Virus record (IMG/VR): IMGVR_UViG_3300045988_051111
DNA: 41,009 bases
Reading direction: 5' to 3' (one strand)
Source: a virus
Positions 1 to 41,009 of this stretch are shown one piece after another. A program made the translations under genes and the position numbers. Each line of letters opens with the position of its first letter. The stretch's first letter is position 1. The notes under the pieces were generated by a model, which was given only the letters and a program-made list of their open reading frames with translations, had not been told where the DNA came from and made no database searches.

Positions 1-119
1 ACATCCTCTCCTTCCCGCCCCCGAGTCAAGGGCAAATAGAAAAGCCATCCCGAAATGGGATGGCTTTGAAAACCGGTGTGAAAATCAATGCCTGTGCGCG
101 CCATGATTGAATATGATGA
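1..119. repeat. Terminal direct repeat, copy 1 (identical to 40891-41009)
   Basis: I compared the two ends directly and found them identical over 119 bp. Confidence 0.95.
41..67 (-). terminator. Intrinsic terminator ending the tail operon
   Basis: 11-bp perfect stem aaagccatccc/gggatggcttt with a 5-nt loop. On the minus strand it is followed by tttctattt. A second copy lies at 40931-40957. Confidence 0.6.
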
Positions 120-171
120 CGAGCGCGAGCAACAGCAGCCATATGCCGCCTGCGATCATGAGATGCGTCAT
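85..171 (-). CDS. Small hydrophobic peptide (28 aa, MTHLMIAGGIWLLLLALVIIFNHGAHRH)
   Basis: ATGA overlap with the upstream stop at 168-170. Single TM-like segment. Too short to appear in the ORF track. Confidence 0.3.
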   Translation of the reverse strand: MTHLMIAGGIWLLLLALVIIFNHGAHRH

Positions 172-557
172 TGCCGGTCCTCCAAATATTTTTCGGCGGC
201 GTTGACGATCCAGCATTGCGCGTCCAATTTCTCAAGCTTCGCCAACTCGTATCGGACGGCCTCGCTATGGTCATGCGACTGGTCGCCGTAGATCAGGCTG
301 ATGATCGTGTTCTTGATCGTGTCCCGGCAGAGCTCGTCCATACGGTCGTCGATCTTCGCCGTCCGCTCTCCCAAGGTCCGCGTTTTCGCGAAATGCTGGG
401 AAAGCGGACTGTCGTATGGCAGGCGTTCGGGTCTTACGTGCGCGTACAGGCCGGTCGCCAACGCGTCCAAAGCGCCCGGCCATATCCTGAGCAGCAGGGT
501 GATGAGGGCGCACGCGCCGCCCACACCGCCGAAACCAGCTAGAAATGTCTGAAACAC
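168..557 (-). CDS. Hypothetical protein with N-terminal TM anchor (about 129 aa)
   Basis: Lies in ORF 168..605. A GTG at 557 is preceded by AAGGAGA 6 nt upstream. The N-terminus FLAGFGGVGGACALITLLL is hydrophobic. Confidence 0.5.
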   Translation of the reverse strand: MFQTFLAGFGGVGGACALITLLLRIWPGALDALATGLYAHVRPERLPYDSPLSQHFAKTRTLGERTAKIDDRMDELCRDTIKNTIISLIYGDQSHDHSEAVRYELAKLEKLDAQCWIVNAAEKYLEDRQ

Positions 558-576
558 ATTACGTCTCCTTAAAAAA

Positions 577-1065
577 TCAGTTTTGCAGCGGCATGAGACC
601 GCCATACAGTGCGTCCATTTTCGGGACGAGCTTCTTGTATTCCTGCCAATCCGCCTGTGTCATCAGATTGATTGCCGAGAATCGCAGCGGATGATTCAAC
701 GGACACTTCAACTGGATGTGTTGCGCATCATCCATATGAAAATCAAAACCAAGGAATGTGTTTCCGCTTGTATTGTCATGAGGAAGCAGAACTCCCCAGT
801 TATTTGCTGCGTTGGATACGTAGCAGATACCATTCTCATGCCATCTGCTACCTTCCGGCACTTGGGAAACCCAGAAGTTCAGATGGAAATCACCGGAGAC
901 CGGTTCGCCCAGTCGGATATCGGCACTAGGATTGACAGCGCCGCTGTTCGGCGTAACGATCATGCCATCAGGGTCAACATGCTGTACGGTCGTCTGGTAT
1001 GTCGAGATGGCACTGTTCGGGAGCATGAGGAGTGGATCTGGAATCAGATTCGTTACCAGGCTCAT
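577..1065 (-). CDS. Receptor-binding/carbohydrate-binding-like tail protein, paralogue C (162 aa)
   Basis: N-terminal TNLIPDP motif and C-terminal WQEY...GGLMPLQN motif, both shared with the two upstream genes. Position is distal to Tal. Confidence 0.55.
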   Translation of the reverse strand: MSLVTNLIPDPLLMLPNSAISTYQTTVQHVDPDGMIVTPNSGAVNPSADIRLGEPVSGDFHLNFWVSQVPEGSRWHENGICYVSNAANNWGVLLPHDNTSGNTFLGFDFHMDDAQHIQLKCPLNHPLRFSAINLMTQADWQEYKKLVPKMDALYGGLMPLQN

Positions 1066-1084
1066 GCCACCACCCCCAAGAGGG

Positions 1085-1450
1085 TCAGGCGAGCGGCATC
1101 GTATTCCCGGTGAAATATCCGATGCTGTCGAGCAGGGTCTTGTTCGCCTGATACTCGTCCCACGTGCAGATGAGAATATTCGTCACTGTGACGGTCGGAT
1201 TGCCTGACTTGACGGAATAATACATTGACATCGGACCGGCCAAGCTGGCGGTCAACGCGTAGCTGACACGTTGGCTTGCACTGAGGTCGCCATACGCTCT
1301 CATCGAGATAGTGCCGCCGGTGACGTTCACATAGGCGCTGACCAGATATTTCGTCCCTGGCTTGTTCGGAATGGTCGTGATATCCACCCAACGGCCTGCC
1401 GACAGGGTGATGGTCGAGGATGGTCTCGTGCATAGGTTCGTTACCATCAT
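1085..1450 (-). CDS. Receptor-binding-like tail protein, paralogue B (121 aa)
   Basis: N-terminus VTNLCTRPS. C-terminus WDEYQANKTLLDSIGYFTGNTMPLA. Composition is beta-rich. Confidence 0.55.
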   Translation of the reverse strand: MMVTNLCTRPSSTITLSAGRWVDITTIPNKPGTKYLVSAYVNVTGGTISMRAYGDLSASQRVSYALTASLAGPMSMYYSVKSGNPTVTVTNILICTWDEYQANKTLLDSIGYFTGNTMPLA

Positions 1451-1477
1451 CGGGCATCACCGTCCCGGTGCGCGGCG

Positions 1478-1922
1478 TCAGCCGAGTGGCATGGTGTCGC
1501 CGGAGAAGAAGCGAGGATACCCCCCCCCCGAGCGCCGCGTCATACGTCGAGGCGAGCTCCAACTGGGGTTGCGAGTACACTCCTTGGTTAAAAAACACGA
1601 CGCGGTTTTTCTTCTGGCTGCCCGTTGCGGGCGCGGTGAGCCGGATGACGATCATCCCGTTGCCGTCCGGGACGGTGTTCGAGGAGTACAGTTCGCCGAT
1701 GACGAGCATGACAGAGCCTCTGCCGTTCTCTGACCTGACGCTAAACACGTACTCGGCGCCGGGGTTCAGCTCGGGGACGTGCAGCTCGTCGTACCCCTGA
1801 GATCGCGACGGTCGGAGCGTGCCGTCACCGGGCATGTCATTCGCGTAGTCGATGCCCCACGCGCCGAGCGAGGCGCCGTTACGGTCGAACCGTGGATTGG
1901 GATACCAGTTAATCCTCTGCAT
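1478..1922 (-). CDS. Receptor-binding-like tail protein, paralogue A, interrupted by a G10 tract (G9 would give 147 aa ending ...GGGYPRFFSGDTMPLG)
   Basis: ATG at 1922 follows AAGGAG. N-terminus is MQRINWYPNPRFD. As written, the frame runs on to 1062 through a low-quality R/H-rich sequence that overlaps paralogue B. Confidence 0.55.
1520..1529 (-). repeat. Homopolymer G10 (C10 on the plus strand) inside paralogue A
   Basis: Counted directly: c at 1520 plus nine c at 1521-1529. Confidence 0.95.
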
Positions 1923-2079
1923 GATTCTCCTTATCGAGACTGTCGAGCACATCCTGCGGGATCAGTTTCATGACCGCCGCGAGTTGGCTGGTGAGGATCG
2001 CTATCTGCTTGTTGAGTGTGCCGATCTGTTGCGAGAGCTGGTCGATGACGGTGTTCGCGTCGGCTGGAATCTGAGTCAA
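1909..2079 (-). CDS. Small coiled-coil-like protein (56 aa, TTG start)
   Basis: AAAGGAG lies 5 nt upstream of the TTG at 2079. Sequence is MTQIPADANTVIDQLSQQIGTLNKQIAILTSQLAAV... Its 3' end overlaps the next ATG. Confidence 0.4.
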   Translation of the reverse strand: MTQIPADANTVIDQLSQQIGTLNKQIAILTSQLAAVMKLIPQDVLDSLDKENHAED

Positions 2080-2156
2080 AATGTCTCCTTTTTAATGCGG
2101 AACCCCCACAATCCGATTGGATTGCAGGGGTTGAAAAACTGGGTGAAAAGCAGGGG

Positions 2157-2471
2157 TCAGTCGGCGGCGGTCATCGTGTCGATACGGGTCACGGCCTTAA
2201 GCTCGTCCAAGGTGAGGGTGCGTCCGAGATTCGTCTTAACATCCGTCACTTTGACGGATGTGCCGGAATCGTCGAACGTGGCGAGCACGCCGCGCTGGTA
2301 GTCGCGCCACGATTCGGCGGTGCCGTCAGCGCTGGAAAACTCCAATCCCAATCGGCACAATTCCGCGCGCACCGACTCCTTCGGCGGACGCAAATCAAGC
2401 ACGCCAGACGGCTCGGCGGGCGTCACGGTAGGCGAGGTATCGGTAGTGGTCTCAGTGGTCACATCGGTCAT
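2157..2471 (-). CDS. Hypothetical tail-region protein (104 aa)
   Basis: Internal ATG of ORF 2157..2537, with AAGGAG 7 nt upstream. Confidence 0.55.
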   Translation of the reverse strand: MTDVTTETTTDTSPTVTPAEPSGVLDLRPPKESVRAELCRLGLEFSSADGTAESWRDYQRGVLATFDDSGTSVKVTDVKTNLGRTLTLDELKAVTRIDTMTAAD

Positions 2472-2482
2472 AATCAATCTCC

Positions 2483-3067
2483 TTAATTCTGTTGGTTTTG
2501 TCTTGGCATGAGCGCTTCGTAAAAGCGTTCCTCGCATTCGTCCAGCATCGCCTGACTGGATTCATCCTCAAGGAAGGCGTCCAATCCATCGACATCCTGC
2601 GTACAGGCCACGTCGATGCCACTCGACGCTTCCGGTGCGGAAGCGTCAGCAGCCAATGCGGCGCACATTCGCGCGTCGGTCTCATTCGACATGACCGGCA
2701 ATCGCAGCCCGGCGCGCGTCCTGTTTCGTGCGGCTGTCAGCGGATCGTCCAACACTTCCCCATCGGCGGCGAGCATGCTCACGTCTGTCGCGGAATCGGC
2801 CAAAGCGTTTTCCAACGCTTCGAACGCCCCGGTCCACACGCCACGCCCCGTCGAAGGATCGTATCGGCTCGTGTCCTCCCTGCCCTGCATGATCGCCGCG
2901 ATCGCCTCACGGGTCGAAGCCAACCCGAGCAGCGCCTTCCACGATGCGAGCACCTCAGGCATGAACACGAAACTGTTCGACCCGTTCACCGGCGGATCGC
3001 ATCGGATGATGCACAATCCGTTCGCATCCCGTTCGAAAGTCGATGACAAGATTTTCCCTCCAATCAT
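2483..3067 (-). CDS. Hypothetical tail-region protein (about 194 aa)
   Basis: ATG at 3067 overlaps the Tal stop (AAATGA). An alternative TTG start follows GGAGGG. Confidence 0.55.
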   Translation of the reverse strand: MIGGKILSSTFERDANGLCIIRCDPPVNGSNSFVFMPEVLASWKALLGLASTREAIAAIMQGREDTSRYDPSTGRGVWTGAFEALENALADSATDVSMLAADGEVLDDPLTAARNRTRAGLRLPVMSNETDARMCAALAADASAPEASSGIDVACTQDVDGLDAFLEDESSQAMLDECEERFYEALMPRQNQQN

Positions 3068-6000
3068 TTGACCAGATAGGCCAGGTATTCTGCGTACACT
3101 TCGACCGGGCACGGCTGGTCGGCGTTGAAAAGCTTCAGGTTGAAGCCGCTCTGACCGCCCGTGCTGGTGGGATGCGCGATGATGCCGGCCCATTCCGAAT
3201 CCGCGTTCGCGACCGCATAATAGCGGCCGTATTTCGTCGGACTGAGCCTGCAAGTGATTTGCGCTGATGCGCCGGTCGGGATGCTATGGCCGGGGTTCGG
3301 CCACCACGCCTTCCACGCGGCGCCGGATTGGAAGGTGGACCTGTTCGCGATGCCGCCGAGAAAGCCGCCGAGATACAAATATCCGGTCGCGATGTTCGCT
3401 CCGACTCCGACCCTGCCGTTCGCGTCGCGCGCTTGGAGCCAGACCCTCGCACCGTTCACGCTATCGTAGGACAAATCGAGCGACGCACTGGCAGTTTTGC
3501 TCTCGTCGGGCTCGTCGTAATTACTGTCCGCCATGGCGTACACCTCGGACGCGATACCGCCGCTTCCGGTGCCGCCCCGCTCGCGTGGCTTGGATCCCAG
3601 ACGCAGGAAAGACGCCGGGTCGTTCTTTTTGACGTGTCCGCTCCAAAAATCCAAGACGCTCATCTCGCCGACATCGTTCGACTGGACGGCCGATGCGATG
3701 GCCGGAAACCTGTAGTATTCGCTGTTCGACGAGTCACAGGCCACGAATTCCACTCCGTCACCGATAGACTTTTCCGCTCCGCCAATGACACCGGTCGCGT
3801 AGTCCGGAGAAATACGCACCCTATGCCCGCTAACGCGGGTCTGGAACGTGCCGGTCAGCAGGTTCGACCTGCCCTCGCCGTCCAGAATGACGGTCTGGTT
3901 GTGGTTCGAATCCCACATCCGCAGGCCCGTCGAATTGAGCTTCACGCCAGTGTTCGCAGCCTCGGAGCTTTGGAATATCGCGCCGGTGAAGACGTAGCCT
4001 CGGAACTGGCCAGCGGCCACCTTGTCGGACGTGATCGTTCCAGCCGCGATCTTCACAGCGGTCACCGAATTGGCGGCGAGCTTGTCCGTGGTGATCGCGC
4101 CGGATACTATCTTGTCGGCGTTGACCGCGTTGGCGGCGAGTTTGTCGGCGTTAACGCTGTTGGAGGCCAGCTTGTCGGTCGTGACAGCGCCAGCCACGAT
4201 GTCGCCAGCCTGAATCTTATGGACATTCAGGAGCGCCACGGTCATGTCCTCCGTCACGCGGAGCTTCGCGGTCGTGACCGAGTTCGCGGCCAATTTGTCG
4301 GTGGTGATGGCGAGCGAGACGATGTTGCGTGCCTGCACCGAGTCGGCTGCGAGCTTCGCGGCGGTCACCGCGTCGGCCACCAGCTTCTCAGCGGTCACGC
4401 TGTTGGCGGCGAGCTTGTCCGTGGTGATCGCATTGGCCTTGACCTTCTCGGCGGTCACGGAGTCCACGGCGAGATGCTTCGCGGCCACGGTTCCAGACGC
4501 GAGAATGTTGTTCGCCACGAGGTCAAAAGGTTCGAAGCGCGTGCCGTCCCACGTCAGGACTTCAACGACGCGATCTGCAAGCGGCACCAAAACGCTTGGA
4601 GAAGCATTGGGCGCACCCTGCCAGTACGTGTAGAAGTCGGCCATGAGGCTGGGCGAATTGTTCTTCTCGCCCTTCCAGCGCGTCCAATATTTTTGGGTGC
4701 GCCACCACATGTCGCCCGGCTTCAGCCCATCATGCGCGGGTTCGTCCGGGCCACGGTAGATGAGGTTCTTGCCGTCCGCCGTGGTCTGCGCCTTTCTCGC
4801 GGCGGCCTGCGCCTGATTCGCCTGCGCGGCCGCGTTCGCGGCTGTGGTCTGAGCCTTGTCAGCCGTTGATTGCGCCGTCTGCGCGGCAGCATGTGCCTTG
4901 ACAGCCGCATTGGCCGCATCGGTGGCCGCCTTGTCCGTCACCGCCGACCATGTGCCGCCGTTCCACCGTTTCGGCGTGTTAGCGCCATTCGTCGTGTCTA
5001 TCCACAGTGTCGTGGACTTGCGCATCGACGCATCCGGAGCAGTGGACTGGATGAGCACGTCGGCCTTGCCGTTCGCCACGCCAGCGGCGGCGGCAGCAGC
5101 CGTATTCGCCTTCTGCGCGGCATTCGCCGCATCGGTGGCGGACTGGGCCGCACTGTCAGCCGTGGCTTTCGCTTGGGTCGCAACGCTCGAAGCATTGACT
5201 GCTGTGGACTTGGCGGCATTGGCGGACTCATTGGCAGTATTCGCCAGAGTCTGCGCATTGCCAGCCGTCTTCTTCGCGCTCTCGGCGGCGGTCTGTGCCG
5301 CGTTGGCGGCATCCTTCGCCTGACCTGCGGTGACGGTGGCACTCTTGGCGGCAGTCTGGGCGGCATCCGCCGTTGACTGGGCCGTGCCTGCGGCGCTCTT
5401 CGCACTGTCTGCCGTGCCCTGCGCGTTTTTCGCTGCGGCAGCGGCATTCTCAGCGGCCTTCTTCGCGTCGGTGGTCTTCGCCGCGTTGTCCGCGATATCC
5501 GACTTCGCCTGCTCGATCTGCTTCGCATTGTTCTCCACGTCGGCATAGCCCATGTGGTTCCACGCGGAGCCATCCCACACAAGCGTATCGACCACGCGAT
5601 CAGACAGAGGCACCAAGACGCTCGGACTGTTATTCGGAGTCCCCGTCCAGTAGGTGTAGAAGTCGGCAAGCATGGAAGGGCTGTTATTGGGCGTGCCCTT
5701 CCAGCGAGTCCAATACTTCTGCGTTTTGAGCCACAGGTCGCCGACGATGAGATTGTCCTTCGGCTCGTCGGGGCCGCGAAACGTATGGTTCTTGCTATGG
5801 GCTTCGGCATACGCCTGCGCCACCGACTCCTTCGCCTTGCTGATCTCGCCGTTCGCCGTGGTCAGGTCGCTTTTGGTCTGCGCGATGTCCTTCCGCGCCT
5901 GAGACAGATCGGCCTTGGCTTGCGAGAGCGTCTGATTCGCCGCATCAAGACCAGTCTTATTCGCCTGAATGTCCTTCTGGGCCTGCGTCAGCTTCGCCGT

Positions 6001-7914
6001 ATTATCCTTCAAAGCCGTCTGATTGTCAGCCAGGTCTTTTTGGATCTGCTTGACCTCTTCAGGCGAGACAGCCGAAGCCACCGTCACCGAGGCGACTGCC
6101 GACCAGTCGGACCTGTTGCCCGCATGGTCGACCGAACGAAGGGCGTAGGAGTGCTGTGACCCGGCTGCCAGACCGGTCACGAGATAATCGCCCTGACCGG
6201 ACTGGTTTGCGCTGATGACGGTCATGACGGCCGCATCGACGCCCTCGCCGACCTCAATATGGTCGAAGTCCGATTCCATCGACGCGCCAGTGCTTGTCCT
6301 GCCATCCCAATGGACGGTCACCACGCCAAGCTCGGACGCAAGCACCGGCTTCGACGGTACGGAGCATGGCGTCGTATCCGACTCCACAGTTGCCACCACG
6401 ACGGCCGACCATTCGCCGAGCTTGTCCGAATACGTCGGCACGGCCCTGACGCGCACCTCGATTTGCGTGCCGCAATCCAAGCCGCCGAAACCGAGCTGCG
6501 TCTTATCAGTCGTGCCTGCCGAATGCCAAGGCGCACCATCCACGTGCCTGCGCCACTCAATGGCGTAATTGCTGATCTCGATGGACGTGTTGTTCGTGGC
6601 TTCGGTCACGGCGGACCACGAAGCCGTGGCCAGACCATGCGCGAAACCATCCGCACCAATGTAGGCGTCGGTCTGCACGATCAATCCGAGAGGGGCCTTC
6701 GGCACGCGATGGTCACGGTCGGACGAGGCGGTCGTGCCGCCCTCGCTGCCGGCCAACGCGGCGCCACCGGTGATGCCCTTGATCTTCTTCGCCTGACGCA
6801 CGGAAGCGTCATACTTAATATCATTCAGAGCGATTGAGCAGGATAAGCCCTCGTTCTGGCGCATGCTCAGGTCGATTTCCTGCACGCGCACCTTCTCCCC
6901 ATGGGAGACGGTGGGGGCGGTAATCCAATCGCCAGCATGATAGTCAACGAGCGGCAGACTGTCCATGTCGGAAACGATGAGATCGCGCGTGTACTGGCCA
7001 CGCACTCTCGCCGCATCATCAAGCGTGGACTGCATGAATGCCTGCGCGGTATCCTTATCGGACACGCCACCCTGCGAGCTATAGGATTCCCACTTGCCCC
7101 AAGGCGTCGGAGCAGCCGGATTATCCATGCGAAAAAGCAGATTATTGTCACCCTCGACAAGGATGGTTGATGCCAGGTCGGCGATGGACTCCTCGAATGG
7201 GGCTTCGCTGATGTCACGAGCCAATTGCAGCACGACCTGCTTGCTTAGATCACGACTCAAAGCCGTGCTGTCCGCATTCCACATTTTCAGCGTGCGGCCG
7301 CTGGTGCGCCAGTCGCAGCCACCGCCATTGACCAGCGAGCTGAGAATGGTCTGCAGGTCGGTGCCGAGCGAATAATACAAAGTGTATTTTCTGTTCCAGG
7401 CATCACCATTCGAGTCTCTGGCGGTGTCGAAGCCGAGCGTCAGGCCGGTGGCCGCGCCGCCACGGGCCTTATTCTCGTCAAGGAGCGTCTTGAGAATCGT
7501 GCCCGGATTGGACGAATAAAATGGGCGCTTGCCCTTGTTGTCGCCGTCCGTGAGCAGATGGCTGGAATCGTTGTTCTCCGCCTTGCTCAGGAGCCAGCTG
7601 ATCGACTGGCCGGAATAGGTGACGGTCTTGGTACGGTCGTCCGTCTTGCCGCTGCGCCCAGTGATGACATAGCGAGCATTGTCCGGCTCGCGATAGCCGG
7701 TGCCGTCCGACACCTCCACGGCCACCTCGATACCGTCAGTAAGCTCACGGTCGAACGCCTGCGCGTCACCGGACAGCATCGAATACTCGATACTGATGGC
7801 ACCGTCATCATCGTGGAGCATCGACGCGCTGAAGCTCACCGGCTCCGCCAATACGCCGATACGTGCGCCGAAAGGCCTGTATGCCACCAGACGAGCATGC
7901 AAAGACTTGCCCAT
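3064..7914 (-). CDS. Tail-associated (Tal-like) giant tail tip/fibre protein, 1616 aa
   Basis: The N-terminus resembles siphophage Tal/prophage-tail proteins. It also has FN3-like segments, Ala/Gln-rich coiled coils, a duplicated roughly 80-aa module, xSVTAxKLAAN-type fibre repeats and a distinct C-terminal domain. Confidence 0.85.
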   Translation of the reverse strand: MGKSLHARLVAYRPFGARIGVLAEPVSFSASMLHDDDGAISIEYSMLSGDAQAFDRELTDGIEVAVEVSDGTGYREPDNARYVITGRSGKTDDRTKTVTYSGQSISWLLSKAENNDSSHLLTDGDNKGKRPFYSSNPGTILKTLLDENKARGGAATGLTLGFDTARDSNGDAWNRKYTLYYSLGTDLQTILSSLVNGGGCDWRTSGRTLKMWNADSTALSRDLSKQVVLQLARDISEAPFEESIADLASTILVEGDNNLLFRMDNPAAPTPWGKWESYSSQGGVSDKDTAQAFMQSTLDDAARVRGQYTRDLIVSDMDSLPLVDYHAGDWITAPTVSHGEKVRVQEIDLSMRQNEGLSCSIALNDIKYDASVRQAKKIKGITGGAALAGSEGGTTASSDRDHRVPKAPLGLIVQTDAYIGADGFAHGLATASWSAVTEATNNTSIEISNYAIEWRRHVDGAPWHSAGTTDKTQLGFGGLDCGTQIEVRVRAVPTYSDKLGEWSAVVVATVESDTTPCSVPSKPVLASELGVVTVHWDGRTSTGASMESDFDHIEVGEGVDAAVMTVISANQSGQGDYLVTGLAAGSQHSYALRSVDHAGNRSDWSAVASVTVASAVSPEEVKQIQKDLADNQTALKDNTAKLTQAQKDIQANKTGLDAANQTLSQAKADLSQARKDIAQTKSDLTTANGEISKAKESVAQAYAEAHSKNHTFRGPDEPKDNLIVGDLWLKTQKYWTRWKGTPNNSPSMLADFYTYWTGTPNNSPSVLVPLSDRVVDTLVWDGSAWNHMGYADVENNAKQIEQAKSDIADNAAKTTDAKKAAENAAAAAKNAQGTADSAKSAAGTAQSTADAAQTAAKSATVTAGQAKDAANAAQTAAESAKKTAGNAQTLANTANESANAAKSTAVNASSVATQAKATADSAAQSATDAANAAQKANTAAAAAAGVANGKADVLIQSTAPDASMRKSTTLWIDTTNGANTPKRWNGGTWSAVTDKAATDAANAAVKAHAAAQTAQSTADKAQTTAANAAAQANQAQAAARKAQTTADGKNLIYRGPDEPAHDGLKPGDMWWRTQKYWTRWKGEKNNSPSLMADFYTYWQGAPNASPSVLVPLADRVVEVLTWDGTRFEPFDLVANNILASGTVAAKHLAVDSVTAEKVKANAITTDKLAANSVTAEKLVADAVTAAKLAADSVQARNIVSLAITTDKLAANSVTTAKLRVTEDMTVALLNVHKIQAGDIVAGAVTTDKLASNSVNADKLAANAVNADKIVSGAITTDKLAANSVTAVKIAAGTITSDKVAAGQFRGYVFTGAIFQSSEAANTGVKLNSTGLRMWDSNHNQTVILDGEGRSNLLTGTFQTRVSGHRVRISPDYATGVIGGAEKSIGDGVEFVACDSSNSEYYRFPAIASAVQSNDVGEMSVLDFWSGHVKKNDPASFLRLGSKPRERGGTGSGGIASEVYAMADSNYDEPDESKTASASLDLSYDSVNGARVWLQARDANGRVGVGANIATGYLYLGGFLGGIANRSTFQSGAAWKAWWPNPGHSIPTGASAQITCRLSPTKYGRYYAVANADSEWAGIIAHPTSTGGQSGFNLKLFNADQPCPVEVYAEYLAYLVK
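4010..4505 (-). repeat. Coding tandem repeats (about 33-36 nt period; ITTDKLAANSVTAEKL-type) within Tal
   Basis: Recurring gcggcgagcttgtc(c/g)g(t/c)ggtgat units on the plus strand. The peptide is periodic. Confidence 0.7.
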
Positions 7915-7920
7915 GATTAA

Positions 7921-8826
7921 CTACTCCCATGATTGCAAAAACCGGCATGTCACCTTGTCGGTGCCGCCGGTCTGTCTGATATCGAGCCGATAGTCGCCGG
8001 AATCGATCGCGGGCCACACCTGCAACGGTTCGGTGGTCCAGTCGACGCCATTCGACGCATCCGTACCACCGGACCATGCGTCGGCATTGGCAGCCGTCCA
8101 CGCCTTGCGATTGGCCACATCGATAAAGAGGTAAGGTCGTGAGGCGTCACGCTGGCCGCCCCACATGAGGTTCGTGCCACTCACCGGATCCGCGATGGTA
8201 ACGCCAGTGGCCGCTCCGAAACGAAGCACCAGCATGCCGATCGGAGCGTTGGAAAGCCACCCCTCCGGCATGATGTCGAAAAGCTCGGACGGCCCGGCGT
8301 TAGGCAATCCCTGCCAGCGAGCCCAATACCCCTTGCCGCTCGGCTTGGAAACCCCGCCCGGCAGCAGCCTGCCACCCGACGCGGCCAACGTCGCCTCCTG
8401 CCACTGCACGCCACGCCAAAACACGTCCGGCAGTTGGAACACGGCGGTCATGACGCGCAGGTCGCGGAACGGGCGTTCGTCATCGTCCGGCTCGCAGCTC
8501 GTGCACACCGCTCTCGTGACCATGCTGCGAGAACTGCCGTCCTCCAAGGTCTCCGTCCTGCCGAGCGTGAGCTTCGCCGCATGCAGGCAACGGGCACGGA
8601 AACGCGAGATCAGCGCATCGGAATCCGCGCCCCACGCCGCGACCTTGATTGTCAGCTCCGGCGCGTCCAGCACCGGAATCGAGGAGCCTACGATGACGCC
8701 GCTGCGTCCGCTCACCTGCACCGTGTCAATGATCGGCGACAGCGACGTGTAATGCGTAGTGCCGACGATGACGCGCATCCGCTCGGAGTCGAGCGGCTGG
8801 CCGTTGAGCGAATAGCTGACTTTCAT
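7921..8826 (-). CDS. Distal tail protein (Dit-like), 301 aa
   Basis: Sits between TMP and Tal and has typical size. Contains a YWARWQGLPNAGPS motif that is also present in Tal. Confidence 0.65.
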   Translation of the reverse strand: MKVSYSLNGQPLDSERMRVIVGTTHYTSLSPIIDTVQVSGRSGVIVGSSIPVLDAPELTIKVAAWGADSDALISRFRARCLHAAKLTLGRTETLEDGSSRSMVTRAVCTSCEPDDDERPFRDLRVMTAVFQLPDVFWRGVQWQEATLAASGGRLLPGGVSKPSGKGYWARWQGLPNAGPSELFDIMPEGWLSNAPIGMLVLRFGAATGVTIADPVSGTNLMWGGQRDASRPYLFIDVANRKAWTAANADAWSGGTDASNGVDWTTEPLQVWPAIDSGDYRLDIRQTGGTDKVTCRFLQSWE

Positions 8827-8841
8827 TCGGATTCCTCCCGA

Positions 8842-11703
8842 TTACCATTGCGGCATGGCCGCTGTCTGCAACTTCTGCTGCGTGCTTATCGACGTCGGCG
8901 CGATGGCCGGATAGTTGAACGTCTGCGTGATGTTCGTCACGCTCCCACCATTGCCGTAGGCGACTGCGTTAACTCCACGCGAGGCGTTGGCGACGCCGAC
9001 GGAATACGAGGCGTCCTGCGACGGCAGGATGCCAGTCAGCCTTCCAGCCGCCTTCCTCACCTTCGAAGCGCTCTCGTCGATGCCGACGGCCATGCCCTCG
9101 CCTATCATCTCGCCGACCTGATCGCGGAACACTCGCGACGGTGAATGGATGCCAAGCTTGCGTTTCACCCAATTCAAGGCGTTATCGGCCGCATTGACAG
9201 CGGCGGTCACGAGTCTGCCTGCCGCGCCTGCGATGCCGGTCGCGATGCCGGTGATGATATTCATACCGACACTCCCCCAGTTAACCGACGTGAACCCGCT
9301 CATGATCTGTCCGATCATGCCGGGAATGGCACCGATAAGCCTTGGCACCGACGCTATGAAGCCGTTGGCAAGTGCGCCGAGCAGCTGTACGCCAGCCTGC
9401 AGGATCTGCGGGAGACGATTGATGATGCCACCGACAAGCTGGCCGATGAGGATCGGGACCTTGCCGTTTAGGTCGGGCAGGGCGTTGATGAGGCCCTGCG
9501 CCAGTCCGAGGATGAGCTTCAGGCCGCTGTCGATGATTTGCGGCAGGTTGTTGAGGATGCCTTGCACGAGGTTGAGGACGGCGTTGATGCCGATGGGGAT
9601 GAGCTGCGGCAATTGGGCGGACAATCCGGCCAGCAGCGTCGTCAGCACGATGACAGCCGTGGATGCGATCTGAGGCAATGCCTGCACGATGCCCTGCAAG
9701 AGGTTCGTTATCATCGTCAATCCGGTTTGCAGGAACGACGGCAGTCTCGACGTGACCCACGATTGGAACTTGGTGAGCAGCTTGGGCAGGCTCGTCGAGA
9801 TCCATGTGGTCGCGCTGGTCAGCAGCATTGTGCCGAGCTGTCCCAACGCGCCGAGCACCGGCGGCAGTATCTGCATGACCAACGCCGGCAGCGTGCTCCC
9901 CAAAGATGAGAACAGTTGCGGCAGTGCGGCGGTGATGCCGGTGATGATCTGCGCGATGCGTGGACCCACGTTCTGGATGACTGTGCTCACGGAATCGACC
10001 AGTTGGGTGGTCAATCCGTTGATGTCGGCATTGTCCTTGCCGAGTTCCGCCAGCCAGTTCTGCCATGCGGCCTTCATCATGCCGACGGAGCCCTCGATGG
10101 TTGTCGCGGCCTCCTTGGCGGTGGTGCCGCTGATGCCCATCTGCTCCTGCATGATGTGGATGGCCTGCACCACGTCGGAGAACTTGTCGATGGACAGGTC
10201 GCCCATCTCCCCGTTCGCCTGCTTGACCTTGTTCGCGTCCTGGATCAGACGCTCCATCTCGGATTTGGTACCGCCGTAGCCGAGCTTCAGGTTGTCGAGC
10301 ATGGCGTAGTTGCCGCGCGCCAGAGACTGGTAGGTCTGTTGGATGGACTCGATGTCGGTGCCCATCTTGTTGGCGTTGTCCGACATGTCGATCATGGCGG
10401 TGTTGCCGAGTTCCGCCGCCTTCGCGGTGTCGCCGCCGAGTGAGCTGATCAGCGAGGCGGAAAAGCTCGTGACCTGCGTCATATACTCGTTGGCGCTCAC
10501 TCCGGCTGTCCGGTACGCTTCCGCCGCGTACTTCTGCACGGTGCCAGAAGCGCCCTTGAACAGCGTGTCCACGCCGCCGACGGCCTGCTCATAGGTCGCG
10601 TATGCGTCGAGAGCGCTCTTGCCGACTCCTGCCAAAGCAGCGACGGCGGTGCCTACGCCAGCCAGTCCGACCGTGGCGACGCCCTTCAACGCGCCGACGG
10701 CCTTGCCCGACATGGAGCTGATCGCGCTCCACGCAATGTCGGCTCCGCCCTTCAACGCTCCGGCCATCCGTGAGGCCACGGAGCTGGCGACGCCGAACAG
10801 GCCTGAGAACACTCCGCTCGCCGCCGATCCGACGTTGCGGAAATAACCGCCTATGCTGCCCACGGCATTCTTAAATGGTGCAGGAATCTTCGCGGCGATG
10901 CCGCTGATGCGCTGGCCGAGCCCGTAGGACAGGTCGTCGCCGAACTGTCGGGCGATGGCCGCGCCCTGTTTGAAGGGGCTGGCGACCTTGCCTCCCAACG
11001 CGGACGCCTTCGAGGCGACCTGATCGAACGCGCTGCGGGCGATGCCGCCGATCTTGCCGAACACGCCCGCCCCGTCGAGCATGGCCATGTCGGCGTTCTC
11101 CCAGCCGGCGCGCACTTTCTCGATCGCACCCAACGCCGGGGCAGCCATCGCCCTGCCGAGGTTTCTGAACGCCGCTCCGAGCGAACCGGCTGTCTTCTCG
11201 CTGCTGGCGGCGAGATTGTCCTGAGCGTCCTTGAGCGCCTTCTGCGCATCCTTCAACCGGTTCTCGGCCTGCGTCGCCCGGTCGGTCATGGTGGACAGTC
11301 TCAGCCGCGCCTGTTCGAGCCTGATGGTCGCGGCCTCGGCCTGCGTGCTGCCCTCACCATGCTTGGCTATGGCATTGGCGACGCTCTCCTCGGCGGCACG
11401 CACCTGATTCGCCGCCGCCTCCTGCTGGAGCATGGACTGACGGTATGCGGCCGTGGATTTCGCCACGTCACGCTCATAGGATTTCAACACGTCCGCGCTG
11501 AAATCGTTCGCCGACTGCTTGAAACCGTTTTTGAACGCGCGTCCGAACAGTCCACCGCTTTTGCCGCCGTCCATGCTCGAATCGAAGGTCTTCGACGCGG
11601 CCTTGCCACTCGCGCCGACCTCCTTGTTGACCGCGCTGCGGAAACCCCTCATCGAGGGGAAAACGCTGATGTGCGCGGAACCGAGTTCGCTGCCGAACGC
11701 CAT
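8842..11703 (-). CDS. Tape measure protein, 953 aa
   Basis: Long Ala/Gly/Leu-rich helical protein with hydrophobic glycine-zipper-like segments, immediately after the G/GT chaperones. Confidence 0.9.
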   Translation of the reverse strand: MAFGSELGSAHISVFPSMRGFRSAVNKEVGASGKAASKTFDSSMDGGKSGGLFGRAFKNGFKQSANDFSADVLKSYERDVAKSTAAYRQSMLQQEAAANQVRAAEESVANAIAKHGEGSTQAEAATIRLEQARLRLSTMTDRATQAENRLKDAQKALKDAQDNLAASSEKTAGSLGAAFRNLGRAMAAPALGAIEKVRAGWENADMAMLDGAGVFGKIGGIARSAFDQVASKASALGGKVASPFKQGAAIARQFGDDLSYGLGQRISGIAAKIPAPFKNAVGSIGGYFRNVGSAASGVFSGLFGVASSVASRMAGALKGGADIAWSAISSMSGKAVGALKGVATVGLAGVGTAVAALAGVGKSALDAYATYEQAVGGVDTLFKGASGTVQKYAAEAYRTAGVSANEYMTQVTSFSASLISSLGGDTAKAAELGNTAMIDMSDNANKMGTDIESIQQTYQSLARGNYAMLDNLKLGYGGTKSEMERLIQDANKVKQANGEMGDLSIDKFSDVVQAIHIMQEQMGISGTTAKEAATTIEGSVGMMKAAWQNWLAELGKDNADINGLTTQLVDSVSTVIQNVGPRIAQIITGITAALPQLFSSLGSTLPALVMQILPPVLGALGQLGTMLLTSATTWISTSLPKLLTKFQSWVTSRLPSFLQTGLTMITNLLQGIVQALPQIASTAVIVLTTLLAGLSAQLPQLIPIGINAVLNLVQGILNNLPQIIDSGLKLILGLAQGLINALPDLNGKVPILIGQLVGGIINRLPQILQAGVQLLGALANGFIASVPRLIGAIPGMIGQIMSGFTSVNWGSVGMNIITGIATGIAGAAGRLVTAAVNAADNALNWVKRKLGIHSPSRVFRDQVGEMIGEGMAVGIDESASKVRKAAGRLTGILPSQDASYSVGVANASRGVNAVAYGNGGSVTNITQTFNYPAIAPTSISTQQKLQTAAMPQW

Positions 11704-11737
11704 GCGGCACCTCCACTATTCAGTTTTGTCCAAAAAA

Positions 11738-12483
11738 TCAGTCCTCGTAGAGCGTCTGGAACACCGGGCTCATGCCCTTGGTCTGTTCGCGCAGCCGCTC
11801 ACGCTCGGCCTTCTCCCTGTCCGCCCGCAATCGTTTCGCAAGAGAATCGAAAGGTTTAGGATACTCGTCGCTGCCAAGCGCGTAGACGACCGGTATCTCA
11901 CCCCACCGGGCCGGATAATCCAAGCCGTTGAGCTCCGCGCCCGTGTAGGTCGACGGATCGCCGATGAGCTGCTCGAGGAGCGCTATCGCGTCGCCGTAGC
12001 GGAGCCTGCCGCCAAGATCGGCCTGCAGACTCCACCCATGCGTCGTGAAATCGGCTCGGATCACGCTCCCGTGGTCGGCGAGCTGGCGGGAGAACCATTG
12101 GATTTTCCCAGTGAGGCTCCCTGCGAGCGCACCACCGCGTCGCCATAGTCGGACAGGAGGTTGAACACGACCTGCACCGGTTCGCCGTTCAGCGCTTTCG
12201 CCTGTTTGTCTCCGGCGAAAGCGCTCAGAATGCGTTTGAGCTGTTCGACGCTTTCCGTGTCATCGGACGTGTTCGACAGTCTGGTGAAATCGTCGATGCT
12301 CATCGACAATGGGAGCTTGTACGTGCGTCCGCCGGGCACGAGCGCCCAATACACATCGCCCTTGATGATGTGGCGCACCTTGTAATTTTGTGCGATGGAG
12401 GCGAACGCCTCCTCGTCGTTTTCTTCCGTCCACTGGTCGAAATCCTCGACGGTCGGCTTGAAGTCGGTGGAAGTGGAAGTCAT
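11738..12483 (-). CDS. Tail assembly chaperone -1 frameshift product (gpGT-like)
   Basis: The -1 frame is open from the slippery site to 11738. The junction reads ...SLGK|IQWFSRQLADHGSVIRADF... Confidence 0.7.
12061..12483 (-). CDS. Tail assembly chaperone (gpG-like), 140 aa
   Basis: Sits between MTP and TMP. Acidic protein. Carries the GGGAAAA slippery site near its 3' end. Confidence 0.8.
   Translation of the reverse strand: MTSTSTDFKPTVEDFDQWTEENDEEAFASIAQNYKVRHIIKGDVYWALVPGGRTYKLPLSMSIDDFTRLSNTSDDTESVEQLKRILSAFAGDKQAKALNGEPVQVVFNLLSDYGDAVVRSQGASLGKSNGSPASSPTTGA
12103..12109 (-). promoter_or_regulatory. -1 programmed frameshift heptamer G GGA AAA (G/GT)
   Basis: X XXY YYZ in the correct zero frame (ctG GGA AAA tcc). 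Confidence 0.75.
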
Positions 12484-12526
12484 TGTCTTGTCCTATCTGC
12501 TTTTCGCCTGCCTGCGGTAAAAAGGG

Positions 12527-12567
12527 TTCCCGGACCGCGCAGACAGGCGAGATAGGCGGTCCGGGAA
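12527..12567 (-). terminator. Intrinsic terminator/attenuator after the major tail protein
   Basis: 12-bp perfect stem ttcccggaccgc/gcggtccgggaa. On the minus strand it is followed by ccctttttac. Confidence 0.6.
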
Positions 12568-12583
12568 GATTTTCGTCCGCCGG

Positions 12584-13455
12584 TCAGGCGGCGCGTGCGG
12601 TGACAGTGACCGTCAGATCGGGTGAGGTCACGCCGCCATACGTGGCGTTGATCCTCGCGCTCCCGGCCTTGACGGCGGTGAGCGTGCCGCCATCGACGGT
12701 CGCCACGCCTGCATCCTTGGATGTGAACATGGCCTGTCCGGTCACGTCCACGGTGGTCTTGTCCACATGGGTGGCGACGGCCTTGAGCGCGAGCTTCGCG
12801 CCTTGGACGACCGACGGCCTCGTATTGCCGTCAGCCGAAGTCACGGCCACCGCCGTCACGCTTTTGGGTCGTACCAGCTTTCGATCCAGCGCGTGTTCGG
12901 ATGCGCAGGATCCACGTACAGCGGGTCCTTCATCCATTCGACGGTGAGCTCGCGGCCGGTGGCCGAGCCACGCTCCTGCTGGTCAGGTTTGTTGTCGTTA
13001 ATCTGCATGACGCCGGCGCGACGGTGGACACGCCCGGTGTCGAACGTCTCCTCCTCGTACGCCATCCATTTCGCATCCTGGATGATGTCGGCCACGTGGT
13101 AGACGCCATTGGAGTCCGGCTCGCCGATGGTGATCTTGCGGGTCAGCGCATTGTTTTCGGCCGGGCTGAAAGTCTGCGTGAGGCTGGTCGCCAGCGGCCG
13201 CTTCTTGTACCCGTCCTGCAAAAACTCGATGGGATCGTCGCCGTCGCGCGAATCCTGATTGCCGCCGTCGGACTTGACGAGTCCGATGCATGCGGTCGAC
13301 CGATTGTATGCGGCCGGAAGTTCCGTCGTCGCCTTGCTGGGTGCGATCATTTCCGGCGTGATTTTGTTTTCTGTGGCGTACGGGACGATCATGATGGCTG
13401 CGGTGACGAGCGCCTCCACCTGTCCCAGATCCATGCCCTGACTGTCTTTGGCCAT
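12584..13455 (-). CDS. Major tail protein with C-terminal Ig-like (Big_2-type) domain via -1 frameshift (about 290 aa)
   Basis: The -1 frame ORF 12584..12937 encodes VTAVAVTSADG...ATVDGGTLTAVKAGSARINATYGG...TVTVT, a Big_2-like pattern. It has no convincing independent start. Confidence 0.6.
12856..13455 (-). CDS. Major tail protein, 199 aa
   Basis: Sits between the tail terminator and the chaperones. Strong RBS context. Size is typical. Confidence 0.8.
   Translation of the reverse strand: MAKDSQGMDLGQVEALVTAAIMIVPYATENKITPEMIAPSKATTELPAAYNRSTACIGLVKSDGGNQDSRDGDDPIEFLQDGYKKRPLATSLTQTFSPAENNALTRKITIGEPDSNGVYHVADIIQDAKWMAYEEETFDTGRVHRRAGVMQINDNKPDQQERGSATGRELTVEWMKDPLYVDPAHPNTRWIESWYDPKA
12862..12868 (-). 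promoter_or_regulatory. -1 programmed frameshift heptamer C CCA AAA (MTP to Ig extension)
   Basis: The zero frame reads gaC CCA AAA gcg tga. The heptamer lies one codon before the stop. Confidence 0.6.
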
Positions 13456-13468
13456 GGTGATTCCTTCC

Positions 13469-13900
13469 TTATGGTTGTCTGATTCCGGCCGTCGAATATT
13501 CGACGGTCATGTAGTAGCGGCACCATGCCGCGTCCTCGCCGACCGGGTACGGGCCGTTGCAGCCGTCAGACACGACGGCGCAGATGCGGCTGCCTTCGGC
13601 AAATCCGATGAGGATGCCGGGCTCGCCGGTCAGCACGCCGTACACGCAGGCCGCCAGATCGCGGCATGGTTTCGTGTCGTTGCGCGTCCATCCGAGCACG
13701 TTGACGCCTATCGACCTGTCGAACGTCACGCGGTCGGCGGATTGCGTGCCGCCGTCATCACGCACGACCACGAGCGGATAGGAGCCGTCGTAATCGTCCG
13801 GGATGCGGTTTCCGACCTGCAGGCCCGCGACGTCCGTGATATTGGAGCGCAGCCAGCCGGTGAGGAAAAGCTCGAGATCGGGTGGGATGACGCTTGCCAT
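13469..13900 (-). CDS. Tail terminator-like protein, 143 aa
   Basis: Synteny: immediately upstream of MTP in HK97-like gene order. Confidence 0.55.
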   Translation of the reverse strand: MASVIPPDLELFLTGWLRSNITDVAGLQVGNRIPDDYDGSYPLVVVRDDGGTQSADRVTFDRSIGVNVLGWTRNDTKPCRDLAACVYGVLTGEPGILIGFAEGSRICAVVSDGCNGPYPVGEDAAWCRYYMTVEYSTAGIRQP

Positions 13901-14187
13901 CAGACCCTCGCCTTCCTCAAAGACTTGGCCAGATTGCCGGTCTGCGCCTCCACGAGCAGGGTCTTCGGGTCGTGGCCGACGACCATGACGGTCGTTCGGT
14001 GCTCCCTTTTGACCTCCTCGATTCCAAGGCCGTCGCGGTATGCGCCTGTTTCGACCGGCGCGGACGCCTTCGCGTAGGCGAGTGCCCTGTTCGCGGCCAG
14101 CGTGGTGAGCGCCTTGACCCCGGCGCTGTTGAGAATCTCGTCGAAGAACTTCGGATTGAAGTCGACCGATATCCTGCTTTTCGCCAT
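13900..14187 (-). CDS. HK97 gp10-like neck/tail-completion protein, 95 aa
   Basis: Synteny and size. The N-terminal sequence ISVDFNPKFFDEILNSAGV resembles this family. Confidence 0.6.
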   Translation of the reverse strand: MAKSRISVDFNPKFFDEILNSAGVKALTTLAANRALAYAKASAPVETGAYRDGLGIEEVKREHRTTVMVVGHDPKTLLVEAQTGNLAKSLRKARV

Positions 14188-14191
14188 TTGT

Positions 14192-14590
14192 TCAGCCCTT
14201 TCTTTCCGTCAGACGGCATTCCAAGGTCGGACGCCAGCCAGTGAACGCGTTCGCGTCCTTAGAAGGGAATCCGTCGACTTCCCACAAGCGTCCGTCGTCG
14301 GGGTCTGCGCGGATCCGGTCGCCGATTTTCACGTCGGCTGTCGGATCCGGGATGGTGAGGTACGCCGTGGATGCGGTCTGCGTGTCGAGCGTGTCCGGCG
14401 TGCGCATGCTGGAGCTGGATGAGAGCGCGCCCATGATGGTGAGCTCGTCCGGAGGCACGCTCCAGTCCGGCTCGTTCTGCGCCGGATTGTACGGGTTGGC
14501 CTTGCGTTTGGCGCGCAGTCGCATGAAGCGCGTGGCACCAGCCATGCCGAAAACGCCGCCACCGGCATTCAGATCGTCAAGCAGGCTCAT
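14192..14590 (-). CDS. Head closure / head-tail joining protein, 132 aa
   Basis: Synteny. ATGA overlap with the upstream gene. Confidence 0.6.
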   Translation of the reverse strand: MSLLDDLNAGGGVFGMAGATRFMRLRAKRKANPYNPAQNEPDWSVPPDELTIMGALSSSSSMRTPDTLDTQTASTAYLTIPDPTADVKIGDRIRADPDDGRLWEVDGFPSKDANAFTGWRPTLECRLTERKG

Positions 14591-15105
14591 GGCAATCCTC
14601 CAAGCCGGTAGGGTTTGAGCTTGTCCTTCTCCTCCTGCATGAGCGACACCGCATCGTATGACGCGCTGGACCCGTTGGTGGACTGGGATTTGACGAGTCC
14701 GATCGGGCTCATGCCGGCACGCTTCGCGGCGCTGATGAGCACCTGCTGCACGTCCGGCGCCTCATTGTATCCGGCATGGATTGAATAATGGATGGCCGCG
14801 ACACCGACCGGGAAGCCACCGGAAAGCGACTCCACAAGACCCGTCTCCGGGTCATAGGCGTAAGCCAGTGGATTGCCCTGACGGTCGGTCAATGATTCGA
14901 TGCTCGTCACATGACGTGCAGGCAGCCGAATCACCGTGCCGCCGCGAGTATTCAGCGTTCCCGCCAATGCCGCGTTCGGCATGACATGCCAGCCACATTC
15001 GCGGCGGATGGCCGCCTGCGCGGCCCTGAGCCGAAACTGCGCGTCATCCTCGAAGGCCGAAGGGTCGGCAATCATGTCAGGAACCACATTCGCTTCATCA
15101 CTCAT
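14587..15105 (-). CDS. Head-tail connector (gp6-like adaptor), about 172 aa
   Basis: Synteny. GGAGG lies 5 nt upstream of the second ATG (15105). Confidence 0.65.
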   Translation of the reverse strand: MSDEANVVPDMIADPSAFEDDAQFRLRAAQAAIRRECGWHVMPNAALAGTLNTRGGTVIRLPARHVTSIESLTDRQGNPLAYAYDPETGLVESLSGGFPVGVAAIHYSIHAGYNEAPDVQQVLISAAKRAGMSPIGLVKSQSTNGSSASYDAVSLMQEEKDKLKPYRLGGLP

Positions 15106-15119
15106 GCCGACCTCCAATC

Positions 15120-15467
15120 TCAGCTCGTCTTCACACTGCCAGCAGCCACAAGACCAGCCACAAGCGCATTGACACGCCTCGCCAAATCGTTGTACGCGGT
15201 CACGAGCGCGTCGTACTCCGCCTTCGTCGGGGCGGTGGAAGCCGCAGCCGCGACGGAGGCGTTCGCAGTGCCGGAGATCGTGACATTCGCCAGCTTCACG
15301 CCACCAAGAGTGTTCTCGGCGGCGGCGGGAAGCACATACGGAGTGGCAGTGGCGCCGCCGGTGACGTTCACCGGATTGTCGTTGCCGTCCACGAAGAGCA
15401 CGTCCTCGATGTACGTCGAAGCGTCCACCTTGGCCTTGGATGCGTCGGCCAGCCGATACTGCTTCAC
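15120..15467 (-). CDS. Head-associated protein (head fibre/decoration-like), 115 aa, GTG start
   Basis: GTG at 15467 follows the capsid stop. Contains LPAAAENTLGGVK ... TKAEYDALVTAYNDLARRVNALVAGL, similar to a motif common in phage head-fibre-like proteins. Confidence 0.45.
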   Translation of the reverse strand: MKQYRLADASKAKVDASTYIEDVLFVDGNDNPVNVTGGATATPYVLPAAAENTLGGVKLANVTISGTANASVAAAASTAPTKAEYDALVTAYNDLARRVNALVAGLVAAGSVKTS

Positions 15468-15475
15468 GGCTCGCC

Positions 15476-16678
15476 TCACTTTCCGGCCTTGCCGAGGGAC
15501 ACCTTGACGAAAGCCTTGGGGTACTTGACCTGCAGGGCGAGGCGTTCCTTGACTCGGAACGTGATCTTGTCGTTGGTGAAGTCGTTTTCGTGGCTGTTGG
15601 TGGATTCGACGGTCAGACCGCCCTTGCGGTAGATGGTGCCGCCTGCCTTGAACGCGCCGACGAGCACGGTTCCCTTGGTCATCGCCTCGGTGACCACGGT
15701 GCGCAGTCCCCACAGCGGCGGGTTCTGCATGATGCCGCCGTTGCCGTACTGTCCGGCGAAGAAGCCACCGCCGAAATACTGGCCGTTCGCATCCTTGGAC
15801 AGGCGGATTGTCTGATAGTCGGCAGGGTTGATGACCACGGCGTCGGCGGAGAAGCCGGTCGCGGTGGCGATATCCGTGGTGGCCGCGAAGATGCGGTCGG
15901 GGTCGGAATCGTTGGCCTGCGCCTTGGTCTGGATTTCGCGGTTCAGAATGCCCCTGAGATTCGGGTCGGTGCCGTTGCCGGACAGGAGCTGAATCTCCTC
16001 CTGCAGCTTCAGATTGTATTGGGCGTGCTGGTTGATCTCGGACACGACGAACGGCAGGTCGTCGGCCATGTCGTCGGTGATCTTCCACCATGCGGCGATC
16101 TCGTGCAGGCTGTCGGACACCCAAGTCGGGTCCGGAAGGTGGATCTGCGGCTTCTGCCCGCCCTCGGCGACGGTGGTGGCGTTGCCTTCGAACGCGCCGT
16201 AGACCGGGTATTTGATGGTGGTGCCGCTCATGGTGCCGGACGCGAACAGGTCGGCGATGACGAGCGGACGCTCGTACGGCCATACGCCGTTCTGGTCGGT
16301 CTGGGTGAGGAACGGCGCGTAGGCTCCGGACGCTCCGCCTGTGGCCTGAGTGTCGGAAGCGGCCTTGAATTCCGGAGTGGAGAACAGGCCTCCCTTGGTG
16401 GCGAGCACGCTCAACCCCTTTTCCTTCAGGGACTTGACGTAGAAGTCGCCGAGGGTCTGCGCCTCGACGCCCTTGTGTTCGGTCTTGGACGTGCCGGCGA
16501 GCTTGTCGAGTCCTTCGCCGGCCTCCTTGAACAGGTCGATGCGTTCCTGCAGCTTCTTCGCCTCGGCGTAACGCTGCTTCAGCTCCTCCTGCTCCTTTTC
16601 GGTGATGTTATCCATTCCCTTGGCGAGGATGGACTGTGCCGCCTTCTTCTCGGCGGCGAGCTTGTCCATGAGGTTCAT
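15476..16678 (-). CDS. Major capsid protein, HK97 family (400 aa with N-terminal delta-like coiled coil)
   Basis: AAAGGAG RBS before the ATG at 16678. Follows an S78-type protease. Typical length and sequence character. Confidence 0.9.
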   Translation of the reverse strand: MNLMDKLAAEKKAAQSILAKGMDNITEKEQEELKQRYAEAKKLQERIDLFKEAGEGLDKLAGTSKTEHKGVEAQTLGDFYVKSLKEKGLSVLATKGGLFSTPEFKAASDTQATGGASGAYAPFLTQTDQNGVWPYERPLVIADLFASGTMSGTTIKYPVYGAFEGNATTVAEGGQKPQIHLPDPTWVSDSLHEIAAWWKITDDMADDLPFVVSEINQHAQYNLKLQEEIQLLSGNGTDPNLRGILNREIQTKAQANDSDPDRIFAATTDIATATGFSADAVVINPADYQTIRLSKDANGQYFGGGFFAGQYGNGGIMQNPPLWGLRTVVTEAMTKGTVLVGAFKAGGTIYRKGGLTVESTNSHENDFTNDKITFRVKERLALQVKYPKAFVKVSLGKAGK

Positions 16679-16692
16679 GGCGCTCCTTTCGG

Positions 16693-17439
16693 TTAATTTT
16701 GCAGCGAGAAGAAGTCGCTGATGGTTTGGTATTCCTTGGCCCACTGCGGGTCAAAGCTTTTCTGGTCTTTCCTCTTCGGGTCATCCGTGGAATCGTCTGG
16801 CTGATCGCTGGAATCATCCGTGGAATCGTCGGTTGCGTCATCGTCCGGCTTCCTGTTGTCGGAGTCGATGCCGTCAAGCACCTCATGCAGACTGTCGAGC
16901 GCCGCGCGGAGCTTGCTTTCGTTCGAAGCGCTGATCGCACGTCCGCTCTTCACTTCAAGCACCTCCGCGCCCTGATTCGCGGCCACCTGCACAAGGGAAA
17001 TCTCGAACAGTTTCAGCTGGCGAATCTCACGGTATCCGTCCCACGAGCTCTTGCCGTCCTGCACGAACGCGGTCTCCTCGGCGAGGAAGCCGATGCTCAT
17101 CTGATGGATGAGTCCACGCTGCAGAAGCTCATACGCGCGCTTGCCTTCCGGCAGGTCAAGGTCGAGGCGGGCCGTGACCAGCAGGCCATGCTCGTCCTCC
17201 ACCGCGCTCAACGTCTCGCCGATGATGTCGGTGGGCTTGTCGTCCTTGTGCTGCCAGTGGATCGGGATGCCCGCGCCCGTGCCGGCGTAATCATTCTCCA
17301 GTGTGCCCGCGAAGGCCCCCTTGACGATCACGTCATCGTACAAATCCTTGTCCCACGTCGAGGCGTAGCCGCTGAACACGCCCTCGCCTTGGCTATCGTC
17401 GAGGGATTTCAGTTCGAAGCCCTTGAAATCAAGCCTCAT
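16693..17439 (-). CDS. Prohead maturation protease, HK97 (S78) family
   Basis: Sequence FSGYASTWDKDLYDDVIVKGAFAGTL...HWQH...IGFL is characteristic of the family. ATGA overlap with the portal stop. Confidence 0.85.
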   Translation of the reverse strand: MRLDFKGFELKSLDDSQGEGVFSGYASTWDKDLYDDVIVKGAFAGTLENDYAGTGAGIPIHWQHKDDKPTDIIGETLSAVEDEHGLLVTARLDLDLPEGKRAYELLQRGLIHQMSIGFLAEETAFVQDGKSSWDGYREIRQLKLFEISLVQVAANQGAEVLEVKSGRAISASNESKLRAALDSLHEVLDGIDSDNRKPDDDATDDSTDDSSDQPDDSTDDPKRKDQKSFDPQWAKEYQTISDFFSLQN

Positions 17440-18842
17440 GATGTCTCCTCCTTGGTGAGCGCGTTCCACTCGGCGTGGAATTGCGCGTCATACCGGTAAA
17501 GCCGTTTGAATTCGGCGAGCATGGCCTTAGCGTCCTCGCCGTTGACTGGATTGTTCTCCTGCGCGTTCTGCGTCCTGCCGCCGTCCTGCGGACTGGGCTG
17601 GCCACCCTCGCTGACGTTCAACGGCGTGATGAGCTGGTCGCCGCCAGGAACGCGAGGCCAGTCGAGAATCTTGCGTGCCTGATTCGTGGTCATGAAAGGC
17701 CTGCCGGTAGCAGTGCTGAGCGCCTGATACTGTTCGTAAGTGGTGCCACGGAGTTTCGCGTCCACGTTCGCCCTGATATAGCAGTCCGGCTCGCCCACAG
17801 CCTCTGGAAGGCTGAGATTCAAGGCTTCTTCGAGAGCGACGATGTACGGCATGAGCTCCACGTTCCAGAGCTTCTCCTTGTAGGCGCTGATATTGGAATT
17901 CGTGCCGGTTCGGAATCCGATGTTCTCCGGCGAGATTTGGAAGGCGTTGCATACCGCGATGTTGATGCGGTCACGCGCCTCCAGATCGTTCACATCCACC
18001 GGCTTGAACACATTGTCCAGCGGGCGCATCTCCATGCCGTCCTTCAGGACAGGCCAACCACCCTCACGTCCGCCATTCTGGATGAAGTTACGCAATGCGT
18101 TGGTGAATTCGTCGTAGTCCTCCTGCGACAGCCACGGCATCTCCTTCGGTCGATACACGTAGCCACCGGCTTGCATGCCATTCTTGGCGATACTGCGCCG
18201 GTAGGACGCCATGGCCTTCGCCTCGGCCAATAATGGCCGAAGCACGTTGGTCACACTATCGCCATACTGGAGGCCGGAAATAAAGCCGACATCCAAATGC
18301 ACGCGCGGATCCGGCAAATCGAAATGCATGGCCTGCTGACTGTCCATCGTCAGCAGATTCACGCCGGTAATCTCGCCGAAAGCGTTACCAGCCAGCTGAT
18401 AGCAGTCGGATGGTATGCGACGGAGCGCGAAACGGCCACCATTCACACCAAGCAGGCAAAGCCACCGGTCATCGAGCAGCATGTCACGAAGCAGCATGCT
18501 AAGGAACCGATAGCGCGTCATGCCCGGCAATGGCGAAGGACGCTTCATCAGGTCGGCCAACGCTCCACTGGTGACCTCCTCGGAGTCACCATCAGCGTTC
18601 TTTCGATACACCTTGAATGGCAGCGAGGCGATATTGCGGGTGATGAAGTCGATCACGACACGCACCGCGTACTCACGGCAGTAGATGCCGGAAGCGTCCC
18701 CGTAGAAGTCCATGTCGGACGGCCAGCAATCACCGTTGACGAGCGGGATGCTCGTGGCCGGCATGGGATGCTCGACGGCCTCGGCCATCTTCATGCCCAC
18801 GGTTGCGGCGTTATTGCTGAGGAGCCTGTCAAGGAAACCCAT
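17436..18842 (-). CDS. Portal protein, HK97 family, 468 aa
   Basis: Position after TerL, size, and N-terminal features of the Phage_portal family. Confidence 0.9.
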   Translation of the reverse strand: MGFLDRLLSNNAATVGMKMAEAVEHPMPATSIPLVNGDCWPSDMDFYGDASGIYCREYAVRVVIDFITRNIASLPFKVYRKNADGDSEEVTSGALADLMKRPSPLPGMTRYRFLSMLLRDMLLDDRWLCLLGVNGGRFALRRIPSDCYQLAGNAFGEITGVNLLTMDSQQAMHFDLPDPRVHLDVGFISGLQYGDSVTNVLRPLLAEAKAMASYRRSIAKNGMQAGGYVYRPKEMPWLSQEDYDEFTNALRNFIQNGGREGGWPVLKDGMEMRPLDNVFKPVDVNDLEARDRINIAVCNAFQISPENIGFRTGTNSNISAYKEKLWNVELMPYIVALEEALNLSLPEAVGEPDCYIRANVDAKLRGTTYEQYQALSTATGRPFMTTNQARKILDWPRVPGGDQLITPLNVSEGGQPSPQDGGRTQNAQENNPVNGEDAKAMLAEFKRLYRYDAQFHAEWNALTKEETS

Positions 18843-18863
18843 TCACTCTCCTCTCTTGGAAAA

Positions 18864-20477
18864 TCAGAATCTAACCCTTACGCCGACGCTCGGCGCGTAT
18901 TTCGGTGTCTCGGCTCCGGCCTGCATTGTCTCCAACGCATACAATGCCTGCGATTCGGCGACCAAGCCGGAAATCTGCAATGCGGACTTGGTGCGGTCCC
19001 ACACCTCGACCTCGCCGAGCCTTCGGGACACGGCCACACTCACCTGCTGTTCGACTGCAGGCTGCGGGAGATGCCGCAGCTTGCCCTCACGCACACGGTC
19101 GTGGAAACGCCCGCAGCACGCGCCCAGCCGGAATCCTTCGATGAGATGCACCGTCCACCCTTTTTCGGTCAGCGGGTCGATGAAGTCCACTGCCGGACAA
19201 CCCTTGCCCTGCACGGCGATCTCCGTGATATGCGGCCAACGCTCCTGCAAAAGGTCGAGATAATGCGGCACCCACAGCATGCCGTCACGGCGGGCTATCA
19301 GCTCCACGTGCGGCAAACCGTCCGCACGAATTCCGGCGGCGGCCACATACGTGGTCTTACGGTCGGCAGACGTGTCCACGGACAGGACGACACGATTACC
19401 GTCAGGGATCGTGGAACGCGAGTCGATGCCACTGGCCCACATTTTCGGACCGATGAAAGGAATGATGTCAGCCGTGACCCACTGGCACAGGACCTCGGTG
19501 CGGAACGCGGCCTCGGTCATGCCGTCAATGTCGGACCGAACCGACATGACGGTCATCGGCCCATAGCCGAGCGACGGATTCGCATGCCGGATGGCGTCGG
19601 CATCATCCACCGGACACTTGTCAGGCGCAGACCACTCGAAATAGCCGAACGATCCGTCCTGCTCGCCGGACGTGAACACGTCGGCCGGATTTCCACCGTC
19701 GGCGCTCAGGCGCGTCCACTCGTCTACAAGCTTGCGCCCCTTGTCCACCTGCTTGCGCAACGCCACAGACCTGTAGTCGCCAGCATTGGAAATGCCCCAC
19801 AACTGGCTCGACCACACGGCCTTCGTGGTCTGGCTGACGGCATTCCAGCCATCATCATTATGCTGCTCACGCAGCTCGTCGAACACGACACGGGCGGCCG
19901 ATTTCGCTCGAATGTTCTTATCGGCGCGGACGATATACCGGGCTTTCGAGCGGGTGATGATCGCTTCCTCGCCGTTAGTGTTGACGAATTTCTGCGTCAT
20001 CGCGGCAAGATCCGGAATCACCAGATCCGCTTCCTCATCGGTAGAAGGCTGAGGATTGCACCACTCCTTGACCTGATTGTACGGGCCCTTCGCATTGTCC
20101 AACGTCTGCGCAGCACCGACCACGAGGAATTTGACGGGCGGAACCCGGTCGGGATGCTTGTTGGAATCGACGAACAGCCACCATGCGGCCAGCACGCCCA
20201 TGAGCGTGGTCTTGCCATTCTGGCGGGCGACAAGCACAATCACCTTGCGGAAACGATACGAACCATCCTCCAGCAGTTCGAGCGCATGGACGAGCAGCCA
20301 CTGCTGCCACGGGTAGAGATGCACATGCAGCATGATCTCCGCGAACGCGATCACCGCGAAACCATTCGAGGTCTCCTTGGTCAACGGCCTGAGCGGCGGC
20401 GTGAAGATACGCGGCAAGGTCACACCATGCCTCTCATCGTCGATGGCACCGAAAACCGTGAGATTCTCCGCCGCCAT
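18864..20477 (-). CDS. terL: Terminase large subunit, 537 aa
   Basis: Walker A-like VLVARQNGKTT. Terminase_1-like layout with a C-terminal nuclease region. Confidence 0.95.
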   Translation of the reverse strand: MAAENLTVFGAIDDERHGVTLPRIFTPPLRPLTKETSNGFAVIAFAEIMLHVHLYPWQQWLLVHALELLEDGSYRFRKVIVLVARQNGKTTLMGVLAAWWLFVDSNKHPDRVPPVKFLVVGAAQTLDNAKGPYNQVKEWCNPQPSTDEEADLVIPDLAAMTQKFVNTNGEEAIITRSKARYIVRADKNIRAKSAARVVFDELREQHNDDGWNAVSQTTKAVWSSQLWGISNAGDYRSVALRKQVDKGRKLVDEWTRLSADGGNPADVFTSGEQDGSFGYFEWSAPDKCPVDDADAIRHANPSLGYGPMTVMSVRSDIDGMTEAAFRTEVLCQWVTADIIPFIGPKMWASGIDSRSTIPDGNRVVLSVDTSADRKTTYVAAAGIRADGLPHVELIARRDGMLWVPHYLDLLQERWPHITEIAVQGKGCPAVDFIDPLTEKGWTVHLIEGFRLGACCGRFHDRVREGKLRHLPQPAVEQQVSVAVSRRLGEVEVWDRTKSALQISGLVAESQALYALETMQAGAETPKYAPSVGVRVRF

Positions 20478-20490
20478 CAGACACCGCCTC

Positions 20491-20853
20491 CTAGCCGAAA
20501 CGCTTCATGAAATCCGCCATCTGCACAACCTTGTCGCTCTTCGGCTTCTCCTGCTTCGCCTCGGCCTTCGGCTTCGCAGGCCGACCAACCTTAGCCGGAA
20601 CATCCACCGTCAAACCAAGCGACTGGCAGTATTTCAAAAACGTCGGAACCGACACATTGTCCAATTTCCCGTTCTCGTCAATGAAACCAGTCTCGCAAAT
20701 CGAATCAATCCGGTTGGCAAGGATACGCGCAGCGGCCACGACAGCCGCATTCTCGGCACGCAACGACTTCGCATTACGCAAAGACCTCTCCAACGCATCA
20801 GCCACGGACTCATGCGGGAAACGACGCTCGGAAACACCCTTCTTAACTGCCAT
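20491..20853 (-). CDS. terS: Terminase small subunit (putative), 120 aa
   Basis: Immediately upstream of TerL. GAAGGAGG RBS. Small protein with a basic C-terminal tail. Confidence 0.6.
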   Translation of the reverse strand: MAVKKGVSERRFPHESVADALERSLRNAKSLRAENAAVVAAARILANRIDSICETGFIDENGKLDNVSVPTFLKYCQSLGLTVDVPAKVGRPAKPKAEAKQEKPKSDKVVQMADFMKRFG

Positions 20854-20905
20854 AAAGCCTCCTTCACGCGCGACCCATCAACAAAAAACATCATCGGGGA
20901 GAGGA

Positions 20906-20941
20906 AGAGCAACCACGCGGGCAGTGTTGCGTGGTTGCTCT
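20906..20941 (-). terminator. 13-bp perfect-stem hairpin between the early/middle genes and terS (terminator and/or cos-region element)
   Basis: Stem agagcaaccacgc / gcgtggttgctct with a 10-nt loop. Begins 5 nt after the stop at 20946. Confidence 0.5.
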
Positions 20942-20945
20942 GTTT

Positions 20946-21227
20946 TCAGGATTTCACCGCCCCTACCTCGTCGGGGTTGGTTTCGAATGCTGTTTTGAAT
21001 GCTTTGATTGCGTTTGTGAATCGTGTGATGAGTTCGTCTGTGCTTGGTGGCTTGGGTCTGATGAGTGTGGTGTATGTGGCTCCGACTTTGTAGGTGTTGA
21101 CTTCGTTGTGGGTGACGTTGATCGGGATGTTGACGGTGAATGAGCCGATTGGGAATGTCTTGTCACTGATTGTGGCGATGAGCTCTAGTGTGACTGGCTG
21201 CTGTGGCATCATTGCCTCCTTGCTCAT
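20946..21227 (-). CDS. Hypothetical protein, 93 aa
   Basis: ATGA overlap with the HNH stop. Confidence 0.5.
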   Translation of the reverse strand: MSKEAMMPQQPVTLELIATISDKTFPIGSFTVNIPINVTHNEVNTYKVGATYTTLIRPKPPSTDELITRFTNAIKAFKTAFETNPDEVGAVKS

Positions 21228-21529
21228 GCTGTTGTTATCCATTGTCTTGAGAGTGTTCCGATTGGTGTTGGTGGGTCTTGGTTGCCTCGGAGTCTATTGC
21301 AGCTGGTGTGGCTTGGGCGGAAGCCTGCTGGGTCGAACTGGAGTTCGGCGTGTTTGCTGACTGGGTAGAGGTGGTCAAGATTGTATGATTCGTCGCTCGT
21401 GTTCTTTTCGGCGGTGTAGTCGATTGGCATTCCGCAGAGCCAACAGACCGCATGCCGTGCTTTGCATTGGTTGAAGAATGCGGCCTTGTCTTTTTCGAAT
21501 TGGCGTGTGGTCTTGCGGACTCTTGGCAT
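21224..21529 (-). CDS. HNH endonuclease (terminase-associated), 101 aa
   Basis: CWLCG...NLDHLYPVS...RPSHTSCN is an HNH pattern. Lies next to the terminase genes. Confidence 0.85.
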   Translation of the reverse strand: MPRVRKTTRQFEKDKAAFFNQCKARHAVCWLCGMPIDYTAEKNTSDESYNLDHLYPVSKHAELQFDPAGFRPSHTSCNRLRGNQDPPTPIGTLSRQWITTA

Positions 21530-21698
21530 GTGGTCACCGCCTTGGTGCTTCGTGCCGGAGTCGGACCGGCGTGGGTGGAATGCGTTGTTGTCATCATGGT
21601 TGTGTGCGGTGTGGTGCCATGGTTGGTTGGGGTCCGACCGTTGGTATTTGCGCTATTCCGCCTGCTCTGCTGTTGAGCTATCGAAGCTGGATATGAAT

Positions 21699-21728
21699 AA
21701 TGGTCCAACCGTTTCCGGCTGAACCATT
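21699..21728 (-). promoter_or_regulatory. Leader RNA hairpin: 13-bp stem with GAAA tetraloop
   Basis: Minus strand: AAUGGUUCAGCCG-GAAA-CGGUUGGACCAUU, with 11 Watson-Crick and 2 G-U pairs. Starts about 10 nt after the predicted TSS. Confidence 0.5.
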
Positions 21729-21743
21729 CTACGAACATACGAC

Positions 21744-21772
21744 AGTATAGCATTTCAACGGTGACAGTCAAG
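21744..21772 (-). promoter_or_regulatory. Putative late promoter (TTGACT-16 nt-TATACT)
   Basis: Near-consensus -35 (21767-21772) and -10 (21744-21749) on the minus strand, overlapping the 3' end of the upstream gene. Confidence 0.5.
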
Positions 21773-22504
21773 TAGTGCGGCCAGCTCGCCTAGGTTGAAC
21801 ATGTACTGCCGCTTGTGTTCCGTCGGCGTGGCGTGGAGTTTGCCGCGTTTGAGCCATTGGCTGATGAGGTTGCGTGATATGGTCAGGCCGTATCGTTTCA
21901 ACTCCTTGGCTGCATCGCTGGGTGTGCCGGTGATTTGCACTTGCCATAGTCTTTCGTCTCGGGCTGCTTTGATTGCTGGTGCCGCCCATTCGCTGTGGCA
22001 GTCTGGGCATGTGGCTGATTCGGCTTCTGGCGTGCCGGTGAGCATGCTGTGGCAGTTTGGGCAGGTGCCGAGGATTATGAGCTCGTCTTCCGGTGTCAGG
22101 GCTTGTTCGTTGCGTCTGGTGATGTGTTCCAGGGCGGCGTAGTCGTCTGCTGCGGTGTTCATCGTCAATATGGTGTGTTTGTTGCTGATGATGGCGAACC
22201 ATGCTTTCCGCCAGTCGTATCCAGCGTATGCCGCTCTGATTTTGCCTGCTTGTTCGGCGAGCCATGCTTCCGATTCTTCGATGAGGTCTTGTGCGCGGGT
22301 GTCGATCGGGAGTGGCGCGTTTCCTCGGTTTGGCGTGTGTTCCGGGGTTCCGATGTGGGCTTGTCGGAGCATGATGCTTCGCAGGGTTGGTAGTTGGGTG
22401 TGTCCGAGTTGGTGGATGAGCTGCCAGTAGTCTTCGCGGCAGTGCTGGCAGAGTGGATTGTCCGCCTGCTTCGTGGGCTTGTGGCAGTGCTGGCAGTCGG
22501 TCAA
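21755..22504 (-). CDS. Double zinc-ribbon protein with C-terminal HTH (possible late-gene regulator), about 249 aa, TTG start
   Basis: CQHC...CQHC and CPNC...CPDC pairs. C-terminal sequence GLTISRNLISQWLKRGKL is HTH-like. TTGA overlap with the upstream stop. AAGGAG RBS. Confidence 0.5.
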   Translation of the reverse strand: MTDCQHCHKPTKQADNPLCQHCREDYWQLIHQLGHTQLPTLRSIMLRQAHIGTPEHTPNRGNAPLPIDTRAQDLIEESEAWLAEQAGKIRAAYAGYDWRKAWFAIISNKHTILTMNTAADDYAALEHITRRNEQALTPEDELIILGTCPNCHSMLTGTPEAESATCPDCHSEWAAPAIKAARDERLWQVQITGTPSDAAKELKRYGLTISRNLISQWLKRGKLHATPTEHKRQYMFNLGELAALLDCHR

Positions 22505-22644
22505 AGTCTGGTCTCCTTGTCGTGCTGGTGGATGATGGCCGCGATTGCGGCTTTGGGCACTTGCGGCACGAGTGGCGCGATCTCGTCGAGCGTGTATCCG
22601 GCTCGATGCCATTTGATGATCATGTTTTCGAGTATTTTCTTCAT
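22501..22644 (-). CDS. Small HTH-like protein, 47 aa
   Basis: WHRAGYTLDEIAPLV pattern. ATGA overlap. Confidence 0.45.
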   Translation of the reverse strand: MKKILENMIIKWHRAGYTLDEIAPLVPQVPKAAIAAIIHQHDKETRL

Positions 22645-22868
22645 TTGCTTTTCCTTGGTTTGAAGGTCTTGATGATTCGCTGCGAAGTATCGCAGGTTAC
22701 GCGCACCTCGTATGGCCTGTGGCGGGAGTCGGCGCGCTCCTGCGCCACATCCGATGCCTCTTGGAGCGTTTCGTACACTCGGCATGTATACAGTCTCATA
22801 TCACCCTTCGGGCGGACGATGTAGCCGGACCAGATGCTTGTGTCCAACGTGCCAATGCCGTCCATCAT
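22641..22868 (-). CDS. Hypothetical protein, 75 aa
   Basis: ORF with ATGA coupling. Confidence 0.45.
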   Translation of the reverse strand: MMDGIGTLDTSIWSGYIVRPKGDMRLYTCRVYETLQEASDVAQERADSRHRPYEVRVTCDTSQRIIKTFKPRKSK

Positions 22869-23176
22869 TCACCGTCCTTTTCGATGACAGCGCCCATGGC
22901 TTCCCGATATTTCTTCGTTCGTTGGAACCGGTCGGCGAGCATGTTCGCGGCCTTGTCGATGATCTCGTCCTTGCGTTCTTCGAGGAAGCTTTGCAAAGCG
23001 GCCCCCAGCAATCCATTCCACATGTTTTCCCGCGAATACGCGTTGGTGTGCGCGAAAACACTGTCCACGGCGTTTTTGGTGAGCTTGTCGAGCACGTCAC
23101 TGTAGGCGTGTTCCTCGATGCGGTTCTGAATGGCCTTGTCGTCGATGCCGATGGCGAACTGCACGATGTGTTCCAT
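22865..23176 (-). CDS. Hypothetical protein, 103 aa
   Basis: GAAAAGGAAGGAAAG RBS before the ATG at 23176. Confidence 0.5.
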   Translation of the reverse strand: MEHIVQFAIGIDDKAIQNRIEEHAYSDVLDKLTKNAVDSVFAHTNAYSRENMWNGLLGAALQSFLEERKDEIIDKAANMLADRFQRTKKYREAMGAVIEKDGE

Positions 23177-23178
23177 GA

Positions 23179-23355
23179 TTACTTTCCTTCCTTTTCGATT
23201 TTGACGGTCTCCTTGTATGGGTTTTCGCTTGTATATTGCGGGAAGTCGCATTCCTGGTCTTTCCAACCGGCGGCATAGCCTTCGCTCCATGCCTTGCGGC
23301 GCTCGTGTTCCAATCGTTCATGGCTGTACATGGTTTTCGGTTCGTCGTTTCTCAT
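23179..23355 (-). CDS. Hypothetical protein, 58 aa
   Basis: ATGA overlap with the upstream stop. Confidence 0.45.
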   Translation of the reverse strand: MRNDEPKTMYSHERLEHERRKAWSEGYAAGWKDQECDFPQYTSENPYKETVKIEKEGK

Positions 23356-23585
23356 TTCGTGTCCTTGCTTTGGTTCGGTGTCTCGTCCGGCATGGTGTCG
23401 GGATGGTCGAGCATGTGCTGGCAATGGCGTATGACCATCGCCAGTGTGTCTGCCTTTATGAGGTTGGCGTTGATGTTGGCGTAGAAGTCGCCGTCCGGTG
23501 CGTCGCAAAGCTCGTTGGCGAGGTCGGTGCACCAGTCGATGATTTCGTGCAGGGTTTTGTTTTTCTGGGTTATGTTCGTGGGCAT
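23352..23585 (-). CDS. Hypothetical protein, 77 aa (paralogue of the N-terminal half of 25856..26359)
   Basis: MPTNITQKNKTLHEIIDW...MPDETPNQSKDTK compared with MATNVTEKDKALQEVIDF...MPSEVPNQSEDTK. Confidence 0.55.
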   Translation of the reverse strand: MPTNITQKNKTLHEIIDWCTDLANELCDAPDGDFYANINANLIKADTLAMVIRHCQHMLDHPDTMPDETPNQSKDTK

Positions 23586-24376
23586 GGTTTTTCCTTCCGG
23601 TTGAGTTCGGCGGCGAGCGTGCATGCTGTTTCGTCTGGTTGGGCGGTTTCCTTGTCGCGTCCGAGCGCTTGCAGGACGTGTTCGCATTGCCACGTGTGTA
23701 TGTGGCGTTTCGAGGGTGGGATGCCGCTCATGTTGGCGCGGCGTTGGCACCAGCCTTTCCATTGGCGTGTCCAGTCGTTAATGGTGCGTGTTTCGTGTTG
23801 GTGGCGGCCTGCGAATGCGAGCCATGCGGATTCGAGGTCGAGGTTCGGATATTCCACGGCCAGTGTCTTGTCGGTTTCGACGCACTCCCGCGATTCGCCG
23901 AAATCCTTCACGCCGGTTTCTTTGGAGAAAGAAGAAGAATATTCTTCTTTCTCTTTCTTTGGTGTTCTGGTGTTCTGGTGTTCTGGTGTTTGTCCCGATT
24001 CTGTTTCGATTCTGCCGGCAGTCTGCGCACTTTCTGCCGGCAGACTTTCGGCAGAATACCGTTCGCGCTCACGCTTGCGTTTGGCCATGACCTGCTGACG
24101 GCTCCGGTTGTGCTCAAGATAATCGTGGATGACATAGCCGCCATCCACGCTCTCGATCAATCCGACCTGCTGCAATGCGTCAAGCTCCTGCACGGTGATG
24201 TCGAGCACGAACTCGGCGGTGTCCTCGTCCACATAACCGTCCGTGAGATTGTCACCGCAGTAGGAAAGCATGACGACGAATGCGCTGATGGCAGAGGGCA
24301 TGGTGCGGCGTAGACGGCGCACCTTCCGGTTCAGGTAGAAGCCGTTCGACAATTGCACGTACCCGCGCCTAGCCAT
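23570..24376 (-). CDS. Putative replication initiator / replisome organiser, 268 aa
   Basis: The N-terminus (GYVQLSNGFYLNRKVRRL...) resembles phage replisome-organiser N-domains. A central low-complexity linker coincides with a DNA repeat cluster. Confidence 0.4.
   Translation of the reverse strand: MARRGYVQLSNGFYLNRKVRRLRRTMPSAISAFVVMLSYCGDNLTDGYVDEDTAEFVLDITVQELDALQQVGLIESVDGGYVIHDYLEHNRSRQQVMAKRKRERERYSAESLPAESAQTAGRIETESGQTPEHQNTRTPKKEKEEYSSSFSKETGVKDFGESRECVETDKTLAVEYPNLDLESAWLAFAGRHQHETRTINDWTRQWKGWCQRRANMSGIPPSKRHIHTWQCEHVLQALGRDKETAQPDETACTLAAELNRKEKPCPRT
23932..24055. repeat. Repeat cluster (candidate ori): 18-bp AT-rich palindrome, 4 x 8-bp tandem ggtgttct, 2 x cgattctg, 2 x ttctgccggcag
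   Basis: Read directly: palindrome at 23932-23949; tandem units at 23961-23992; 12-mers at 24010-24021 and 24032-24043 (22-bp spacing). Confidence 0.55.
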
Positions 24377-24393
24377 TTATCTCTCTCCTTCCT

Positions 24394-24853
24394 TCATCTT
24401 TCTCCGGTGCGCATTACGACGATCATGCTGGGGAATGGCGCCGGGCCGCCCGGTATGCCGTTCGTCTCGAACCGGAGTCGGCCTTTGAGGAACCTGACCT
24501 CCGCACGGTTGAGAATGAATTGTTGGAACCAGCGTGTGTCGGTGCGAGCGGGCAGGAGCATGACGACGAGGGTGTCTTTGCGGCTGGCTTCTGCGCTGCA
24601 TTTGCGCACCCATTCCGCGATTGCCTTGCCGTATGGAGGATTGCAGAATACCGTCTCCCCCCCCCCACTCATGATCAAATGCGCTGTCTTCGGCTGTATA
24701 GTATTTCTGGCACTTGTGGTTCGTTGCGCTGCTAGCCGCGTCTAACGTGAAGTGAAACTCCGCGTCGAGCTGGTCAAACAATTCCTGTGGAGTCTCCCAA
24801 TTCATGCGGTTTGACATGTAAGCTGCGCCACCGGCACCAGTGAAATCGCTCAT
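24394..24853 (-). CDS. Dam-like DNA N6-adenine methyltransferase (phage Dam family), interrupted by G10 (G9 gives 152 aa)
   Basis: Upstream frame: NWETPQELFDQLDAEFHFTLDAAS...DHEWGG. Downstream frame: ETVFCNPPYGKAIAEWVRK...LLPARTDTRWF...RLRFE. Confidence 0.75.
24657..24666 (-). repeat. Homopolymer G10 inside the Dam-like MTase
   Basis: Counted directly: four c at 24657-24660 plus six c at 24661-24666. Confidence 0.95.
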
Positions 24854-24884
24854 TTTTAGTCTCGTTTCCTTCCTTGTTCGGCCA

Positions 24885-25061
24885 TCACATGCTCCCGAGC
24901 CCTCGGTAGAATTCGTCGTCGGTCATGCCATACAGCGGGTCCATGCCAGTTGTCGGCCTGCGCATGGCCAGCTTGTACCCGCAGTAGGGGCATGTCACGT
25001 AATATGTGCCGACGGTCTCGCCGCAGTGGGCGCATTCCACATACTTGATCGTCTTGCTCAT
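24885..25061 (-). CDS. Zinc-ribbon protein, 58 aa
   Basis: CAHC...CPYC pairs. ATGA overlap. Below the ORF-track length cutoff. Confidence 0.45.
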   Translation of the reverse strand: MSKTIKYVECAHCGETVGTYYVTCPYCGYKLAMRRPTTGMDPLYGMTDDEFYRGLGSM

Positions 25062-25387
25062 TCGTTTACCGCCTTCCGTGCGGTTTCGAGCAGGTCTCGT
25101 GCCTTGTCAAGCCATTCGTCTTCAGCGTCGCACATGCCCATGTTCCGCCATAGGTTCTTCTCTTGTTCGGCTGGCGGCTCGGTCGGGAACCAGAGTGGCG
25201 GTTGTGAGAGGTAGCACAGTCTTTTCGCCACGGCCTCTATCTCGGCATTCGTGGGTGGCGCGTTGCGACCGCGCAGGTATGCTTCCTGCAAATCGTCCGT
25301 GTCGCAGCAAAACTGTTCCTTGACATGCGTTCCATCCCAGTGGCGGGTCGGATACGCCTTCTCAGCTTCATCATCCGCGATACTCAT
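25058..25387 (-). CDS. Hypothetical protein, 109 aa
   Basis: ATGA coupling at 25384-25387. Confidence 0.5.
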   Translation of the reverse strand: MSIADDEAEKAYPTRHWDGTHVKEQFCCDTDDLQEAYLRGRNAPPTNAEIEAVAKRLCYLSQPPLWFPTEPPAEQEKNLWRNMGMCDAEDEWLDKARDLLETARKAVNE

Positions 25388-25665
25388 TCCCACATCTCCG
25401 TTTCGTCGTTCCTGTAGTTCTTGCATTGGAATATGCGTGCTAACGTGTCAGCATCATCCAACGTTTGTTGCGGTATCGGTTCGAGCATTCCGGTCGGATA
25501 GTCGCGTGCCGCTACAGCTATCCGGGCTTTTTCCTGCATTTCCCAGAGGATCAGCTTGTACCCCTTGAGCATGTCGGTATGCGCGTCGTAGATTCTCCTG
25601 ATGCTGACTGCATAGTGCGTATCAGTCATAGGCAGTGTTTTTTCATCGGTTTCCGCTGCGCTCAT
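25384..25665 (-). CDS. Hypothetical protein, 93 aa
   Basis: ATGA coupling. Conserved AGGACACGAAATGA junction. Confidence 0.5.
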   Translation of the reverse strand: MSAAETDEKTLPMTDTHYAVSIRRIYDAHTDMLKGYKLILWEMQEKARIAVAARDYPTGMLEPIPQQTLDDADTLARIFQCKNYRNDETEMWE

Positions 25666-25859
25666 TTCGTGTCCTTCCAATGTTTTTCACGCCAGTCGGC
25701 GATTCTCTGACGGTCTTCGTCTGTTAATCCCTCATGGCACTTGAACATGACAAGGCTGAGCGCGAACTCGTAGCCTTCGCTCCACTTGTCAGGCACGCCA
25801 TGCACATGGTTCTCGTCGAAGAGGTAACGGCAGTAATCATGCAGTTCGTCAATCGTCAT
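25662..25859 (-). CDS. Hypothetical protein, 65 aa
   Basis: ATGA coupling. Conserved junction. Confidence 0.5.
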   Translation of the reverse strand: MTIDELHDYCRYLFDENHVHGVPDKWSEGYEFALSLVMFKCHEGLTDEDRQRIADWREKHWKDTK

Positions 25860-26359
25860 TTCGCGTCCTCGCTTTGCTTGGTGGTTTCGGTTTCATGTTC
25901 ATCGAATGGGACTGCCAGCTTCACGTGGCTGTTCATGATCGCGATGCGAGCCGGATCTTTAAACCACGTAATGCCTTCGGCATAATGCACGTATCCGCAA
26001 GCAAGCCCATAAATCCCGTCACAGCGTTCCGCCCACCCGCTTTTCAGGTAGTATGTTTCGTTCGTATCAAGTTCCACGCGCAGACCCATGTCATGCGGGA
26101 GGAGTTCTGACACACTGCTCTTTTTCGTGTCCTCGCTTTGATTCGGCACCTCGGACGGCATGGAGCCGGAATAGCCAAGCAGGTGACGGCAGTAATTGAT
26201 TACATGCTCGTAAGCCGTCGTCATTCCGTCGTAAAAGTTGTACTTCAGCACTCCTTTGTCTGGATTATCAGAAGCGTTATTAGCTGCGTCCCACTCTTTT
26301 TCCAGAAAGTCGATGACTTCCTGCAGGGCCTTGTCTTTCTCGGTGACGTTCGTGGCCAT
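25856..26359 (-). CDS. Hypothetical protein, 167 aa (N-terminal module paralogous to 23352..23585 fused to an extra domain)
   Basis: GAAAAGGAA RBS. The internal relic of the junction sequence at 26122-26145 lacks ATGA. Confidence 0.55.
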   Translation of the reverse strand: MATNVTEKDKALQEVIDFLEKEWDAANNASDNPDKGVLKYNFYDGMTTAYEHVINYCRHLLGYSGSMPSEVPNQSEDTKKSSVSELLPHDMGLRVELDTNETYYLKSGWAERCDGIYGLACGYVHYAEGITWFKDPARIAIMNSHVKLAVPFDEHETETTKQSEDAK

Positions 26360-26361
26360 GG

Positions 26362-26754
26362 CTAGTGTTCCTTTTCTTCGATTCTTATGGTGATGTGGTA
26401 GACGCCCTTCTGCGTGCTGGGCTGGCCGAGCCGGTAGTCGGGGCCTGTCACGTATATGGCGTTGTCGTCGGGCCAGTAGCCTGACTGGGTGATGCCGTCG
26501 AGTATCGCCTTGACCATGGGGGCCGCGTTCTCGGGGTCGAACCGTCCGTGTGTCAATGGGTGGATGATGGCTGTCACGTGCACCGGCCAGTATGTCGGGC
26601 GCGTGAGTCTGCCGGCGTTGATGAGACTGCGGAAGGTGATGTGGGCGGCGTCCTTGACCCGCTTCTTCTTGGCGTATGGCACCGCCCAGCTGCGGCTTCG
26701 AAGGTTCTGCGTCCACCACAGTTGCCTGCTGATCGCGATGTCAATCTCGCTCAT
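26362..26754 (-). CDS. rusA: RusA-like Holliday junction resolvase, 130 aa
   Basis: DPENAAPMVKAILDGITQSGYWPDDNAI matches the RusA core pattern. GAGGAGG RBS. Confidence 0.75.
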   Translation of the reverse strand: MSEIDIAISRQLWWTQNLRSRSWAVPYAKKKRVKDAAHITFRSLINAGRLTRPTYWPVHVTAIIHPLTHGRFDPENAAPMVKAILDGITQSGYWPDDNAIYVTGPDYRLGQPSTQKGVYHITIRIEEKEH

Positions 26755-26884
26755 AATGGTCGGCCTCCTCTTCCTCGGCTTCGATCTCGCATTCGGGGCA
26801 TGGGATGGGGCGCGCCGGATACAACGCGCACCCATGCCTCGGACAGACCGGTTCCACGTCAGGTGGTTCGATCCATTCGCGCAT
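26741..26884 (-). CDS. Small zinc-ribbon-like acidic protein, 47 aa
   Basis: Sequence MREWIEPPDVEPVCPRHGC...CPEC. TGATG overlap with the SSB stop. Confidence 0.35.
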   Translation of the reverse strand: MREWIEPPDVEPVCPRHGCALYPARPIPCPECEIEAEEEEADHYERD

Positions 26885-27384
26885 CAGAATTCACCGTCCG
26901 CGTCCGCCCACGGGTCAGTCGCTGTCGCGCCACCACCGGCGGCGCGGTCGGCGGCCCACGGGTCGGTCGCTGGCGAGTCGGCCCGTTGTCCCGTGGGTTG
27001 GGGGCGCGTGGCCCGTTGGCTGTCGGCGCGCGTGACCTGCGCGGTCGCGTACCGCAGGGACGGGCCGATCTCGTCCACCTGCATCTCGATCACGATGCGG
27101 TTGGAGCCATCCTGAGCTTGATAGGAGTGTTGCCGCAACCGTCCCTGCGCGATCACGCGCATGCCCTTCGACAGGCTCTGCGCGCAATGCGCGGCGAGGT
27201 CACGCCAAGCGGCGCAGCGGAGGAACAACGCTGGACCGTCCTCCCACTGGCCGGACTGGCTGTTGTATTGGCGTGGCGTGCTGGCGATGGTGAAATTGCA
27301 GACCGTGCCACCATTCTGAGTCGTGCGGGTTTCCGGGTCGGCGGTCAGATTGCCGACGATCGTGATAACGGTCTCTCCGGCCAT
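26884..27384 (-). CDS. ssb: Single-stranded DNA-binding protein, 166 aa
   Basis: OB-fold N-terminus ITIVGNLTADPETRTTQNGGTVCNFTIAS. Gly/Pro-rich linker. Acidic tail DPWADADGEF. Confidence 0.9.
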   Translation of the reverse strand: MAGETVITIVGNLTADPETRTTQNGGTVCNFTIASTPRQYNSQSGQWEDGPALFLRCAAWRDLAAHCAQSLSKGMRVIAQGRLRQHSYQAQDGSNRIVIEMQVDEIGPSLRYATAQVTRADSQRATRPQPTGQRADSPATDPWAADRAAGGGATATDPWADADGEF

Positions 27385-27554
27385 CACTCACCATCCTTCA
27401 CGTCGAAGATGTGTATGAATTCACCTTTTGCCCTGCCGTAAGCGTCCCCACGCCCATCGTCGTAAGAGAAGTCCAGGCACAATTCCTTAGCTCTTTCAGC
27501 TTCGGCGCACTTACTGTCCAGCCATTGCAGGTACTTGCGAATCTTCTCGTCCAT
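27384..27554 (-). CDS. Hypothetical protein, 56 aa
   Basis: TGATG overlaps at both ends. Below the ORF-track cutoff. Confidence 0.4.
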   Translation of the reverse strand: MDEKIRKYLQWLDSKCAEAERAKELCLDFSYDDGRGDAYGRAKGEFIHIFDVKDGE

Positions 27555-28399
27555 CACTCACCGTCCTTTGCTTCCGTCTCAGGCTCGGCGCCGGTGTCCG
27601 ACATGTCCGGCTCCAGGACTTCGGCGGTCACGTCGTCGGCTTCATCGGTGCCGTCATCCTCAAGCACCGGCTGGAACACATCGCCGTAATCGGGCGTGGT
27701 GTCGTCATTGGCGGCGGCGGTCTGCGCCTGCACGGTCAAAGGCAGGTACGGTGCCGCGCGACGGATGGCGGTCTTCTTCGCCATGGCCTCGTAATCGGTC
27801 TTCCACGGGCCGAAATTACCGCTCTTGCTGCGCGCCCTCGCCTGCTCGATCTCCTGACGGTTCAGAACGAGGAAGTAGTGGCCACCGTCCTTGAAATGCG
27901 CGACCATGTACACGTGGGTCAGTTCGCCGGGGTTGGCGCATGGCACGTGGCGCAAATCCTCGTTGAGACCATAACTGTAGGAGAATTCGTCTCCCTGGTG
28001 TACGGCTCGGGCGCTGATGTCCACGAGCTGGCCGCTGCGGCGCGCCAGGTCGATCATGCCGCGATAGCCCATGATGAACGTGGCCTCCATGCCTCCGGTC
28101 TTCTTGTTGCGGAAGGGCAGCACGTAGGCGCGGCCCAGTCCGTCCACGTTGGACGGTTCCAATCCGAGCGCGCTGCAGGTCATGAAGCAGGAGAGCACGC
28201 TTTGCGGCGAGCATTCCGCGAGTTTTGGCGTTTTGTTGATCGCGGACACGCACATCTGGTAGAGGCGGTCGGGGCTGATGTTGTTGCCGACGACGCTGGC
28301 GATGCGCGGCCAGCTTTTCTTCATCATCATTTTCAGATTTTGTTTCGGCGTCATTTCGACCATCTGCTGTCCCTGCGCCTGCTGTGCGATTGCTCCCAT
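27554..28399 (-). CDS. recT: RecT-family single-strand annealing recombinase, 281 aa
   Basis: RecT-like core (...CSALGLEPS...AYVLPF...GYRGMIDLARRSG...). Paired with a YqaJ exonuclease. AAGGAG RBS. Confidence 0.85.
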   Translation of the reverse strand: MGAIAQQAQGQQMVEMTPKQNLKMMMKKSWPRIASVVGNNISPDRLYQMCVSAINKTPKLAECSPQSVLSCFMTCSALGLEPSNVDGLGRAYVLPFRNKKTGGMEATFIMGYRGMIDLARRSGQLVDISARAVHQGDEFSYSYGLNEDLRHVPCANPGELTHVYMVAHFKDGGHYFLVLNRQEIEQARARSKSGNFGPWKTDYEAMAKKTAIRRAAPYLPLTVQAQTAAANDDTTPDYGDVFQPVLEDDGTDEADDVTAEVLEPDMSDTGAEPETEAKDGE

Positions 28400-28401
28400 G
28401 A

Positions 28402-29364
28402 TTATTGCTCCTTTTCTTCGGTGGATTTGAATGCGAATTTGCGGTATGTGGTGGCTTTGACGACGTATTCCTTGCGGGTCGTCGGCTTGTAGGTGGCTTG
28501 GAGGTTGCCGCAACGCACGCCCGTATGCGAGCCGATGCGCACGATGATCTGCTCCTGCAATGCCTTCTGCTCGTTTTTCAGTTCCTTCGCGCGGTTGGAC
28601 GTGCTCTCGTATCTTGCGAGCAGGTCGTAGAGGTCATCGTCGTCGCTTTCGTCCACGATGTCCGGAGCGGGTTCCGGGAACGCCTTCTGCACGTCGCCGC
28701 CGGTCAATTGCGGTGGCGTGCCGGTGGTGACGAAACGCCAGAAGTCGGCTGCGGCCTTGTCGATCGCGCCCATATCCTCCACGTCGGCCTTGAACGGAAT
28801 CTCTACCGGCTCGTCGTCTCCGATGGCCGCGTACACGACTCCCCACGTCCATCCCGTTACAAGCGCGTAGAACTCGACTTGGGCGAGATAATAAGGTGGG
28901 ATTCGGAGGCTGCCGTCCTCGTCATGCCAGTCCCCCGCTCGACGGTTGCTCGCCGTTTTGATTTCAAGGATTCCAAAACTTCCGTCCTCACCTTGCAGGA
29001 TGCCGTCAAGGGAAGCGCGCAGGTATGGCTTCCCGCGCATGATGAACTGCTTGTCGGTGCCGTCCGTGACGAGCATTTCCGGATGATTGGCGCGGAAACG
29101 CTTCCTGAGCTCGTTCTCCAAGGCATTGCCCTTGACGATCGCCCACTTGTCCGAGATGTCCTCCGGTTCCACGCGGCCGGTCTTCTCAAGCCACAATTCG
29201 TACGGTGTCTTGAAGGAATTCAGGCCGAGGATCGTGCTCATGTCGGAACCGCCCACACCCGCCTTACGGCTTTTCAACCACGCGAGATGACGTTCCGTCT
29301 TCTTGCACTGCCGGAACCGTTCAATCGTGTAGCGTTCCGTGTCCTTGAGTGGGATACGTTTCAT
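28402..29364 (-). CDS. YqaJ-like (lambda Exo-type, PD-(D/E)XK) recombination exonuclease, 320 aa
   Basis: GGSDMSTILGLNSFKTPYELWLEKTG and ...LEIKT... motifs are typical of YqaJ. Confidence 0.85.
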   Translation of the reverse strand: MKRIPLKDTERYTIERFRQCKKTERHLAWLKSRKAGVGGSDMSTILGLNSFKTPYELWLEKTGRVEPEDISDKWAIVKGNALENELRKRFRANHPEMLVTDGTDKQFIMRGKPYLRASLDGILQGEDGSFGILEIKTASNRRAGDWHDEDGSLRIPPYYLAQVEFYALVTGWTWGVVYAAIGDDEPVEIPFKADVEDMGAIDKAAADFWRFVTTGTPPQLTGGDVQKAFPEPAPDIVDESDDDDLYDLLARYESTSNRAKELKNEQKALQEQIIVRIGSHTGVRCGNLQATYKPTTRKEYVVKATTYRKFAFKSTEEKEQ

Positions 29365-29519
29365 TCCTTCGTCGCCTTCATTTCTTGGACTTCAGCGTCG
29401 AAAAAATCGATGATGAGATTGCAGATGGCGGGTGCCGACGTTTTGAGTTGGGCTTTTTCCTCTTCGCTTTCGGCTTTGATGGCGAAAACGCCATCCTTGC
29501 TATTGAAATTGAGTCTCAT
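29361..29519 (-). CDS. Hypothetical protein, 52 aa
   Basis: ATGA overlaps at both ends. Confidence 0.4.
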   Translation of the reverse strand: MRLNFNSKDGVFAIKAESEEEKAQLKTSAPAICNLIIDFFDAEVQEMKATKE

Positions 29520-30163
29520 TTCGCCACGTCCTTCGAGTAGTTGGCTTTCAGGTCCATGAGTTCGCCGTTGAGGAGTTTCGTGGCGAATCCGTAGACGACC
29601 TTGTCGTTGGCTTGGAATGCGGTTCGTTGCAATGCGCTTACTGCGTCGAAAATGCCGGTCAATGCGTTGGAGATGATGGCGCGTGGATCGGCTGTGGCTT
29701 GTGGCCTGACGCTGATGGTTCCGGTGGTGATGCCGGTCGGTGTGAGTTTCTCTGCGGTGATGCTGGTCGCTGTGAGTTTCTGTGTGGTGGTCATGGTTTC
29801 TTTCTTCTTTCCGGTTGTGGTGGTTTCCCGTGCTTTGCTGCGTGGTGAATGCTTGTCGAAGGCCGGCAATAGTCCTTCCTTGCGGAGTTGGCCGAGAATG
29901 TTGCCGACCGTTTTCTGGCTTAGGTTGAGCGCTTCGGCGGTTTCCTTGCCGTCGAACGGTTGGCCTTGGTCAATGCGTTTCTTGCAGTGCGCGAGGATGA
30001 GGTCTCGTTTCGACGGCGCTTCCGGTTTCGCCGGAAGGCCATTCGTGAGTAGTCCGGACTTGCGTAACGCCCGCATTTCCGTGATGTCGAGACCGGCCTC
30101 GCCCAACTCGTCGTAGATTTTCTTCAGTTCGGCGAGTTCGCCGTCCGTGTATTCGTGTTTCAA
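29516..30163 (-). CDS. Hypothetical wHTH-containing protein, 215 aa (TTG start)
   Basis: ETAEALNLSQKTVGNILGQLRKEGLL is HTH-like. Internal short repeat KLTATSITAEKLTPTGITTG. Confidence 0.5.
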   Translation of the reverse strand: MKHEYTDGELAELKKIYDELGEAGLDITEMRALRKSGLLTNGLPAKPEAPSKRDLILAHCKKRIDQGQPFDGKETAEALNLSQKTVGNILGQLRKEGLLPAFDKHSPRSKARETTTTGKKKETMTTTQKLTATSITAEKLTPTGITTGTISVRPQATADPRAIISNALTGIFDAVSALQRTAFQANDKVVYGFATKLLNGELMDLKANYSKDVAK

Positions 30164-30338
30164 CGTGTTCCTTTTCTTAAGTTTTCGATGAGCGCGTGGT
30201 TTTCGCGGATGAACCCGTCCACGTCGATTCCCTGCTGCGTGAGGGTCGGCTTGCCGGTGTCGACGCGTGCTTTCCCGTCGTTTTGACGTCTGGACTGCTT
30301 TTAATCCGTGTCACCGGAACGAACACTCCGTTTTTCAT
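30160..30338 (-). CDS. Small early protein apparently requiring a -1 shift at G GGA AAG (about 59 aa)
   Basis: ATGA-coupled start at 30338. The zero frame after 30270 is S/T/R-rich and ends at 30177. The -1 frame (ARVDTGKPTLTQQGIDVDGFIRENHALIENLRKGTR) ends in a TTGA overlap with the next gene. Confidence 0.4.
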
Positions 30339-30556
30339 CTCGCCACCGTCCTCTGGTACTTGTGTGCCAAAGCCCACTTTTCCGCGATTTGACGCTGGTA
30401 GCGGACCTTACGCCTGTCCTGATGGCCTTCCGGCGGTTCCACGCCGATTTTCAAGTACGGCGGGCCCTTGCCGGTACTCCGCCAGTTGGCGAGGGTGCGT
30501 GGGCTCATGCCGAGCATGGCGGCAAGGTCGGCTGGCGTGAGCAGATCGTCACTCAT
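30335..30556 (-). CDS. HTH_17/excisionase-family DNA-binding protein, 73 aa
   Basis: LLTPADLAAMLGMSPRTLANWRSTGKGPPYLKIG is a MerR/Xis-type HTH. Confidence 0.7.
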   Translation of the reverse strand: MSDDLLTPADLAAMLGMSPRTLANWRSTGKGPPYLKIGVEPPEGHQDRRKVRYQRQIAEKWALAHKYQRTVAR

Positions 30557-31328
30557 GGTCGGCGCGTGGGCAGTAGCGGCTGATGAAGTACGTCTGGCCT
30601 TTGCCGGTGACCTTCGCGGTGCGGTTGATGGTCACGTGACCGTCCGAATGGGTGATGGCGGTTTCCTTGATTCGGAACAGTCCCAAGTCCATGGCCTTCT
30701 GTGTTGGCACGTTGCGGTTCGAGCCGGTCTTGCCGAGATACCCGTCCTGTCGAAGAATCTCGAAAAGTCGGTTCTGGCCGATGTCCAAACCGTTCTGACG
30801 CAGCATCTTCGCCAGTTCCCCGATCAGGCACGTGCCGTCCGACGCGGCCACGGCGTCCGCGAACCGTGCCTTGGGTTCCAGTTCTTTGATGTGTGATTCC
30901 TGCGCGGCGATGCGTCGCTTCTGTTCCTCCATGGTGCGTTGGCCGATCATCACGGCCTTCGCGAGGATGGTCATGTCATCATCCGCGTCTGTGGTTGGAA
31001 TGTAGCCGCCGGTCTTGCGAATCTGGGGCAGTACCTCATGCGTCACCCAACGCTTAAACTCCTTGGCTTCCGGCTTCCGCGACTTCATCACAAGACAGTA
31101 AAGGCCAGGCTCGCTGATGATCGTCTTATTCGGATTACCAGCAATACCGTCACTAATAGTTACGGTATTCTTTTCGTCCGAATCAAGTTCCGCAGTTGCC
31201 TTGCGGCTATTCTCAAGACCGAGCACGTCGCATACGTCCTTGGCGATGAACCATGGTTCGCCATTCTCGTCGGTCAGCGCGCGCAGTGCCGCGCCTTTGA
31301 AATCGAATCGCTGGATTTCAGTGTTCAT
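30549..31328 (-). CDS. Antirepressor (BRO-N + KilAC/ANT C-terminal domains), 259 aa
   Basis: The N-terminal sequence FDFKGAALRALTDENGEPWFIAKDVCDVLGL is BRO-N-like. The C-terminus is KilAC-like. ATGA overlap with the MTase stop. Confidence 0.8.
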   Translation of the reverse strand: MNTEIQRFDFKGAALRALTDENGEPWFIAKDVCDVLGLENSRKATAELDSDEKNTVTISDGIAGNPNKTIISEPGLYCLVMKSRKPEAKEFKRWVTHEVLPQIRKTGGYIPTTDADDDMTILAKAVMIGQRTMEEQKRRIAAQESHIKELEPKARFADAVAASDGTCLIGELAKMLRQNGLDIGQNRLFEILRQDGYLGKTGSNRNVPTQKAMDLGLFRIKETAITHSDGHVTINRTAKVTGKGQTYFISRYCPRADHE

Positions 31329-32411
31329 CGGGTTTCCTTCTTGAAAAGTTCCTTGTTGTCTTCGACGAGTTGAATTCCTTCGCCGATCCATCTCATGACC
31401 GGAACGGCCATTGAATTCCCCAACGCCTTGTAGCGTGGACTGTCCGGCGAATGCTTTTTGCCTTTCCACGAGATATCCGTCCACCCGTCCGGGAATCCCT
31501 GGAGCCGTTCGCATTCCAGTGGAGTTAACCTGCGAACCGTCATGCGTTCATCGTTTGTCGGAAAGACGATTGGCGTATCTTTGGCGGCATGGGCCGTCAA
31601 TGTTGATGACATGTCCACCTCTCTGGCGCTGTTCGCCTGCGTCCCGTCATAGCAGTAGATGGCTGGATTATGTTCGGTGCTGAGAGTGGGACTCACTTCA
31701 CTAATCGCCAAGCTTCGGCTTTCCACACCTTGATTCCATTTGAACGCTTTTATCACCGGCGTACTGCATCCGTCGTTTGCATCTGCGTTTTCAGCAACTC
31801 CAGCAATTCCGCCGGCAATGCTTTTCCTCTTTTCTCGGCTCGACGGATGATCCCAGCACAGGCTTTCGCGCTCAAAAAGAACCGGGGCGGCACGTCGCCA
31901 GTCTCTAGTGTTGACGACAAGGAACACACGCTCGCGTCGTTGGGCCACACCGAAGAACTGAGCGTCCAGCACTCTCCATGCCGCCCCCCCCATCAGGCCA
32001 GAGTTCGGCCACGGCTTCAAGGAGCGACTGGAAAGCCCGTCCGTGTTCAGCCGACAGTGCTCCGGGCACGTTCTCCCAGACGATCCATTCCGGATCAATC
32101 TCTGCGCAAGCTCGGAAATATTCGAGCATGAGCTGGCCGCGTGGATCGTCCAAAGCCTTCCTGAGTCCGGCGATCGAGAAGGCTTGGCAGGGGCTTCCTC
32201 CCACAACGACATCTGCTGCATGGTGGTATTCCTTCCAGTTGACTTTGGTCATGTCTCTCAGGTCGGGGACGTTTGGGTAATGGTGTTTGAGCACGGCTTT
32301 TGGGAATGGTTCGACCTCCGCGTATGCGATTGGCTCCCATCCGAGTGGCTGCCAGGCGACCGATGCCGCTTCGATGCCACTGAACAGGCTGATGTAACGT
32401 ATCGTGCTCAT
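31325..32411 (-). CDS. DNA cytosine-5 methyltransferase, interrupted by G8 (G7 gives 361 aa)
   Basis: Upstream frame: FSGIEAA (motif I), GGSPCQAFS (IV), ENVPG (VI). Downstream frame: AAWRVLDAQFFGVAQRRERVF (VIII), RRLTPLECERLQGFPDGWT, GNSMAVPV (X). Confidence 0.85.
31984..31991 (-). repeat. Homopolymer G8 inside the C5 MTase
   Basis: Counted directly: seven c at 31984-31990 plus c at 31991. Confidence 0.95.
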
Positions 32412-32619
32412 TGGCTTTTCCTTTGCTTGTTGACGTTGTGCGCCCGTCCTGACGAGTGGATGGGGCTGAGTGTCTGGCATCGGAGTCGGACCGATGCCGT
32501 CCTTGGAATCCGTGGACGGGCGAACCGTCGCCCAGCCAATGCGCCGACTAGTGAACGCGGATGTCCGCGAAACGTCCCTAACTGGTTTGTTTTGTTGGAC
32601 TGCCGGCTGGCGTGGAGTC

Positions 32620-32829
32620 TTAGTCGCGTGGGGCGAACCGTATGGTCAGCCACAGGCCGGTCAGCAGGTAGATGATGCCGGCGAGGATGGTGGCGGTCTG
32701 CGAGTCCGCCGTCCGCCACGTGACCAGCAGGGTCGCCGACACGGTGAAGGCGATGATGGCGATCAGGGTCTTGATGCGGCGGAGCGTGTAGTTCGGTTTC
32801 GTGTTGCTAAAATCAGATTCTTCGGTCAT
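32620..32829 (-). CDS. Two-TM membrane protein, 69 aa
   Basis: ATGA overlap with the upstream MTase. Two hydrophobic spans. Confidence 0.5.
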   Translation of the reverse strand: MTEESDFSNTKPNYTLRRIKTLIAIIAFTVSATLLVTWRTADSQTATILAGIIYLLTGLWLTIRFAPRD

Positions 32830-33308
32830 TGCGTCTCCTTCATGAAAACAATCCAATGTGTTCCGGTGCGGTTCGGCTGTTTGTTGCCGAAAAGCGGCTT
32901 GCACGTGGCGAGCTTGAGAATCTGAGAGACGGGTATCTGGGTCTCATTCCATTTGAAGATCAACACGCCATGCTCTTTCAGGACGCGGAAACACTCGCCG
33001 AACATGGTCTTGATGTCTGTTTGCCATGTCTCTTGATCGAGGCATCCGTATTTCTGCGCCATGTAGCTCTTCTCTCCCGCATTGCGCAAGTGCGGTGGGT
33101 CGAGCACGACCATGCGGAACGTCTCGTCAGGGAACTGCAGATCGCGGTAGTCCATCAGCATGTCCGGCTTGACATCGAATCTGCGTCCGTCACATAGTTC
33201 CCAACTTTCGTCGCGCACGTCACCGAAGAGCACACGGCTGTCTGACTTGTCGAACCAGAACATTCGCCCGCCGCAAGCAGGGTCAAGAACTGGCTGATAT
33301 GCGTTCAT
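32826..33308 (-). CDS. Small SAM-dependent (DNA) methyltransferase with DPPH motif, 160 aa
   Basis: LDPACGG (SAM-binding-like) and VVLDPPHL (motif IV-like). GGAGG lies 7 nt upstream of the ATG at 33308. Confidence 0.55.
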   Translation of the reverse strand: MNAYQPVLDPACGGRMFWFDKSDSRVLFGDVRDESWELCDGRRFDVKPDMLMDYRDLQFPDETFRMVVLDPPHLRNAGEKSYMAQKYGCLDQETWQTDIKTMFGECFRVLKEHGVLIFKWNETQIPVSQILKLATCKPLFGNKQPNRTGTHWIVFMKETQ

Positions 33309-33328
33309 TTGTCTGCCTCCAGTTCCTT

Positions 33329-33532
33329 TCATCTGGTGGCTCCTATGGCGTCTTGGAGGTGGTATGCGAAGGTTTCCGACTGCGATGGTTTGAGTGTGGC
33401 GAGCGTGGTGTGGCCGGTGGCGTTGAGTTGTATGAGTTCGGTTCCTCCGTCCGGTGTGAGTCGCAGGGCGTATGGGGTGTCGCCGTAGGGGATGATGATC
33501 GGTGGTCTGGGTGGGTTCGGTGTCGTGTTCAT
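33329..33532 (-). CDS. Hypothetical protein, 67 aa
   Basis: ORF in early-operon orientation. Weak RBS. Confidence 0.4.
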   Translation of the reverse strand: MNTTPNPPRPPIIIPYGDTPYALRLTPDGGTELIQLNATGHTTLATLKPSQSETFAYHLQDAIGATR

Positions 33533-33628
33533 TGGTTGTTTTCCGTGTTTGTTGGCGTGTATGGCGACGAGGAGGAGAACCGGGCCATGTTGTTCGCGGT
33601 GATGAGGCCGGTTTCGTCCGTTTTGGTG

Positions 33629-33877
33629 TCAGACGTGGAATTTGGTGATGCTGTCGATCGGCTGGATGAGGAGCATTAGGAGTTGCGTTGAGTCCATATC
33701 GAGCACCGGAGCGGCTTCTTCGATTTCCTTGATTGTCAGCGGAATGCTGCCGTCAAGCCGCTTATCGACGGTGTTGAGCGCGCAACCCCACGCCTTCGCC
33801 AAGTCTCCGCGCGTCTTGCGGTGTCTGACCAGCTCCGCTTTGAGGTTCCTGCTTGACGTGTCTATCAGACCGGCCAT
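33629..33877 (-). CDS. Cro/early HTH regulator-like protein, 82 aa
   Basis: HTH sequence RGDLAKAWGCALNTVDKRL. Second gene of the operon divergent from the repressor. Confidence 0.6.
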   Translation of the reverse strand: MAGLIDTSSRNLKAELVRHRKTRGDLAKAWGCALNTVDKRLDGSIPLTIKEIEEAAPVLDMDSTQLLMLLIQPIDSITKFHV

Positions 33878-33993
33878 TCATCCTCCTCGATGCCTTGGTG
33901 GGTGAGACAGGCGCGCCAGTCGTGCCAGCCGGGGTCGCGCATGCGGCCGCACGGGTAGTGGTCGTGGGTCTTGGTCTTCTTGGTACTCAACAT
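33865..33993 (-). CDS. Small Cys/His-containing protein, 42 aa (first early gene)
   Basis: AAAGGA RBS. Sequence MLSTKKTKTHDHYPCGRMRDPGWHDWRACLTH... Overlaps the next ATG. Confidence 0.35.
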   Translation of the reverse strand: MLSTKKTKTHDHYPCGRMRDPGWHDWRACLTHQGIEEDEWPV

Positions 33994-34018
33994 CTCGGTT
34001 TTCCTTTCGACACTTCAA

Positions 34019-34103
34019 AGTGTATTTAATTAACTACACTCATGTCTTCAATTGTATACATCTTCACAGTTCGCGCACAAGTTGGTATTTAATTGGCTAT
34101 ACT
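34019..34103. promoter_or_regulatory. Genetic switch: two related 22-bp operator-like sites plus divergent promoters
   Basis: O1 at 34019-34040 (AGTGTAtttaattaacTACACT, palindromic). O2 at 34082-34103 (tTGGTATTTAATTggCTAtACT). Lytic promoter TTGAAG (34046-34051) with TTAAAT (34024-29) on the minus strand. TATACT (34098-34103) lies 6 nt before the repressor ATG. Confidence 0.55.
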
Positions 34104-34109
34104 GGAGGC

Positions 34110-34472
34110 ATGGGAAGCAAAGCAAACGAAATGACACCACTCGCAACACAGATCATGCGCGAGTGCATCAGACTCCAAAAAGCCAGCGGTATGACTGTCG
34201 CCGATTTCGCCAAGGCCTGCGGCTTCAGCCGCGACTACTGGTACAAGCACGCGAACCTCAGCCGACCGCTGAATATCGGAGATCTGGAACGCATCAGCCA
34301 AGTGACAGGAATCTCTCCTGGCGATATCGTGATGAACTCTCAGCGCCATGCGGTCGAAGCCACCGAGAGGAAAGCGCAGGCAGGCGGTTATGGTCTTGCC
34401 GCGTACAGGGAAGACGGCAAGCAGGAGGCTATTAATGGAGAGGCTGGGCCGGATTACGACGAGCCTGCCTGA
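34110..34472 (+). CDS. XRE-family CI-like repressor, 120 aa (probably leaderless)
   Basis: HTH sequence MTVADFAKACGFSRDYWYKHAN. Divergent from the early operon. The -10 box ends 6 nt before the ATG. Confidence 0.75.
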   Translation: MGSKANEMTPLATQIMRECIRLQKASGMTVADFAKACGFSRDYWYKHANLSRPLNIGDLERISQVTGISPGDIVMNSQRHAVEATERKAQAGGYGLAAYREDGKQEAINGEAGPDYDEPA

Positions 34473-34905
34473 CCTGCCGATAGACCGCCGTATGACCTAT
34501 GGCGCGATGCGCCGCGCGATCGTCGGCCTGCCCGTCACCATTTCAAGCGCCCTGCTGCCGAATGGATTGTGGGGCTGCTACGACAATGAAAACCGCGTCA
34601 TACTGATTGATCGACGGCTCACGTACACGGCCAAAAGGTGCGTGCTCACGCATGAGCTGTTGCACTGGCGGCATGGCGACGCCGGTTGTTCGAACGATCG
34701 TTCGAAGCGGGAACGACGGACGAGATGGCAGACCGCGCGCCTGCTCATCGACCCGGCAGAACTAGCATTGGCGGAACGCATGTACGACGATGACCTATGG
34801 TCGATAGCCGATGAACTCAACGTGACCACGCAGGTGCTCACGGACTACCGAGCCACGCTCAACACATCGCCAAACAGAATCAAAGAAAGGTTTTTCAATG
34901 CGTAA
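34435..34905 (+). CDS. ImmA/IrrE-family HExxH metallopeptidase (repressor-cleaving type), 156 aa
   Basis: HELLH motif. Adjacent to and overlapping the XRE repressor. AGGAGG RBS. Confidence 0.7.
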   Translation: MERLGRITTSLPDLPIDRRMTYGAMRRAIVGLPVTISSALLPNGLWGCYDNENRVILIDRRLTYTAKRCVLTHELLHWRHGDAGCSNDRSKRERRTRWQTARLLIDPAELALAERMYDDDLWSIADELNVTTQVLTDYRATLNTSPNRIKERFFNA

Positions 34906-35485
34906 GAAAATCATTGCCATCACAGCGGCGACGCTTCTCCTGGCGACGGCCTGTGGCTGCGGAAGCCAGCAGGAGCCGGCCCCCACGACGGCCAAGACGC
35001 CGGACGTCAGCGCACAGCAGGAGAAGCCACAACAACAGGCAGCCGAGAAGACGGCGCAGAGCTTTGTGGATGAGTTCAACGCGAACTCCTCGACACCGAT
35101 AACCGACGTCGAGAAATTCACGCCGAGTGATGCGAACGGCCCCTATTATCGGACGGAGTATCGCACCGGCGCTTTCTCCGACGCGGACGCGCTCCACGGA
35201 AAGCTAGGTCAATTGTCGGTGGACGTATTGGTCTATGGCGCAGTGCTTGGATACGGGGAGAACGATATGATCCGCGTCTACGTCGATGGGCCGCATGATG
35301 AGATCGACGGCGTATTCCCCATCATGGCGAAGACGCTTGATCCGTCGCTCTCCGATCAGGACATCCAAAGTCAGCTGGCGAAGGAGTATCCGTCCAATGA
35401 TCTTGTTTACGCCGAGACGCATAAGTTGATCGAGAGCGCTTATATCGATGGCGATCATGCGTTTCTTGATGCGAAAATCAACTAG
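34898..35485 (+). CDS. Lipoprotein, 195 aa (candidate superinfection exclusion)
   Basis: Signal peptide MRKKIIAITAATLLLATAC with a lipobox-like LATAC. Lies in the lysogeny operon. Confidence 0.7.
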   Translation: MRKKIIAITAATLLLATACGCGSQQEPAPTTAKTPDVSAQQEKPQQQAAEKTAQSFVDEFNANSSTPITDVEKFTPSDANGPYYRTEYRTGAFSDADALHGKLGQLSVDVLVYGAVLGYGENDMIRVYVDGPHDEIDGVFPIMAKTLDPSLSDQDIQSQLAKEYPSNDLVYAETHKLIESAYIDGDHAFLDAKIN

Positions 35486-35594
35486 CGGCACCTTATAAGA
35501 AGAATGTTAAAACTTGTAGAGTCTTATATATGTGTAATTGAGATTACATCATTCTTAGGGATTCTATTACTTCAAATTCTCTCCGTTGTGTAAT

Positions 35595-35624
35595 TTGACT
35601 TCCCCGCTGGAATGTGCTTATAAT
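35595..35624 (+). promoter_or_regulatory. Consensus-type promoter TTGACT-18 nt-TATAAT
   Basis: Read directly. Located in a visibly AT-rich island upstream of 35737..36234. Confidence 0.55.
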
Positions 35625-35736
35625 TCCGGCAACAAAAGAAAAGGCCCTTGGGACTGTTCCAGAGTCCCAAGGGCAGACGGAAAACCAGCTAGATTCTCCA
35701 TGCACCAGCATACTGCAAGGCGTGGAGGGAAAGACG

Positions 35737-36234
35737 TTGGAAGAGATGGGATACCAGAACGCGCAAGCCGTATACGACATCAGCCGCACCGGAAGACTGG
35801 CGAAAAAACGCGGAGAAAACCTCACCGTGTACGCCATGGCGCAACTTGTGCTCGGCTACATGGCGATCAACACCTACGACTGGGACCGCGAACACAACCA
35901 GCCACCGGAGAAACTGCGCAAGGTCAACGCGCCGTGCCGCTACTACACGCTCGGCTGGCGCGCAATAGCCGACGCATACGGCATGATTCTGCTCACCCCG
36001 GAACAAGCCATGAGTGATAATGCCGACGGGGAAATGGAGAAACGCGAGAACACCATCCGAAAGAACATCAGCAACGCATGGGTGTTCCTTCAGGAGCGTG
36101 GCGTGATCAAGAAGCTGGAACCCGCTTCGCTCGGCAAGAACGCGGGCTTCCTCCTGCTGCTTGGCGACGACGAGGAGAACCGGGCGGTGGAACGGTGGGC
36201 ACGCCAATGCCTCGGACTACCAATGATCTGGTGA
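35737..36234 (+). CDS. Hypothetical wHTH-like protein (moron next to attP), about 165 aa
   Basis: Lies in ORF 35614..36234. Start is TTG 35737 (after GGAGGG) or ATG 35746. The C-terminus NAWVFLQERGVIKKLEPASLGKNAGF is winged-helix-like. Confidence 0.5.
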   Translation: MEEMGYQNAQAVYDISRTGRLAKKRGENLTVYAMAQLVLGYMAINTYDWDREHNQPPEKLRKVNAPCRYYTLGWRAIADAYGMILLTPEQAMSDNADGEMEKRENTIRKNISNAWVFLQERGVIKKLEPASLGKNAGFLLLLGDDEENRAVERWARQCLGLPMIW

Positions 36235-36248
36235 GCAGTGCCCATCCG

Positions 36249-36268
36249 TGCCCACATTTTGCCCACGT
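36249..36268 (+). repeat. 20-bp direct repeat tgcccacattttgcccacgt, copy 1 (candidate integrase arm site)
   Basis: Identical copy at 36459-36478, flanking the attP core. Confidence 0.7.
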
Positions 36269-36342
36269 CCTTGCGGTAATTGCAGTGATTTGGAGTGAAT
36301 TGCAGTGAATTGGGAAGTGGCGGGAACCGTTGGAAATAAAGG

Positions 36343-36368
36343 AAAAGCCGCCATTTCCGGCGGCTTTT
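36343..36368. terminator. Bidirectional intrinsic terminator
   Basis: Stem aaaagccgcc/ggcggctttt with loop atttcc. T-tracts on both strands. Confidence 0.65.
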
Positions 36369-36374
36369 GAATCG

Positions 36375-36399
36375 TGGAGTCGCGGGGAATCGAACCCCG
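36375..36399 (-). other. attP core candidate: 3'-terminal fragment of a tRNA gene (T-arm + acceptor 3' strand)
   Basis: The minus strand reads CGGGGTTCGATTCCCCGCGACTCCA. No matching 5' acceptor (GGAGTCG) or cloverleaf lies upstream, so this is a fragment and not a gene. Confidence 0.6.
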
Positions 36400-36458
36400 T
36401 ACGGTCTTGTCTTAAAAACGTTGAAAACATGCGGTTTTTAAACGTTTATTGCGTTTTT

Positions 36459-36478
36459 TGCCCACATTTTGCCCACGT
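36459..36478 (+). repeat. 20-bp direct repeat, copy 2
   Basis: Identical to 36249-36268. Confidence 0.7.
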
Positions 36479-36522
36479 GTCACCAGACCATTGGCAGTCC
36501 GAGGCATTGGCGCGCCCACCGC

Positions 36523-37653
36523 TCAAGCCGCCAGACTCCTACCCTCACCAATCGCCCGCACCAGCAATCCATCCATCGCATCGCCGACGGCATCCAAATC
36601 ATCGTCGAACAGATCCGCATACACGTCCAAGGTCATGGTCGCGCTCTTATGCCCCAGCTGCCTTTGCACCGCCTTGACATTCGCGCCGGCATGCACCAGC
36701 AACGACGCGCACGTATGCCGCAGGTCGTGGATCGTCATCGAGTCCGCGATCTCGTCACCGAGACTGCGCTTCTTCGCCCAGTAAAACCAGCTCGACGTGC
36801 TGCAGGGCCCGTGCGTCTTCCGCAGATACGAACCGGTGCGCCTGTCGGGAAAAAGCAGGTCGGACTGCCGACGGCCATCGCAGGCCTCCTCAAGGCATGA
36901 CTGCAGCATGCGCGGGAAGATGACGGTGCGCTCCTCCCCTGTCTTCGGTGCGTCCACCACGATCTGATGATTGACCTCGGTGGCGGACCTGCGCACATGG
37001 ATGCGCTGCCTGTCGAGATCCACGTCACCGACCTGCAGGCCCACCAATTCGCCCCAGCGCAGACCACACAATCCAAGCGTGAGCACTATCGGCCTGCGCC
37101 AGTCCGAGGCGTCGGCCAGTGCCAGCAATTGGTCGATCGAAAGATAGACGTGCTTCTTCCTCCGCTTGCGCGGCAATTCGAGACCATCACAAGGATTGTC
37201 GTGTATGCACTTGTCGGCCTTGGCTTTTGCGAGCAGTGCGCGGAGGATGCCTTCGGCGCGGAGCACGACGCTCGCGCTTTTCGATTCGGCCAGTGCGCTG
37301 ACCCACATCTGCACTTCGTCGTGGGTGATGGACTGGACCTCGCGCATGCCCCATTTCGGTGCCACGTGCACGCGCCAAGCCCGTTCCAGCGTCTCGATGT
37401 AGCTTGGTTTGGCCTTGGTCTTTTTGGCGGCCAGCCATGGCTCCCATAAGTCTTCGACCAAGCGTCTTCCGGCCTGTGGGTCGATGTATGCTCCGACGCT
37501 TTTCGCGGTGGTCACGTTGGCCGCGCCCCATGCGTCGGCGTCCATCTTGCGGCGGAATCCTCTTTTGCCTGTGGGCGTGCCGTCCGGCTTACGGTAGCGC
37601 ACTTCGTAGCGTTTGCCGCTTTTCGTCGCGTATTGGCGGATTGTGTAGGCCAT
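36523..37653 (-). CDS. int: Tyrosine integrase (phage integrase family), 376 aa
   Basis: N-terminal SAM-like domain. Catalytic region includes ...LRWGEL..., HDLRHTCASL, LGHKSATMTLDVYADL. Confidence 0.95.
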   Translation of the reverse strand: MAYTIRQYATKSGKRYEVRYRKPDGTPTGKRGFRRKMDADAWGAANVTTAKSVGAYIDPQAGRRLVEDLWEPWLAAKKTKAKPSYIETLERAWRVHVAPKWGMREVQSITHDEVQMWVSALAESKSASVVLRAEGILRALLAKAKADKCIHDNPCDGLELPRKRRKKHVYLSIDQLLALADASDWRRPIVLTLGLCGLRWGELVGLQVGDVDLDRQRIHVRRSATEVNHQIVVDAPKTGEERTVIFPRMLQSCLEEACDGRRQSDLLFPDRRTGSYLRKTHGPCSTSSWFYWAKKRSLGDEIADSMTIHDLRHTCASLLVHAGANVKAVQRQLGHKSATMTLDVYADLFDDDLDAVGDAMDGLLVRAIGEGRSLAA

Positions 37654-37779
37654 GCTCGCCCCTTCGTTTGCGTGGCATCAAGTCTATCAATCCGTTGATT
37701 TTTTCTGTTTTTCGTGTTTCGGCTTGCGTTACTTTATTTACTGTGCTAATATAGTTTATATCAAGGAAAGGAGGTGAAC

Positions 37780-37899
37780 ATGACACCATCGGAGATAATC
37801 ACCAGCGTCTCGCTTCTCGTCGCGAGCATCGCGGCCCTCATCAAAGCAGTGACCGGACTCATCAAGGAGATGAGGCGGAAGCCGAAGAGGAAAAAGTGA
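37780..37899 (+). CDS. Small single-TM protein, 39 aa
   Basis: Strong RBS AAGGAAAGGAGGTG. Sequence MTPSEIITSVSLLVASIAALIKAVTGLIKEMRRKPKRKK. Confidence 0.5.
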   Translation: MTPSEIITSVSLLVASIAALIKAVTGLIKEMRRKPKRKK

Positions 37900-37947
37900 G
37901 AAAGGGTTCCGGCCAGTCGTAGGGGCCGGAACCCCATATCTCCGATT

Positions 37948-38103
37948 ATGCCATGGGACATCATGAGAACGGAATCGATAGTCAGCGCGGTATTCGCGCT
38001 CGGAACCGCCGCCAGCGCATGGTTCGGCTGGCCGTTCACCCTCACCGCCGGATGCGCCATCGTCAGCGCCGTCTTCGCGCTCATCGCCGGAAGGAAGGAC
38101 TGA
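37948..38103 (+). CDS. Small two-TM protein, 51 aa
   Basis: Hydrophobic ORF ending in TGAcATG just before the next gene. Start is 37948 or 37963. Confidence 0.4.
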   Translation: MPWDIMRTESIVSAVFALGTAASAWFGWPFTLTAGCAIVSAVFALIAGRKD

Positions 38104-38104
38104 C

Positions 38105-38311
38105 ATGCCCATCGAATACCTGAGCGTCACCGACGTGGCCAAGCGCCTCGGCATCAGCACCGCCGCCGTCAGCGCCTACAAGCTCCCCCAGCCGGACGCC
38201 ACCATCGGACGCACGCGCGGCTGGCTCCCCGGCACCATCGACCAATGGAACGCGCAACGCCCCGGACGCGGAGTCGGCGGTGGCAGGCCGCGCAAGCATC
38301 CGGCGGAGTGA
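38105..38311 (+). CDS. Xis-like HTH_17 DNA-binding protein, 68 aa
   Basis: LSVTDVAKRLGISTAAVSAYKLP...WLPGTIDQW is an excisionase-type HTH. Lies close to int. Confidence 0.6.
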   Translation: MPIEYLSVTDVAKRLGISTAAVSAYKLPQPDATIGRTRGWLPGTIDQWNAQRPGRGVGGGRPRKHPAE

Positions 38312-38314
38312 CGT

Positions 38315-38348
38315 CCGCCCCGGCGCTCATCCGCGAGCGCCGGGGCGG
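38315..38348. terminator. Intrinsic terminator between convergent genes
   Basis: 14-bp stem ccgccccggcgctc/gagcgccggggcgg. Followed by ttttgttgtt on the plus strand. Confidence 0.7.
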
Positions 38349-38373
38349 TTTTGTTGTTGGAGGTTGGATGTTG

Positions 38374-38928
38374 TCAGTCTTGGATCGATGGGTGGAACTG
38401 TGCCGTGTTCAGGTATTTGATCGAGACTACATGGTGGATCTGGGTTCCTGGCATTTTTTCCTTGGCCGCGTTCCCCTTGCGTAGGGATTGCGGATAGTAG
38501 GGGCCGTCCTCTCCGCTTCTTCCGAGGCCGATGCACCAGACTGTGTTTCCCATGTAGAGGCGTATCCGGCTGTTGCCTGATTCGACCACCATGGATGCGT
38601 CGTTCAGTGCGAATGCGCTGGCTATCACGTCGGTCTTCCTCGCGAGCCATCGCGCGTCTCCGGTGGGCGCGACCCTTTTCACCGAGATCCCATGGCCGGA
38701 CAGGAGGTCGGTGTACAGGCGTCGGGCGGGAAGTCTGCGGGTGCGGTTGTCGTCGGCGTAGTATTCCAGGCCGCATAGGTGGGCGAAGTTCGAGGCCTTC
38801 CATTGGATGTCCAGCGTCATCCCGTCGTCGCACGCGATTCTCGTGATCGTTCCGACGAGATTGGCGTATAGTCGGGCTGCCTTTCGGGCCTCGCCAAGCA
38901 TCCGCCGCTTCGCCTCGGTCACGTTCAC
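38374..38928 (-). CDS. PBECR4-like (phage Barnase-EndoU-ColicinE5/D-RelE-like) putative nuclease, 184 aa, GTG start
   Basis: Pattern ...DIQWKASNFAHLCGL... and C-terminal ...YYPQSLRK... recalled from the PBECR4 family. GGGAGGA RBS. Confidence 0.45.
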   Translation of the reverse strand: MNVTEAKRRMLGEARKAARLYANLVGTITRIACDDGMTLDIQWKASNFAHLCGLEYYADDNRTRRLPARRLYTDLLSGHGISVKRVAPTGDARWLARKTDVIASAFALNDASMVVESGNSRIRLYMGNTVWCIGLGRSGEDGPYYPQSLRKGNAAKEKMPGTQIHHVVSIKYLNTAQFHPSIQD

Positions 38929-38955
38929 GCCCGGAATCCTCCCAGAAAATTAAAA

Positions 38956-38980
38956 GAGGGGCGCCGACCAAGCGCCCCTC
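38956..38980 (-). terminator. Intrinsic terminator/attenuator directly upstream of the PBECR4-like gene RBS
   Basis: 9-bp stem gaggggcgc/gcgcccctc. On the minus strand it is followed by cttttaattttc. Confidence 0.55.
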
Positions 38981-39341
38981 CGAAGCCGTGTGGCTGATCT
39001 TTTTACAGTCTTCTGCATGACTAGCGTCCCGTTTGCGCGGGAAGGGTCACGGCTCCGGTTGGTCTCAACCGTCTGGCCCAGCCGTTGGGCGAGACATCCA
39101 GCTCTCGCTGATGGCGCATCGACTCGCCATCGGATGCCTGCGGCAGCCAGCCACACGCTTCGAACCCGAAACCCTGCCCACCAGCAAAGCAGGTCCGGGT
39201 CTCAAGTTCGATTGCAACGATACCCCATGACGGCGGACATTCGTCTCGCCGTGAGCGTGATCCGGACGGTATTCGCACAAAACCACCGGGCCGCCGCGAC
39301 GGCGGCGGACGACCACGCAAACACGCCGAATAACAAGAAAA

Positions 39342-39372
39342 GCCCCTCCCCCAGCAATGCTGAGAGAGGGGC
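39342..39372 (-). terminator. Intrinsic terminator downstream of the lysis cassette
   Basis: Stem gcccctc...gaggggc with inner stem cagc/gctg. On the minus strand it is followed by ttttcttgtta. Confidence 0.5.
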
Positions 39373-39485
39373 GATGTTTCATAAGGGCGCAAAATATTCG
39401 TTTATGGGTTATCCATGCGATATTTCACACCTGAGTTTGATTTCCGGGCGCGAGTTTCAGTTTCACGCCCGGAAATTAATCACGG

Positions 39486-39767
39486 TCAGGCGTTGCGCAG
39501 CGGATTGTAGGCGACGCCAAGACCGCTGGCGATGAAGCCGGCCACGGTCGAGATGTAGCCGCCGATGGCCGCGTCACCGAAGGTCATGAAGCCAAGGCCG
39601 ACGCACGAAGCGATCAGACCCAACACGTAGACGACGGTGCGCACCTGCTTCGAGAATACTGGCGTGTACGCGCTGTCGGGCTGCACGGTGTCGGTGCCGT
39701 CCTCACGCTCGTCGGTGAGATTGGCGATGGCGGTCTCCAGAGTGTTCTCTTTTGCATGCTCAGCCAT
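39486..39767 (-). CDS. Holin-like two-TM protein, 93 aa
   Basis: GAAAGGAAGGTGG RBS. Two TM spans (VVYVLGLIASCVGLGFMTF; GGYISTVAGFIASGLGV). Immediately after the endolysin. Confidence 0.65.
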   Translation of the reverse strand: MAEHAKENTLETAIANLTDEREDGTDTVQPDSAYTPVFSKQVRTVVYVLGLIASCVGLGFMTFGDAAIGGYISTVAGFIASGLGVAYNPLRNA

Positions 39768-39783
39768 TAACACCACCTTCCTT

Positions 39784-40587
39784 TCAGGCTTTGACGAGAT
39801 ACCAGGTTGACTTGTCCGCCGGGGCCAGCGCGATGTACCGGATGGCGCCGGAATACGCCGTGTAGCGGCCCCAGATGTAGCCGTCCGCGACCGTGCCCCA
39901 ATGATCCAGATTGACGGTCTGGCCGTTGGAATAGGTGGCGACCACATTGCCGGAAACGCTCGGACGGTCGCGCACGTTGAGCCCGCCCACGTTCACACGG
40001 TACGTGCCCTGCAGCACGTTTGCGGCGGACGATGCCGTGGCGGGCTGCGTCGGCTGGACGGTCGGCGTCGGCGCAGTCGCGCCGGTCATCCTGTCATACC
40101 ATGCCTGCGCCTTGGCCATGTAGGCCGCGTTCTGGCTTCCTGCGATGGATGCGGGGCAGGCTGTCGCGGAGAAATGGCTGTGCGGGAAAACGTTGACGCC
40201 CCACTGAGGGCGTCCGAGGCCGAAATGCTTGCAGAGCGCGGCCACCAGATGCGCGCCGTTGTCCAAGGTCGCTTCGGAGATCATCCACGGACTGGACGAG
40301 ATGTCCGCATGCTCCACGCCGATGGACGTGAGGTTAGCGTCCCAATCACCCGAATGCCATGCGGTATCCGTATCCCAGACGAGCTGCGTAACCCTGCCGT
40401 CCGCCGCCACCTGATAGTGCGCGCTGGCCTCGCGGGTCTGCCACGTGTTGTAGCAGTCCCTGCCGGTCAGGTTGCCGCAATTATGATGCAGAACGATCTT
40501 GTCGACCTTGCATCCCTGACGGCCCTTGGTCATGTGCGTGGAGAGGATGAGATCCTCGTCCGCTTCCAGATTCTCCCATGATTTCAT
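39784..40587 (-). CDS. Endolysin: N-acetylmuramoyl-L-alanine amidase (Amidase_2/PGRP-type) + C-terminal SH3-like wall-binding domain, 267 aa
   Basis: IVLHHN...AHYQV...WHSGDW...HSHFSATACP amidase_2 pattern. Thr/Pro linker. SH3b-like YRVNVGGLNVRDRPS... Confidence 0.85.
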   Translation of the reverse strand: MKSWENLEADEDLILSTHMTKGRQGCKVDKIVLHHNCGNLTGRDCYNTWQTREASAHYQVAADGRVTQLVWDTDTAWHSGDWDANLTSIGVEHADISSSPWMISEATLDNGAHLVAALCKHFGLGRPQWGVNVFPHSHFSATACPASIAGSQNAAYMAKAQAWYDRMTGATAPTPTVQPTQPATASSAANVLQGTYRVNVGGLNVRDRPSVSGNVVATYSNGQTVNLDHWGTVADGYIWGRYTAYSGAIRYIALAPADKSTWYLVKA

Positions 40588-40612
40588 ATGTTTCCTCCTT
40601 TTTTGATGGTTT

Positions 40613-40846
40613 TTACGCGAAGACGAGCGTCCACATCACGACGGCCATCTCCAGCAGTCGCAGGAGCGGCAGCATGAGCAGGATGACGCAGACGATTGTG
40701 AACGCGCCCAGAAGCAGCGTCACGACACAGACGAGCCATACCGGCACGTCATGTCCGCGCCACAGCAGCCACGCCACCGCAAGCAGCAGCACGACGAACA
40801 CGGCGGCCACGGACGTCAAAGCGAGCATGCTAGACGTCATCGCCAT
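40613..40846 (-). CDS. Hydrophobic 2-3 TM protein (holin/lysis-associated), about 77 aa
   Basis: Almost entirely TM segments. Immediately upstream of the endolysin. Confidence 0.55.
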   Translation of the reverse strand: MAMTSSMLALTSVAAVFVVLLLAVAWLLWRGHDVPVWLVCVVTLLLGAFTIVCVILLMLPLLRLLEMAVVMWTLVFA

Positions 40847-40890
40847 CACCCCACAACGCCGTCAACGGCATGCCTTTGTCGAGGATGCCC

Positions 40891-41009
40891 ACATCCTCTC
40901 CTTCCCGCCCCCGAGTCAAGGGCAAATAGAAAAGCCATCCCGAAATGGGATGGCTTTGAAAACCGGTGTGAAAATCAATGCCTGTGCGCGCCATGATTGA
41001 ATATGATGA
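40891..41009. repeat. Terminal direct repeat, copy 2 (circular-assembly overlap or terminal redundancy)
   Basis: Identical to 1-119. Confidence 0.95.

Follow-up and report, generated by a model that had tools for sequence, protein, structure and literature searches.

In the phasevarions of Neisseria, Haemophilus and Helicobacter, a simple-sequence repeat located within a DNA methyltransferase gene switches methylation ON and OFF. In the classical phasevarions the switched gene belongs to a host R-M system (Type III mod or Type I) and governs a regulon. The phage described here resembles them in carrying repeats inside DNA methyltransferase genes, although these encode orphan phage enzymes of the Dam family and the C5 type and are placed in the early lytic region.

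Hypermutable polyG tracts have been reported in Campylobacter phages of the Fletchervirus group (Sorensen et al. 2021, cited in PMC12633550 and PMC12823448), in which runs of 7–11 G within receptor-binding genes vary in length and give rise to subpopulations. As portrayed in these citing articles, the fletcherviruses are virulent myoviruses of a Gram-negative host, with tracts in RBP genes only. In contrast, the phage analysed here is temperate and siphovirus-like, its host is a Gram-positive actinobacterium, two of its three tracts lie in methyltransferase genes, and the tail-gene tract is situated at the extreme 3' end of the gene and followed by frame-tolerant genes. PolyG tracts within a phage methylase or tail gene, as found here, are also present in a methylase gene of Bordetella phage BPP-1 and in a baseplate gene of PB1-like phages; according to the summary in preprint PMC12633550, they were noted in genome papers, without further study, evidence of family-wide conservation or a population census. 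Contingency loci with reversible frameshifts at repeats, used in bet-hedging, are known from coliphages T2 and T4, but the repeats, genes and hosts are different and these phages are virulent (preprint PMC12633550). PolyG bet-hedging is already known from a few other phages; we found no description of it for bifidobacterial phages.

Two further systems come from bifidobacteria. The sortase-dependent pilus switch of Bifidobacterium breve relies on G10–G11 coding-strand tracts that turn genes ON or OFF by frame, and slippage was measured experimentally: error-corrected sequencing of strain UCC2003 revealed that a G10 tract was 93.4% G10 and 6.5% G9, and a G11 tract 37% G11, 59% G12 and 3% G10 (Penno et al. 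2022, PMC9187656). Unlike the tracts considered here, those of the pilus switch are located near the 5' end of chromosomal host adhesin genes, and phage or prophage tracts are not mentioned in that article (PMC9187656). Phase variation at the tail receptor-binding region of B. breve and B. longum prophages has been described for the Rin shufflon (Mavrich et al. 2018, PMC6109161), which depends, in contrast to the present case, on inversion of a DNA segment by a tyrosine recombinase; polyG tracts, frameshifts and methyltransferases are not mentioned there. A Rin-type shufflon was rejected for the phage analysed here: the tail-tip region (positions 1–3600) contained no flanking inverted repeats better than 14–25 nt at 72–93% complementarity, and the only recombinase of the phage is the integrase (36523–37653), with no dedicated invertase.

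Three G tracts in the phage genome

The whole stretch of DNA that was analysed (the window, 41,009 nt in the record) represents a complete circular 40.9-kb phage of B. breve. A run scan upheld the statement of the preliminary description that it contains only three long G tracts, all on the coding strand. They are read as C10, C10 and C8 on the plus strand and as G on the minus strand, and are the only G/C homopolymers of at least 6 nt:

1520–1529, minus strand: G10 tract (T1), in frame at G9 or G12; encodes a Gly-Gly-Gly linker
24657–24666, minus strand: G10 tract (T2), in frame at G9 (TGG GGG GGG GAG, i.e. W-G-G-E)
31984–31991, minus strand: G8 tract (T3), in frame at G7 or G10; located between motifs ENVPG and QRRER

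Elsewhere in the window the longest G/C run is 5 nt and the longest A/T run 6 nt. The three runs of at least 8 nt compare with 0.06 expected from the genome's own run-length decay (runs of length 6–7 are absent) and with 0–0.1 expected under Markov models of order 2–5; a first-order model, which ignores the strong run avoidance of this genome, predicts about 1. GGG is the rarest Gly codon in the phage (7.4% of Gly codons). The tracts (G10, G10 and G8) are repeats within ORFs that are longer than composition predicts, as is typical for simple-sequence-repeat contingency loci. Reading-frame analysis agreed with the earlier observation that each tract is one G out of frame: T1, T2 and T3 all exceed an in-frame length by exactly one G. 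The related claim that the tracts split genes which are rejoined by removal of one G held for T2 and T3, for which full Pfam matches were obtained, but not for T1, placed only 13 codons before the stop.

Interrupted methyltransferase genes

Two of the tracts interrupt methyltransferase genes:

24394–24853, minus strand: phage Dam-family N6-adenine methyltransferase gene, interrupted (N-terminal part 24667–24853; catalytic part 24394–24656, in the next frame)
31325–32480, minus strand: C5-cytosine DNA methyltransferase gene, interrupted (N-terminal part 31992–32480; C-terminal part 31325–31983)

T2 lies five codons upstream of the NPPY motif. At G10, the second half of the ORF (24377–24853, 158 aa) is an Arg-rich out-of-frame sequence, and its stop adjoins the ATG of gene 23570–24376. 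The G9 version is a 152-aa protein in which FCNPPY directly follows the tract; it matches PHROG 111 as well as the Pfam Dam family (PF05869), with an alignment that spans the tract (E=1.4e-32, profile positions 8–145 of 169). The full-length PF05869 match including the catalytic NPPY motif was found for this version only.

The C5 gene, whose start is placed by gene callers at 32411, yields at G8 a protein cut at 191 aa, and at G7 a 384-aa protein matching Pfam C-5 DNA_methylase (PF00145; positions 2–322 of 324, E=4e-50). Only the G7 version carries the C5 motifs in order (FSG.E, PCQ, ENV, QRR, GNS). A frame-tolerant arrangement was not detected in this gene, in which the alternative frames run into a stop after 28 and 78 codons out of 221. 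Both methyltransferase genes are situated in the phage early region, and none of the called genes around either of them is a restriction gene.

The tail-region gene and the genes downstream

The surroundings of T1 comprise the following elements:

1530–1952, minus strand: body of the T1 protein, a predicted CBM-like beta-sandwich
1478–1519, minus strand: conserved C-terminal tail YPRFFSGDTMPLG and stop, read only at G9 or G12
1062–1952, minus strand: T1 ORF as present in the window (G10), 296 aa, which stays open and consists of the body and about 152 codons in the +2 frame
1085–1450, minus strand: gene 2, a 121-aa module that ends in GYFTGNTMPLA
577–1065, minus strand: gene 3, a 162-aa module that ends in GGLMPLQN

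T1 is located 13 codons ahead of the true stop of a small tail-region protein, for which gene callers select the ATG at 1922 as the start (MQRINWYPNP...). The AF2 model of this protein (mean pLDDT 86.9) matched carbohydrate-binding modules and phage minor tail/RBP proteins in PDB and BFVD with TM-scores of about 0.4–0.5, and the gene product, judged from the model, is probably tail-tip, sugar-binding-like. The designation as an RBP-like tail paralogue is tentative: the term RBP-like corresponds to the gene position and the CBM-like beta-sandwich model (TM-scores about 0.45–0.5), and the term paralogue to common terminal motifs. Nor is the gene split into two halves, as was previously believed. 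The ORF remains open at G10, and G9 restores the conserved C-terminal end ...GGGYPRFFSGDTMPLG; among relatives, most alignment columns of the DNA 3' of the tract show conservation of at least 90%. The G10 ORF (1062–1952) reads across the next gene out of frame and terminates in an ATGA that overlaps the start of gene 577–1065. The exact 286-aa product of the ORF in this state was identified on 184 contigs.

The arrangement downstream of T1 is a new observation of the present analysis. Whichever of the three frames is followed from the tract, it terminates at a downstream start codon or just ahead of one. The stop of the +1 frame (ATGA) is contained in the ATGATG start of gene 2, and in 61 of 62 distinct relatives this frame terminates in an ATGA that overlaps the start of the adjacent gene. 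The +2 frame continues for about 152 codons until its stop overlaps the ATG of gene 3; an ATGA overlapping the start of the following gene terminates it in 59 of 62 distinct relatives. Across gene 2, the +2 frame is stop-free in 59 of the 60 genes of relatives, compared with 1.7 expected from synonymous shuffles, and no comparable stop depletion was seen in control frames and control genes. From the sequence, the absence of stops in the +2 frame, together with the ATGA landings, indicates long-term selection taking the alternative frames into account.

We tentatively suggest, although with rather less than even confidence, that T1 acts as a three-way translational railway switch, the tract length setting which of three carbohydrate-binding-like modules combine. 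The cassette would consist of the G tract and a docking tail, conserved across a family of bifidobacterial phage tail modules. In frame 0 the tailed module would be made and the next module gene would initiate alone. In frame +1 the stop on the ATG of the next gene (ATGA) would couple translation of that gene, and in frame +2 ribosomes would cross gene 2, occlude its start and land on the ATG of the third module. Such a switch might shield the expression of downstream lysis genes from polarity and, combined with two switchable methylases, would enable one prophage to produce many combinations of tail equipment and methylation.

Variation in tract length

Over 11.6 kb, ten B. breve loci shared more than 99.9% identity with the window. 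T1 was G9 in four of them, G10 in four, G11 in one and G7 in one (locus L192, which has other indels too); one of the four G10 copies carries a T-to-G change that places it in frame. A 20.8-kb locus differed from the window by 2 mismatches and one G in T3. As expected of contingency loci, tract length differs among near-identical genomes (prophages >99.9% identical, G7–G11), and a change in length switches the gene between in-frame and out-of-frame states.

A census of public assemblies of near-identical prophages, with tract flanks more than 99.9% identical, was performed by exact protein look-up; the counts refer to contigs, many of which probably derive from one widespread clone, and some of the assemblies come from platforms that miscall homopolymers:

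T1: G8, 6 contigs; G9, 76; G10, 184; G11, 43; G12, 2
T2: G7, 4 contigs; G8, 60; G9, 346; G10, 672; G11, 50
T3: G7, 7 contigs; G8, 678 (298-aa ORF of the C5 gene, P0153); G9, about 18–39; G10, 5

Length varied far more in both G10 tracts than in the G8 tract, as slippage would predict. T3 is nearly fixed out of frame in the lineage of the window, with about 1–2% in frame. The lengths observed in the window (G10/G10/G8) are the commonest states in hundreds of independent assemblies, and are therefore not an error of its own assembly. Public genomes, examined by accession series, contained the T1/T2/T3 combinations 10/10/8, 9/10/7, 11/9/8 and 10/9/8.

Divergent relatives carry tracts of 6–12 G at the same sites, with 14–39% in frame. 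Within the T1 family (IMG/VR) the tract was present in 88 of 88 instances (G6–G12), despite amino-acid identities of 24–90%; 29 were in frame and 59 out (29/21/38 for offsets 0/+1/+2), and identical 72-nt flanks accompanied lengths from 8 to 12. The C5 methyltransferase tract (IMG/VR) ranged from G6 to G10 in two sequence contexts (22 in frame, 34 out). In the Dam family (IMG/VR) the tract occupies the same codons (G6–G11; 3 in frame, 19 out), and all 17 Dam homologues without a tract were in frame. The variable tracts in the Dam-family and C5 genes make these phase-variable DNA methyltransferase genes, as in phasevarions. The comparison with related phage and prophage genomes revealed homopolymers at exactly the same positions with widely different lengths; both homopolymers and length differences between genomes are found in the homologues, which supports the earlier proposal of contingency loci rather than miscalls.

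Origin and role of the tracts

Very probably, the three G tracts are real hypermutable sites that evolution has maintained as contingency loci in a temperate B. breve phage. By analogy with the slippage measured at G10 and G11 tracts of B. breve, the mechanism is presumably replication slippage: slipped-strand mispairing would add or remove single Gs as the prophage is replicated within the host chromosome, and most likely during lytic replication too, so that each gene would move among three reading frames. The orphan methyltransferases would be produced as full enzymes from one frame only, other frames stopping before the catalytic NPPY (Dam) or before motifs VIII–X and the target-recognition domain (C5). 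T1 would decide whether the CBM-like module bears the conserved 13-residue C-terminal tail, a putative docking or assembly element. Such switching would generate phage subpopulations differing in DNA methylation and tail-tip equipment, with restriction evasion and altered receptor binding as plausible consequences.

Homopolymer miscalling, with true lengths of G9/G9/G7 and one extra G per tract in the consensus, would account for the shared +1 offset of the three tracts, and some public assemblies of the prophage do originate from error-prone platforms, L192 having extra indels elsewhere. However, the window states are the commonest in public assemblies (T1 G10 on 184, T2 G10 on 672 and T3 G8 on 678 contigs), short-read metagenome contigs of relatives contain tracts of 6–12 G, and the 119-nt overlap at the ends of the window is typical of short-read de Bruijn assembly. 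The miscall explanation is effectively excluded. Long homopolymers can also cause RNA polymerase slippage, by which some leaky expression from OFF states is possible, and in this lineage each of the three tracts most often has the in-frame length plus one G. An out-of-frame genome might accordingly be the normal condition, with full-length proteins made by transcriptional slippage or ribosomal frameshifting. Such programmed recoding appears improbable, since relatives show every offset and lengths of 6–12, with no single conserved slip site of one frame offset among homologues, the C5 gene is out of frame in both directions, and in-frame alleles are common. A stimulatory RNA structure was not detected: the RNA 5' of the tracts was no more stably folded than shuffled sequences (z about 0.1), and a modest hairpin (z = −2.2) in the stretch starting at T3 concerns only one of the three tracts.

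We attach the same low probability to neutral decay, in which the tracts would be accidental mutational hot spots in prophage genes that the phage can do without and is losing, and there would be no adaptive switching. Out-of-frame copies are indeed in the majority, T3 is almost fixed in the OFF state in the lineage, and the low in-frame share (about 1–2% for T3; 3 of 22 Dam relatives in IMG/VR) may also be a sign that the methylases are dispensable. Moreover, orphan methylases without a matching methylated motif are a feature of the B. breve methylome, which contains 12 of them, many in mobile regions (PMC5829577). On the other hand, the genes are intact outside the tract in hundreds of copies, as judged from exact matches to the predicted fragments, and T1 is uninterrupted in all 88 instances, even though a synonymous substitution would abolish the tract and no Gly codon is rarer than GGG. 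In addition, in-frame shares of 33–39% (T1, C5) fit free switching and not one-way decay, and the stop-free +2 frame with its ATGA landings after T1 again indicates long-term selection.

Significance

The host, B. breve, is both a probiotic species and a dominant commensal of the infant gut. Few bifidobacterial phages are known, its prophages being some of them, and the inducible prophages are so far without identified permissive hosts (PMC6109161). If G-tract slippage does switch methylation and tail-tip modules in these phages, a host-range test of one lysate would cover just part of the states, and prophage methylases annotated as fragments or as 'non-functional' may be switchable (PMC5829577). 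Annotation pipelines systematically mis-call tract genes: RefSeq contains 90–92-aa fragments named 'phage N-6-adenine-methyltransferase', and 286-aa fusion ORFs are also found in public databases. The layout after T1 constitutes sequence-level evidence of selection on all three frames, and such a frame-tolerant layout offers a cheap, testable signature for evolved contingency loci elsewhere.

Three long G tracts in a complete temperate phage genome

The window has a G+C content of 59% and nearly all of its genes are encoded on the minus strand. An identical 119-nt sequence stands at each end (1-119 and 40891-41009), and ten public B. breve loci, with more than 99.9% identity over 11.6 kb, span the end junction in alignment; the window is thus a complete, circular phage genome of approximately 40,890 bp. 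The terminal repeat also suggests assembly from excised or packaged DNA by a k-mer-based assembler. One further locus matches another part of the genome (20.8 kb at 99.99% identity). The prophage copies, present in the B. breve type strain among other genomes, adjoin the host D-tyrosyl-tRNA deacylase gene, and in host-flanked copies the homology to the window stops near 36374. The gene order is that of a typical temperate siphovirus-like phage; the Phage GenBank collection searched contained distant or partial matches only.

Features of the phage genome
36523-37653: integrase
Early region: C5 methylase, Bro/ANT, YqaJ/RecT, SSB and Dam genes
After the early region: terminase, portal, protease, capsid and tail genes
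Large tail protein (1616 aa), followed by several small ORFs and then by the lysis genes
1520-1529 (minus strand): tract T1, G10, near the 3' end of a small tail-region gene
1085-1450 (minus strand): gene 2, downstream of T1
577-1065 (minus strand): gene 3, downstream of gene 2 and before the lysis genes
24657-24666 (minus strand): tract T2, G10, in the Dam-family N6-adenine methyltransferase gene (24394-24853)
31984-31991 (minus strand): tract T3, G8, in the C5-cytosine methyltransferase gene (31325-32480)

G/C runs of at least 6 nt are confined to these three positions (C10, C10 and C8 on the plus strand, all G in the coding sense), and no other G/C run is longer than 5 nt. Run counts in the window drop approximately 6.6-fold with each extra base, which reflects strong run avoidance, and the expected number of runs of at least 8 nt was 0.06 by extrapolation of this decay and 0-0.1 by Markov models of order 2-5. 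GGG is the least used glycine codon of the phage (7.4%). Both run count and frame analysis confirmed the preliminary description of these tracts as the only long ones, each exceeding an in-frame length by exactly one G.

The same description held that every tract splits a gene, which applies to T2 and T3. Only with G9 does T2 yield a 152-aa protein whose match to the phage Dam family (PF05869, E=1.4e-32; PHROG 111) spans the tract; the tract encodes W-G-G-E and is followed by FCNPPY. T3 at G7 (G10 is also in frame) gives a 384-aa C5 methyltransferase covering nearly the full PF00145 profile (E=4e-50), and at G8 the protein is truncated past the ENVPG motif. T1 does not split its gene: at G10 the ORF stays unbroken and runs on for 155 codons, reading the next gene out of frame. 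At G9 the protein stops 13 codons past the tract, with the C-terminus ...GGGYPRFFSGDTMPLG, which is conserved family-wide and resembles the end of the gene 2 product (GYFTGNTMPLA).

Tract lengths vary among near-identical prophages

Comparison of related prophages bore out the expectation of variable tract lengths. In the ten B. breve loci with 99.8-100% identity to the window, T1 was 7, 9 (four loci), 10 (four loci) or 11 nt long, and in most of them it was the sole indel. In one locus (5538-5547 of L186, GCA_000771305.1) a T to G substitution just past the tract has produced a G10 that is in frame (147 aa, GGGD for GGGY). Relative to the window, the 20.8-kb locus has two substitutions and an additional G in T3.

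For a broader census, the protein predicted for each tract length was looked up by exact sequence in a collection of 15 billion proteins.

Contigs carrying each tract length (contigs do not represent independent lineages, and platforms that miscall homopolymers produced some of the assemblies)
T1: G8, 6; G9, 76; G10, 184; G11, 43; G12, 2
T2: G7, 4; G8, 60; G9, 346; G10, 672; G11, 50
T3: G7, 7; G8, 678 (the window's own 298-aa ORF); G9 (fragments), 18-39; G10, 5

The commonest length at every tract is that of the window, whose tract lengths are therefore not an error peculiar to its assembly. Length varies much more at the two G10 tracts than at the G8 tract, which is the outcome expected from slippage. 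The accession series point to single genomes that hold differing T1/T2/T3 combinations (9/10/7, 11/9/8 and 10/9/8, compared with 10/10/8 in the window).

Tracts are maintained in divergent relatives

Analysis of IMG/VR relatives revealed 22 Dam genes with a tract (G6-G11) at exactly the same codons, 3 in frame and 19 out of frame, whereas all 17 homologues encoding the same residues without a homopolymer (e.g. TGGGAAGGGGAG) were in frame. In relatives of the C5 methylase the tract has two different sequence surroundings, one in frame at G7 and the other at G8, and ranges from 6 to 10 nt; 22 were in frame and 34 out. Most C5 relatives (L045-L103) have a second tract (G7-G11) approximately 600 nt downstream in the same gene, before the last conserved motifs, and copies with both tracts in frame are few; the window's gene lacks the second tract.

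In the T1 family a G6-G12 tract was present at the same place in 88 of 88 instances, although the bodies of these genes are just 24-90% identical. One third of them (29) were in frame and two thirds (59) out, with all three offsets common, and identical 72-nt flanks accompanied tract lengths of 8 to 12. The pattern seen in the relatives is consistent with free switching of a tract that is maintained, and inconsistent with a fixed recoding site or one-way decay.

Several IMG/VR relatives (L114, L117-L120) contain two tandem T1-type modules, with tracts at approximately 1962 and 2894, each with its own following gene, giving two switches in the tail-tip region. The T1-family cassette and tract also occur in two contigs labelled as Collinsella MAGs (L197, 703 and 3591; L198, 3450 and 6346), which have an extra C9/C8 run approximately 2.9 kb downstream, beyond the lysin and holin-like genes. 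Their neighbour genes resemble those of the B. breve phage, so the contigs may have been misassigned to Collinsella, or the phage group may extend further. When one genome of each species was scanned with the T1 profile, only 3 loci were confirmed, too few for a species-level picture.

All three reading frames leaving T1 are accommodated

The end point of each frame leaving T1 was mapped in 62 distinct relatives. In the in-frame state (G9 or G12 in the window) the stop lies 13 codons on, and the gene 2 start another 30 nt downstream. The +1 frame (G8 or G11) stops after 23 codons at an ATGA overlapping the ATG of gene 2 (61 of 62 relatives). The +2 frame (G10 or G7), which is the state of the window, remains open for approximately 152 codons, spanning all of gene 2, and its stop is an ATGA overlapping the start of gene 3 (59 of 62).

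The +2 frame of gene 2 was stop-free in 59 of 60 distinct genes, a count from related sequences that overstates their independence, compared with 1.7 expected from synonymous-codon shuffles (stops: 0.02 observed, 2.85 shuffled). This openness is therefore not compositional. The controls gave 7.5 observed and 8.0 shuffled stops in the gene 2 +1 frame, 4.75 and 4.79 in the +2 frame of the T1 gene body, 4.85 and 6.26 in the +2 frame of gene 3, and 3.0 and 4.0 per 122 codons in the +2 frame of twelve other window genes.

Gene 2 is very divergent (mean amino-acid identity of 62% between sampled pairs). A conserved overlapping protein was rejected, since identity in the +2 frame (0.578) did not exceed that in the +1 frame (0.614) or the real frame (0.618), and the +2-frame product has no Pfam domain. 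The +2 frame is kept open, yet its product does not look conserved. The evolution of gene 2 itself (window 1085-1450; L112-L198) is unusual, with a real-frame identity (0.62) no higher than that of the other frames, which suggests diversifying change or constraint by the overlapping open frame.

We propose that selection holds the +2 frame open so that ribosomes in that tract state would reach the next start codon; readthrough to the start of gene 3 would keep translation coupled and spare the lysis genes from polar effects, and gene 2 would possibly be silenced. Alternatively, the +2 frame may give a functional fusion protein. Whichever of these readings holds, the arrangement of frame ends downstream of T1 shows, as read from comparative sequence, that the alternative tract states have long been exposed to selection.

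The product of the T1 gene

The T1 family has no Pfam match and no named homologues. A confident AlphaFold model (35 sequences; mean pLDDT 86.9) predicts a beta-sandwich (residues 1-123) followed by a short helix (STYDAAL), with the tract-coded glycine residues forming a low-confidence linker ahead of the C-terminal tail. Structure matches, at modest TM-scores (0.4-0.5), comprised carbohydrate-binding modules, toxin receptor-binding domains, actinophage minor tail proteins and lactococcal RBPs. Based on these matches and on the position of the gene between those of the large tail protein and lysis, the product is reasonably regarded as a putative RBP-like accessory module, whose C-terminal tail may be a docking element.

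Sequence paralogy was not upheld by hhalign, which aligned T1 with gene 2 over the last 34 residues only (E=4e-4, probability 34%) and gave nothing significant with gene 3; the three products have only terminal motifs in common. A Rin-type shufflon at T1 was likewise rejected, as a repeat search of 1-3600 detected no meaningful inverted repeats.

Tests of frame tolerance in the methyltransferase genes

In close relatives of Dam that bear the tract, the two alternative frames have a median open length of at least 77 of 87 codons, compared with 13 for homologues without a tract. This openness exceeds the prediction from synonymous shuffles; the tract-bearing relatives belong to a single clade and the per-gene shuffle P ranges from 0.002 to 0.11, so the signal, akin to that downstream of T1, is weaker, clade-confounded and only suggestive. 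The C5 gene gave no frame-tolerance signal.

In the window all three Dam frames are open for at least 79 codons past the tract, and the stop of the G10 read-through ORF (24377-24853) directly abuts the ATG of the gene at 23570-24376. Directly upstream of T2 (24667-24678, cATGAGTG) lie an ATG for G10/G7 and a GTG for G8/G11. Because these alternative-frame start codons immediately precede the tract, gene callers annotate 90-92-aa C-terminal fragments as 'phage N-6-adenine-methyltransferase' (the G10 form on 672 contigs). The start codons stem from conserved His-x-Trp residues and may be meaningless.

Origin of the length variation

Error-corrected sequencing of B. breve pilus genes has demonstrated slippage during replication at G10 and G11 tracts inside the coding sequence, the G10 tract being 93.4% G10 and 6.5% G9, and the G11 tract 37% G11, 59% G12 and 3% G10 (PMC9187656). 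Since the same host machinery copies the prophage, slipped-strand mispairing during its replication, which would change the tract lengths, is the economical explanation of the variation by analogy. Programmed transcriptional or ribosomal slippage would instead restore the frame during expression, and long G runs may indeed permit some leaky expression; we do not favour it, as the offset is not conserved among relatives and no stimulatory RNA structure was detected upstream of the tracts, the only candidate being a modest hairpin in the stretch starting at T3. Neutral decay would also leave genes out of frame, but it is disfavoured by genes that are intact apart from the tracts, by the retention of tracts although GGG codons are rare, and by a downstream architecture that accommodates the alternative frames.

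Relation to known systems and significance

PolyG tracts have been described in RBP genes of Campylobacter Fletchervirus and noted in the methylase gene of Bordetella BPP-1 and a baseplate gene of PB1-like phages, and contingency loci have recently been proposed in phages T2 and T4 (PMC12633550). G-tract switching is already established for B. breve itself. In the literature searched, with most subscription journals outside its coverage, we found no description of polyG tracts, or of other homopolymer tracts, in phages of bifidobacteria; the main paper on bifidobacterial prophages reports the Rin inversion system only and mentions no methyltransferases, frameshifts or polyG tracts (PMC6109161). 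The mechanism is familiar, and what appears to be new is the host group, the joint presence of a tail module and two switchable methylases in a single temperate phage, the family-wide tract-plus-tail cassette, and the three-frame landing architecture.

ON/OFF switching of the methylases may yield virions that differ in methylation. Split halves of C5 methyltransferases can complement one another in other systems, and by analogy the C5 OFF state may therefore not be fully null. A study of the B. breve methylome lists silent orphan methylases in mobile regions, which it leaves unexplained (PMC5829577). If methylation of the phage varies, it would help against the many different R-M systems found in B. 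breve (PMC5829577) and might also counter methyl-dependent restriction.
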